A DNA stretch of 63,237 bases, the filler included, from Stramenopiles sp. TOSAG23-6 (taxonomy: Eukaryota), in assembly GCA_900128565.1 (NCBI GenBank). It is 34 parts of 34 records of this genome, joined end to end, with 100 filler letters (N's around TTAATTAATTAA, not from the genome) between each part and the next. Parts side by side here need not be neighbours in the genome. Positions count along the whole stretch, not along the records: positions 1,878 to 3,652 come from LT638608.1; positions 3,753 to 5,527 come from LT638609.1; positions 5,628 to 7,401 come from LT638610.1; positions 7,502 to 9,275 come from LT638611.1; positions 9,376 to 11,149 come from LT638612.1; positions 11,250 to 13,023 come from LT638613.1; positions 13,124 to 14,896 come from LT638614.1; positions 14,997 to 16,768 come from LT638615.1; 26 more parts are not named here. One strand, written 5' to 3'. The notes beneath the pieces are model-generated. The model did not search any database. It had not been told where the DNA came from and saw only the letters and a program-made list of their open reading frames with translations. The position numbers were made by a program, and so were the translations under genes. Shown here in pieces: positions 1 through 63,237 of this stretch; within the stretch, counting starts at the first letter, position 1, and each line of letters begins with the position of its first letter.

Positions 1-162
1 TTTTTTTGAAAAATCTTGATTTGGAATTTTTTTGAGTGTACAAGGATGTACTATAAAATATGGAATTTTGATTTTGATGTATTGTTTTTAGTTTTTTTTG
101 TTTAGTTGTTGTTTTTATTTATCAACACATCAAGAGGATGGAAAAGATTCACCAACTCAAAC

Positions 163-1375
163 TTAAATATTTGAAAAATCCAAAATTTGTGGTACTCTAC
201 CACATGCGACAATAAACTTGACTAAGTCTTCAGGTGAAACACATGATGATGCACTGTTACTGAGTGGATGAAACCATACCTGTGACTGCTCCATGATTCG
301 AGAATCAATGATTACTTGAATCGTCATTAGCCATACGAATAGCTTTTTTATACCCTAAATGTTTGGATAATAGTTTTATATCTACCTTCGTGTCATGTAG
401 AGCAGATATTAACCATAATCCTGTGTCTTTGTCCACCTTTTTAGACAATTTTTTTGATCGTAAAAACAAATTTTTGCATTTGCCTCCTGATTCTTCACTG
501 AGATGCAGAAGCATTTCATCAACAGTGGCAGCTTTTTCGTGTTTCATGGTACGAACATTGAGGTGAAGTTTAGATAATGCTGATAAACAAAATTGTATGC
601 GTTCTTCATCTGAAGCACTACGTTTTGGGCAAGAACCGGCCTCAATGGCTACTTTATTTACAACTGGGCCATCGTTATCTTTGTTTTTTTGTTCTACTGT
701 TTTGACTTTTTTACATTTTTCTCCCTTTTGTTGCTTTTCACGATCTCGTTGTGATTCGGCCTTCTTAATGTGCGCGTTGCGTGCTCGTGCATCATCAGCA
801 CGTTCAGCAGCGTTTGATGGATTGGGCTTAAGATCAATTTGAAAACCTCCAGTGGATAATTGTTTTTGAAAAGCTTCTTTTGCTAGCGCTAAGGGGCTAG
901 TTTTTACTACCCCTCGTAAATTTGGAGGAACTGACGAAGATAGACCAACTAATGGCGCACGGGATCTACCCAAAATATGCTTATCGAGGCAGTTTTGCTC
1001 TGAGAGTTTATCACTCACGCGTTGAAACCAACACCCAATAGACGAGGACAACCGTTTTTCAGTGGTTGAAGCAAGCCCTAAAACACTGAAACAGCGCCAA
1101 AATGCAGACACATCACTTTGTGACATCTCTTCTGATCCATCAATCCAATTATGCTTTGCAAAATGTTGTTCCAAAACTGTACACGAAGCTGAAGCAGAAA
1201 TAACTTTGGTCTGTTTTGCAAAAGCTTCAATCTGCAGAGTAGATGTTTGGACACCCATATTCGCTAGCATTTGGAGTGAATTTGAAGATTCATCCGTAAA
1301 AACAGATTCATAGACGGACAATGCATCTTCTAGCTCCGCATTTGTTAACATATTCTGAGCTTTATTGAGACCCAT
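163..1375 (-). CDS. PrdX/ProXp-ala (YbaK-superfamily) aminoacyl-tRNA deacylase domain protein with N-terminal extension; internal deletion/frameshift near 320
   Basis: ORF 305..1375 ends with the PrdX N-half (HEKAATVDEM...KCKNLFLRSKK...LWLISALHDTKVDIKLLSKHLG..IRMA). The C-half (IQVIIDSRIMEQSQVWFHPLSNSASSCVSPEDLVKFI) continues in another frame to a TAA at 163-165. Confidence 0.75.
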
Positions 1376-1474
1376 TTACAATATGATTCGAAATGAATGA
1401 ATAAAGAGTCACAGACGCAACACTTATTGTTTATGACAGAAATCTAAAAAAAAAACACGAAAAAAAAACAAAAA

Positions 1475-1489
1475 AAACCCTAACCCTAG
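1475..1489. promoter_or_regulatory. Telo-box-like motif AAACCCTAACCCTAG in a divergent promoter
   Basis: About 100 nt upstream of the ATG at 1375. The identical 15-mer recurs upstream of three other genes. Confidence 0.5.
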
Positions 1490-1665
1490 GTCATGTGACT
1501 TTTGACCACACATGAGAAAGATCTTGTATTAAATTTTCGTACCTAATAGCAGTTACTCACGCGTGGATATTTTTATGACGCACAACAAAATCAGTTGGGA
1601 ATTATAAAATCTTCTTTTTGTGTTTCTAAACAGATAATTTGGGGTGATACATCTATAGATTTACT

Positions 1666-1777
1666 ATGGTTGCTCCAGGTGTTACTAGTAAGAAGAAAGG
1701 CGCAGTAGAAACACTGCGCCGTAGAATGCGTACTCGAATAATACGACGGAAACCTCCCACTCCTCCAGCTGGGAAAG
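1666..1777 (+). CDS. 5' fragment of an unknown basic protein (MVAPGVTSKKKGAVETLRRRMR...), truncated by contig end
   Basis: ATG at 1666, open to the contig end, divergent from the PrdX-domain gene. Confidence 0.4.
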
Positions 1778-1877
1778 NNNNNNNNNNNNNNNNNNNNNNN
1801 NNNNNNNNNNNNNNNNNNNNNTTAATTAATTAANNNNNNNNNNNNNNNNNNNNNNNNNNNNNNNNNNNNNNNNNNNN
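1778..1877. other. Artificial contig spacer N44-TTAATTAATTAA-N44 (first of ~33)
   Basis: The same 100-nt block, with stops in all six frames, recurs every ~1.85 kb. Confidence 0.98.
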
Positions 1878-2133
1878 TCATGAATTTCATTTTTTTTTTT
1901 TTTTTTTTTTTTTTGGAAAAAATTTTTTAAAAAAAAAAATTTTTTTTTTTTTTTTTTTTTTTTTGGTACGAAATTTTGTAACAAAAAAGATTTTTTTTTT
2001 TTAAATTTCTATAGATGTGTACATTTTCATCATGAATTTCAAATGTATTTTTAATTCCAGTGCTGTGAACTATGAAAATGTTGTACCTAACAAAACAATT
2101 TAAAAAAAATGAAAACGAAAAAATACAAAACAG

Positions 2134-3535
2134 GGAAGTCGCAAGAAAACAAGTTGATGATGAACGTTTTATTTTTTTTCAATTTCGAATTTATTTTTCA
2201 TAGTAAATTTTGTACCTAACAAATTTAAGTCTTTTTTTTTTGAAATATTTTTCCAAAATACATGGTGCACAAATTATTGATATCAATGTTGATGATGGTT
2301 TGATCGATGGGAAAAAAGCGATGAGTAAGTTTTTAAGACTAGCAATGACTGAACCCGATATATGTCGGGTTCCAATGATGATTGATTCCTCAAAATTTGA
2401 AATTATTGAAGAAGGACTAAAATGGGTTCAAGGAAAATGTTCGTTTTTAAAATTGAATGTACAATTTATATTTTTTTCATACGAAATTTTGTAACTAACG
2501 ATTTTTTTTTACCGGAAAAAAAAAATTCACAATATATCGATTGTGAATTCAATTTCTTTAAAAGTAGGATTAACAGAGTTCAAACGACAAGCTAAAATTG
2601 TAAAACGGCATGGTGCCGCTGTTATTGTGATGGCATTTGATGAAGATGGTCAAGCAGCTACGTATGCTGATAAAGTACGAATATGTAAACGATCGTATGA
2701 CATGTATGTTTTATTTTATTTTTTTTTNCNGNAAAAAAAAAANTCGAATATTTTTTTCATAGTAAATTTTGTACCTAACAAATTTTTTTAGAAAATTTTT
2801 GAAATATTTTTCCAAAATACATTCTTGTTGATCCTTTACAAGTGGGAATGGCACCAGAGGATATAATTTTCGATCCAAACATTTTAACGATTGCTACTGG
2901 ACTTCCTGAACATAATGGATATGTTTTATTTTTTTTTAATTTCGAATTTTTTTTTTCGTACGAAATTTCGTACCTAAACAAAAACGATTTTTTTTTAAAT
3001 ATTTTTTCACAATATAGGTATGCTGTTGACTTTATTCATGCGTGTAGAGAAATTAAACGAATATGTCCATTTTGTAAAATCAGTGGCGGAGTCTCAAATT
3101 TATCATTTGGATTTCGTGGAGTGAATGTTATTCGAGAAGCAATGCATTCAGTATTTTTATATCATGCCATTCAAGCTGGTATGGATATGGGTATGTACGT
3201 TTTCAATTTCGAATTTCAAATGTTTTTTTCATACGAAATTTTGTACCTAACAATTTTTTTTTGATTTTTTTTTTTTTCACAATACATTGTAAATGCTGGA
3301 ATGTTGGAAGTATATGAAGATATTGAACCGGAGCTGAGGTCTTTGGTTGAAAATGTCATCTTAAATCGTAACCAAGGCAATGACTTGACGAATGGTGGTG
3401 CTGCCACTGAAGCTTTACTTGCAAGAGCTGAGAAAGAACGCTTAATCGCCAATTCTTTGAAGAGTGGTAGTAGTGTACAGGTAGAAGTCGCGGCGTGGCG
3501 TTCGAAAACTATTGAGGAAAGATTGACACATTCAT
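2134..3535 (+). CDS. metH: Cobalamin-dependent methionine synthase, pterin-binding domain (partial, multi-exon)
   Basis: Spliced product [21 protein letters not shown]...[31 protein letters not shown]...[33 protein letters not shown]...[14 protein letters not shown]...AGMDMG/IVNAG. These are MetH motifs. Exons 2134-2161, 2264-2438, 2538-2703, 2823-2918, 3018-3194, 3288-3535. Confidence 0.95.
2162..2263 (+). other. Non-canonical intron (GA...AT variant) in metH
   Basis: GAT|gaacgtttt...tgtacctaac...ccaaaatacat|GGT restores [12 protein letters not shown]. Confidence 0.85.
2439..2537 (+). other. Non-canonical GT-AT intron in metH
   Basis: AAA T|gttcgtttt...cacaatatat|CG ATT GTG restores [12 protein letters not shown]. 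Confidence 0.85.
2704..2822 (+). other. Non-canonical GT-AT intron in metH
   Basis: GAC AT|gtatgtttt...ccaaaatacat|T CTT restores RSYD-I-LVD. Confidence 0.9.
2919..3017 (+). other. Family intron, probable AT...AG variant, 99 nt with no in-frame stop
   Basis: AAT GG|atatgtttt...cacaatatag|G TAT GCT restores EHN-G-YAVDF. The exact register is ambiguous. Confidence 0.7.
3195..3287 (+). other. Non-canonical GT-AT intron in metH
   Basis: GGT AT|gtacgtttt...cacaatacat|T GTA AAT restores the conserved GMDMG-I-VNAG. There is no AG dinucleotide in the insert. Confidence 0.92.
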
Positions 3536-3629
3536 GTATATTTTATTTTTTTTTCAAATTCGTTTTTTTTTCGTACGAAATTTTGTACCTAACGATTTTT
3601 TTTTTTTGAAATATTTTTCCAAAACACAT
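3536..3629 (+). other. GT-AT family intron
   Basis: CAT|gtatatttt...cgtacgaaattttgtacctaac...aaaacacat. The 23 nt downstream do not look like MetH (possible chimera). Confidence 0.7.
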
Positions 3630-3841
3630 GGATTGGGATGAAGACGGTCGAANNNNNNNNNNNNNNNNNNNNNNNNNNNNNNNNNNNNNNNNNNNNTTAA
3701 TTAATTAANNNNNNNNNNNNNNNNNNNNNNNNNNNNNNNNNNNNNNNNNNNNTNTGTNAAAAAAAAATAAATTCGAAATTTGTTAGGTACAAAATTTCGT
3801 ACGAAAAATAAATAAATTTGAAATTCATAATGAAAACGTTC

Positions 3842-5431
3842 TATCCTGTGCAGATGTAGGACCACGATACCAATTTAATGAGGTTATTGATCTTCTTAAT
3901 GTTGTACCATTGTATGAAGGTGGTGATGATTCAGTGTGATTCTCCAGTGTTTTTGGCTTTCTATTTTTATCTATTTTGGACGACAAAAATTCAAAAGCTA
4001 AATTTTTGACTAATGTTTCGAGTGTAGCACTTGATACTACTTTCCCTCTTGAGCCGAGTAGATGAAAAATATCTAATTCAAGTTTTTCCGTAGCCGACTT
4101 GATATTGTCTTCATTCTTTTCACCTGGCTTCATTATATTGATATTTGACTCAGTCTCTGGCCTTGGTATACTGTTGCATTGCAGAGAATTATTTACAGAA
4201 GACTGTACCTGTTGTGTTGAAAAAATATTTCAAAACACAAAAAAAATTGTTAGGACNAAANTTCGTACGNAAAAAAAAAATAAATTCGATTTTTTTGTTA
4301 AAAAAAAAAATAAAACATACCTGTAGACTTGGAAAACTGACCATATTCGGATTACAAACCATCTCAATATCTCCATCATCCGTCTTTGGTGCATGAAATG
4401 AAAAATTTAATGACACATCTTTAGAAAATTCAGAATGATTCTTCGATAAATTATTATTACTAGTATCTTTACCCTCTTTTTTTGAAATTGTCATTCTCTC
4501 ACACTGGAGGTCAACTAATGTATTTTGGAAAAATATTTCAAAAAAAATCTTAAAAGATTGTTAGGTACAAAATTTCGTATGAAAAAAATATATTTCAAAA
4601 AAAATCTTAAAAGATTGTTAGGTACAAAATTTTTATAAAAAAATAAATTAGAATTTGAAAAAAAATAAAACATACATGAACGCAACTCTTCAATAGGACT
4701 CTCGTGGCTCTGTTTGAAAGATGAATTGATTTCAGAGACTCTTTTATCTTCAATGTCTTTCAATATTTGTTTTGTGAGAACAATACCAATGGATTATGAA
4801 AAAATATTTCAAACATTAAAATCGTTAGGTACGAAATTTCGTATGAAAAAAAAAACTTAAATTAGAAATTCATATGAAACGTACATTCGTCTAACACTTT
4901 CTTCTATTTCAGTGCACCATTCAAGTACATCATTTCGCTGTCTTACATTTTGCGCTAGTATAAATATACGATCACCAACACCAAATACAAGACTGCGACC
5001 AGGGTTAATAAATTGTGAAAAATATTGTTTTTTTTTGTGGATAAAAAAAATCGTTAGGTACGACATTTTCATACAAAAAAAATAAATAAATTTGAAATTC
5101 ATGATGAAAACGTACATTAACATACTGCGGTAACGTGGACCTGTACCAAGATGATGAACATTCTGCCTTGTCAATCTCTGCCGTATTCTCATCGACCCAG
5201 ATGTTTTGTTTGATCTTTTAGTTTTAATCTCATGTCCCCTAATTTCGTGAAGTGATGTATTCTTCATATTTCGACGAATGCGAGGTGGAGAACCAGCAGC
5301 ACTACGAGAAAAACTTGGATTTATGTTCTTTGCATTTAAAAAACCAGTTGAACCAGCAGCACTACGAGAAAAACTAGTGATTGTGTTCTTCCTTTCTTTA
5401 AGAGGAATTCTTTCAGCAGAATCATGGGAAG
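3842..5431 (-). CDS. Unknown low-complexity protein, multi-exon fragment
   Basis: Minus-strand exons separated by family introns at 4209-4320 (GT-AG), 4518-4675, 4789-4884 and 5008-5115 (GT-AT), with partial copies at both contig ends. Confidence 0.6.
4209..4320 (-). other. Family intron with canonical GT-AG ends
   Basis: On the minus strand: CAG|gtatgtttt...cgtacgaa...cctaac...caacag|GT. Same body as the GT-AT copies, with AG at both boundaries. Confidence 0.75.
4518..4675 (-). other. GT-AT family intron with a tandemly duplicated core
   Basis: Two copies of aaattttgtacctaacaatcttttaagattttttttgaaatat about 57 nt apart. Confidence 0.8.
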
Positions 5432-5682
5432 ATGTATTATGAAAAAATATTTAAAAAAAAAAACTAAAATTTGTTAGGTACAAAATTACGTACGAAAAAA
5501 AATCGANTTTTTTGGTAAAAAAAAAAANNNNNNNNNNNNNNNNNNNNNNNNNNNNNNNNNNNNNNNNNNNNTTAATTAATTAANNNNNNNNNNNNNNNNN
5601 NNNNNNNNNNNNNNNNNNNNNNNNNNNTTTGTACCTAACAAATTTTAGTTTTTTTTTTTTGAAATATTTTTCCAAAATACAT

Positions 5683-7307
5683 GGCATCGATGGAAAATGG
5701 AACAATTGTTCAATTTTTGTCTCTCAAAAAAAAATGCAGTGGGTAACCAAGCTCGACATTGTTTATCACTAGTTCATTGGTTACATTGTACTGCTGATAA
5801 CGTTCGCAGTTATTGCCCTGAGGAATTACCCGAACTTGCCGAAGACTGCTGTGAACAAGCAGGAGTTTGGCTCCAACGCATTAGTGATACAATCGTTGCT
5901 GCTGCGGGATTTCTCACTCAAAAGGTTGCAAATATTGATTCCACTGGCTCTGCTTTATCATATGTTTTGGATAGAATGAATGATAAAGCACGCCCACCAC
6001 CAGGTACGGAAAGTCTTCCATGCAATCGCAAAGTTGTATTAGGAATGACAATGGCAGGACAGCATCTTTGTCAATTATGTTGGACTTTATCTTCCTCTGA
6101 AGCTGTTGTTGTATTTAATCAATTATTTTGTCCAAAATCGTTTTTGCATGCATCACTAAAAAAAGCTTTGCTTGAAGAGGTACGAGCTGCTGCACTAAAC
6201 AAACGAGATGAACCTCATCCATTATCACTTAGTGAAGATCTTCATCATTTTCTCATTGTTTTACAGGCATTTACGCATTATACTAGAATACCAGTGGGTA
6301 ATTTAATTAGGGAAGTCATGATGGAAGAAATGGATACCAGAAGCATATCTCATGTTGGAAATATTGGTCAACCTATTGTCCTTCCACAAGTTTCTAGTCC
6401 TACTTGTGTACGTTTGCAATTTCAAAGTTTTAATTTGTTTTTCGTACGAAATTTTGTACCTAATGATTTTTTTTTCGAAATATTTTTTCACAATACGTGG
6501 ACTTGCACCCACATCTTATATTGGATCTCTATGCTTATTTTTCCAGGCTACTGTGAATGAGCGATTACCCATGCGTGCGGATGCCGTAACTCAGCGAAAT
6601 GGAATTGTGCATTCTCCTTTTGCTGGTGGATATGTTCGATGGCAAAAACCAGATTGGAGACAACATTCTGTACACACATTTCCATTTTTGTGTCAACAAC
6701 AGTTTGAACCCATGTTGCGATTAATGGGACCTTTGGGGAAACGAACAGTTGATGTATGTTTTATTTTTTTTTTTTCAAATTCCAATTTTTTTTCGTACGA
6801 AATTTTGTACCTAACAAATTCTAGTTTTTTTTTTTGAAATATTTTTCCAAAATACATGCACTTCTCCTGAGTATTGCTGTGACTGGAGTTCAAAAATTAT
6901 GTCATGTTGTTATGCAAAATAGAGTTGTTTTACAGGCTTTACGAAAATCAGATGAAGATGGCACTGAACTTCTTTCATCGCTTCAAGGTGGGCGCCTCAT
7001 TGGTTTGAATGAATTTTCTCAAGTCGCAGTAAAAATAGGTCATGTAGGTTTTCATCTTTCATTTAATTTTTTTTTTTGGAAAAGTATGATATCTCACAAG
7101 TTTTATTTAAAAAAAAAAAAAAAAAAAAAAACATATATTTTTTCACAATACATTGTCTAACGATAAGAGAAATGTTGAGAAAAGCACAAGCTTCGATTGC
7201 TCATGAAGTGATGCCAGACATCCAACAATGGTCAGAAAATATGATTGGTCAAGCAAATGAGCCTCTAATGGGATTTGATCCTGCTTCATATTTAGTCGAA
7301 GAATTAT
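5683..7307 (+). CDS. NCKAP1: Nck-associated protein 1 / Hem / NAP1 (WAVE complex subunit), partial
   Basis: PGTESLPCNRKV..LCQLCWTL....VVVFNQLFCPKSFLHASL matches the Nckap1-family PGxES...F.P.EYL segment. Four family introns. Confidence 0.75.
6408..6498 (+). other. Family intron ending in GT (GT at both boundaries)
   Basis: ACT TGT|gtacgtttg...cacaatacgt|GGA CTT joins ORF 5697 to ORF 6352 in frame. Confidence 0.75.
6754..6857 (+). other. Near-consensus GT-AT intron
   Basis: GAT|gtatgttttattt...ttcgtacgaaattttgtacctaac...gaaatatttttccaaaatacat|GCA. Confidence 0.88.
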
Positions 7308-7595
7308 GTATGTTTTATTTTTTTTTTAACAAAAACATCGAATTTGTTTTTATAGTAAATTTTGTACCTAACAATTTTTTTTAGATTTTTTTTGAAATAT
7401 TNNNNNNNNNNNNNNNNNNNNNNNNNNNNNNNNNNNNNNNNNNNNTTAATTAATTAANNNNNNNNNNNNNNNNNNNNNNNNNNNNNNNNNNNNNNNNNNN
7501 NTTTTTTTTTTTTTTTTGTATGATTTTTTTTTCGTACGAAATTTTGTACCTAACAAATATTTTTTTTTTTTGTGAAATATTTTTCCAAAATTCAT

Positions 7596-9216
7596 GTATG
7601 CAAAAAAGGAGGCGGTCATGGAGGAACTTAATCAGGACAATCGTAAAGAAAAATGTGCTACATCATTTTATCGTCACAAAGTATTGACCAAATCTTTTGT
7701 ACGTTTATTTACAGCGACAAACATTCGCAATTCCATTGCTTTTCAGTTTCGCTTTTCGAAAGAATGTCATCGTGTGATTCAAGCTTGGAGAATTGAAACG
7801 AAGAAAATCGTACAGAGAAAGAAAGAGAGGAAAGTTGCAGATGTATACTTAAATAATACAAAATCATTATCTAGACCTCAACAACATCTTAAAAGGAACT
7901 CATACACTGCAGAATTTAAGAAACGTAAAAAAGACAAAATACGACAAAATATTGCAGAAGGACACGAAAAACGACGTCGTTTAATGGCTGAAACAGAAGT
8001 TAACTGGCGAAATCAAAATATACATGTAGAGAATAGAAATCAAAATATAGCTGTAGAGAATAGACGTGGATTGGCACTCCGAAGAAAAATGGTCAAATCT
8101 ATACGAAATGGAGAAACAAAAAAAGAAAAAAAACAGGTTGGAAATTCCTCACAGGCTTATGGAGAAACAAAAAATGAAAAAAAACAGGTTGGAAATCCCT
8201 CACAGGCTCATGTCGCAAATACTTTTAATGATGACCCCGAGCCCAGAAAAATTACACCACAGCCATATTCTACAAATAGTATAGAGAATATAGTATCTTC
8301 AAATCACAAGAATAATTCTACAAATAGTATAGAGAATATAGTATCTTCAAATCACAAGAATACTGATTTTGAAATTGAAAAGCTTGAAAAGAAAGTTTTG
8401 AATTTGGTTATGAAGCAATATAGCATTTCAAAGGATCAAGATGGTACAAATCAAGTATCAATATGTATGTTTTAATTTTTTTCAAATTTGTTTTTTTTTC
8501 GTACGCAATTTTGTACCTAACGATTTTTTTTTTGAAATATTTTTCTAAAATACATGTCGACGAGGGTTTTATTTATTATTACGAGATTGTGGTTTGTTAT
8601 GTGGTAATGAGGATAGAGCAAAACGACGAGGTGTTCGTTTTCATCATGAATTTCGATTTTTTTTTTCATAGAAATTTTTGTACCTAACAAAAAAATCAAA
8701 ATTTTCAAATATGTTTTCACAATACATGGTTTTGGTTTAAATTTATTAGACCTTTGTAGAATTTGGGAAGTATCATTTAGCCATGTAGATGAACCAGAAA
8801 CTCAAAAGCTTCGAAGGGCGCTTGCTGCGGTATGTAAAAATTTGAGCAGTAATAATCCTCAAAAATGTTTATCTCGAATGATAGTTGATTCGATTTTACC
8901 TGTTGTGTTTCATTCAAATGTATGTTTTATTTTTTTTCAAATTCGATTTTTTTTCATACGAAATTTCGTACCTAACGATTTTTTTTTGAAATATTTTTTC
9001 AAAATACATGATATTAATATCAATGAAACATACAAATCTATAACCGAATATAATGTGGACAGATTTATTCCAATCGGAAGTCTTAGTAGAAAAGTTACAC
9101 AACTTTTTTATGATTACCGTAAAATTATTCAAGATGCATTCAAACATTTGACAAATTCGGTAGTTCCACAAACTTCAAAAGTAAGAGACATTCGAAAAAT
9201 TATTCAAGTCGGTGAT
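7596..9216 (+). CDS. Unknown protein, multi-exon fragment
   Basis: Frame stays open after removing GT-AT introns 8465-8555, 8633-8727 and 8920-9009. Short internal tandem duplications. Confidence 0.65.
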
Positions 9217-9375
9217 GTACGTTTTATTTTTTTTTTTTGTATGAATTTTTTTTCGTACGAAATTTTGTACCTAACNNNNNNNNNNNNNNNNNNNNNNNNN
9301 NNNNNNNNNNNNNNNNNNNTTAATTAATTAANNNNNNNNNNNNNNNNNNNNNNNNNNNNNNNNNNNNNNNNNNNN

Positions 9376-34328: not shown

Positions 34329-35431
34329 AACTCTCCGCCTCGAGTTCGAAGACTGCATACACAGGAAAATGATCAGATGAAGTCGGTTCAGAGAAAACTC
34401 CATACCCATTATCCACAATTTCATACACCATGCCGGAAATACCCCGATCTCCAGTCCCAAATGCTGGTGTGCCATTGTAGAAGACTCTGTCTGTCCATGC
34501 AGGAGGGCGAGCGCCTTTAGCTTTTGCATTTTTCTCAGTCTTGTAACAAATCTTCTTCGACTCGCGCCTTTTTAAAGGATCATTTTCATGATACTTGTTA
34601 ATGCATAATACTCCTTCCTTTCTCAGTTCGTCATCATCCTTCTCCACATACTGCTTGTCTTTCATCTTTCCCTTCATGTTCGGATCTGAAGTAGGATGAA
34701 AAGATGGAAGGAAGCCCTGACCAGGGTTCTTTGGTCCTTCAGTAAAGTATCTTGGAAGATAGTGAGGATTCCCATATTTTTCATAAGCTTCACTTCTTTT
34801 GAATCTTTTATCGTCAATATCATCCAGCCTTCCAATGACTTTGATCGTTTTTCTTTCTTGTTTTGAATTCGGTGTATAGGTCTCAATCTTGACCGTTTCC
34901 TTTGCATGCGTGTCAATACCATCTCGGCTGCTTTGAACACTGATATCAAAATGGGGCCCTTTTTCCCATCCTTGTTTATGACCTTCTAAAGAACAAGTAT
35001 GAATCCATTCTTTCTTGTTACCCAACCAGTACCATTGATCATTCTCTTCCCCGTCAGAAATACCGTGAAATTCATCTAACGCGCCCAGTTTCCCTTCATA
35101 TGTAAGATCCGTATCGTTTTTGCTGGTGTACCAATCGAGTTCTTTGTAGCCGAATCGAATATTAAAGTCGTTTACTTTCATAGAGTCCATGTTGGCATTT
35201 GTTGGTTGCATACCAGGTGTGCGAAAATTGAAGTCACCTCCCCAGAAAATGTGATCGCAATCTTTGAGTTCGGGCCAGACAGAAACATTTTTCCAGCACC
35301 GGTATCGGGAATCAGGTTCCGTTCCAAAGTGAGAAGACATAAAGCAATACTTTTCTTTCTTTCTCAAATCATCTTTATTGAGTGTGATTTTTACCATTGT
35401 TGTACCCTTTTCTTGGAAGGCATCGGATTCA
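34324..35431 (-). CDS. Inositol polyphosphate 5-phosphatase (IPPc/EEP) domain, 3' part
   Basis: HIFWGGDFNFR, PPAWTDRVFY, SSDHFPVYAVF. Confidence 0.85.
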
Positions 35432-35531
35432 NNNNNNNNNNNNNNNNNNNNNNNNNNNNNNNNNNNNNNNNNNNNTTAATTAATTAANNNNNNNNNNNNN
35501 NNNNNNNNNNNNNNNNNNNNNNNNNNNNNNN

Positions 35532-37291
35532 TTTTTTTTAAATTTTTTTTTAAATTTTTTTGAAATTTTTTTTGAAATTTTTTTTTTATAAAAAATTTTT
35601 TTCCTAAAAAAAATTTTTTTTTTTTTTTTTTTTTTTTAGTAGAAAAAATGATACAAAACTTTCATAATCTAACAAAAAAATTTAAAAATTTTGTAATATT
35701 TTCATACAATATATATAGACAGTTACAATATTCAGGAATACTTGAGTTAGTTCACATAAAATGTAACGGTTTTTCATTTCGTCAAACGTTTAAAAATTTT
35801 TGGTATAAAAAATGTGTACCTAAAGATTTTCATACTTTTTTACATCTTGAAAAAAATCCAAAAGATGGCGATTTTAAGAGATTATGTGCCATTGTTGGTA
35901 ATACAATTTTCCCTTCCAATTCAAAAAATTTTACAACACGAAACTCTACACAAAAAATAGACAATTCTACTGAAACACGAAAAAATGAAAAAAAAATGGA
36001 AAAAAATTCTGAAAAATATTTTTGGTGTGTAGGAAAATCTCTTTTTTTTGCAAAAAATGATATTGATTTTCGTTTATTTCGTTGGCATCAAGATCGAATA
36101 AGTACAATACTTTGTAGTTATTTTCGATATTTATTTTGGGAAGTAAAGTTCAAACATTTTTTAACTGCACAAACCTGTCTACAACAAAAATGGAAGATTA
36201 AAATGTTTATACAAAAAAACAAATATTTACATTCTGATGTTGAAACAACACAATCAATGATATATAGTATGTACGTTTTCAAAATTTTTAAAATGTTCNA
36301 AAAAAATTTTCAAAATTTTTTAAAATTTTCAAAAAAACATTTCATACGAAATTTTGTACCTAACAATTTTTTTTTTCCGTAAAAAAAAAAAAAAAAAAAA
36401 AAATTTTTTTTAAAAAAAATTTTTTTTTTTTTTTTTTTTTTTACGGAAAAAAAAAATTGTTAGGTACAAAATTTCGTATGAAATGTTTTTTTGAAAATTT
36501 TAAAAAATTTTGAAAATTTTTTTNGAACATTTTAAAAATTTTGAAAACGTACATACTATATATCATTGATTGTGTTGTTTCAACATCAGAATGTAAATAT
36601 TTGTTTTTTTGTATAAACATTTTAATCTTCCATTTTTGTTGTAGACAGGTTTGTGCAGTTAAAAAATGTTTGAACTTTACTTCCCAAAATAAATATCGAA
36701 AATAACTACAAAGTATTGTACTTATTCGATCTTGATGCCAACGAAATAAACGAAAATCAATATCATTTTTTGCAAAAAAAAGAGATTTTCCTACACACCA
36801 AAAATATTTTTCAGAATTTTTTTCCATTTTTTTTTCATTTTTTCGTGTTTCAGTAGAATTGTCTATTTTTTGTGTAGAGTTTCGTGTTGTAAAATTTTTT
36901 GAATTGGAAGGGAAAATTGTATTACCAACAATGGCACATAATCTCTTAAAATCGCCATCTTTTGGATTTTTTTCAAGATGTAAAAAAGTATGAAAATCTT
37001 TAGGTACACATTTTTTATACCAAAAATTTTTAAACGTTTGACGAAATGAAAAACCGTTACATTTTATGTGAACTAACTCAAGTATTCCTGAATATTGTAA
37101 CTGTCTATATATATTGTATGAAAATATTACAAAATTTTTAAATTTTTTTGTTAGATTATGAAAGTTTTGTATCATTTTTTCTACTAAAAAAAAAAAAAAA
37201 AAAAAAAAATTTTTTTTAGGAAAAAAATTTTTTATAAAAAAAAAATTTCAAAAAAAATTTCAAAAAAATTTAAAAAAAAATTTAAAAAAAA
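35532..37291. repeat. Whole-contig perfect inverted duplication (assembly/MDA artefact)
   Basis: Identical 244-aa ORFs on both strands, including the same N base. Axis at ~36411 inside an intron homopolymer. Confidence 0.92.
35715..36270 (+). CDS. Myosin exon (end of motor domain, converter, IQ-like)
   Basis: RQLQYSGILELVHIKCNGFSFRQTFKNF and VGKSLFFAK. Flanked by family intron ends (...caatatat| and AT|gtacgtttt). Confidence 0.75.
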
Positions 37292-37959
37292 NNNNNNNNN
37301 NNNNNNNNNNNNNNNNNNNNNNNNNNNNNNNNNNNTTAATTAATTAANNNNNNNNNNNNNNNNNNNNNNNNNNNNNNNNNNNNNNNNNNNNTTTTTTTTT
37401 TTTTTGTAAAATTTGTTAGGTACGAAATTTCGTATGAAAAAAAATTATAAATATATTTTTTTTTTTAATCCTATATAGTATGTACATATGAGCTCGCTTC
37501 AAGTCATGTAAACTTTTTACGTATTTTTTACTACGCGTACGTGGAGTTGATTGAAACATAATTTTGATTTCTCTACCTAATTTTTGTGTGTTTGAATTTT
37601 TGTTTTTTGTACTTAATTTTTGTGTGTTTGAATTTTGTAACTGTAAACACTCTTTCAACTCAATCGCACAAATTTTATTCTCATATAAAGTTACCTGGTA
37701 CTGTGCATGTATATTTTTGAAATATGCAATACATGTATTTACTTTTGTTAGATAAAAAAGTGAACTACAAACAAAATAGTTACACAATATATAAATGTTC
37801 TATAAAAAAAATATTTAAAAAAAAAAAAATCGAAATTGAAAAAAAAAAAATTGAAATGAGTAATACAATAATAATGGTAAAATACATGACGGATATTTTC
37901 ATCAAGGATAGGCAAATGATTACTCTTGGTATTTTTTATCAAATGACTCATGTTATTAT

Positions 37960-39150
37960 ACTGTTTATCTATAGAATGATTTTCGGACATTTTCTCTAGT
38001 GTCTCGATTTCTTGCAGTGCAACTAATTTTGCTATTTCTTGTTGTCGTCTATTTAATGTGAACGATATATATATATATATATTTGTTAGGTACAAAATTT
38101 CGTATAAAAAAAAAAATAAAAAAAAATAAAAATAAAAAAAATAACTTATCTTTCTCAATTTTTGTAACTCTTTTTTCTGTAACGCTGACAAACATCTCTT
38201 CATTGGATTAGGGTTAGGGTTCTTCATTGGGTTTGGGCTACTTTGTGTACTATCCTGTAGACCATGTATTTTGGAAAAATATTTCAAAAAAAAATTTTAA
38301 AATTTGTTAGGTACGAAATTTCGTACGAAAAAAAAAATCGAATTTGAAAAAAAATAAAACATACATGTATATCATTCTGTTCTTTGTGTTGATTCATTTC
38401 ATCAGAATTATCTTTTGTATTGGAATGATAAATACTTGACTCAATTGTTCCATGATGTTTGCTAATCGAATGCACTCCTGTAACATTACTTTCTTTAGTG
38501 TTATGTTCAATATTATGTAAAGCTTTGTTGATTTTATGAACTTCTGCCTCAACGGCATGTTCAATATTATGTTCAATATTATGTATTTCATTCATAGCTT
38601 TATGAGCTTCTGCTGCAACAGCATGTTCAATATTTTGTAAGTCATTCTTAAGTTTATGAGCTTCTGCTCCAACGGCATGTTTAATATTATGTTCAATATT
38701 ATTTAACTCATTATTGATTTTATGTGCTTCTGCTCCAACAGCATGTTCAATATTATGTTCAGTATTATGTATTTCATTCTTAAGTTTATGAGCTTCTGCT
38801 CCAACAGCATGTTCAATATTATGTAACTCATTCTTAGCTTTATGAGCTTCTGCTGCAATGGCATGTTCAATATTGTGTTCAATATTATGTATTTCATTCT
38901 TAAGTTTATGAGCTTCTGCTCCAACGGCATGTTCAATATTATGTAACTCATTCTTAGCTTTATGAGCTTCTGCTCCAACCGCATGTTCAATATTATGTTC
39001 AGTATTATGTATTTCATTCTTAAGTTTATGAGCTTCTGCTCCAACAGCATGTTCAATATTATGTAACTCATTCTTAGCTTTATGAGCTTCTGCTGCAATG
39101 GCATGTTCAATATTGTGTTCAATATTATGTATTTCATTCTTAAGTTTATG
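37960..39150 (-). CDS. His-rich tandem-repeat protein, partial
   Basis: Alternating 18/22-aa units such as LRNEIHNIEHNIEHAIAAEAHK / AKNELHNIEHAVGAEAHK. GT-AT intron at 38264-38364. The 3' boundary is approximate. Confidence 0.65.
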
Positions 39151-39250
39151 NNNNNNNNNNNNNNNNNNNNNNNNNNNNNNNNNNNNNNNNNNNNTTAATT
39201 AATTAANNNNNNNNNNNNNNNNNNNNNNNNNNNNNNNNNNNNNNNNNNNN

Positions 39251-41009
39251 AAAACATATAGACACTTGCTCCGTTCCATGAGTGATTTGCATTGCTGGAT
39301 GTTTCATCTTTTTCAGAGGTACCAAGGAATTATACTCCGGCCATTCCCGACGTAAAAATTGTGTAAAGGAAAAATGACTTGTTTTATCGTAATGTTGTTT
39401 TGTATTTGTTGCATTTACACTGTTTACAGAATGTACAATGGCTATTTCTTTCACATAATTTTGAATATCTCCTGAACGACGCTCATATACGCCACCATTA
39501 TTTGAAATCACATTACTTTTACCAACAATTAATGGTGTTTCACCAATAGAACGGAGAAAAGACGTTTTATCTTTCCAAGCTTCAAACACAGGCCATGTAA
39601 GTACACTCTGACTAGCTTTGAGTATCACAGGAAGTTTTTTATAGTACTTTTTCATAAACAACTTTCTTCCTTTTTTGTTTGATGAAATTTTAGGTATATT
39701 ACATGTTTTAAGATCATAATCATCGATTAACTTATCCATCTCACGACTGGGTAAATGCCACTCTGTCGATCGACAAAGAAGAGGGTTCGTTGAAACCGTT
39801 AGTTCTCCTCTTTTACACTCATCCGAAGCAATTGAAATGTCATTTTCCTTTCTTTTTCTATATTTCTTTGATTTTTTCTTAATTTTTTTCTTTGTAGATT
39901 TTCTGTGTGCTTTGTTATTGTTGTTACTCTTGCTAAATTTTTCTCCAACTGAAATGCTTGACTTGAAAAGCTCATCAAAGAATTCAAGAATTTCGAGCCG
40001 AATTGTTCTGATTTTGTCACCCATAAGTTCTTGTAAGCATTTTGTATTTTCTGAAAGATATTTTTTTATTTTTTTTTTCATTTTCCGATTTTTTTTCATT
40101 GTGAATTTCGTACCTAATTTTTTAACATTGAGTTGCTTATCTACACTGGCTGAATCCAAGATTACGCTGGCTCTATCAGAACACTTTGTAAATGTAACAG
40201 ATGCCAGTTGATACATATATTGTGAAAAATATTTTTTTTTGGTTTCAAAAAATTGTTAGGTACAAACTTTTGTATGAAAAAAATTTAGGTAAAAAATTCA
40301 TGATGAAAATGTACAAATGTGCTGATGCCAAATTTAATATGTGTTTTAGTGTATCTTCCTCTACAGGAACTTGATTTATTCCATCAAGAAAATAACGTGG
40401 CTTGAAAAAAAATTGGTATCTGAGATGGTGGTGCTACAGCTGCAGGGTAAAACGGCATTCTACTTTTTTTTATTTCTTCAAGAATGTTTTGTGAAAAATA
40501 TTTTGTTTTTTTTTTGGTAAAAAAAATTCGTTATGTATGAAATTTCTACGAAAAATAAATGTAAGGTAAAAAATCCAATTTTGAAAATGTACATGTTGTA
40601 CCGTAAACTTTCCATTACATAGCTTAGATTTAGATGTACTGCGGCAATAATATTAGACATTTTTTTAATTGTTTGTGACTTTGAACAAACTGCTTCTATA
40701 CCATCCTTTGCCAGTAAATTAGTAAATCCTTCATGGATCAATTTCATATTAAAAGTTTTAAATGTTGATGGAAATCTCACTTCATCAATTTTGAAAGACT
40801 TTTTTAAAGTGTCAAGTTTTTCTTCTATAGTGCCTTCAATTAAAGAAGGTATCCTACGAAATCCCTTAAATTTTAAAACTCCTGGATCATATTGACCTAA
40901 AGAGATGACATCTCCAAGATTCATAGTTGCATGANGCCTGCCTNGAGGTACGTACATAGTCTCTCCTTTCTGTAATATACATGAGGCTATCATACCTTTA
41001 TCTCGGGCT
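39251..41009 (-). CDS. JmjC-domain protein, partial
   Basis: CILQKGETMYVP.G..HATMNL and FMKKYYKKLPVILK...W....W. GT-AT introns at 40215-40314 and 40484-40592. Confidence 0.65.
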
Positions 41010-41109
41010 NNNNNNNNNNNNNNNNNNNNNNNNNNNNNNNNNNNNNNNNNNNNTTAATTAATTAANNNNNNNNNNNNNNNNNNNNNNNNNNNNNNNNNNN
41101 NNNNNNNNN

Positions 41110-42047
41110 CATTTGGTAACATGTGCCGTGGTGGACGCATGTTCGCTCCAACCAAGGTCTGGCGCAAATGGCACAAAAAGGTCAACAAGAACCAGCGTCG
41201 CTACGCCGTCGCTTCCGCTCTTGCTGCATCTGCTGTTCCAGCACTTGTTATGGCACGTGGACACAAAGTCGATGCTGTAGCTGAACTTCCACTTGTTGTT
41301 GATAACACTGACAGCATCGCTAAGACTTCTGCTGCATATAAAATGCTCGCTGCTCTCGGTGCTGGTGCAGATGTCGACAAGTGTAAAGCTTCCAAGAAGG
41401 TTCGCCGTGGTAAGGGTAAGATGCGTAATCGCCGTTACGAAATGCGTCGTGGTCCTCTTGTAATCTATGACACTGAAACCTCTCTTGTACGTGCTGTCCG
41501 CAATCTTCCAGGTGTTGACACTTGCCAAGTTGACCGCATGAACCTCCTTCAGCTCGCTCCTGGTGGCCACATGGGACGTTTCATTGTCTGGACTAAGTCT
41601 GCTTTCGCAAAACTTGACACTGTCTTCTCTGATGCATCAAAGAAAGGTTACCATCTTCCACACCACATGATGGTTAATGGTGACATTGGTCGCATTATTA
41701 ATTCTGATGCTGTTCAGTCTGTTGTCCGTCCTGCTATTAAACAGCACAAGATGCACTCCCGCAAGAAGAACCCTCTCAAGAACCTTGGTGCTATGGTCAA
41801 ACTTAACCCATATGCTCTCACCATGCGTCGCACAGAACTTGCTGCTCAGAAAAGACGCGCTGCTAAGAAGGCAGAGGCTCTCGAAAAACGCCGTAAAGGG
41901 GTTAAGGGCACAAAGAACTCCAAAGCACGCTCCGCTGCTTCCAAGGCTTTCATCGCTGCAATGCTCGAAGATGAGTTTTCATCCTCTGAAGAAGAATATT
42001 CTTCTTCTGAAGAAGAAGATGAAGAAGAAGAAGAAGCTGAAGAGTAA
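41110..42047 (+). CDS. RPL4: 60S ribosomal protein L4 (uL4), 5' truncated, no introns in this fragment
   Basis: [45 protein letters not shown] and KKNPLKN, with strong codon bias. Confidence 0.98.
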
Positions 42048-42463
42048 TTTTCTTATGTATTTATGTGATTTATTTTCAAATGCGTCATTCATCTTTTGTT
42101 GGTGAAGACACTTTGAAAAGGATTGGGATTGTATTATATTTGATTCTATGAAATGAAAATAAAACAATTTGAGATCAAAGTTATGCACTTACTTTTTTTA
42201 TATTATCATATTCCCTGGGAAAACAATATATTTCAAAAATAATCATCCAATTATATTTCAAATATCAGATTAAAATCCAACTCCATGACAATTTGTAGAG
42301 CTGAACTTGAAATCTCAAATCTTATGAATTCACATAAAATGGCAGAGGATTACAAAATTTGGACTTTCGATTATAAATAAAACTAAAAATTCGAAGAAAT
42401 ATTTTTATTTGGACTTCTTTTTTACAATATAGGTACAAATACAAGCTTCGCCTTTCTATTTCT

Positions 42464-42853
42464 TCAGTTAGTTGGCTCAACAACAATTACACCTTCAACA
42501 ACAATCGGGGAAGGCTCACTTTTTTTGAGATCTACACCTTTATACTCGACTGACGTCACTGGAACGATGTGAGGGAGTGAAACACGCTGTTGTCGTACTT
42601 GTAATGAACGTTGACGTGAGCGTATATAAATAAAGACCCACGCGAGAGGACCAGCAATAAACATAAATAAAGCTAGAGCGTGTAGTAAGATTATCGTTAG
42701 AGGCACAGCACATAATATATGCAAGAAAAGTCTCTTTTTGGAAGGTTTCTCACCATTAAAGGATTCATATCTCGTATTAAGTTTTCGTACAATTAACAAA
42801 TACGTCAATACCCACAAACAAAACAAATTAAACAAATAAAAATTAAACAACAA
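42464..42853 (-). CDS. Small membrane protein, 3' part
   Basis: Two to three hydrophobic segments in an open frame. Confidence 0.45.
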   Translation of the reverse strand: MLFNFYLFNLFCLWVLTYLLIVRKLNTRYESFNGEKPSKKRLFLHILCAVPLTIILLHALALFMFIAGPLAWVFIYIRSRQRSLQVRQQRVSLPHIVPVTSVEYKGVDLKKSEPSPIVVEGVIVVEPTN

Positions 42854-42968
42854 AAAAATGAAAAAAAANNNNNNNNNNNNNNNNNNNNNNNNNNNNNNNN
42901 NNNNNNNNNNNNTTAATTAATTAANNNNNNNNNNNNNNNNNNNNNNNNNNNNNNNNNNNNNNNNNNNN

Positions 42969-44545
42969 TGACAATTTTCAAAATGTTGACAATTTTCAAA
43001 ATGTTGACAATTTTCAAAATGTTCAACATGTAAAAAGAAAGAGAGATGTACCATCTGTGTTGGGATATGATAATATCACTCTTGCTGCTTTATTTAATGC
43101 TCCTCCATTTGATCAGGATTTACCTTGGAAGATGGAAATTGAATTTATGAAAAAAAATATTCAAGGTCCAACAAAAAACAGTTCTGTTCCAATTTTTCCA
43201 TGTCCTAAAAATTGTACAACGTCAACAAAATGTACAAAAATTGTTGATTTACGAAATAATTTTATATTTAAAAAAATATTTCAACTTTTTAATACTTATG
43301 TTGTTGGCCAAGATGAGAATGGTGAACAAAAAATTAAAACTTTAATTCGAAATGCATTAAAAAACAAAACTGTTCAGCCTAACCCTAACCCTAACCCTAA
43401 CCCTAACCCTAGTGGAGATCAAAAAACATTGGACAACATCAAAGATACACGAAATTTGTTAGGTACGAAACTTCCTATGAAAAATGTTGATACTATTTTT
43501 GAAAATTTGTTAGGTACGAAATTTCCTATGAAAAATGTTGAAAATATCTTTACATCACAATTTTCAGTAAATACTGATTTTGTTGTATTTAATGGAAATC
43601 ATCCATTTTCACCAAATACATTTTTACGTGTTACAATTTCCAAAATTGTTTGTTTTCATCATTGCATTTTATTTTTTATTTTCTATATTTTTTTATTTTT
43701 ATTTTTTACACGAAAAAATACAAAAAAATACAAAAAAATCCAATTTTTTTTTTTTTTTTTTTTTTTTCAAAAAACTAAATATTTTTTGTTTTTTAAATAT
43801 TTTTTTACAAAACATGAATTCAACGGACTTGACCAATTTACTCAATTTAATCCACTTCATGTGTTACAGTCCAAATCACCAAGTGAGTTTTATTATAGTA
43901 CAGGAGCAAGTTATACTCTGCAAAGTGAATTTGCTATGGATTATATGTACGTTTTATTTTTTTTCAATTTTTTTTTTTGGTTTCATACGAAATTTTGTAC
44001 CTAACAATTTTTTTTCAATTTTAATTTTTGTGAAATATTTTTTCAATTTTAATTTTTTTTTTTTTTTTTTTTTATAGTAAATTTTGTACCTAACAATTTT
44101 AAAATTTTTTTTTTTGAAATATTTTTCCAAAATACATTGGTGTACGTCTTACCCTCTCCATTGATTCCAATGATGATATACATAACCAAAATAACCCAAA
44201 AACACGAATTATTCGATTAAGTACAAAAGTACGAAATTTAAGTACAAAATTATCGATGCTTCTTGCACTTAATCAAGATAAAATTTTAAATTCACAAATT
44301 GGAGCATTTGTACAACATCCTGTTGCTTGTGGTGGCCATATTTTATCAGCATTTGAAATATCTGAATTTATTGTGAATACAACTTCAATTGATAAATTCG
44401 AAATTGAACACGAAAAAGGTGATTTTATTGGAGATGGTTTGCATACACTATTATCTATCGTTCAGCTTGTTTCAGACAGTTTTGTACAATCCAATTTGTC
44501 TGTGTTATCAAATTTTTATGTTGCTCCTTTACTTACGGAGTATAT
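42969..44545 (+). CDS. Unknown protein, multi-exon fragment
   Basis: Frame is continuous over GT-AT introns 43648-43815 and 43947-44137. Confidence 0.6.
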
Positions 44546-44896
44546 GTATGTTATAAAAAAAAAAAAAAAAAAAAAAAATTGGTACAAAATTTCATACCTA
44601 AAAAAAAAAAAAAAAAATTTTTAAAAAAAAATTTTTTTTTTTTTTTTTTTTAACCAAAAAAAAAAAAAAAAAAAAAAAAAAACCCAATTTTTTTTTTTTT
44701 TTTTTTTTTTTCAAAAAACTAAATANNNNNNNNNNNNNNNNNNNNNNNNNNNNNNNNNNNNNNNNNNNNTTAATTAATTAANNNNNNNNNNNNNNNNNNN
44801 NNNNNNNNNNNNNNNNNNNNNNNNNTTTTTTTTCGTACGAAATTTTGTACCTAACAAATTTAATTTTTTTTTTTCAAATATTTTTCCAAAATACAT

Positions 44897-45279
44897 GTAT
44901 TTGGCTTGAACTCGAACTTGAAAATCCAGTTGTTGCACCTAAAACTCATAAGAAAAGAAAACTGAATAACAAAAGGAAGAAAGTTGCTGGATATCGTCCT
45001 AATGCTGAACGTTGCATTTTATTTGTAACATCTGTAATTGATGCTCATTTTGTGGATTTTGTGGCTAGAATAGCCAATCCACCGTGCAAAGAGGAGGCTT
45101 GCGGTTTAGATCTTGTAATGACTAGATTAAGTAGTATATTAGTTAGTCAAGTTCAGTTTTGTGAAGCAGCTCAAGGAGTAATAGGTCATCTTAGACAATT
45201 ATGTGATAAACGTAACAAAATGAATGCTCTGAAAAGTAAATCTTCTGAATATTCCATTGATCTCATTCATGTTTTTTAA
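44897..45279 (+). CDS. Last exon, NOL11/Utp8-like C-terminus
   Basis: FVTSVIDAHF and terminal YSIDLIHVF resemble the NOL11 C-terminus. Confidence 0.45.
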
Positions 45280-45582
45280 AATAAAATATTTTTCGTACAC
45301 GTTGATAGTTTTTTATTTTTAATTCGTACAAGTTGATTTTTTTTGAAGTTTTTTTTTAAGTTNTCTTTTNATGGNANCANACNTGATTTGTTGGAGTCGG
45401 AGGTTTAAACTTTATCCGAATTTCTCAGACCTGTAGCGACCTGTAGTCTGTAGAGCCAGTGCACACACATGCATGCGCTCGCGTTCACACGCAGAGTTGT
45501 CTGGTAGAAGACAATAAAGGGCGCCAATAATAATAAGTACAATTCAAACAAAATCATTGGCAAGGCTACGGTTCAATTCATC

Positions 45583-46582
45583 ATGGATGCAAGCAATTCA
45601 CGTAACAGTTTCGACAGTTTCTTGAAAAGGAATGAAACCTCAGTTAAATTGTTGAAAATGTCTGCGGAACAAGGCCATGGAGACGCACAGTGTAATCTTG
45701 GTATATGTTATGCAAATGGTTATGGTGTCACCAAGTGTCATAAAACTGCTGCTGAATGGTATACAAAAGCTGCAAAACAAGGCAATGCAGAAGCACAATA
45801 TCTTCTTGGTGTGTGTTATATAAGTGGTAGTGTCTCTCAATGTTTTAAAACTGCAGTTAAATGGTTGAAAAAGGCTGCAAATCAAGGCCATGTAGAAGCA
45901 CAGTTATCTCTTGGTCTGTGTTATTATCATGGTGATGGTGTAACTCAATGTTATAAAACAGCCGTTAAATGGTATACAAAAGCTGCAAATCAAGGCTACA
46001 TGGACGCACAGTATAATCTTGGTATATGTTATTATCATCATGTTCAAGGTGTCACTCAATGTTATAAAACAGCAGTTATATGCTTTACAAAAGCTGCAAA
46101 ACAAGGCCACGTGAAAGCACAGTATATTCTTGGTTTATGTTATCATCATGGTGATGGTGTCGCTAAATGTTGTAAAACTTCTGTAAAATGGTTTACAAAA
46201 GCTGCAAAACAAGGCCACGTGAAAGCACAGTATGTTCTTGGCGTATGTTATAAAAATGGTAATAATGGTGTCACTCAATGTTATAAAACAGCAGTTATAT
46301 GCTTTACAAAAGCTGCAAAACAAGGATATATGGAGGCACAGTTTTATCTTGGTATATGTTATGCAAATGGTAAGGGTGTCACTAAATGTTTGAAAAGCGC
46401 AGCAAAATGGAACGGAAAAGCAAAAAAGCAGATGAAAGACACAGATGATAATGATAAGTTAAGAGAACTCATAATCAAACAGAGTAAATCAAAATGTTTT
46501 ACTTGTGGTTTAGAGGGTAAAAATAAAAAAATGCTTCTTTGTAGTCAGTGTAAGGCTGTGTCATATTGTTCAAAGAAGTGTC
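45583..46582 (+). CDS. Sel1-repeat protein with C-terminal MYND zinc finger
   Basis: Seven AQxxLGxCY..G.GV....A.KW..KAA.QG repeats, then CFTCG...LLCSQCKAVSYCSKKC. Confidence 0.93.
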
Positions 46583-46705
46583 NNNNNNNNNNNNNNNNNN
46601 NNNNNNNNNNNNNNNNNNNNNNNNNNTTAATTAATTAANNNNNNNNNNNNNNNNNNNNNNNNNNNNNNNNNNNNNNNNNNNNTTTTTTTAAAAAAAATTT
46701 TTTCC

Positions 46706-46742
<37 letters not shown>

Positions 46743-46769
46743 ATTTTTTGTTTTTGAAAATATTGTTTC

Positions 46770-47784
46770 ATAGTATATGGATTGTACCAACGGGACATCA
46801 ATTAAAATCTTTGGTTCAAAAATCACGAAATCACCGAATATTTCAACGTAAACAAAAACAAGAAAAGGATGAAAAAAATATAATGAAAAAAGAAAACACG
46901 AAAAATCTTCAATTTTCAATGAATTTTATTCAAGGTTTAGATGTTCCAACAGAAACAATACAAATGAAAAAATCAGTTCATCATTCTTCATTGTTATCAA
47001 ACAATATACAAAATATAAAAAAAACAAAAAATATACAAAATATACAAAATACAAAAAATACAAAAAATACAAAAAATATACAAAATAACCCTAACCCTAC
47101 ACTTGACGAGACTATGACAATCCCAAGGCCATTATGTAGAAAAGATTTTTATGATGAATTTAATAAAATGAATAATCTAGGGTTAGGGTTTGAAAAATAT
47201 AGAGGAACTGCAAAATTACCAGGTTTACCAATTAGTCAAATTGATCAAAATAGACATAACCATTCAATTACTGCTTGGTGTAATACAACAACTAATAATG
47301 ATGATAATAATAATGATGATAATGATAATAATTATACAACAACAACTAATAATGATGATAATGATGATAATGATACTACTACTACTAGTACTACTACTAC
47401 TACTATTAATAATAATAATAATAATAATACAACTACTACTACTACTACTAATAATAATAATAATAATAATAAGGCTTTGAGTAGTTTGAGTAGTAAAGAA
47501 CTATGCAATGATGACAAAATTCAATCTACAAATACTACTACTATTGATGATATTGATAATAATAATAATACTATTGATAAAAATAATATTGATAATTATA
47601 ATATTGATAATACTACTACTAATAATAATGATAATAATAATAATGATAATAATAATAATACTAAAGTTATAAAAAACACAATGAAAAATAATAAGAATAT
47701 AACAGAAATAATGACTCATGAAAGCGATGTTTCAGTCATTTCATCGATTCAATACACTGATGATGATTCGCTGTACGTTATTCT

Positions 47785-47816
<32 letters not shown>

Positions 47817-48303
47817 CGTACGAAATTCTATACCTAACAATTTTTATCAAAAAAAAACATTTCATACGAAATTCTATACCTAACAATTATTTTTTTTTAC
47901 TATTTCATGTTCTACATGGGGAAAGAAAACGAAAAACAATAAAAATTAGTGGAGCCACTGATAAAAAAATGTTACAAAATATAAAGAAATGGGAAAAAGA
48001 GCATGAAAAACAATTTATGTATTTTTTCATTTTTAAAAATTTAAAAAAAAAAAAAAAAATTTATTTTTAAAATTTTTAAATTTTTTAAAATTTTTTTTTA
48101 AATTTGAATTTTTTCTCAATTAGAGTTAGGATTAACAAAAAATTATGAATTTTTTTAAATATATTTATACAATACAGGAAATGGCAACAAATTGATAACT
48201 CTATAAAAAATCCAAGTCTACAAAATTCGACAATGACAAATCATTCAAATATATCAAATAGAACAGAACAATCACAATTTTATAATAGAAATGAAAGTGA
48301 AAA
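46770..48303 (+). CDS. Low-complexity Asn/Thr/Asp-rich unknown protein, partial
   Basis: Long ORF with AAT/ACT/GAT microsatellites. Family introns at ~47773-47917 and 48019-48177 (GT-AG). Confidence 0.5.
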
Positions 48304-48536
48304 AGTACGTTTTTTTTTTTGAAATTTTTTTGAAATTTTTTTTTCGTACGAAATTTTTTTTTTTCAAAAAATTTTGTACCTAACACTTTTTTTTTTTTTT
48401 TAAATTCTTTACAAAACAGTCTATCGTAAGTACAACNNNNNNNNNNNNNNNNNNNNNNNNNNNNNNNNNNNNNNNNNNNNTTAATTAATTAANNNNNNNN
48501 NNNNNNNNNNNNNNNNNNNNNNNNNNNNNNNNNNNN

Positions 48537-49670
48537 CCAAGGACAAGGTGGATTTTGACTTCTTAACCATTTCAATACTTCTAAGTGACCACTTTCAGCT
48601 GCTTCCCGACATGTATCTTCATTCCAATGACAAGGTGGATTTTGACTTCTTATCCATTTCAATACTTCTAAGTGATTGTTTCGAGCTGCCGCATCACATA
48701 AATTGGATGAATTGCAATCCCATGGACAAGGTGGATTTTGACTTCTTACCCATTTCAATACTTTTAAGTGACCATATTTAGCTGCTAAACGACACGTATG
48801 TTCATCCCAAGGACAAGGTGGATTTTGACTTCTTAACCATTTCAATATTTTTAAGTGACCTTTTCCAGCTGCATCATAACACGTTCTTTCATTCCATGGA
48901 CAAGGTGGATTTTGACTTCTTACCCACTTCAATACTTCCAAGTGACCATGGTAAGCTGCGAAAGAACATGTAATTTCATCCCAAGGACAAGGTGGATTTT
49001 GAATTCTTAACCATTTCAATACTTCCAAGTGACCATTGTAAGCTGCAGACGAACACGTAGTTGCACACCATGGACAAGGTGGTCTTTGACTTCTTACCCA
49101 TTTCAATACTTCATAGTGACCCTTTTCAGCTGCTCTCCAACACGTAACTTCATCCCAAGGACAAGGTGGATTTTGACTTCTTACCCATTTCAATACTTCC
49201 AACTGACCAGCTAAAGCTGCCCAATGACACGTATCTACATCCCACGGACAAGGTGGATTCTGACTTCTTAACCATTTCAATACTTCCATGTGACCACATT
49301 GAGCTGCAAACCGACACGTTTCTTTATCCCAAGGACAAGGTGGATTTTGACTTCTCACCCATTTCAATACTTCCAAGTGACCATCATAAGCTGCACTACT
49401 ACACGTTTCTTCATCCCATGGACAAGGTGGTTTTTGACTTCTTAACCATCGTAAAAAAATAAAGCCGTCATGCGTCACTGTTTCCACACATGTCACACCA
49501 CCCCAATCAACACCGGCCAGCCAAGGTCTGTGCTTATCATTTGACACAACTCTCCCTGAGAGTCTATCCTTTAGATTAAGATAGCTTATAATCACAAGGA
49601 GAGGTCCTAAACCACTGAAGACCTTGTTAAAAACCTCCTCTTCATATTTTGTTCGTTTTCGTTGAGTCAT
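48537..49670 (-). CDS. Ankyrin-like CPW-repeat protein (27-aa repeats) with F-box-like N-terminus
   Basis: About 12 units of CPWDExTCxxAAxxGHLEVLKWxRSQNPP. ATG at 49670. Confidence 0.88.
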
Positions 49671-50390
49671 TCCTTCGTAAAGAGTAAAAAAAGAGACACT
49701 AAGAGAAAGAGAGACACTAATTGTTGTTGGTTGACTTGAGTCACTTGACAAGCGAAGTTGACCACCTGCAACAACAGGTATTTCGTGTTTTTATCAAAAC
49801 ACGAAATATACCTGTGGTTGCAGGTGAAGTTGACAGGTCTCGATCGAATAATTATAATAATATATATCCAATCAATTCAATTTCGATGGCTGATGGCCAC
49901 GAAATATTTAGCGCAAACCTGGTAGCGGCTAACTAAGCTAACCCTAATTATATTTCGTCATCGCCAAAGTGAAAGTATTGAATAGATATTGCATAGAAAT
50001 TTAAAAACAAACAAAATTTCTTTTTATATAATAAATATAACAAATACTAATCATCCTTTTTCTCAAGTTCTGCTTTCAATTCTAGATATTCTTCTTTTTT
50101 ACTTCCTTTATTTTTATGTTCTTCATCTTTTGTAAAAAAAACGCGATCTTCATTTAATTTCTTTCCTGTTTTTCGTTTTGAACATTCACTCCATACATGT
50201 ATTATGAGAAAATATTTCAAAAAAAAATCGTTAGGTACGAAATTTCGTATGAAAAAAAAATTTAAATTAGAAATTCATATAAAACATACANNNNNNNNNN
50301 NNNNNNNNNNNNNNNNNNNNNNNNNNNNNNNNNNTTAATTAATTAANNNNNNNNNNNNNNNNNNNNNNNNNNNNNNNNNNNNNNNNNNNN

Positions 50391-51309
50391 ATTAGAAGAA
50401 TCACCAATAATAAGAACAACGAAAAAGAAAATTATTCTATCACCAGTCCACCGTCCTCTCCAAGAAATACGTCAATCGTCGTTTAATTCTTCCGACATGT
50501 CATTTCACGATGATGGTTCTCCATATAAAACACCAGGTATTATCCGTTCTTTACCACCTCGAACCCCTTTGACAAATTATAATAAAACTCCCCGGACGAC
50601 AGCGTCTAAACGAGCAGTAAAGAGTGCAAAAAAAACAAATCGAACTTTCCGCAAGAATCGGTCCAACTTGGTCAAATCTCTTTTGATTGAATACAATGAA
50701 AATGTTTTTGATTTGCAAATTCCTGAGGATTTATCAATTACCTGGAACACGCGTTTATTAACTACAGCAGGGTATACATACAACAAGAAGGAGAGAGCGT
50801 CAGGATTTCGTGTGTCTCGCATAGAATTAGCTGATAAAGTTGTCGATACTGAACAAAAACTGAGGGAAACTTTACTACATGAATTATGTCACGTTGCTGC
50901 TTGGTTAGTTGATAGTTGCAATCGTCAGTGTTGTCCTCCTCATGGTAAACATTTTAAAGATTGGTGTCGCAAGGGTAAAGAGAAATATCCTCATTATGGA
51001 AACTTTGACAAATGTCATAATTATGCTGTTTTTAAAAAATTCAGATATGAGTGTCAAGGTTGTTTTATTACTTTTGGTAGGCATTCAAAAAGTATAAATA
51101 TTGACCAAAAAGTATGTGGTAATTGCAAAGGACCAATAAAATTATTAGGTGCTTTTAATAGAGATGGAACACCGATGAAGTCTAGAACTCCAAATAAGTT
51201 TGCGTTGTTTGTAAAGAGTAATTTTTCTTCGGTAAAGAAAACAAATCCACACCTGAAACATGGTGATATAATGCGTGAATTATCATCTATGTATAAAAAT
51301 GAAAAATAA
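50391..51309 (+). CDS. GCNA/ACRC-like SprT metalloprotease with zinc ribbon and HMG-like tail
   Basis: WNTRLLTTAG, TLLHELCHVAAW, HGKHFKDW, YECQGC...CGNC and NKFALFVKSNF. Confidence 0.9.
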
Positions 51310-51323
51310 ATGCGTAGATTGAC

Positions 51324-51364
<41 letters not shown>

Positions 51365-51387
51365 CAATAATATCAGTTACATTACAT

Positions 51388-52084
51388 TTATTGCAGTGAA
51401 TGATTTGGACATTTCCCAGGGCCAAAATGGTCAATAGGTTTTCGGACTCTCTGACGACAAATAAAACAAAACCCAGTTCGACACTGATGACATCGAATAT
51501 AATTGTTGCCATTCGGACGTTCATTGAAAGCGCCACATGATAAGCATCGCGCCAGATCATATCTTTGTACTCTTTCAACAAATTCTCCTACTTCAACATC
51601 TTCATTTATACCGTCTTGATATTCATTGTCAAAGCCTCTGTTCCATAGATCAATTTCTTCTTGATCAAATAAAACGCAAGTATTTGATTCATCACGAAAA
51701 TGTGCATATCCAATACTTGAAATATCTTCATTACATATGGAGAAAAGAAAAATATTTTACATTTGAAATTCATTAGGGTACGAAACGTTTTGATTTGGTA
51801 TATTAAAAATAAATTCGAGATTCAATTTTGAAAACGTACATGAAACAGAATTTGCATTCACATTGTATACAAGTCATTTTGTTACACCCATGATTTTTTT
51901 CAATGAATATTCTACACCGTGGACAACTTTTAAAATCTGACGATCGTATAGCTTCAAGAGTTTGTATTTCGTGTTTTAAATCATTTTGCATTTTTGACAT
52001 TTTATCACTTATTGTTGAACTTGAGATTCTTTTTTTTAAACCGCTTATTCTAGACTCCATATTCACACAGGGTGTTCCAGGATG
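51388..52084 (-). CDS. RBR E3 ubiquitin ligase (RNF14-like), 3' part
   Basis: CPRCRIFIEKNHGCNKMTCIQCECKFCF/ICNEDISSIGYAHF joined across GT-AT intron 51737-51839, then a second Cys cluster CLSC...CHQC..FCFIC...HFGPGKC. Confidence 0.88.
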
Positions 52085-52242
52085 ATGTATTTTGGAAAAA
52101 TATTTCAAAAAAAAAAACTNAAATTTNTTNGGTACAAANTTTNNNNNNNNNNNNNNNNNNNNNNNNNNNNNNNNNNNNNNNNNNNNTTAATTAATTAANN
52201 NNNNNNNNNNNNNNNNNNNNNNNNNNNNNNNNNNNNNNNNNN

Positions 52243-53175
52243 ATTAGAAGAATCACCAATAATAAGAACAACGAAAAAGAAAATTATTCTATCACCAGTC
52301 CACCGTCCTCTCCAAGAAATACGTCAATCGTCGTTTAATTCTTCCGACATGTCATTTCACGATGATGGTTCTCCATATAAAACACCAGGTATTATCCGTT
52401 CTTTACCACCTCGAACCCCTTTGACAAATTATAATAAAACTCCCCGGACGACAGCGTCTAAACGAGCAGTAAAGAGTGCAAAAAAAACAAATCGAACTTT
52501 CCGCAAGAATCGGTCCAACTTGGTCAAATCTCTTTTGATTGAATACAATGAAAATGTTTTTGATTTGCAAATTCCTGAGGATTTATCAATTACCTGGAAC
52601 ACGCGTTTATTAACTACAGCAGGGTATACATACAACAAGAAGGAGAGAGCGTCAGGATTTCGTGTGTCTCGCATAGAATTAGCTGATAAAGTTGTCGATA
52701 CTGAACAAAAACTGAGGGAAACTTTACTACATGAATTATGTCACGTTGCTGCTTGGTTAGTTGATAGTTGCAATCGTCAGTGTTGTCCTCCTCATGGTAA
52801 ACATTTTAAAGATTGGTGTCGCAAGGGTAAAGAGAAATATCCTCATTATGGAAACTTTGACAAATGTCATAATTATGCTGTTTTTAAAAAATTCAGATAT
52901 GAGTGTCAAGGTTGTTTTATTACTTTTGGTAGGCATTCAAAAAGTATAAATATTGACCAAAAAGTATGTGGTAATTGCAAAGGACCAATAAAATTATTAG
53001 GTGCTTTTAATAGAGATGGAACACCGATGAAGTCTAGAACTCCAAATAAGTTTGCGTTGTTTGTAAAGAGTAATTTTTCTTCGGTAAAGAAAACAAATCC
53101 ACACCTGAAACATGGTGATATAATGCGTGAATTATCATCTATGTATAAAAATGAAAAATAAATGCGTAGATTGAC

Positions 53176-53216
<41 letters not shown>

Positions 53217-53994
53217 CAATAATATCAGTTACATTACATTTATTGCAGTGAATGATTTGGACATTTCCCAGGGCCAAAATGGTCAATAGGTTTTCGGACT
53301 CTCTGACGACAAATAAAACAAAACCCAGTTCGACACTGATGACATCGAATATAATTGTTGCCATTCGGACGTTCATTGAAAGCGCCACATGATAAGCATC
53401 GCGCCAGATCATATCTTTGTACTCTTTCAACAAATTCTCCTACTTCAACATCTTCATTTATACCGTCTTGATATTCATTGTCAAAGCCTCTGTTCCATAG
53501 ATCAATTTCTTCTTGATCAAATAAAACGCAAGTATTTGATTCATCACGAAAATGTGCATATCCAATACTTGAAATATCTTCATTACATATGGAGAAAAGA
53601 AAAATATTTTACATTTGAAATTCATTAGGGTACGAAACGTTTTGATTTGGTATATTAAAAATAAATTCGAGATTCAATTTTGAAAACGTACATGAAACAG
53701 AATTTGCATTCACATTGTATACAAGTCATTTTGTTACACCCATGATTTTTTTCAATGAATATTCTACACCGTGGACAACTTTTAAAATCTGACGATCGTA
53801 TAGCTTCAAGAGTTTGTATTTCGTGTTTTAAATCATTTTGCATTTTTGACATTTTATCACTTATTGTTGAACTTGAGATTCTTTTTTTTAAACCGCTTAT
53901 TCTAGACTCCATATTCACACAGGGTGTTCCAGGATGATGTATTTTGGAAAAATATTTCAAAAAAAAAAACTCAAATTTGTTAGGTACAAAATTT
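52243..53994 (+). repeat. Redundant duplicate of contig 50391-52142
   Basis: Same start and same ORFs at offset 1852. Visible differences are only at N positions. Confidence 0.95.
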
Positions 53995-54094
53995 NNNNNN
54001 NNNNNNNNNNNNNNNNNNNNNNNNNNNNNNNNNNNNNNTTAATTAATTAANNNNNNNNNNNNNNNNNNNNNNNNNNNNNNNNNNNNNNNNNNNN

Positions 54095-55843
54095 AAAGTG
54101 GTAAGAATCATCAGAAAAAGACTACTAGCGTAGAAACCCATGTAGGCTCGAATCGAGAACTGTGTCCTAGGTACGCTGGAGTTGTTTACTCAGAAGAAGA
54201 CAAGATTCTCGATGAGGAAGCAACTAAATCTGAAAAAGAAGAATGGCTTCGAAAACGCCGTGAAAGAATTGACGCAGCTGAAAAGGCCGCATTAAAACTT
54301 GAGGAAGATAGACAACGTCAAGTTGCAAAGGAACTTGCAGAAGTATTGAAAAAAGAAGAAACTAAAAGAAGACTTGCGATTGAAGAAGAAATTCGTAAAC
54401 GAAGTTGTCAACCAGGAGCATATCTCGATCAATTATTTGCATGTCAATCATGTAAAAATGGTACATATTCTTCAAGCGTAAATGCGACAGAGTGCATACC
54501 CTGGAGCAATTGTGTCAATGGTACATATGTAGAGAAAATACCTTCAAACACTACTGATCGTCTATGCAATAACTGTACTAAAGGCAAATTTGTGAATAAA
54601 TCTTTGATAAATGCACAGAAATGTAATGACTGGAAAGCTTGTTCTCCTGGGACTTTTGTTTCCTTCAATGGTACCCATACGACTGATCGAAGCTGTCAAA
54701 ATTGTACTATTGGGCGGTTCAGCAACAAACCGAATCAAGAGGAATGTACTAAATGGCAAATATGTGCTGAAGGTATGATTGAAAAAACCAAACCTACTTT
54801 GTCAGAGGATCGAGTGTGTAAATGGGAAGACTGTGTAGCAGGTAATTACATTCAGAAACATAATATCACATTATCTCAAAATGAAACATCATTAGATGAA
54901 GTAGAGAAAACTAACAGAAAACCGCTGTGCAAGCCGTGTCCACCAAGTACATTTTCAACCCACGCTAATAGTGATGAATGCTATAAATGGAAAGATTGTG
55001 AAATTGGAATGTTTATATCAAGAAATGCAACGAGTGAAAATGACCGTTCGTGTTCAAATTGTCCTCAGGGCTATTTTACAAAACATGAAAATTCCTTCAA
55101 TTGTACTAAATTTACAGACTGTTATCCAGGCACTCATATTCATTCAAGTATCAACGGTACTTCAAGTTCTGACCGCTTGTGTGAAAAGTGTACACTTGGT
55201 AAGTATTCAGATAGAATAAATAGATCATACTGTTTAAATTGGAGTGAATGCTTACCAGGTACCCGACTAACGATTGTTGGTAATGTAACAAGTGATACTG
55301 TATGCGAAGATTGCCCCTTGGGAAGGTTTGCGGAAGTTGCGAACCCGTTAGAGTGTTTTCCTTGGAAAGATTGTCCTATAGGATTCGGATTACTTCAAAA
55401 TGGAACTCGGTCCTCTGATCGATTATGTGTTGAGTGTAATAGCGACTCTTCACCCAACACGTATTCTGACATTAGTGACGGTACACCTTGTAAACCTTGG
55501 AACAAAACATGTGAAGCTGGAAAAGGTTCTCATGGTATTCCAAATGGAAAGAAAAATTATGAATGCATAGATTGTCCTCATGGTACATTTTCTGACTCTG
55601 AACATGAAAAAGGATGCGATTTTTGGAGTAATTGTAAACAAGGTACTGGTCTTATTGTAGAAGGTACTGCAAAAGTAGACAGACAATGTAGTGATTGTGA
55701 TGTTGGAACATACTCTTCAAGTACAGATGGACAATCTTGCTCTGCATGTGAAATAGGCAGATTTTCTGCCGACATCGGTGCTCATGAATGCACTAAATGG
55801 AAGACATGCTCACGAGGACATGGTATGATTGTTCCGGGTTCAG
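54095..55843 (+). CDS. Cys-rich TNFR/ephrin-receptor-like (GCC2/GCC3) repeat surface protein, partial
   Basis: About 11 repeats of CxxCxxGxFS......C..W..C..G.......T...DR.C. Confidence 0.85.
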
Positions 55844-55943
55844 NNNNNNNNNNNNNNNNNNNNNNNNNNNNNNNNNNNNNNNNNNNNTTAATTAATTAAN
55901 NNNNNNNNNNNNNNNNNNNNNNNNNNNNNNNNNNNNNNNNNNN

Positions 55944-56816
55944 TCCATTAAGAATTGATTTGGCACTTATAAACCGTGGACAGTTCGGGAAATAGTGTGG
56001 ATCTGTTTCTGCAATTTTCAAATCTTCTTCCCTTTTCCAGATCGTTTTTGGATCGGTGGTCTTATCGAAATATTTTGGAAGACTATAATACGGAAAAAAT
56101 TTTGCTAGTTGCTGTAGTAAAAAAACAACAGGAGCTGGAGGAAGATTCAAATGTAAACACGGAGCAAGGAACACGTTTCCATGATAACGACTAGCATAAA
56201 TACTCTTCTGCAAAATCAAACCCAATTTTCCTGCGACTAAACCGCCTAATGACTGCCCCACAAGAAAAAAAGGAGCTTTGTTAATTTTCTCACGTTCTGA
56301 TTTCTTTAGACCCAAACTTTGTTGAACGTTAGCATCATTATCAATATTCGATGAGAGTATAATCAGACGCATTGCATCTTCAACAACATTATCTAAATTG
56401 CGAATAAGTACACGTTCATTTAATGGTGTGAAGCCTTCTTCTTCCGCACAGGAATAACCATGAGACTCTTGATCAAACATGACTGTAGCCACACCTTTAT
56501 CAGCCAGACGTTTGCAAAATCGATAAACCTTTTCTTTATTTGTATGAGCTCCATATCCATGTAAATAGTAAATAACAGCAGTAATGCTTCCAAATGGTAG
56601 AACATGTCGAACGTGCATACGGTTGCCACGAGACCCTACAAAATAGTAACCGGTACTTGGTAATATTCCTGATGCTGTCTTCTGTTTCTGAGGCTTACTA
56701 CTAGTATCATTTAGATAAATGTAGACAAAAGAAATTATTAAGAGTAAGCAGCATACTATAAATTCTGTACTATACTTGAACATATTAAATTCTTTGGGGA
56801 AAACAAGGGGTGACAT
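55944..56816 (-). CDS. Alpha/beta hydrolase (monoglyceride lipase-like, Hydrolase_4) with N-terminal TM
   Basis: YLHGYGAH, FDQESHGYS and nucleophile motif LVGQSLGG. Confidence 0.88.
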
Positions 56817-56974
56817 CCACCTTAAACAGGAGTCGTTGGTACCTGTAGTATACTACGTTTTAGTCGGTACAAGAATCTAAATCAGGCGCAGGATTCTCCT
56901 CCTTTTTCAAAGATTTATAACGATTTATAACAGTATTAATTATGTCACGTCCATTCGTCTTTCTAGTATTATAC

Positions 56975-56989
56975 CTAGGGTTAGGGTTT
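56975..56989. promoter_or_regulatory. Telo-box-like motif in a bidirectional promoter
   Basis: CTAGGGTTAGGGTTT lies midway between the divergent ATGs at 56816 and 57133. Confidence 0.55.
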
Positions 56990-57132
56990 TTTTTTGGCCA
57001 ACATCGGCCACGCTCCACGCGTTGCTAATATTTTATCGAGAGAGGGTGTTTTTTTTTTCTACAAAGAATCAGTAAAACTGTAAACTCAGACTTAGCAGTC
57101 ATACTTGGTGCGATATAAGTATTATTATTACA

Positions 57133-57411
57133 ATGGCAATGTTAGGTCGGTTACAGCCATATTTTCGCTTCATGCCTATAAGAGTTGCGACAATGACTAG
57201 GTCTATCACGACTCACAAAATGACACATTTTATAAGCCGTTCCGCTACTGCACCAACGTCAATGCTGGCAACGACAAGTTTCCAAGGTGGCATCTTAGGT
57301 AGTATTCAACAGATCAGATTCACAAGTGTTCTTCGTAAGCGAAAGACAAAGATGAATCAACATAAACATAAGAAGCGAAAGAAAAGAGATCGAATGAAGA
57401 CTAAGCGCTAA
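57133..57411 (+). CDS. Mitochondrial ribosomal protein mS38/COX24 (DUF1713)
   Basis: Transit-peptide-like N-terminus and C-terminal TSVLRKRKTKMNQHKHKKRKKRDR. Confidence 0.88.
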   Translation: MAMLGRLQPYFRFMPIRVATMTRSITTHKMTHFISRSATAPTSMLATTSFQGGILGSIQQIRFTSVLRKRKTKMNQHKHKKRKKRDRMKTKR

Positions 57412-58358
57412 GACTGAGTAACACTCGATGTTGTTGCTGAACTTCCATAATCTCATTATAATACATAATACTTATATACTGTAATAAATAGCTTAATCAC
57501 ATGTACAAGCATTCTTAGTGAATAACTTTGCTTTCACGAGATATTAGGAATATTATCAAATAAAAAATAGTTTTTAAAACAAAGTCTTTTTTCTTACGTT
57601 AAACCCTAACCCTAAAAATTTCTTATGAAAAACACATCTTTTCAATTTATTGATTTAAAATAATTTTCTATCTGATGTTTAAACAAAAGCAANNNNNNNN
57701 NNNNNNNNNNNNNNNNNNNNNNNNNNNNNNNNNNNNTTAATTAATTAANNNNNNNNNNNNNNNNNNNNNNNNNNNNNNNNNNNNNNNNNNNNTGCACGTG
57801 GGAACATCTGTTTGGCAATATCACCAATACACATGCTTATTTTCATACATATGAACAAGCACTTAAATGACAAGACANGTCTATAATCTGAAACTAGTGC
57901 ANTTTNAAAAGTCAATAAAAATACTCGAATATGTCCGGAAATGACTCAAAAATTTACACACGGCTTACANACNGCTTACTGATAGTATCACAAGTGAATA
58001 TATATTGGTACAATCACATGGAATGAATTTGAAGTGTTAATTCTAATGGGTAATATCAAGAATACTTAAAAATAGGTCTTTGCGATGTCCTTTTCATGTC
58101 TTTCTTCGTTTGACCGAAGAGCAAAAAAAAACAAAATTGAGGTCGTTTTTTTGACGACAGACCTGCGACAAAAAACATAATAATTTGAGAAATTCGGAGA
58201 CTTTCGGTTTTTCTGGTTTTTCTACGTCTGTACTAAATTGGTACACATTGGATGAAACCATTTTTTTTTTCCGTTTCTTGTTTTTGTTTGTAAAGTAGCC
58301 GATAATAACCAGTAACTAAAGATTACGACGTATAAGATAATTTCTTTCTGCAATAAAG

Positions 58359-59463
58359 ATGAAAATGAATATGATGATTGTACAAAGTGTACTTTGTACT
58401 TTATTACTCAGCTCCATGGTGTTTTGCGCCAAGATACCACCAGCTGAACGTAATACACAAGTTGATTCGTCACACCAACGAAAGCACGCGAGGCGTAGAT
58501 TATCATCAAGCAATGATGGTTACGTTGTGGTTGAAGAAACTTTAACGTGGAAACAAGCAAGTGAGAAATGTATCGATGCTGGTATGATACTTGCTGTTCC
58601 GCATACGCAAAATCAAGTGAATGAAATCACTGACAAAATTAGTGGAACACATGATGTTTGGATGGGTGGAAGTTGTACTTCAGACTGCGATACAAAAGCG
58701 AAATATATAATGACGGATGGTACCTCAGTAACAGGGTCGGAATTTCCATGGGGATCAGGTCAACCTACTGAAGGAACTTCAAAATGTCTTTATATTTATG
58801 GTCAGTCTGTTCTAACAAAATCTTGTTCGAATACCGCAGCTCATTATGTGTGTTCCAAACGATATTTCGTTTTTGAACAAGCAAAGTTTCCAGGTATGGG
58901 CAGAATTGACCTCTCGTGTCCACAACGCAACTGTGAAGGGACAAGTGGGACGAAATCATACACTGCGCCCGATGGAACGACAGTTGTTTCAAGTCATCCA
59001 GTCAGAGATAGAGTTGGAGATAATCGTAGCGGTATCGGATATCTCTTTGATGGTTCGAACAGCGCAGAACCAACGACCTGTTTTTCACAATATGATTCCG
59101 ATTCAGCTGATGATAAAAAAAATCCACAAACTTGCTATGTTGCATTCGACAGCACCAGTGGTAGGACCGAGAAAATGCCTATTATACATTTACCCTTGGA
59201 TTCAGAACATGACAACGATAATATTGGATCTTTTGGCAACGCAGAATTTAAAGCATGTATGGCTAAAGCTGACTGTTCGCAAAAGTGTAAAGACGCCCAA
59301 AAGCCTGTATTTAATGATGGTAATGATAATGGCAATCGTCCTTCGTTTCATTTTTCAAGTGGAAAGCAACTTATAAATCAACAATTGATGACTGCGGGAG
59401 ATTTGGGTATCAATGATGAGATTACAATCATGCTTTGGGCAAAATCAAACAGCGAAACAACAT
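58359..59463 (+). CDS. Secreted C-type lectin domain protein, 5' part
   Basis: Signal peptide, RRRL motif and TWKQASEKC...LA...VWMGG...WGSGQP...C...C....YVC. Ends at intron donor 59464. Confidence 0.8.
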
Positions 59464-59641
59464 GTATGTTTTATTTTTCTTTCAATTTCGAATTTTTTTT
59501 TCGTACGAAATTTTGTACCTAACGATTTNTTTTTGAAATATNNNNNNNNNNNNNNNNNNNNNNNNNNNNNNNNNNNNNNNNNNNNTTAATTAATTAANNN
59601 NNNNNNNNNNNNNNNNNNNNNNNNNNNNNNNNNNNNNNNNN

Positions 59642-61172
59642 AGCAGCAGATGTTGATATTAGTTGGCGCATGGATGCAGAGAAAAGCTTCTCTGACTGGA
59701 CAATTACAATTAAAAGTGAGAATGCAATGACCACGACATTCCACTGTCATAAAAACTTTCTCGCTTGTGGTAAGAGAAAGTGTAAGTATTTTACAGCTTT
59801 ATTGAAAACTAATGAATATACTGAAAGTTCTAAAAGCGAAACAATATTAAATTTACAACAGTCTGCTGCCAATGCTTTTCCACTTTTGCTTGACTTTTTG
59901 TACACCGGCAATTTAAATGCAAAAGCTGAAAATATTGTAGCCTTGTTTTATCTTTCTCAGTATTTGATGTGCCATGCTTTACAGGTAGAAGTAACAAAAC
60001 ACATGAGCGAATGGCTAAATTGTGATACTGCTGCCCTATATTTACTTGAAGGAGAGAAGTATTCTCTTCAAAAGGTAAAAGATGCTGCTGCTCCACTTGT
60101 TGTTGAATTGTTATGTAGGCATATAACTCAAAGTTCAAAACTCTTCGAAGTTTGTAATTCATTTCCATCACATATATTTATGCAAGTTTGGTCATCCGAA
60201 GAAGCAAAAGCATTGGTAAAGCAAAAACGCTTTTCTGAAATTTTAAGCGCTGTAATTGGAAATTATTGTAAAAAAAATATCAAGAAAGATGAAATTGATG
60301 AAACATATTTGATCAATATGACAAACATTGAAATATTACCTCATCTTTCACTTGAAGGTGCATCTGACATATTATATTGTCTACTTTATTTTGAAAAACT
60401 GATAAAAAGATGGCCATTTGTTCTTGCTAGTAAAAATTCTGTTGCTCATGAGCAATCATTAAGGTCTCGGTGCACAAAGAGTATTAGTGAAAAATGGGTA
60501 TCAAACAAGATATACTCCATGTCAGATGATGCAAATGACTCCAGTTCAGATGATGCATATGACTTGAAAGTCAAAGAATTCGTCGATCAATTTTATACTA
60601 CTAAACAAGTAATCATTGATAATAATAAGGATGATAATTCATCGTCTCTAACACCAGTGCAGAAGGAAAGAAGTGTTTCCTCTGGAGATGCTGCTGCTGG
60701 TAGTGAATGTGATACGATCATCAATACAGATAGTCTTTTGTTAGCAGATGTTACTATTGAAATGCTTTCCAAAACGATTTCTAATTTAATAAAAAAGAAT
60801 GACCTATCAACAGCATCGATTAAGAATATGTTTGATCAATTAAAAGAAAAGAATGACCAACTGAACAAATTCAAAGAGCATGCATTGATTCTTGTCCAAG
60901 GGGCAGGTTCAAGTGGAGCCAATGGTGTTTACAAAAGAAATGATCTAGATGATACTAGATTTACTAAGATATCTGACCAAAGATACGTTCTTCGACAAGC
61001 CAAAGCCCAAGATAGATGGTATATCACTGAAAACAATTCTCCGATTTATGTATGTCATAGTAAAAGTAAGGAACCACCAGTAATTGGTTTTCGAGTATCA
61101 GGAGGGAAATCCCCAGCACTTACTATAACTCTAACCAATCTGGAAAATATTTTTTTTCCCTCTAAATCTTAA
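59642..61172 (+). CDS. BTB/POZ domain protein
   Basis: SFSDWTITI...FHCHKNFLACG.RKCKYF...FPLLLDFLYTG. Confidence 0.88.
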
Positions 61173-61846
61173 CTTACAAATAGTGAATGATAAATAGAAT
61201 AAAACAAAGACGTACATTGATACAAAAGTCATTTCAAGTTAATCTATATATTTTATTTGCAATAAATCAATACATGTACTTTATACTTTATAATTGTTCC
61301 ATCATTTAAATCTTTTTATAACACTATTTGTCTATTTGTTACATCATTTAGTGACTTTAACATGGATGTTTTTTTTTTTTTGTTTTTTGNNNNNNNNNNN
61401 NNNNNNNNNNNNNNNNNNNNNNNNNNNNNNNNNTTAATTAATTAANNNNNNNNNNNNNNNNNNNNNNNNNNNNNNNNNNNNNNNNNNNNGTACGAAATTT
61501 TGTACCTAACAAATTTTAGTTTTTTTTTTTGAAATATTTTTCCATAATACATCCTTCTAAATTGAAAGGTGATAGTGACAATGAACTTTCGAGAACAACT
61601 GTGTTAGAAAAACTTGGTATATGAAAGATTATTATGGAGTATACTATAGACAGTCCACTATAGACCTCAGTATTATTTGATGGATTTAGGATTGTTTCAT
61701 ATATCCAGAAAATTTGGTTAGAGTTACTTATAAGCTATAGACAAGTAAATTTGTATAAAGTTGATTTCATATAATGAAAATAGACTATAGCATTATATAC
61801 GATGATTATTTTGCTTTTATTGTTTTTATTTGTACATACTTCACAC

Positions 61847-62620
61847 CTAGTTTTCGTTATGAACGTCACATATGAAGTCTATGATAGAGCTCAAAGACTT
61901 GCCGCCCGTCTTTGCTGAGCAGCTACCAAAAGTCACTTCAGACGGACTATCAATATCAAATTTGAATTCTTTGCCTTCTAAACCAAGCAATAGCTGTGAA
62001 TCAGCATCATCTGTAGATTCTAAAGATGACCGTGTTTCTTTTAACAAATTAAGCTCGGTTTCAAGCAAAGTCTTGATCTCTTCCGGTTGTTTCACTGACT
62101 TATCTTTTAAGTCATTCTTATTACAGGCAATGAAAATAGGAGGCTGTCGCGAATCAATGACTCTGTTTGTCAAAATTTCTGCCAGATATTCGGCGACATT
62201 ACGCAAATTGATATCAGTAGAATCAATTAAAAATATAATTCCACCTGTCTCTTCAAAGAAACGGGTGCATTCTGTACGAGTGCGTGGATGGCCTGGCACA
62301 TCTACTACAGTAACTGATGAATCCACACCACTAATTGTACCTGTCTTTCTTGTGACTTTCATCGAAGTGACGCTTTTAGGAAAAATTTCATGAAATAATT
62401 GATTTAACATAACTGTCTTTCCTGAGCCCATGTGACCCAACAATAATATTGTTTTCCCATTCTTTGTGCTCTTTCCAGAAAAGCAAAGTGAAATAAACAA
62501 AAAGACCAGAATTCCCAGTATAGCAGTTAACATAACGAGAACCACTGTCTCATCGATTCCTAAATTGCCCCCTAATTGTAATAGAGCACTGTTCATTTTT
62601 TTCACTATTGTATTTTCCAT
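61847..62620 (-). CDS. SRPRB: Signal recognition particle receptor beta subunit
   Basis: N-terminal TM, GHMGSGKT, VVDVPGHPR, IACNKND and LETELNLLKETRS. Confidence 0.93.
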   Translation of the reverse strand: MENTIVKKMNSALLQLGGNLGIDETVVLVMLTAILGILVFLFISLCFSGKSTKNGKTILLLGHMGSGKTVMLNQLFHEIFPKSVTSMKVTRKTGTISGVDSSVTVVDVPGHPRTRTECTRFFEETGGIIFLIDSTDINLRNVAEYLAEILTNRVIDSRQPPIFIACNKNDLKDKSVKQPEEIKTLLETELNLLKETRSSLESTDDADSQLLLGLEGKEFKFDIDSPSEVTFGSCSAKTGGKSLSSIIDFICDVHNEN

Positions 62621-62746
62621 TGAAATTGTTTGAATTCAATATGCTATTCAACTGAAGTAGTAGCTCGAATGACAAAAAAGTTATACAAGTATATTTATTT
62701 AAGGTTGTTGTTGTTGTTGCTCTCGAGAAGGTTTGACTTGCGCTCG

Positions 62747-62761
62747 AAACCCTAACCCTAG
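62747..62761. promoter_or_regulatory. Telo-box-like motif AAACCCTAACCCTAG
   Basis: About 130 nt upstream of the SRPRB ATG. Confidence 0.5.
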
Positions 62762-62822
62762 CGCTAGAGAAAGAAATTTCATGAATGTTCACATCAACAA
62801 TATCGTAAAACACATTTTTTAT

Positions 62823-63183
62823 TCAAATTTGAATTGCCCCAAGATCTTCGTCAACTCTATCAATATCATTCAATTCATTCGTCGATGTTTTATTTACCCT
62901 ACTAGTACTGGAAATTTTACAACATTTTTTAAATTTTTTACCTGAGCCACAGTGACAAGGTCTATTACGCGAATACTTTTTTTTCTTTTTTGATGACACG
63001 GATTTAGGATTATTCGAATTTTTGCTTGGGTTATTATTATCATTATTAATACACTTTTTATCAATATGGAACGGCATACTTATATCTGTTGTACCATTCT
63101 GACTTCTAATACTATCATAGTGGCAATTTCCTGTGTACGCCAAATGAATATATTTCTGACTTTCCACAGCTTTACTATTACTC
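62823..63183 (-). CDS. OTU-domain/SEC-C motif protein, last exon
   Basis: IHLAYTGNCHYDSIR (OTU His motif) and RNRPCHCGSGKKFKKCC (SEC-C). Preceded by an intron 3' end (...ccaaaatacat). Confidence 0.85.
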
Positions 63184-63237
63184 ATGTATTTTGGAAAAAT
63201 ATTTCAAAAAAAAAAACTAAAATTTGTTAGGTACAAA

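Follow-up and report, generated by a model that had tools for sequence, protein, structure and literature searches.

Introners are intron-generating transposons that have been reported from Micromonas, Aureococcus, dinoflagellates, Chrysochromulina and other organisms (Gozashti et al., 2022, PMC9860276; 2025, PMC12130899) and, in the available text of these reports, the described families come from annotated GY-AG introns, unfamiliar splice sites having been dropped unless they were supported by RNA. Non-canonical introns derived from MITEs are also described, in the available parts of the sources, for the tunicate Fritillaria borealis (PMC11282704; PMC13326754). No published description of introner-like inserts ending in GT..AT was found. 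In this work we analysed a stretch of 63,237 nucleotides from Stramenopiles sp. TOSAG23-6 (hereafter the window), which consists of 34 small contigs with N linkers between them and holds 59.8 kb of non-N sequence. The original prediction, made from this sequence alone, was that it carries a recurring intron-like insert ending mostly in AT, and this core observation was confirmed.

The inserts belong to one repeat family, which gave 62 matches with nhmmer (7-copy profile, 59.8 kb of non-N sequence) and whose core, CGAAATTTYGTACCTAAC, has 69 matches in the window at no more than three mismatches, against 0.25 expected. The family is real, and curation left 42 complete inserts (86-210 nt, median 111 nt) where about 45 had been claimed. 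Contig ends cut about 19 further copies. Among the incomplete copies, 3765-3823 (-) is cut by a contig end and 50197-50289 (-), which ends in ACAT, lost its 5' flank at a contig end. The 5' parts of copies lie at 7308-7401 (+, AT/GTATGT, the slash marking the insert border), 9217-9275 (+, AT/GTACGT), 22291-22378 (+, TG/GTATGT) and 59464-59541 (+, AT/GTATGT), and 3' parts ending in ACAT at 5432-5515 (-), 5628-5682 (+), 18740-18794 (+), 28082-28135 (+), 44825-44896 (+), 61489-61552 (+), 63184-63236 (-) and, with a duplicate contig involved, 52085-52142 (-) and 53937-53994 (-); two other 3' parts end in TCAT (7522-7595, +) and ACTC (26216-26272, +). The assembly is of poor quality, with N calls, one duplicated contig and one palindromic contig, and the occurrence of inserts on both strands is trivial, since the orientation of 34 unrelated contigs is arbitrary.

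The 42 complete inserts start with GT in 40 cases, GA in one and AT in one, and they end with AT in 35, AG in four, TT in two and GT in one, a tally that keeps the predicted dominance of AT and corrects the earlier figures of 38, 5, 2 and 1. The consensus proposed before agrees with that obtained from the alignment of the insert copies. The family shows short inverted termini, internal tandem duplications and a 2-bp repeat shared by the flank and the end; a branch-like box, GTACCTAAC, is located 32-49 nt before the insert end, and the 3' tail, GAAATATTTTTCCAAAATAC, is conserved. AGs situated 10-17 nt past the branch-like A are skipped in 9 of 40 copies, and AGs 7 and 4 nt before the end are skipped in two more, namely the discordant insert 28465-28573 (+, 109 nt, TT/GTAGGT..ACAT/G) and, as AAG, 32896-33020 (+, 125 nt, AT/GTATGT..ATAT/G). 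The ORF supports the AT end in both, the latter giving 150 codons with the AT end and 8 in the AG-derived frame. With AGs skipped in 11 of 40 copies in total, the acceptor is not simply the first AG. The insert consensus lacks a U12-type 5' box, and no Rfam family was found within the window.

Removal of the inserts was predicted to restore conserved proteins. In methionine synthase (MetH), five of the six junctions became exactly colinear with homologues and the sixth did not. Homologues are colinear across insert 1 (2162-2263, +, 102 nt, AT/GAACGT..ACAT/G); insert 2 (2439-2537, +, 99 nt, AT/GTTCGT..ATAT/C) equals a tblastn gap of 33 codons; insert 3 (2704-2822, +, 119 nt, AT/GTATGT..ACAT/T) gives two adjoining HSPs and an ORF of 69 codons; insert 4 (2919-3017, +, 99 nt, GG/ATATGT..ATAG/G), whose flank differs from its end, shows a gap of 33 codons, and insert 5 (3195-3287, +, 93 nt, AT/GTACGT..ACAT/T) one of 31 codons. 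Homologues P0003-P0006 likewise run colinear across junctions 1 and 3. Removal of insert 6 (3536-3629, +, 94 nt) did not restore colinearity and left about 10 residues of the homologues missing; it probably represents two copies collapsed around a micro-exon. One publicly available gene model for this locus has been spliced wrongly, as judged by tblastn comparison, and standard gene-finding software mis-reads inserts with AT ends. For glutathione reductase, the claim held at all three junctions, which are exactly colinear with the homologue after removal of insert 1 (29412-29621, -, 210 nt, AG/GTATGT..ATAG/T, canonical), the diverged insert 2 (29102-29289, -, 188 nt, AT/GTAATT..ACAT/G) and insert 3 (28945-29045, -), the 5' end of which is corrupted by N calls. 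On chain 1onf_A, the exons reach residue 411, cover 413-452 and resume from 471 onward, an 18-residue exon corresponds to 453-470 and, at insert 3, Met471 directly follows this exon.

Across the window, 34 of 38 testable junctions were in frame after insert removal (at least 25 in-frame codons on either side of the junction), as compared to 9/38 and 15/38 in the shifted frames and 10/38 on the antisense strand; one of the four failures is due solely to the exon being 18 codons long. The sense orientation stated in the original prediction is thus borne out, and all three phases are indeed occupied (13, 9 and 12 among the 34 ORF-validated inserts). Pfam confirmed the proposed host genes photolyase/cryptochrome (22068-22177, +, 110 nt, AT/GTATGT..ACAT/G, ORF 58 codons), TMTC (15610-15757, +, 148 nt, AT/GTACGT..ACAT/T, ORF 149), ePHD (the long insert 10528-10723, -, 196 nt, AT/GTATGT..ACAT/G, ORF 141) and GPR180/TMEM145 (30883-30968, -, 86 nt, where the ORF test fails). 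The other plus-strand inserts, with the ORF in codons given last, are 6408-6498 (91 nt, GT/GTACGT..ACGT/G, flank and end both GT, 112), 6754-6857 (104 nt, AT/GTATGT..ACAT/G, 100), the diverged 7044-7153 (110 nt, AT/GTAGGT..ACAT/T, 73), 8465-8555 (91 nt, AT/GTATGT..ACAT/G, 38), the discordant 8633-8727 (95 nt, GT/GTTCGT..ACAT/G, 28), 8920-9009 (90 nt, AT/GTATGT..ACAT/G, 88), the subfamily B insert 12215-12306 (92 nt, AT/GTACGT..ATAT/A, 150), 20641-20742 (102 nt, AT/GTACGT..ACAT/G, only 10 codons upstream), 26896-27032 (137 nt, AT/GTATTT..ATAT/G, 149), 27631-27757 (127 nt, TT/GTATGT..ACTT/G, flank and end both TT, 74), 28279-28391 (113 nt, AT/GTATGT..ACAT/G, failing with 6 codons, 65 at shift +2), the discordant 43648-43815 (168 nt, TT/GTTTGT..ACAT/G, 62), 43947-44137 (191 nt, AT/GTACGT..ACAT/T, internal duplication, 149), 47773-47917 (145 nt, CT/GTACGT..ACAT/G, failing) and, at a contig end, 48305-48419 (115 nt, AA/GTACGT..ACAG/T). 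Those on the minus strand are 4209-4320 (112 nt, AG/GTATGT..ACAG/G, 80), 4518-4675 (158 nt, AT/GTATGT..ACAT/T, internal tandem duplication), 4789-4884 (96 nt, AT/GTACGT..CCAT/T, 91), 5008-5115 (108 nt, AT/GTACGT..TTAT/T, 50), the discordant 9741-9886 (146 nt, AG/GTATGT..ATAT/G, 121), 13149-13253 (105 nt, AT/GTATGT..AAAT/G, contig end too close for the ORF test), 14297-14426 (130 nt, AT/GTAGGT..ATTT/G, with 5' AT and 3' TT, 56), 30199-30310 (112 nt, AT/GTATGT..ACAT/G, 54), the discordant 30383-30566 (184 nt, GT/GTAGGT..ACAT/A, 100) and 31109-31222 (114 nt, TT/GTATGT..AAAT/A, 64), 31304-31431 (128 nt, AT/GTACGT..ACAT/G, 91), 38264-38364 (101 nt, AT/GTATGT..ACAT/G, 150) and the discordant subfamily B insert 40215-40314 (100 nt, TT/GTACAT..ATAT/G, 39). 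As predicted, the inserts behave as introns, being on the sense strand and in all phases, with exact removal restoring conserved proteins, and we infer that this removal is spliceosomal and occurs at the RNA level.

The two bases upstream of the GT recur as the final pair of the insert in 31 of the 42 copies, and this 2-bp repeat looks like a target-site duplication, judging from the sequence; four of the seven non-AT ends match their own flank (permutation p 0.0009), as do two of three when GT and TT ends are taken alone (p 0.027). Since AT stands on both sides in 27 of 42 copies, excision as GT..AT, TG..CA or AT..AC yields the same mRNA there, so that these 27 cannot discriminate between the registers. 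It is possible, if unlikely, that the boundaries of the same inserts lie two bases leftward, as in U2-type AT-AC introns whose first A and last C mimic the G-G pair: the product would be identical in those 27 copies, and a published account treats A-C pairs as isosteric with G-G and as acceptable to the U2-type spliceosome, first-G/last-U not being among the isosteric pairs (G-G and A-C) in the available text of that source (PMC13326754), so that chemical grounds favour AT..AC. The pair preceding the final one is AC in 29 of 42 copies, which fits this reading but is also a limited degree of conservation. Four arguments, indirect and weak, favour GT..AT instead. Among the nine discordant copies, with AT on one side only, eight have it at the 3' side and one shows the reverse (sign test p 0.039), the wrong direction for AT..AC, whose would-be intronic 5' flank is less conserved (AT in 28/42) than the would-be exonic pair (AT in 35/42). 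At MetH insert 4, keeping the upstream GG encodes Gly, present in 2 of 106 homologues (the others have S, A, T, D or N), whereas keeping the downstream AG, as AT..AC would, encodes Arg, present in 0 of 106. GT is the best-kept pair (40/42) and forms the start of a GTAYGT box in 29 of the 42 copies, so AT..AC would place cleavage two bases upstream of a near-perfect donor box. Finally, a G follows the insert in 27 of the 42 copies.

Removal without the usual reading of splice sites would be comparable to what is described for the nonconventional introns of euglenids and certain diplonemids, where the intron ends pair and so join the junctions, with short direct repeats on either side; here it seems to us quite improbable. 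The 2-bp direct repeats at the borders, the variable end pair (AT, AG, TT or GT) and the inverted termini AUGUAU and AUACAU, which pair in a single-sequence fold, would agree with it; this fold, however, is weak (z -1.68), no consensus terminal helix emerges from RNAalifold (-0.1 kcal/mol), and the GTAYGT donor of the inserts is strong and their CTAAC box stands at a constant distance; according to the available text of the sources, nonconventional introns possess neither feature (PMC6221363; PMC11282704). When RNA-library contigs were matched to the window, no spliced RNA of Stramenopiles sp. TOSAG23-6 was seen. The support obtained from these contigs was indirect: the MetH mRNA contig of a relative continues from 3194 into the sequence after 3287 and so bridges insert 5, and another contig holds exon alone. 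Three RNA libraries gave 1138, 1022 and 16 matched contigs, almost all on inserts, and one polyA-library contig has a 26-nt stretch between two unspliced insert copies; such plentiful insert sequence implies retention, pre-mRNA or DNA carry-over. Ciliate internal eliminated sequences are short and AT-rich, with a 2-bp repeat at their borders, one copy of which is left behind. That the inserts are excised from DNA in this manner, or never removed because they lie in dead genes or artefact contigs, would suit the 2-bp repeat at the borders, of which one copy is kept, the insert sequence in RNA libraries and the poor assembly, of single-cell type, in which some contigs are chimeric or duplicated, yet it is very improbable. 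The sense-strand bias is strong (34/38 vs 10/38) and not needed for DNA excision, donor and branch boxes are present in the inserts, the nearest protein label is stramenopile and not ciliate, and the host genes, in which long ORFs and conserved residues persist, are not pseudogenes in decay. In addition, exon 3288-3535 is found in an independent DNA contig from a seawater metagenome, with the edge of an insert still present on either side, and the element occurs in thousands of contigs from four seawater runs.

On balance, we incline to the view that the inserts are high-copy, non-autonomous, MITE-like introners of a marine stramenopile-like protist, spliced from the pre-mRNA, with GT..AT as the likeliest register. 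Each copy lies on the sense strand of its host gene and contributes its own GTAYGT 5' splice site together with the branch-like box and the conserved tail, and the 2-bp repeat that bounds it, mostly AT, would be a target duplication. The cell would then excise the element from the pre-mRNA along with one of the two duplicate pairs, starting at GT and ending with the duplicated pair, which would give a YAG acceptor in 4 of 42 copies and a YAT acceptor in 35. The family may consist of introner-like insertions that move as a DNA transposon, as its sequence suggests; neither an empty site nor an autonomous element nor a transposase turned up. The original prediction is supported as regards intron behaviour and, under its register, the lack of a terminal G in most copies, and it missed the transposon-like nature and the register ambiguity. 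A spliceosome with relaxed or altered 3' splice-site recognition can reasonably be supposed, and, if RNA data confirm it, a GT start with an abnormal AT end would mean unusual splicing machinery.

U12-type introns have their branch box only a short distance from the intron end. The inserts resemble AT-AC introns (U12-type and, rarely, U2-type) in that they read AT..AC under the alternative register, and they differ from U12-type introns in lacking the 5' box and in having the branch-like box 32-49 nt from the end. They share with introners, as far as the sources cited above describe these, the many near-identical short elements that form whole introns at unrelated gene positions, the target-site duplications with short inverted termini and the aquatic host and, as in Chrysochromulina, the element would carry one splice site and recruit the other from the duplication. 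Unlike in introners, the recruited acceptor is AT and not AG, and the duplication is 2 bp against the 3-9 bp quoted; introners are mobile, and the mobility of the present inserts is suggested by sequence features. In the available accounts of Fritillaria there are likewise transposon-derived introns with TIRs and TSDs, duplicated exonic bases forming the acceptor and common AC or AT 3' ends, with removal by a U2-type spliceosome; there, however, the 5' end is non-canonical (AG-AC and AG-AT being commonest) and the ends are very diverse, whereas the present inserts, hosted by a protist, open with a strong canonical GTAYGT and are dominated by one type of pair. Amoebophrya also has non-canonical introns (more than half), repeated and with TSDs and TIRs, but in the part of the source available its TSDs are variable, of 3-5 nt, and its borders diverse, as opposed to 2 nt and one dominant border here (PMC11282704). 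The introns of euglenids and hemistasiid diplonemids, as the available text presents them, are similar in their non-GT-AG borders, short border direct repeats, end-to-end pairing potential and suspected MITE origin (PMC12621601; PMC6221363); they are without a U1-complementary donor or conserved borders, in contrast to the present inserts, which have strong donor and branch boxes and weak terminal pairing.

The inserts belong to one repeat family, of which 42 complete copies were curated from profile hits and from a search for donor-like starts, about 19 more copies being cut by contig ends. An nhmmer profile built from seven copies gave 62 hits in 59.8 kb of non-N sequence, about one per kb, and the core motif CGAAATTTYGTACCTAAC has 69 matches in the window at no more than three mismatches, when 0.25 are expected; regular-expression searches recovered only nine copies in their strict version and were too noisy in the loose one. 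The complete inserts measure 86-210 nt (median 111, n = 42), and internal tandem duplications are present in the longer copies. The consensus of 20 aligned copies reads GTATGTTTTATTTTTTTTTCAATTTCGA.TTTTTTTTTCGTACGAAATTTTGTACCTAACAAATTTT.....TTTTTTTTGAAATATTTTTCCAAAATACAT, and a second subfamily starts with GTACGTTTTCATCATGAATTTC. A GT start is found in 40 of the 42 inserts, the commonest hexamers being GTATGT (17), GTACGT (12) and GTAGGT (4), so that GTAYGT heads 29/42, and 40/42 also carry a CTAAC-like box whose A lies 32-49 nt from the insert end (median 41). GTAYGT and CTAAC-like motifs are the U2-type donor and branch box, and the family possesses both. For the insert at 5008-5115 an alternative upstream donor was considered and proved superfluous once the 3' end was moved by one base. 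The insert termini are inverted (GTAT..ATAC) and the centre of the element is a short palindrome. A single copy folded weakly (z -1.68), its ends AUGUAU and AUACAU pairing with each other, and RNAalifold on the aligned copies gave no consensus structure (-0.1 kcal/mol) and no terminal helix. No Rfam family at the gathering threshold and no tRNA was found across the window.

The 34 contigs of the window are length-sorted, of about 1.75-1.85 kb each, and are joined by 33 linkers of the form N44-TTAATTAATTAA-N44 (3,421 N in total). Many of them start or stop within a copy, which indicates that the repeat breaks the assembly. The contigs at 50362-52142 and 52214-53994 are duplicates of each other, and that at 35503-37291 is a palindrome with identical ORFs at 35576-36379 (+) and 36444-37247 (-), a structure typical of multiple-displacement amplification chimeras. 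As these contigs are unrelated, the original prediction was right that copies occur on both strands, but this carries no weight, contig orientation being arbitrary. Telomere-like units ACCCTAACCCTA of 12 nt, sometimes in longer runs, are also scattered within ORFs on either strand, where they are translated as PNPN or LGLG (9426-11100, 16132-16149, 20324-20335, 38207-38218, 43378-43407, 47090, 47187, 56985, 57605 and 62751). At no more than one mismatch CCTAACCCTAAC has 16 matches in the window against 0.11 expected, and one pair of units is inverted about a 15-nt spacer (10993-11027); these units may represent another type of small insertion, or breaks healed by telomerase. At 43442-43536 (-), a plus-strand ORF contains two antisense fragments of the element core in tandem, read as an in-frame NLLGTK(L/F)PMKNV repeat, apparently an exonised antisense piece of the element.

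The exactness of excision was judged against homologous proteins in two genes. On the methionine synthase (MetH) contig (1878-3652), which carries six inserts on the plus strand, removal of the inserts, the sixth excepted, leaves a sequence colinear with five true homologues (P0002-P0006). Three inserts, of 99, 99 and 93 nt, show up in tblastn as gaps of the corresponding size (33, 33 and 31 codons), two abutting tblastn matches span junction 3, and junction 1 yields ..ARKQVDD + GAQIIDIN where the homologues have ..ARKQVED GAMV... Upstream of insert 1, at 2019-2133 (+), lies a diverged copy that is not counted among the 42; its first bases, after GT, are GTACAT and its last ..CAAAACAG, directly ahead of the exon encoding ..EVARKQVDD. 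Removal of insert 6 (3536-3629) does not regain colinearity, since about 10 residues of all homologues are absent and the frame resumes late. Insert 6 is probably two adjacent copies collapsed in the assembly around a lost micro-exon, a reading paralleled by one run's polyA-library RNA contig, in which a 26-nt stretch lies between two unspliced copies. In glutathione reductase (minus strand, 28082-29845), measured against 1onf_A, exon 1 extends to residue 411, the split codon is residue 412, exon 2 corresponds to residues 413-452, and the last exon begins at Met 471; because 18 residues remain for the 18-codon exon between them, all three junctions are exact, one intron being GT..AG and two GT..AT. 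In total, eight junctions of the two genes are exact against homologues, which bears out the claim that excision restores both, MetH insert 6 being the exception. The further hosts that had been named as CRY-DASH, TMTC, ePHD finger and TMEM145-like genes were recovered by Pfam as photolyase/cryptochrome, TMTC, ePHD and GPR180/TMEM145.

Reading frames gave the same picture more widely. Of the junctions flanked on both sides by 25 or more codons (n = 38), 34 were in frame for at least 25 codons after excision on the sense strand, against 9/38 with one extra base removed, 15/38 with two, and 10/38 on the antisense strand; the inserts at 3536-3629, 13149-13253, 20641-20742 and 48305-48419 were left out for their short flanks. 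Four junctions failed, those of 28279-28391, 30883-30968, 47773-47917 and 29102-29289; the insert named last, insert 2 of glutathione reductase, fails solely because its exon is 18 codons long, and its junction is verified with 1onf_A. Intron phases were 13, 9 and 12, so the predicted sense orientation and use of all three phases hold. From these frames and homologies we infer that the inserts are excised, and that they behave as introns of unrelated genes.

Read from GT onward, the inserts end in AT in 35/42 cases, in AG in four, in TT in two and in GT in one, close to the tally first reported. Since C or T precedes the final pair in 40/42, YAT is a fair label for the end, and only 4/42 have the terminal AG that canonical U2-type GT-AG introns require. 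The two bases before the insert are AT in 28 copies, TT in five, AG in three, GT in three, and GG, CT and AA in one each (n = 42), and this flank equals the end in 31/42 (AT 27, AG 2, GT 1, TT 1). Four of the seven non-AT ends are identical to their flank (permutation p = 0.0009), and so are two of the three GT or TT ends taken alone (p = 0.027). Together with the inverted termini GTAT..ATAC, this repeat of flank and end is what a cut-and-paste-like element that duplicates 2 bp of its target would leave. The original prediction of GT-AT introns stands for the intron behaviour and the YAT ends, but it had overlooked the target-site duplication, and hence the ambiguity of the register. At the 27 copies with AT on both sides the boundaries are ambiguous because GT..AT, TG..CA and AT..AC delete identical mRNA bases, and at these copies protein homology and ordinary RNA-seq are both blind to the register.

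The indirect evidence of the sequences favours GT..AT, and AT..AC, with boundaries two bases to the left and the same mRNA product, appears roughly half as likely. Of the nine copies with AT on one side only, eight have AT as the 3' pair beside a different 5' flank and one shows the reverse (sign test p = 0.039), a discordance that fits an intronic 3' signal and a coding 5' pair. MetH insert 4 has GG in front and AG at its end, so that retaining the upstream pair gives Gly and retaining the downstream pair gives Arg; the 106 homologues that carry the motif have N here in 96 cases, S in 4, G in 2, D in 2, A in 1 and T in 1, and as Gly occurs and Arg never does, GT..AT is favoured here as well. 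It is further favoured because GT is the best-conserved pair, at the head of the U2-type donor box, and because G is the first base after the end in 27/42. The AT..AC register has chemistry on its side, as A-C is described as isosteric with G-G, the two being terminal pairs of the spliceosome (PMC13326754). At glutathione reductase insert 3 (28945..29045) an ..AC end was also considered, the exon as assembled running into TTTTNTN with no AT; it was rejected in favour of a corrupted ATGTATG. TTTTNTN (29041-29047, minus strand) has T at each T position of ATGTATG and T or N at each A or G position, which fits base-call corruption by poly-T reads overwriting that sequence. The acceptor is not simply the first AG, since an AG lying 10-17 nt past the branch-like A is bypassed in 9/40 copies, including the homology-verified MetH inserts 1 and 3, and an AG four or seven nt ahead of the AT end is bypassed in two further copies (11/40 in total). 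Use of the AT end gives an ORF of 150 codons against eight in the AG frame at 32896-33020, and of 31 against six at 28465-28573.

The inserts could also be removed from somatic DNA, as are the internal eliminated sequences of ciliates, which are cut out regardless of gene orientation. The sense-strand bias of the inserts argues against such elimination, and so does one independent DNA contig that retains insert sequence: record 3 of the DNA metagenome X4 (306 nt, two differences) covers 3282-3563, an exon flanked by the final six bases of one insert and the initial 28 of the following one, and since both insert edges are kept, the same arrangement exists in independent DNA. Parts of 1878-11149 were found in 12 public runs, of which three small DNA runs of one organism have about half of the words and may be the source, the remainder being seawater or plankton metagenomes and metatranscriptomes. 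Contigs were placed on 2744-3652 only, where the insert parts drew 5,968 contigs of X4, with exon cover thin or nil, and 1,138, 1,022 and 16 contigs of three RNA libraries (X6, X8 and X9; seawater, polyA and other), depths that are not copy numbers. Insert sequence in RNA libraries could be pre-mRNA, retention, excised introns or DNA carry-over. Record 26 of X9, an RNA contig of 2,367 nt, matches 3154-3194 and then continues for 30 letters, 25 of which agree with the window from 3288; by its sequence it would be a relative's MetH mRNA, unbroken exactly at the position of insert 5. On 2744-3652 no contig of this organism bridging a junction was found, the joints listed being repeat cross-matches. 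In metagenome contigs a 23-mer pattern gave no match and a 17-mer pattern 64 loci, none of which fits the family profile; pattern scans of viral contigs gave 6 and 0 loci.

The protein in the databases that best matches a MetH exon is P0001, an 'assembled CDS' of 254 residues with MAST3 in its source label, and it is a model of the same sequence as the MetH locus of the window. P0001 (window 2321-3582) reads into three inserts (36 protein letters) and omits conserved segments common to all five homologues, namely IVNSISLK.. and one of 19 letters; because it includes parts of inserts and drops conserved segments, the locus was modelled with GT-AG pseudo-introns. Its label suggests a MAST-3-type stramenopile, and the window's ORFs for ankyrin repeat and Sel1-MYND proteins would point the same way. 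An origin in marine diplonemids, a lead from the literature, was dropped in view of this label on the nearest protein. Protein searches turned up no additional public models and no proteins derived from transcripts, one of the searches using a length range that excluded full-length relatives. Gene finders limited to GT-AG mis-model insert-bearing genes, as in P0001. The proteomes of this abundant uncultured marine group, its completeness scores and the functions inferred for it have therefore probably suffered.

The repeated intron-like GT..AT inserts first noticed are confirmed, and the description that suits them best is an introner family in which a 2-bp target duplication would supply the YAT acceptor; we infer RNA-level removal, the GT..AT register and mobility. 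It is possible, at slightly below an even chance in our estimation, that in an abundant lineage of marine stramenopiles the main 3' splice site is YAU instead of YAG, and that this lineage carries thousands of transposon-born GT-AT introns, whose acceptor comes from the 2-bp target duplication and is selected by position, past upstream AGs. If so, the second catalytic step would no longer require a terminal G. Confirmation by RNA would provide a natural system that combines a canonical donor and branch site with a non-G acceptor in most introns, and a second, independent and simpler test bed beside Fritillaria for second-step site selection; it would also mean that transposon target duplications are able to set a genome's splice code.

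Among known systems, U12-type AT-AC introns have a conserved U12 5' box and a branch box near the 3' end, whereas the insert consensus starts (AT)GTATGTTTTA and the branch-like A lies a median of 41 nt from the end. Euglenid-type nonconventional introns lack a U1-complementary donor and have a stable end-joining helix, in contrast to the strong GTAYGT and the absence of a terminal helix in the inserts. The many near-identical copies, the sense-strand whole-intron inserts and the duplication with inverted termini are those of introners, and introners are described that have target-site duplications and draw one of their two splice sites from them (PMC9860276; PMC12130899). The introner catalogues presented in these papers drew on annotated GY-AG introns, families with unfamiliar ends being discarded when RNA support was wanting (PMC9860276; PMC12130899). 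In the literature searched, neither a GT-AT-dominated intron set nor introners of the MAST-3-type lineage are described, and the main texts of three papers on comparable single-cell genomes do not discuss splice sites. Other non-canonical intron sets are reported from Amoebophrya, euglenids and hemistasiid diplonemids (PMC11282704; PMC12621601). In Fritillaria borealis, MITE-derived AG-AC and AG-AT introns take their acceptor from duplicated exon bases (PMC11282704; PMC13326754), and the insert family would share with them a MITE-type origin and an acceptor from duplicated exonic bases. The 5' ends of the Fritillaria introns are non-canonical and their termini highly diverse, whereas the inserts start with GT in 40/42 and share one end type in 35/42. 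Beside the transposon-born non-canonical introns of Fritillaria and Amoebophrya, the insert family would stand as a new variant, one with a canonical donor.

Follow-up and report, generated by a model that had tools for sequence, protein, structure and literature searches.

The reason for the spliceosome's insistence on AG at the ends of introns is still debated, and the few genomes that break this rule (Fritillaria, Amoebophrya and euglenozoans) are the main natural experiments on it. In the available parts of the reports on Fritillaria (F. borealis and F. pellucida), short repeated introns of transposon origin are described at lineage-specific positions and are mostly non-GT/AG; the U2 spliceosome removes these MITE-derived introns, which most commonly end in AT or AC, and their last three bases are a pyrimidine-A-pyrimidine triplet that frequently stands before the 5′ site too (PMC13326754, PMC11282704). 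The introners of the parasitic dinoflagellate Amoebophrya, as far as the accessible text of the source goes, have direct repeats of 3–5 nt over their boundaries and inverted repeats at their ends, which make the cut ambiguous, and non-GT/AG introns make up over 60% of the total (PMC7789003). Canonical introners (Micromonas, Aureococcus and others) are, in the excerpted review, MITE-like elements that carry one splice site and take the other from the target-site duplication; splicing restores the original message, and near-identical sense copies lie in unrelated genes (PMC11282704). The accessible sections on Physarum describe U12-type introns that tolerate 3′ ends other than AG (GT-AT among them) and propose an origin from a transposon with a 2-bp duplication (bioRxiv 10.1101/2020.10.12.336362). 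For euglenid nonconventional introns, the review excerpts report that the RNA ends pair stably with each other and that a pyrimidine tract is lacking (PMC11282704). Our literature search found no prior description of such introns for stramenopile-labelled or similar protists; supplements may hold intron lists.

The window analyzed here (the whole stretch of DNA, 63,237 nucleotides, from Stramenopiles sp. TOSAG23-6) is a chain of 34 contigs whose lengths fall from 1777 to 1748 bases, with 100-base linkers between them; contigs that adjoin in it are therefore unlinked. The assembly was poor, with 881 isolated N and 1.8-kb contigs, among them one perfect palindrome and two that are near-identical. 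The contig at 1878–3652 encodes a 304-codon piece of cobalamin-dependent methionine synthase (MetH/MTR) with the pterin-binding domain, about 300 of the approximately 1250 residues of the full gene. The homocysteine-binding, B12-cap, B12-binding and activation domains (PF02574, PF02607, PF02310 and PF02965) lie beyond the contig ends. Exons matched solved human and bacterial enzymes in PDB (4ccz_A, 9ssp_A and 3k13_A). The best full-length homologues of exon 6 had all five MetH domains and were 55–63% identical to it, and metagenome contigs related to this exon were relatives of at most 50% identity, at 23 loci. The nearest named uL4 proteins came from protists and plants, indicating that the host is a protist and not an animal. 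The features of the contig, with the inserts read in the GT..AT register, are as follows.

1878..3652, plus strand: contig carrying the whole finding, 1775 bases, with linkers of 44 N + TTAATTAATTAA + 44 N on both sides
1878..2133, plus strand: AT-rich stretch with decayed repeat copies; core-like word at 1965, subfamily 5′ end at 2017, TTGTACCTAAC at 2081
2135..2161, plus strand: exon 1 (EVARKQVDD), from homologue alignment
2162..2263, plus strand: insert 1, GA..AT (or AT..AC at offset -2), phase 0, 102 nt, CTAAC at 2216
2264..2438, plus strand: exon 2 (GAQIIDIN...WVQGK and the first base of a Ser codon), 4ccz_A 396-453, PF00809 34-92
2439..2537, plus strand: insert 2, GT..AT, phase 1, 99 nt, no AG, diverged copy, CTAAC at 2495
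2538..2703, plus strand: exon 3 (IVNSISLK...RSYD), 4ccz_A 455-507, PF00809 96-153
2704..2822, plus strand: insert 3, GT..AT, phase 2, 119 nt, ACAT repeat flanks, four N at 2728-2743, HMM 1-102
2823..2922, plus strand: exon 4, residues 6-33 matching 4ccz_A 513-540, PF00809 159-182
2923..3021, plus strand: insert 4, GT..AT, phase 0, 99 nt, TATG repeat flanks, CTAAA as the branch-like word
3022..3194, plus strand: exon 5 (AVDFIHAC...QAGMDMG and the AT of an Ile codon), 4ccz_A 541-597, PF00809 186-240
3195..3287, plus strand: insert 5, phase 2, 93 nt, no AG, HMM 1-102, registers AT..AC, TG..CA and GT..AT only
3288..3535, plus strand: exon 6, from homologue alignment
3536..3629, plus strand: insert 6, GT..AT, 94 nt, no AG, HMM 1-102 with E 9e-18
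3630..3652, plus strand: contig tail, 23 bases, no frame matching the expected LVKGI

Six AT-rich inserts of 93–119 nt thus cut metH. The initial annotation had proposed six inserts with junctions fixed by conserved residues; all six were confirmed and their coordinates set, and the claim on junctions stood for five of them, whereas the sixth was not fixed. Removal of each insert with one flanking AT gave a translation that aligned with ten MetH homologues without gaps at QVDD|GAQ, QGK-S-IVNS, RSYD|ILVD, EHNGY|AVDF and GMDMG|IVNAG; the exact restoration claimed for the last of these was borne out, and the alignment needed no boundaries that use AG. The ranges of single exons on 4ccz_A, the human methionine synthase, were contiguous across junctions 2 and 4. 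In an exon-by-exon profile search, exons 2–5 matched PF00809 in order; at the cut-off of 25.5 bits, exons 2, 3 and 5 scored above, and exon 4 alone scored 19.2 bits, below it. A 2-residue length difference lay 4–5 residues inside exon 4, away from the junction. At insert 6, the 5′ junction fits homology and the exon stops where homologues continue with LVKGI. Because 3630–3652 reads WIGMKTVE against the LVKGI of the homologues, the sixth junction is not fixed; these bases may belong to a longer intron as its spacer, or come from a diverged exon or from misjoining at a repeat.

The joined reading (2135–3535) had no stop or frameshift, and in the homologue alignment the exons were intact and conserved, the GGVSNLSF block included. 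These features fit a working gene rather than a decayed one, as the initial annotation had supposed. The residue after QGK is Ser in this MetH, Cys in the nearest homologues and Gly in bacteria. A junction giving Cys at this position (TC..CG) breaks the register of the family; T followed by the element's GT yields TGT in every copy, so this junction was dropped. The public CDS model of this metH forces GT-AG, runs into the inserts and omits conserved residues. Since it reads into the inserts, protein sets for this protist and for other uncultured ones like it are probably corrupted wherever the element lies.

Upstream of exon 1, the stretch 1878–2133 terminates in ...AAAACAG at 2133. It is probably one or more further introns ('insert 0') with an AG 3′ end. 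An upstream exon beyond the contig, ending in AT, would then join G2134 to give Met, as before D/E-V/I-ARKQ in homologues. A candidate micro-exon 'AVNYEN' at about 2060–2080 was rejected, being the decayed core of the repeat.

None of the six inserts ended in AG in any allowed register. Inserts 2439–2537, 3195–3287 and 3536–3629 contain no AG at all; for 3195–3287 this had been noticed at the outset, and its absence on checking makes a canonical acceptor inside this insert impossible. The single AG of insert 4 (3016) is out of frame. For all six inserts, no in-frame GY..AG pair sparing the conserved residues was found: in-frame GY..AG alternatives delete at least nine conserved residues, and inserts 1 and 4 have none. 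Three offsets, AT..AC, TG..CA and GT..AT, are common to all six inserts. For 3195–3287, exactly these three yield the same product, in agreement with the registers first proposed for it.

The inserts belong to a repeat family. A 22-base insert core occurred 50 times in the window and never in 100 shuffles, and a chance origin of this core is excluded. An nhmmer model was built from 15 window copies, and with a threshold of E<=1e-3 it gave 66 matches in the window, in 23 of the 34 contigs; in a 24th contig (44826–46582), the repeat match begins one base before the contig's first base. Insert 1 matched model positions 2–102 (E 3e-16), and the match of insert 2 was partial (2469–2508). The repeat is MITE-like, 90–120 nt long, with about 18% G+C and pairwise identities of 0.61–0.91 between copies. 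Its host genes include MetH, Nckap1, photolyase and UCH. The metH copies had a mean identity of 0.73 among themselves and 0.77 to copies in other genes; they are no closer to one another than to others, indicating dispersal and not local duplication. Many contigs begin or finish within a repeat copy; assembly breaks fall at the element. Seawater libraries, of DNA and of RNA alike, contained the element in great abundance, and the core word was not found in viral contigs.

All six metH inserts were bounded by a direct repeat of 2–4 nt, always with AT. Across the family, AT stood before the element at 30 of 42 sites and after it at 25 of 28, a small difference; the more frequent keeping of the downstream AT is what one would expect of a 3′ copy under constraint as intron end and a 5′ copy that belongs to the exon. 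Matched flanks other than AT were TT/TT at 27631–27757 and GT/GT at 6408–6498. Flanks were unequal at 9741–9886 on the minus strand (AG and AT), 24707–24776 (GA and AT), 8633–8727 (GT and AT) and 28465–28573 (TT and AT). A few copies had an AG end: 4214–4320 on the minus strand, 48019–48177 and the stretch that stops at 2133. The terminal inverted repeat GTAT...ATAC is short and measures 6 nt with the AT counted in (ATGTAT...ATACAT).

The orientation of the repeat was compared with that of the host genes. In 20 contigs, all repeat matches pointed one way; after repeat removal, the longest ORF lay on the same strand in 17 of them (binomial approximately 0.0013, by our own arithmetic). The matches in these contigs numbered 46 on the coding strand and 3 on the opposite strand, the coding strand being proxied by ORF length and matches within one gene sharing one call. 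The three discordant matches lay at contig ends beyond the ORF. Pfam-named ORFs agreed on the strand: Nckap1, photolyase, UCH, ankyrin, lectin, WW and PHD-like. Testing the coding strand by flanks of 20 codons did not discriminate (58/58 sense, 51/58 antisense), and ORF length after removal was used in its place. Frame restoration was scored on 18 fully bounded copies, 14 of them testable. Exact removal left a 50-codon open frame across the joint in 13 of the 14, the failing copy being 28279–28391, whereas removal shifted by 1 or 2 nt did so in 3 of 14 each. On the antisense strand, the numbers were 4, 3 and 5 of 14.

The inserts carry splice-like signals: GTAYGT, a branch-like CTAAC, a T-run and a YAT end. 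Five of the six metH inserts begin with GT (GTTCGT, GTATGT, GTTTTA, GTACGT and GTATAT), and insert 1 begins with GAACGT. GTAYGTTTY occurred 42 times in the window, the 5′ consensus of the repeat being GTAYGTTTT; exact motifs were used instead of a loose 5′-end pattern, which gave 205 mostly spurious matches. Among ORF-continuous candidates, 30 of 35 started with GT. In the metH inserts, CTAAC was present in five and CTAAA in one, followed by T-runs, and the branch-like A, a candidate branch site, lay 37–44 nt from the 3′ end. Of 40 candidate 5′ ends, 27 were followed by CTAAC (against a mean of 2.9 and a maximum of 8 in shuffles) and 1 by its reverse complement. GTAYGT falls at exactly +1 to +6 in the GT..AT register only. 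RNA folding of six copies was no better than that of shuffles (z +1.24 to -1.51). Rfam at gathering thresholds detected nothing in the window, which is 63 kb of genome, and no U11, U12, U4atac or U6atac.

Sequencing libraries were compared with the contig. Seven RNA and 12 DNA runs matched 1878–3652, mostly with small shares, and library contigs were compared over 2744–3652 for three RNA runs and one DNA run. RNA-library contigs covered 3303–3500 and 3303–3518, inside exon 6 only, and RNA-run cover of exons 4 and 5 was slight or absent. The expected exon–exon joint was not among the 15 joints listed (there were 250 further ones) for 2744–3652 in RNA and DNA runs; the joints listed were repeat-to-repeat joins of other loci. 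As the RNA contigs stop inside exon 6 and the joints listed come from other loci, these data say nothing for or against splicing, nor on the absence of spliced transcripts that the initial annotation would take as a refutation. An independent seawater DNA contig spanned 3282–3563, that is, exon 6 and both intron edges, with the last 6 bases of insert 5. The inserts are real DNA. A set of 5.8 billion proteins contained no protein of 45–144 residues matching exon 6 at E <= 1e-10, and among proteins of at least 145 residues none near-identical to exon 6 except the mis-modelled CDS; these searches gave no transcript-derived protein across a junction.

The inserts, their family, the need for exact removal, the absence of a usable AG and the strand bias are shown above; we infer that the inserts are quite likely removed in RNA by a spliceosome, of the major type, that accepts a non-AG 3′ end. 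Probably, then, they are spliceosomal introns that derive from a transposon and whose 3′ end is not AG, with GT..AT as the likeliest cut and AT..AC as its main rival. In this mechanism, a short non-autonomous DNA-transposon-like repeat would land on the sense strand of many protist genes and behave as an intron. Each copy supplies a standard-looking 5′ splice site (GTAYGT), a CTAAC word like a branch site and a long T-run. The last two letters of the element's YAT end are the same as the two preceding the element (usually AT), like a 2-bp target-site duplication. A GT...AT cut would take out the element and one copy of the duplication, and would thereby return the pre-insertion messenger, so that the MetH protein would be restored residue for residue. 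Against it, insert 1 starts with GA in the GT..AT register, and the exon downstream of the sixth junction is unmatched. Nor is a uridine as the last intron base known to pair with G+1 in the second step of splicing.

If the inserts are spliced, GT..AT is the favoured register, AT..AC comes second as the less likely one, and other registers take the remainder. A cut two bases to the left would make the same transposon-derived introns U2-type AT-AC introns of the major spliceosome, which on the whole we consider unlikely. This register is allowed for inserts 1, 3, 5 and 6 and keeps insert 1 regular, and among equal placements read aligners would choose AT-AC. A+1 with C-1 is a known alternative pair to G+1 with G-1. 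Marine mirusviruses also have a small AT-AC intron class and, in one of their orders, the branch consensus WCTAAC, according to the available part of a report on them (PMC12768974). However, the AT..AC register turns inserts 2 and 4 into AT..AT and AT..GT and puts the conserved GTAYGT at +3 to +8 rather than +1. Its last two letters, at -4 and -3, vary (AC 19, AT 5, AA 5, CC 3, TA 2 and CG 1 in the 35 ORF-continuous candidates, loose matches included), and the upstream AT was less conserved than the downstream one by the small difference given above (30/42 against 25/28). Introns of the minor spliceosome, a U12-type-like class tolerant of many 3′ dinucleotides, are very unlikely: the 5′ end is GTAYGTTTT and not [AG]TATCCTT, the branch-like A lies 37–44 nt from the 3′ end and not about 10–15, the T-run is long, and Rfam gave none of the four minor-spliceosome RNAs named above, though in 63 kb of genome only. 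The U12 branch consensus is TCCTTAAC, which CCTAAC resembles. The accessible sections on Physarum also describe U12-type introns multiplied by a TA-duplicating transposon (bioRxiv 10.1101/2020.10.12.336362).

Removal from DNA instead of RNA would resemble that of ciliate internal eliminated sequences, with excision between short direct repeats and one copy left behind. The short direct repeats around each insert, of which one copy must stay, the short inverted ends (ATGTAT...ATACAT) and the transposon-like structure of the family would suit such a process, yet DNA excision needs no strand and 46 of 49 matches in single-orientation contigs were sense. The splice-like words were kept (CTAAC in 27/40, its complement in 1/40), the exons had no reassigned stop codons, and the inserts were present in the assembly DNA and in independent seawater DNA. 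Ciliate internal eliminated sequences are TA-bounded, orientation-free and missing from somatic DNA, whereas the inserts are AT-bounded, and we know of nuclear dimorphism from ciliates only. We regard DNA excision as highly improbable. Hardly any more credible is a dead gene or an artefact, that is, a MetH pseudogene full of transposons or repeats inserted during amplification or assembly. The isolated N, short contigs, palindrome contig and near-identical contigs of the assembly would allow it, as would the 23-base tail of the metH contig, which does not fit. Against it, about 300 codons stayed open and conserved across six interruptions, frames were also restored in other genes (13/14), and both edges of exon 6 were confirmed by the independent DNA contig. 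The copies differ by 9–39%, which speaks against a single contaminating sequence as their source.

Spliceosomal introns with a non-AG end would have a wider meaning. We tentatively consider, as possible rather than probable, that this lineage independently evolved genome-wide non-GT/AG splicing, in which 5′ and branch sites are textbook and the major spliceosome can do without AG. The cut would then fall after the transposon-duplicated dinucleotide (mostly AU; also UU, GU and AG), set by distance from the CTAAC and U-tract of one MITE family, the source of most introns. The case would add an unrelated marine protist lineage with one young, recognisable transposon family, normal 5′ and branch signals and a non-AG end, a combination that isolates the 3′ rule. 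If true, it would be the third or fourth independent origin after Fritillaria, Amoebophrya and euglenozoans, and the cleanest; with only the 3′ rule changed, the definition of the 3′ splice site would become directly testable. Its abundance in seawater libraries could also make the element a marker of the lineage.

Comparison with known systems points to a further instance of rule-breaking introns, closest to those of Fritillaria and Amoebophrya. As in Fritillaria, the end is YAY (here CAT/TAT), and TAT or CAT stood before the 5′ site in 21 of 42 cases. Fritillaria introns, in the parts of the reports available, mostly start with AG (AG/AC and AG/AT), whereas these start with GTAYGT, and Fritillaria is an animal, whereas the host here is a protist. 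The solution in Fritillaria is a duplicated or divergent U2AF1/U2AF2. For Amoebophrya, the available text gives no preferred end dinucleotides, missing U1 parts and inverted repeats of 8–20 nt in hairpins; here, in contrast, GT...AT is uniform in one register, the inverted ends span only about 6 nt, and the folds were no better than those of shuffles. With canonical introners, this family shares many similar copies in unrelated genes, the sense bias and a target-site duplication. Those introners, by the excerpts at hand, are GT-AG with duplications of at least 3 nt, whereas this family has duplications of 2 nt (mostly AT) and a non-AG 3′ end. Unlike the U12-type introns of Physarum, the inserts have a non-U12 5′ site and branch distance, and unlike the euglenid type, they carry T-runs and their fold energies do not go beyond those of shuffles.

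Six inserts interrupt metH, and the finding is confined entirely to the contig at 1878–3652. Their coordinates are as follows.

2162–2263, + strand: insert 1, in the preferred GT..AT register
2439–2537, + strand: insert 2, same register, without any AG
2704–2822, + strand: insert 3, same register
2923–3021, + strand: insert 4, same register
3195–3287, + strand: insert 5, same register, without any AG
3536–3629, + strand: insert 6, same register, without any AG

The inserts were 93–119 nt long, with a G+C content of 18% versus 38% for the exons. Joining the exons by coordinates gave 304 codons without a stop. The product was aligned with ten methionine synthases taken from the protein search. 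Except for its last seven or eight residues, the alignment was gapless at junctions 1–5, as an orthologue check of the junctions had called for. The exons were also searched singly, so the result did not depend on manual joining. Single exons matched the solved human structure 4ccz_A at 396–453, 455–507, 513–540, and 541–597, and bacterial 3k13_A at 50–107, 109–161, 167–194, and 195–251. They also matched Pfam PF00809 at increasing profile positions. The single residues absent between exon matches were those whose codons are interrupted by inserts 2 and 3. Inside exon 4 there was a two-residue length difference, located in a loop whose length varies among the homologues themselves. These matches bore out the six inserts described in the initial annotation. 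Its claim that conserved residues fix the junctions held for junctions 1–5 and failed for the sixth, because no frame of the 23 bases downstream of insert 6 yields the conserved LVKGI. The stop-free codons and the five gapless junctions also agreed with its description of an intact, functional-looking gene. An independent seawater DNA contig spanned 3282–3563 with both intron edges, indicating that the inserts are real DNA. Upstream of 2134, decayed copies of the same repeat were found, terminating in AG at 2133.

The absence of AG from 3195–3287, noted initially, was confirmed. All shifts giving an equal product were enumerated. Offsets −2, −1, and 0 (AT..AC-like, TG..CA-like, and GT..AT-like) were common to all six inserts, reproducing the three registers proposed for insert 5. 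The enumeration found no in-frame GY..AG pairs near inserts 1 and 4, and those near the other inserts would remove at least nine conserved residues.

The metH inserts all belong to a single repeat. In the window its 22-base core was counted 50 times, compared with no occurrence in 100 shuffles. Searching with a profile made from 15 clean copies gave 66 matches in the window, and a motif scan added further diverged copies. The consensus reads AT/GTAYGTTTTATTTT..., a core ending in GTACCTAAC, a T-run, and ...CMAAAYAC AT/ (slashes, boundaries). The element ends, GTAT...ATAC, are inverted repeats. Identity between copies was 61–91%, and the six metH copies were no closer to each other than to copies from different genes, indicating spread by transposition rather than local duplication. 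The two letters preceding the element recurred as its final two, and they were AT in all six metH inserts. Across the window, AT preceded GTAYGTTTY in 30 of 42 cases and followed the 3′ motif in 25 of 28. Matched, frame-restoring pairs other than AT were TT/TT at 27631–27757 (+) and GT/GT at 6408–6498 (+), which support a 2-bp target duplication rather than a fixed AT signal. From its sequence, the repeated flank dinucleotide appears to be the signature of such a target-site duplication.

Tandem or nested copies, with scant or no exon between them, were seen at 4518–4675 (−), 1878–2133 (+), 43445–43535 (−), and 29456–29612 (−). Long uninterrupted stretches were found in genes for uL4 and for TNFR-repeat, BTB, and glucosamine-6-phosphate isomerase/6-phosphogluconolactonase family proteins.

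41112–42044, + strand: uninterrupted gene stretch
54097–55842, + strand: uninterrupted gene stretch
59643–61169, + strand: uninterrupted gene stretch
19285–20103, − strand: uninterrupted gene stretch

Ten of the 34 contigs had no profile match wholly inside. Together with the uninterrupted genes, this indicates that insertion density is very uneven among genes.

Several features make it probable that the inserts are removed from RNA as introns. Eighteen copies were bounded, 14 of them with usable flanks, and exact removal restored a 50-codon frame across the joint in 13 of the 14. When removal was shifted by 1 or 2 bases, the frame was kept in 3 of 14 each; on the opposite strand, it was kept in 3 to 5. 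Precise excision is thus required, and is enough, well outside metH too. The sole bounded copy without a continuous frame on exact removal was 28279–28391 (+), where a shift of 2 gave one; this could reflect a misplaced boundary, an indel introduced by sequencing, or another cut position. Copy orientation followed the strand of the longest ORF in 17 of 20 single-orientation contigs (46 copies versus 3), and it agreed in every truly interrupted Pfam-named ORF. The three discordant copies lay at contig ends, past an ORF, one of them on a duplicate contig. This agreement points to a signal read in RNA, as cut-and-paste excision of DNA would be indifferent to strand. Of the signals required by a spliceosome, the copies keep GTAYGT at the start and the T-run. 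CTAAC followed 27 of the 40 candidate starts, whereas shuffles averaged 2.9 and its complement occurred once, and a similar word was retained even in diverged copies otherwise lacking the core. The branch-like A lay 37–44 nt from the insert end. Repeat copies folded as RNA no better than shuffles, making removal guided by RNA structure, as in euglenids or with the hairpins of Amoebophrya, less likely. Spliced RNA was not found: RNA-library contigs on 2744–3652 matched only within exon 6, and the joints among those listed stemmed from other repeat copies. The protein search found no transcript-derived protein bridging a metH junction, and metagenome contigs gave distant relatives only.

GT..AT is the register favoured by sequence, although an intact duplication cannot itself discriminate. 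Major-type introns carry their 5′ hexamer at +1 to +6, and GTAYGT occupies these positions only in this register. With the 5′ cut at GTAYGT, the 3′ cut has to fall after AT to satisfy homology. The downstream AT is also kept more often (25/28) than the upstream one (30/42), favouring GT..AT. Several ORF-continuous copies ended in AT with AG, GA, GT, or TT upstream.

9741–9886, − strand: copy with unequal flanks
24707–24776, + strand: copy with unequal flanks
8633–8727, + strand: copy with unequal flanks
28465–28573, + strand: copy with unequal flanks

Such asymmetry would be expected if constraint acted on the downstream copy as an intron end and the upstream one were ordinary exon. Against GT..AT, insert 1 begins with GA, the gap between 25/28 and 30/42 is numerically small, and a U at the last intron position is not known to be a partner for G+1. 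AT..AC is still a serious rival; in that register inserts 2 and 4 become irregular. Copies ending in AG were found at 4214–4320 (−), which also has AG before the element, at 48019–48177 (+), and in the stretch 2017–2133 (+). AG-flanked, AG-ending copies resemble ordinary GT-AG introns, and 3′ ends of both kinds seem to occur within the family. Since some copies end in AG, the machinery probably accepts both.

The window's 34 contigs, sorted by descending length from 1777 to 1748 bases, form no single chromosome stretch. The linkers (1778–1877, 3653–3752, etc.) each hold the six-frame stop word TTAATTAATTAA between two runs of 44 N; isolated N number 881. As the contigs are unlinked, gene-neighbourhood arguments across linkers are void. 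Profile hits indicated that many contigs begin or finish inside a repeat copy, which explains the shattered assembly. Contig 35532–37291 is a perfect palindrome, matching its reverse complement at all 1760 bases, and looks like an inverted chimera typical of whole-genome amplification. Contigs 50391–52142 and 52243–53994 (1752 bases each) differ at only four positions and are either one locus assembled twice or two alleles. Telomere-like internal repeats, (TTAGGG)2, occurred at 9427, 9697, 10452, 10750, 10924, 16137, 38208, and 57604, with four units at 43383–43406 and CCCTAACCCTA listed among the short ones at about 1477. One lay directly upstream of where the ORF at 308–1375 (−) starts. They could act as promoter or terminator words or be left over from chromosome ends.

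Exon 6 had its best protein match in a 254-residue assembled CDS, eukprot:GSMAST32.ASY1.ANO1.20.1 (P0001). Its alignment with 2264–3535 identified it as a model of the same metH contig with GT-AG forced. It runs into inserts 2, 4, and 6 and omits two conserved blocks, IVNSISLK and IVNAGMLE. Wherever a repeat copy lies, gene sets derived from this assembly are likely to be corrupted. The uL4 gene was 96% identical to a CDS with the same label prefix, its next named relatives being protists and plants; from the label, MAST would denote a marine stramenopile. The sequencing runs containing the metH contig were seawater samples, of which X2 (DNA) and X4, X5, and X7 (RNA) were compared in detail. 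With 2744–3652 as query, repeat words in X2, X4, and X5 had summed depths ranging from tens of thousands to hundreds of thousands, versus less than 50 for exons. The repeat or its relatives are extremely abundant in the sea.

The overall reading of the metH inserts in the initial annotation stands: the finding is real, and their removal in RNA is, judging from sequence, quite likely. The literature searches found no account of such introns in stramenopile-labelled protists; one paper on single-cell genomes of uncultured stramenopiles brings up introns in its main text only where it describes how genes were predicted and reads mapped (PMC5778133). For one order of marine mirusviruses, the branch consensus is described as WCTAAC and some of the introns as AT-AC (PMC12768974); a scan of a viral contig collection did not find the repeat core word. 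In Physarum, U12-type introns have multiplied, some of them GT-AT, perhaps via a TA-duplicating element (bioRxiv 10.1101/2020.10.12.336362), but the 5′ site and branch distance of the metH inserts are unlike those. Amoebophrya is reported to have repeated non-canonical introns with direct repeats at their boundaries, but with hairpins and no preferred ends (PMC7789003). In canonical introners the duplication supplies one splice site, but GT-AG is obeyed (PMC11282704). The nearest parallel is Fritillaria, where MITE-derived introns are described as mostly ending in AT or AC, with a YAY triplet at the end, and as spliced out by a U2-type spliceosome whose U2AF subunits are duplicated; unlike the metH inserts, they begin with AG, and they come from an animal (PMC13326754; PMC11282704). 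By their sequence, the metH inserts would be introner-like elements whose 3′ end is not AG, a kind not previously described in this lineage.

Follow-up and report, generated by a model that had tools for sequence, protein, structure and literature searches.

A 63,237-nt stretch of DNA, filler included, from the uncultured marine protist Stramenopiles sp. TOSAG23-6 (GenBank assembly GCA_900128565.1; hereafter the window) holds a core of 25 nt at positions 6791–6815 of its plus strand, in which a perfect 12-nt palindrome (6791–6802) is followed by CCTAAC (6810–6815). Both parts are present as the original prediction described them. The question raised by this locus is what the core does and, in particular, whether the palindrome forms a hairpin or protein-binding site that defines the 3' splice site and makes up for a missing AG, as that prediction proposed. 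The reading that we favor, with a probability of about three in four, is that a young, high-copy element, which forms introns and is spliced out by the major (U2-type) spliceosome, has passed the core on as its middle part, and that the U1 of this spliceosome is matched to the element.

A family of short repeated introns

Near-copies of the core with up to 3 mismatches occur 49 times in the window, 13 of them exact, and 100 shuffles yielded 0. The last 15 bases have 6,993 exact matches in the 21-Mb assembly compared with 1 for the reversed control, and the first of these figures is not a copy number because the assembly contains duplicated contigs. Our copy set, drawn from 804,128 bases made up of the window plus about 0.74 Mb of the same assembly, consists of 331 cores, of which 185 had both ends called and 149 had, in addition, one unambiguous reading frame. 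The layout of the element is exon..AT / GTAYGTTTT, a T tract, the core, a second T tract, AAATATTTTTYCAMAATAY and two further bases before the next exon, over a length of about 85–110 nt.

The flagged copy is a 104-nt phase 0 intron, GT..AT, at 6754–6857 of an NCKAP1-like gene; its ends were called and its removal leaves one open frame. An exon of this gene at 5682–6407 matches Pfam Nckap1 (PF09735, E 1.8e-21). The exonic AT just before the donor (6752–6753) is the left copy of a 2-nt direct repeat and occupies positions −2 and −1 with respect to U1. The donor box GTATGTTTT (6754–6762) is complementary to the 5' end of the organism's own U1, which is encoded outside the window (L004:349-508). 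It is followed by a branch box GTACCTAAC (6807–6815) with a predicted branch A at 6814, facing the canonical GUAGUA of U2, then by the 3' box AAATATTTTTCCAAAATAC (6837–6855), which lies at a fixed distance from the cut, and by the terminal AT (6856–6857), a non-AG acceptor and the right copy of the repeat. Because an internal AG (6823–6824), 33 nt before the modelled end, is an in-frame alternative acceptor for this copy, the AT end is unproven for the flagged copy alone.

Sister introns lie at 6408–6498 (GT..GT, with GT repeated on both sides) and at 7044–7153, where the donor and 3' box are intact and the core is fully decayed, the palindrome and CTAA both being gone. In a methionine-synthase-like gene, the element at 2919–3017 starts with AT and ends with AG, and the exon after it has a Pterin_bind match; a second element in this gene (3195–3287) is GT..AT. 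All of these features are on the plus strand. Elsewhere in the window, internally duplicated cores or 3' halves give longer introns with two or three branch boxes (4518–4675 on the minus strand, 29458–29606, 43981–44094 and 47814–47884). Core copies without a donor or 3' box adjoin TTAGGG-type repeats (43390–43533 on the minus strand, and 1475–1545), and the C-rich telomere strand likewise contains the word CCTAAC. On another contig (L032), several predicted proteins have NPNP repeats that match telomere-like AACCCT runs within coding frames.

Removal of the element in the sense orientation opened the reading frame in 105 of 119 copies. As controls, cuts shifted by 1 or 2 nt opened it in 38/119, antisense removal in 28/119 and no splicing in 16/119. 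There are many look-alike introns in unrelated genes and, at the protein level, their precise removal restores the coding sequence. The element is a short, repeated, introner-like intron family in thousands of genes of this protist. It is not the only kind of intron present. The FKBP gene has a canonical CAG/GTAAGT..CTAAC..CAG intron (L005:2398-2497), which means that a single cell has to splice both types of acceptor. A strict script for canonical introns returned 4 matches, none of them clearly canonical, its criteria being too tight. The element donor motif had 5,347 matches compared with 180 for its control, and the canonical donor motif showed no excess (210 compared with 439). Canonical introns exist but look like a small minority.

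We also searched RNA and environmental data. Three RNA runs and one DNA run aligned to 2745–3650 of the window gave 1,292, 1,161, 4 and 6,823 contigs, nearly all of them on the element. The exon pieces were 99% alike and no spliced joint was among the joints listed, so the support for splicing comes from protein logic and not from RNA. Thousands of element-bearing contigs occur in seawater DNA and RNA runs (X2, X4, X5), which suggests that the family is abundant in the sea; the RNA matches may be DNA or unspliced RNA. A search for the core returned nothing in viral contigs and one contig with a full element in metagenome contigs. The closest protein records are labelled, under EukProt, as an uncultured marine stramenopile, and the GAS8 homologues agree with this. 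Protein searches found no near-identical spliced product, only the public models P0001 and P0003.

Repeated junctions and the spread of the element

Of the 149 copies, 120 end the intron in AT and 4 in AG. Just before the donor, the exon ends in AT in 94 copies, and in 104 the exon-final and intron-final dinucleotides are identical. Of 22 junctions other than AT, 17 have one and the same dinucleotide to the left and right (permutation mean 7.0; 0 of 20,000), which points to a 2-bp duplication; in statistical terms, both sets of identical repeats are those of a target-site duplication. Duplication does not account for everything about AT. In 33/149 copies the terminal AT of the intron has no counterpart to its left, some of these being sites at which a conserved residue rules out an AT there, and the first exon base is G in 77/149. 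These data support the idea that AT is a preferred acceptor and not only a duplicated target. We propose that the element inserts with a 2-bp duplication that would supply the last two intron bases, and that drift or selection may later move these towards AT. A palindromic CATG target was considered and rejected (−3/+1 complementarity in 33/149, p 0.98).

The same duplication signature would be expected if the palindrome were a DNA-level site for a mobilising protein, such as the transposase of a MITE-like element, with no role in RNA. We regard this as possible, if doubtful, and it is compatible with our main explanation. Besides the 17/22 repeats, it draws on inverted ends of 3–4 nt and on the fact that an intact palindrome is found chiefly in the copies that have diverged least, which are also richer in identical repeats (59/74 compared with 18/36). 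The inverted ends are, however, very short and do not co-vary, with an unpaired C-A at +4/−4 in 57/149 copies and mostly unpaired bases at +5 and +6. No autonomous partner was found in a search for one transposase family (PF13359), which gave 5 matches at 2 distinct loci. We rejected a Harbinger-like unit as the partner since the one complete unit has different ends and a TAA duplication. That unit (L116:146-2900 with L123, G000:C2432) looks like a complete PIF/Harbinger-like element, with a DDE_Tnp_4 gene, a convergent second ORF and inverted ends of about 25 bp. A lone core lies on the minus strand between its two genes (L116:1056-1090).

Alternatively, the introns may have spread by reverse splicing into AT/G proto-sites picked by the altered U1, in which case the 2-nt repeat would not be a duplication and the terminal AT would be borne by the element. 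The strict sense orientation, the 33 copies that end in AT with no left AT (residue-forbidden sites among them) and the frequent G at the start of the exon all fit this model. It does not predict the same dinucleotide on both sides of 17/22 non-AT junctions (TT, GT, AC, CT, AG), however, and selection alone can explain the orientation. We therefore think that reverse splicing is unlikely, and less likely than a transposase site. Insertion with a 2-bp duplication remains the origin that we favor.

Branch site, palindrome and the choice of the 3' end

To what extent does the core matter for splicing? The core had been described as a long conserved block, one that should stand out from the rest of the element once copy age is allowed for. 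Instead, conservation is uneven, and the raw mean of the core (0.90) is no higher than that of the donor box (0.92), the 3' box being at 0.87. When copies were anchored by nothing but their ends and CTAA, 40 of 135 retained the perfect 12-nt palindrome, the center of which is the weakest part of the core (positions 4–9, 53–87% conserved). In the same copies the GTAC preceding CTAA is 90–98% conserved, as is, at 90–96%, an AAATTT run before the branch box. CpG decay found little support as the source of the variable center (CpG observed/expected 0.92). A 16-nt palindrome had been noted in a TTTCG variant; it is present at 2958–2973, within the AT..AG element of the methionine-synthase-like gene, but is rare (7/135 copies). 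Two flanking palindromes had also been claimed. The first, AAATATTT, follows the core in 129/185 copies, whereas AATTCGAATT is found in 3/185. TTCGAA occurs in 36/185 copies and the flagged copy has AATTCCAATT instead.

CCTAAC is probably the branch site, as had been proposed. It can pair with the canonical GUAGUA of U2 and is kept in several decayed copies that have otherwise lost the core. Among 163 copies identified solely by their ends, 144 have CTAA at 25–60 nt from the end. Of the 23 calls with the greatest decay, 11 retain CTAA and several of the remaining 12 resemble false calls. In GAS8 intron 2, the removal of which is required, the palindrome is lost and CTAAC is kept. The expected spacing of about 35–45 nt between CCTAAC and the 3' end proved correct in its range, being 30–47 nt in 144/149 copies, but not as a single distance since there are two modes, at 32–37 and 40–44 nt. 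A fixed distance from the branch to the end is thus not what defines the acceptor. By contrast, the 3' box is present in 91 of the 149 copies and begins 19–20 nt before the end in every one of them. From the decayed copies that keep CTAAC, the bimodal branch distance and the fixed 3' box, we infer that CTAAC is the likely branch site, that the palindrome is not needed and that the 3' box places the acceptor.

An RNA hairpin, or a protein site, in the core that sets the acceptor by distance or structure in place of AG now seems improbable. There is a 6-bp hairpin over GTAC in the minimum-energy fold of the flagged copy, with a mean pair probability of 0.31, and the conservation of the AAATTT run could be counted in favor of such a model. 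The check for compensatory pairs that had been called for gave little. Among 142 little-diverged copies, the pair formed by positions 4 and 9 shows 4 T-A and 1 G-C compensated cases compared with 24 broken ones. Mutual information for pair 4–9 (0.34) is no higher than that of non-pairs (0.45 for 8–9 and 0.35 for 5–7), so it reflects the decay of whole copies rather than covariation specific to the pair. The 12-nt hairpin has a mean pairing probability of 0.009, and folding of the whole intron is at background, with z of −0.65 for the flagged copy and a median of −0.72 for 50 copies; neither compensation nor better-than-shuffle folding marks a conserved hairpin. The branch distance varies while the 3' box does not, and two required introns (GAS8 intron 2 and 7044–7153 of the window) have no palindrome. 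Extended complementarity between the core and U2, which had also been suggested, was not seen: the duplex (−1.8 kcal/mol) consists of CUAAC and a few pairs over a bulge. For splicing, the palindrome looks dispensable and like a passenger.

In the order of events that we favor, the element lies in sense orientation within genes and, as the DNA and protein data show, has to be removed from its first G to two bases past its terminal ATAY. U2 would then pair at CUAAC, and the preceding GTAC may add a few pairs across a one-base bulge. The separate 3' box would set the 3' cut, with AT preferred and TT, GT, AC and AG tolerated.

This order depends on where the cuts are. Because a dinucleotide is repeated on both sides, the cut is ambiguous between GT..NN and NN..AC. 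At the 45 junctions where the two dinucleotides differ, GT..NN produced 0 stops and NN..AC produced 4. In GMP synthase, the PFPGP of solved homologues is kept only under GT..AT, and there is no nearby in-frame AG. The GAS8/DRC4 gene (L026, minus strand) has four element introns with four different terminal dinucleotides. Exact removal of those ending in AC, TT, GT and AT gave gap-free alignments with 119, 117, 118 and 119 of 119 homologues, and the one informative junction reads L, as in 88 homologues. The homologues are contiguous across all four intron sites; they are at most 68% identical and may be spliced models. At one zinc-finger junction (L100) the other register reads no worse than GT..NN, judged by what we take to be the zinc-finger motif. 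The flanking dinucleotides showed no dependence on codon phase. Donors start with GT in 133/149 copies; the remaining 16 start with AT (8), GC (4), GA (3) or GG (1), with examples at 2162, 2919 and 14679 of the window, and may be tolerated through strong U1 pairing.

That AG acceptors nearby are used and the AT ends are illusory is very unlikely. In-frame AG options exist in 63/149 copies, including the AG-ending copies and the flagged copy; an in-frame AG lies within 30 nt downstream in 57/149, and an internal AG that is in frame and open is found in the flagged copy and 10/149 copies. However, from the branch to +30 an in-frame AG is lacking altogether in 86/149 copies, and of 50 internal AGs 12 keep the frame, a share no higher than chance would give. 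Public gene models P0001 and P0003 read through or mis-cut the elements, and P0003 is wrong at all four GAS8 introns, where it breaks the gap-free alignment. The proteome therefore needs re-annotation. With an AG end in only 4/149 copies, the elements work like U2 introns but are not canonical GT-AG introns.

The least credible reading is that the introns are AT..AC, minor-spliceosome-like or simply shifted by two bases, for which one can cite the resemblance of CCTAAC to the U12 branch motif and the 104/149 junctions left ambiguous by the repeat, but which is opposed by the stops and conserved residues described above, by U1 and U6 registers that fit G as +1, and by the failure to find U11 or U12 in this partial assembly, where the searches were weak and their controls uninformative.

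U1 and comparison with known systems

In this organism, the U5, U2, U1 and U4 genes are in one cluster and U6 is elsewhere. The four lie head to tail (L004:9-645, contig G000:C1146, and also C6122) with spacers of 2, 23 and 5 nt, which leave no room for separate promoters, and they are possibly one polycistronic unit. The U1 gene, between U2 and U4, matches RF00003 over model positions 1–166 (E 7.5e-12). Its score of 54 bits is below the Rfam cut-off of 69.5, and we judged it to be U1 from its structure, Sm site and context. The two assembled copies are identical across the cluster with differing downstream flanks, and both have the predicted start AAACGUACAUGG, which departs from the Rfam consensus AUACUUACCUGG at three positions. 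The changes, at positions 2, 5 and 9, face donor positions +7, +4 and −1, and each is complementary to AT/GTAYGTTT.

The organism's own U1 has more Watson-Crick pairing than the consensus at all three positions: 0.99 rather than 0.00 at +7, 0.40 rather than 0.01 at +4 (0.99 if G-U is counted) and 0.87 rather than 0.04 at −1. The median duplex with the donor is −9.6 kcal/mol for this U1 compared with −1.9 kcal/mol for the consensus, and it is better in 146 of 149 donors; out of 4,455 variants with three changes, this predicted 5' end is the best for element donors. Position +4 is C or T in 99% of donors, as predicted by the G in U1, while its inverted-repeat partner stays A. A C at +4, the stronger pairing base, is commoner in donors lacking the exonic AT (31/55 compared with 28/94, p 0.002), for which subfamily age is an alternative cause. 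We considered whether the U1 5' end could be an antisense copy of the element and rejected this because the element interior is absent upstream of U1. A search for a second U1 with a consensus 5' end gave 58 pattern matches compared with 68 for the control, and the 20 of these 58 checked in Rfam belonged to no RNA family; since the assembly is partial, a second, canonical U1 may be missing from it. A U5-U2 adjacency pattern, used to look for the U1 of relatives, returned nothing in metagenome contigs.

The rest of the machinery is more conventional. The branch-pairing sequence of U2 is canonical and pairs with CUAAC, and ACAGAGA of U6 is intact. A GT donor predicted to pair with U1 and U6, together with a putative branch site complementary to U2, would place the elements among U2-type introns. 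Prp8 is encoded in a 2,021-codon open frame without an element intron (G000:C84:12934-13410, L125), and the part that we compared closely resembles its human counterpart. The stretch that corresponds to human residues 1292–1800 aligns without gaps, and the loop that we presume to lie near the 3' splice site is unchanged. U2AF35 was not among 15 CCCH matches in this partial assembly, all but one C76 repeat having been inspected.

From computed complementarity, we suggest that the donor AT/GTAYGTTT would be read by the U1 changed at positions 2, 5 and 9, and that the splicing machinery and the mobile intron have adapted to each other. A broader and more tentative idea, which we rate somewhat below even odds, is that a mobile element took over most introns and that the one U1 of the host was re-coded to read it, which would have moved the splice code from AG/GT..AG/G to AT/GT..AT/G. 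The change at position 9 may read both the exonic AT and the AT acceptor.

Introners offer the closest parallel for the element. They carry a donor and take their acceptor from a duplication (PMC9860276). According to the accessible part of that paper, they share with the present family a high copy number of look-alike introns in unrelated genes, an element-borne donor and a short duplication that forms the acceptor with mRNA length unchanged. Unlike those introners, the family described here has a 2-bp duplication, an acceptor that is mostly AT and not AG, and a host U1 that matches the element donor. In the portion of the supplement available, 'stramenopil' first occurs in the list of screened genomes rather than in the table of introner-bearing genomes (PMC9860276).

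Non-AG acceptors are known from the U2-type introns of Fritillaria borealis and F. pellucida, most of which escape GT/AG, with AT the commonest 3' end (PMC13326754). As far as the accessible text goes, the Fritillaria YAY triplet before the donor and at the intron end resembles CAT..YAT here. By contrast, F. borealis donors are mostly AG and not GT; it has two U1 versions with identical 5' ends, whereas here the U1 sequence has changed; and its adaptation is described as occurring via duplicated U2AF and m6A (PMC13326754). U1 has co-evolved with donor sites in Entamoeba, Mastigamoeba and Physarum (bioRxiv 10.1101/2022.06.08.495308). In the available part of that preprint, Entamoeba U1 has, like the U1 described here, compensatory changes suited to an atypical donor, one of them an A at position 2 that faces U at +7. 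The two changes in Entamoeba and the one in Mastigamoeba face intronic positions, whereas ours number three, include exonic −1, and go with repeat-derived introns and non-AG acceptors (bioRxiv 10.1101/2022.06.08.495308).

Outside subscription papers and bioRxiv supplements, our literature search found no account of GT-AT introns or a changed U1 in marine stramenopiles, and the accessible parts of PMC5778133, PMC8163842 and bioRxiv 10.64898/2026.04.17.719054 describe neither. Nor did it find, in the texts available, a repeat-derived family that has non-AG acceptors together with a U1 matching it at three positions, the exon side among them.

If U1 positions 9–10 also read the acceptor, the change of C9 to A would let U1 recognise AT in place of AG. 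We treat this link as no more than a lead because TT, GT and AC acceptors also work. In fission yeast, U1 suppressors of 3' splice-site mutations were reportedly engineered in work dating from 1992; here, a comparable change would be a natural, fixed state. The protist would offer a natural example of a core splicing RNA that matches the splice site of a mobile element at three positions, in a genome where the AG rule is the exception. It makes two questions accessible to testing: whether bursts of introners can reshape the spliceosome, and by what means a 3' splice site is selected when AG is absent.
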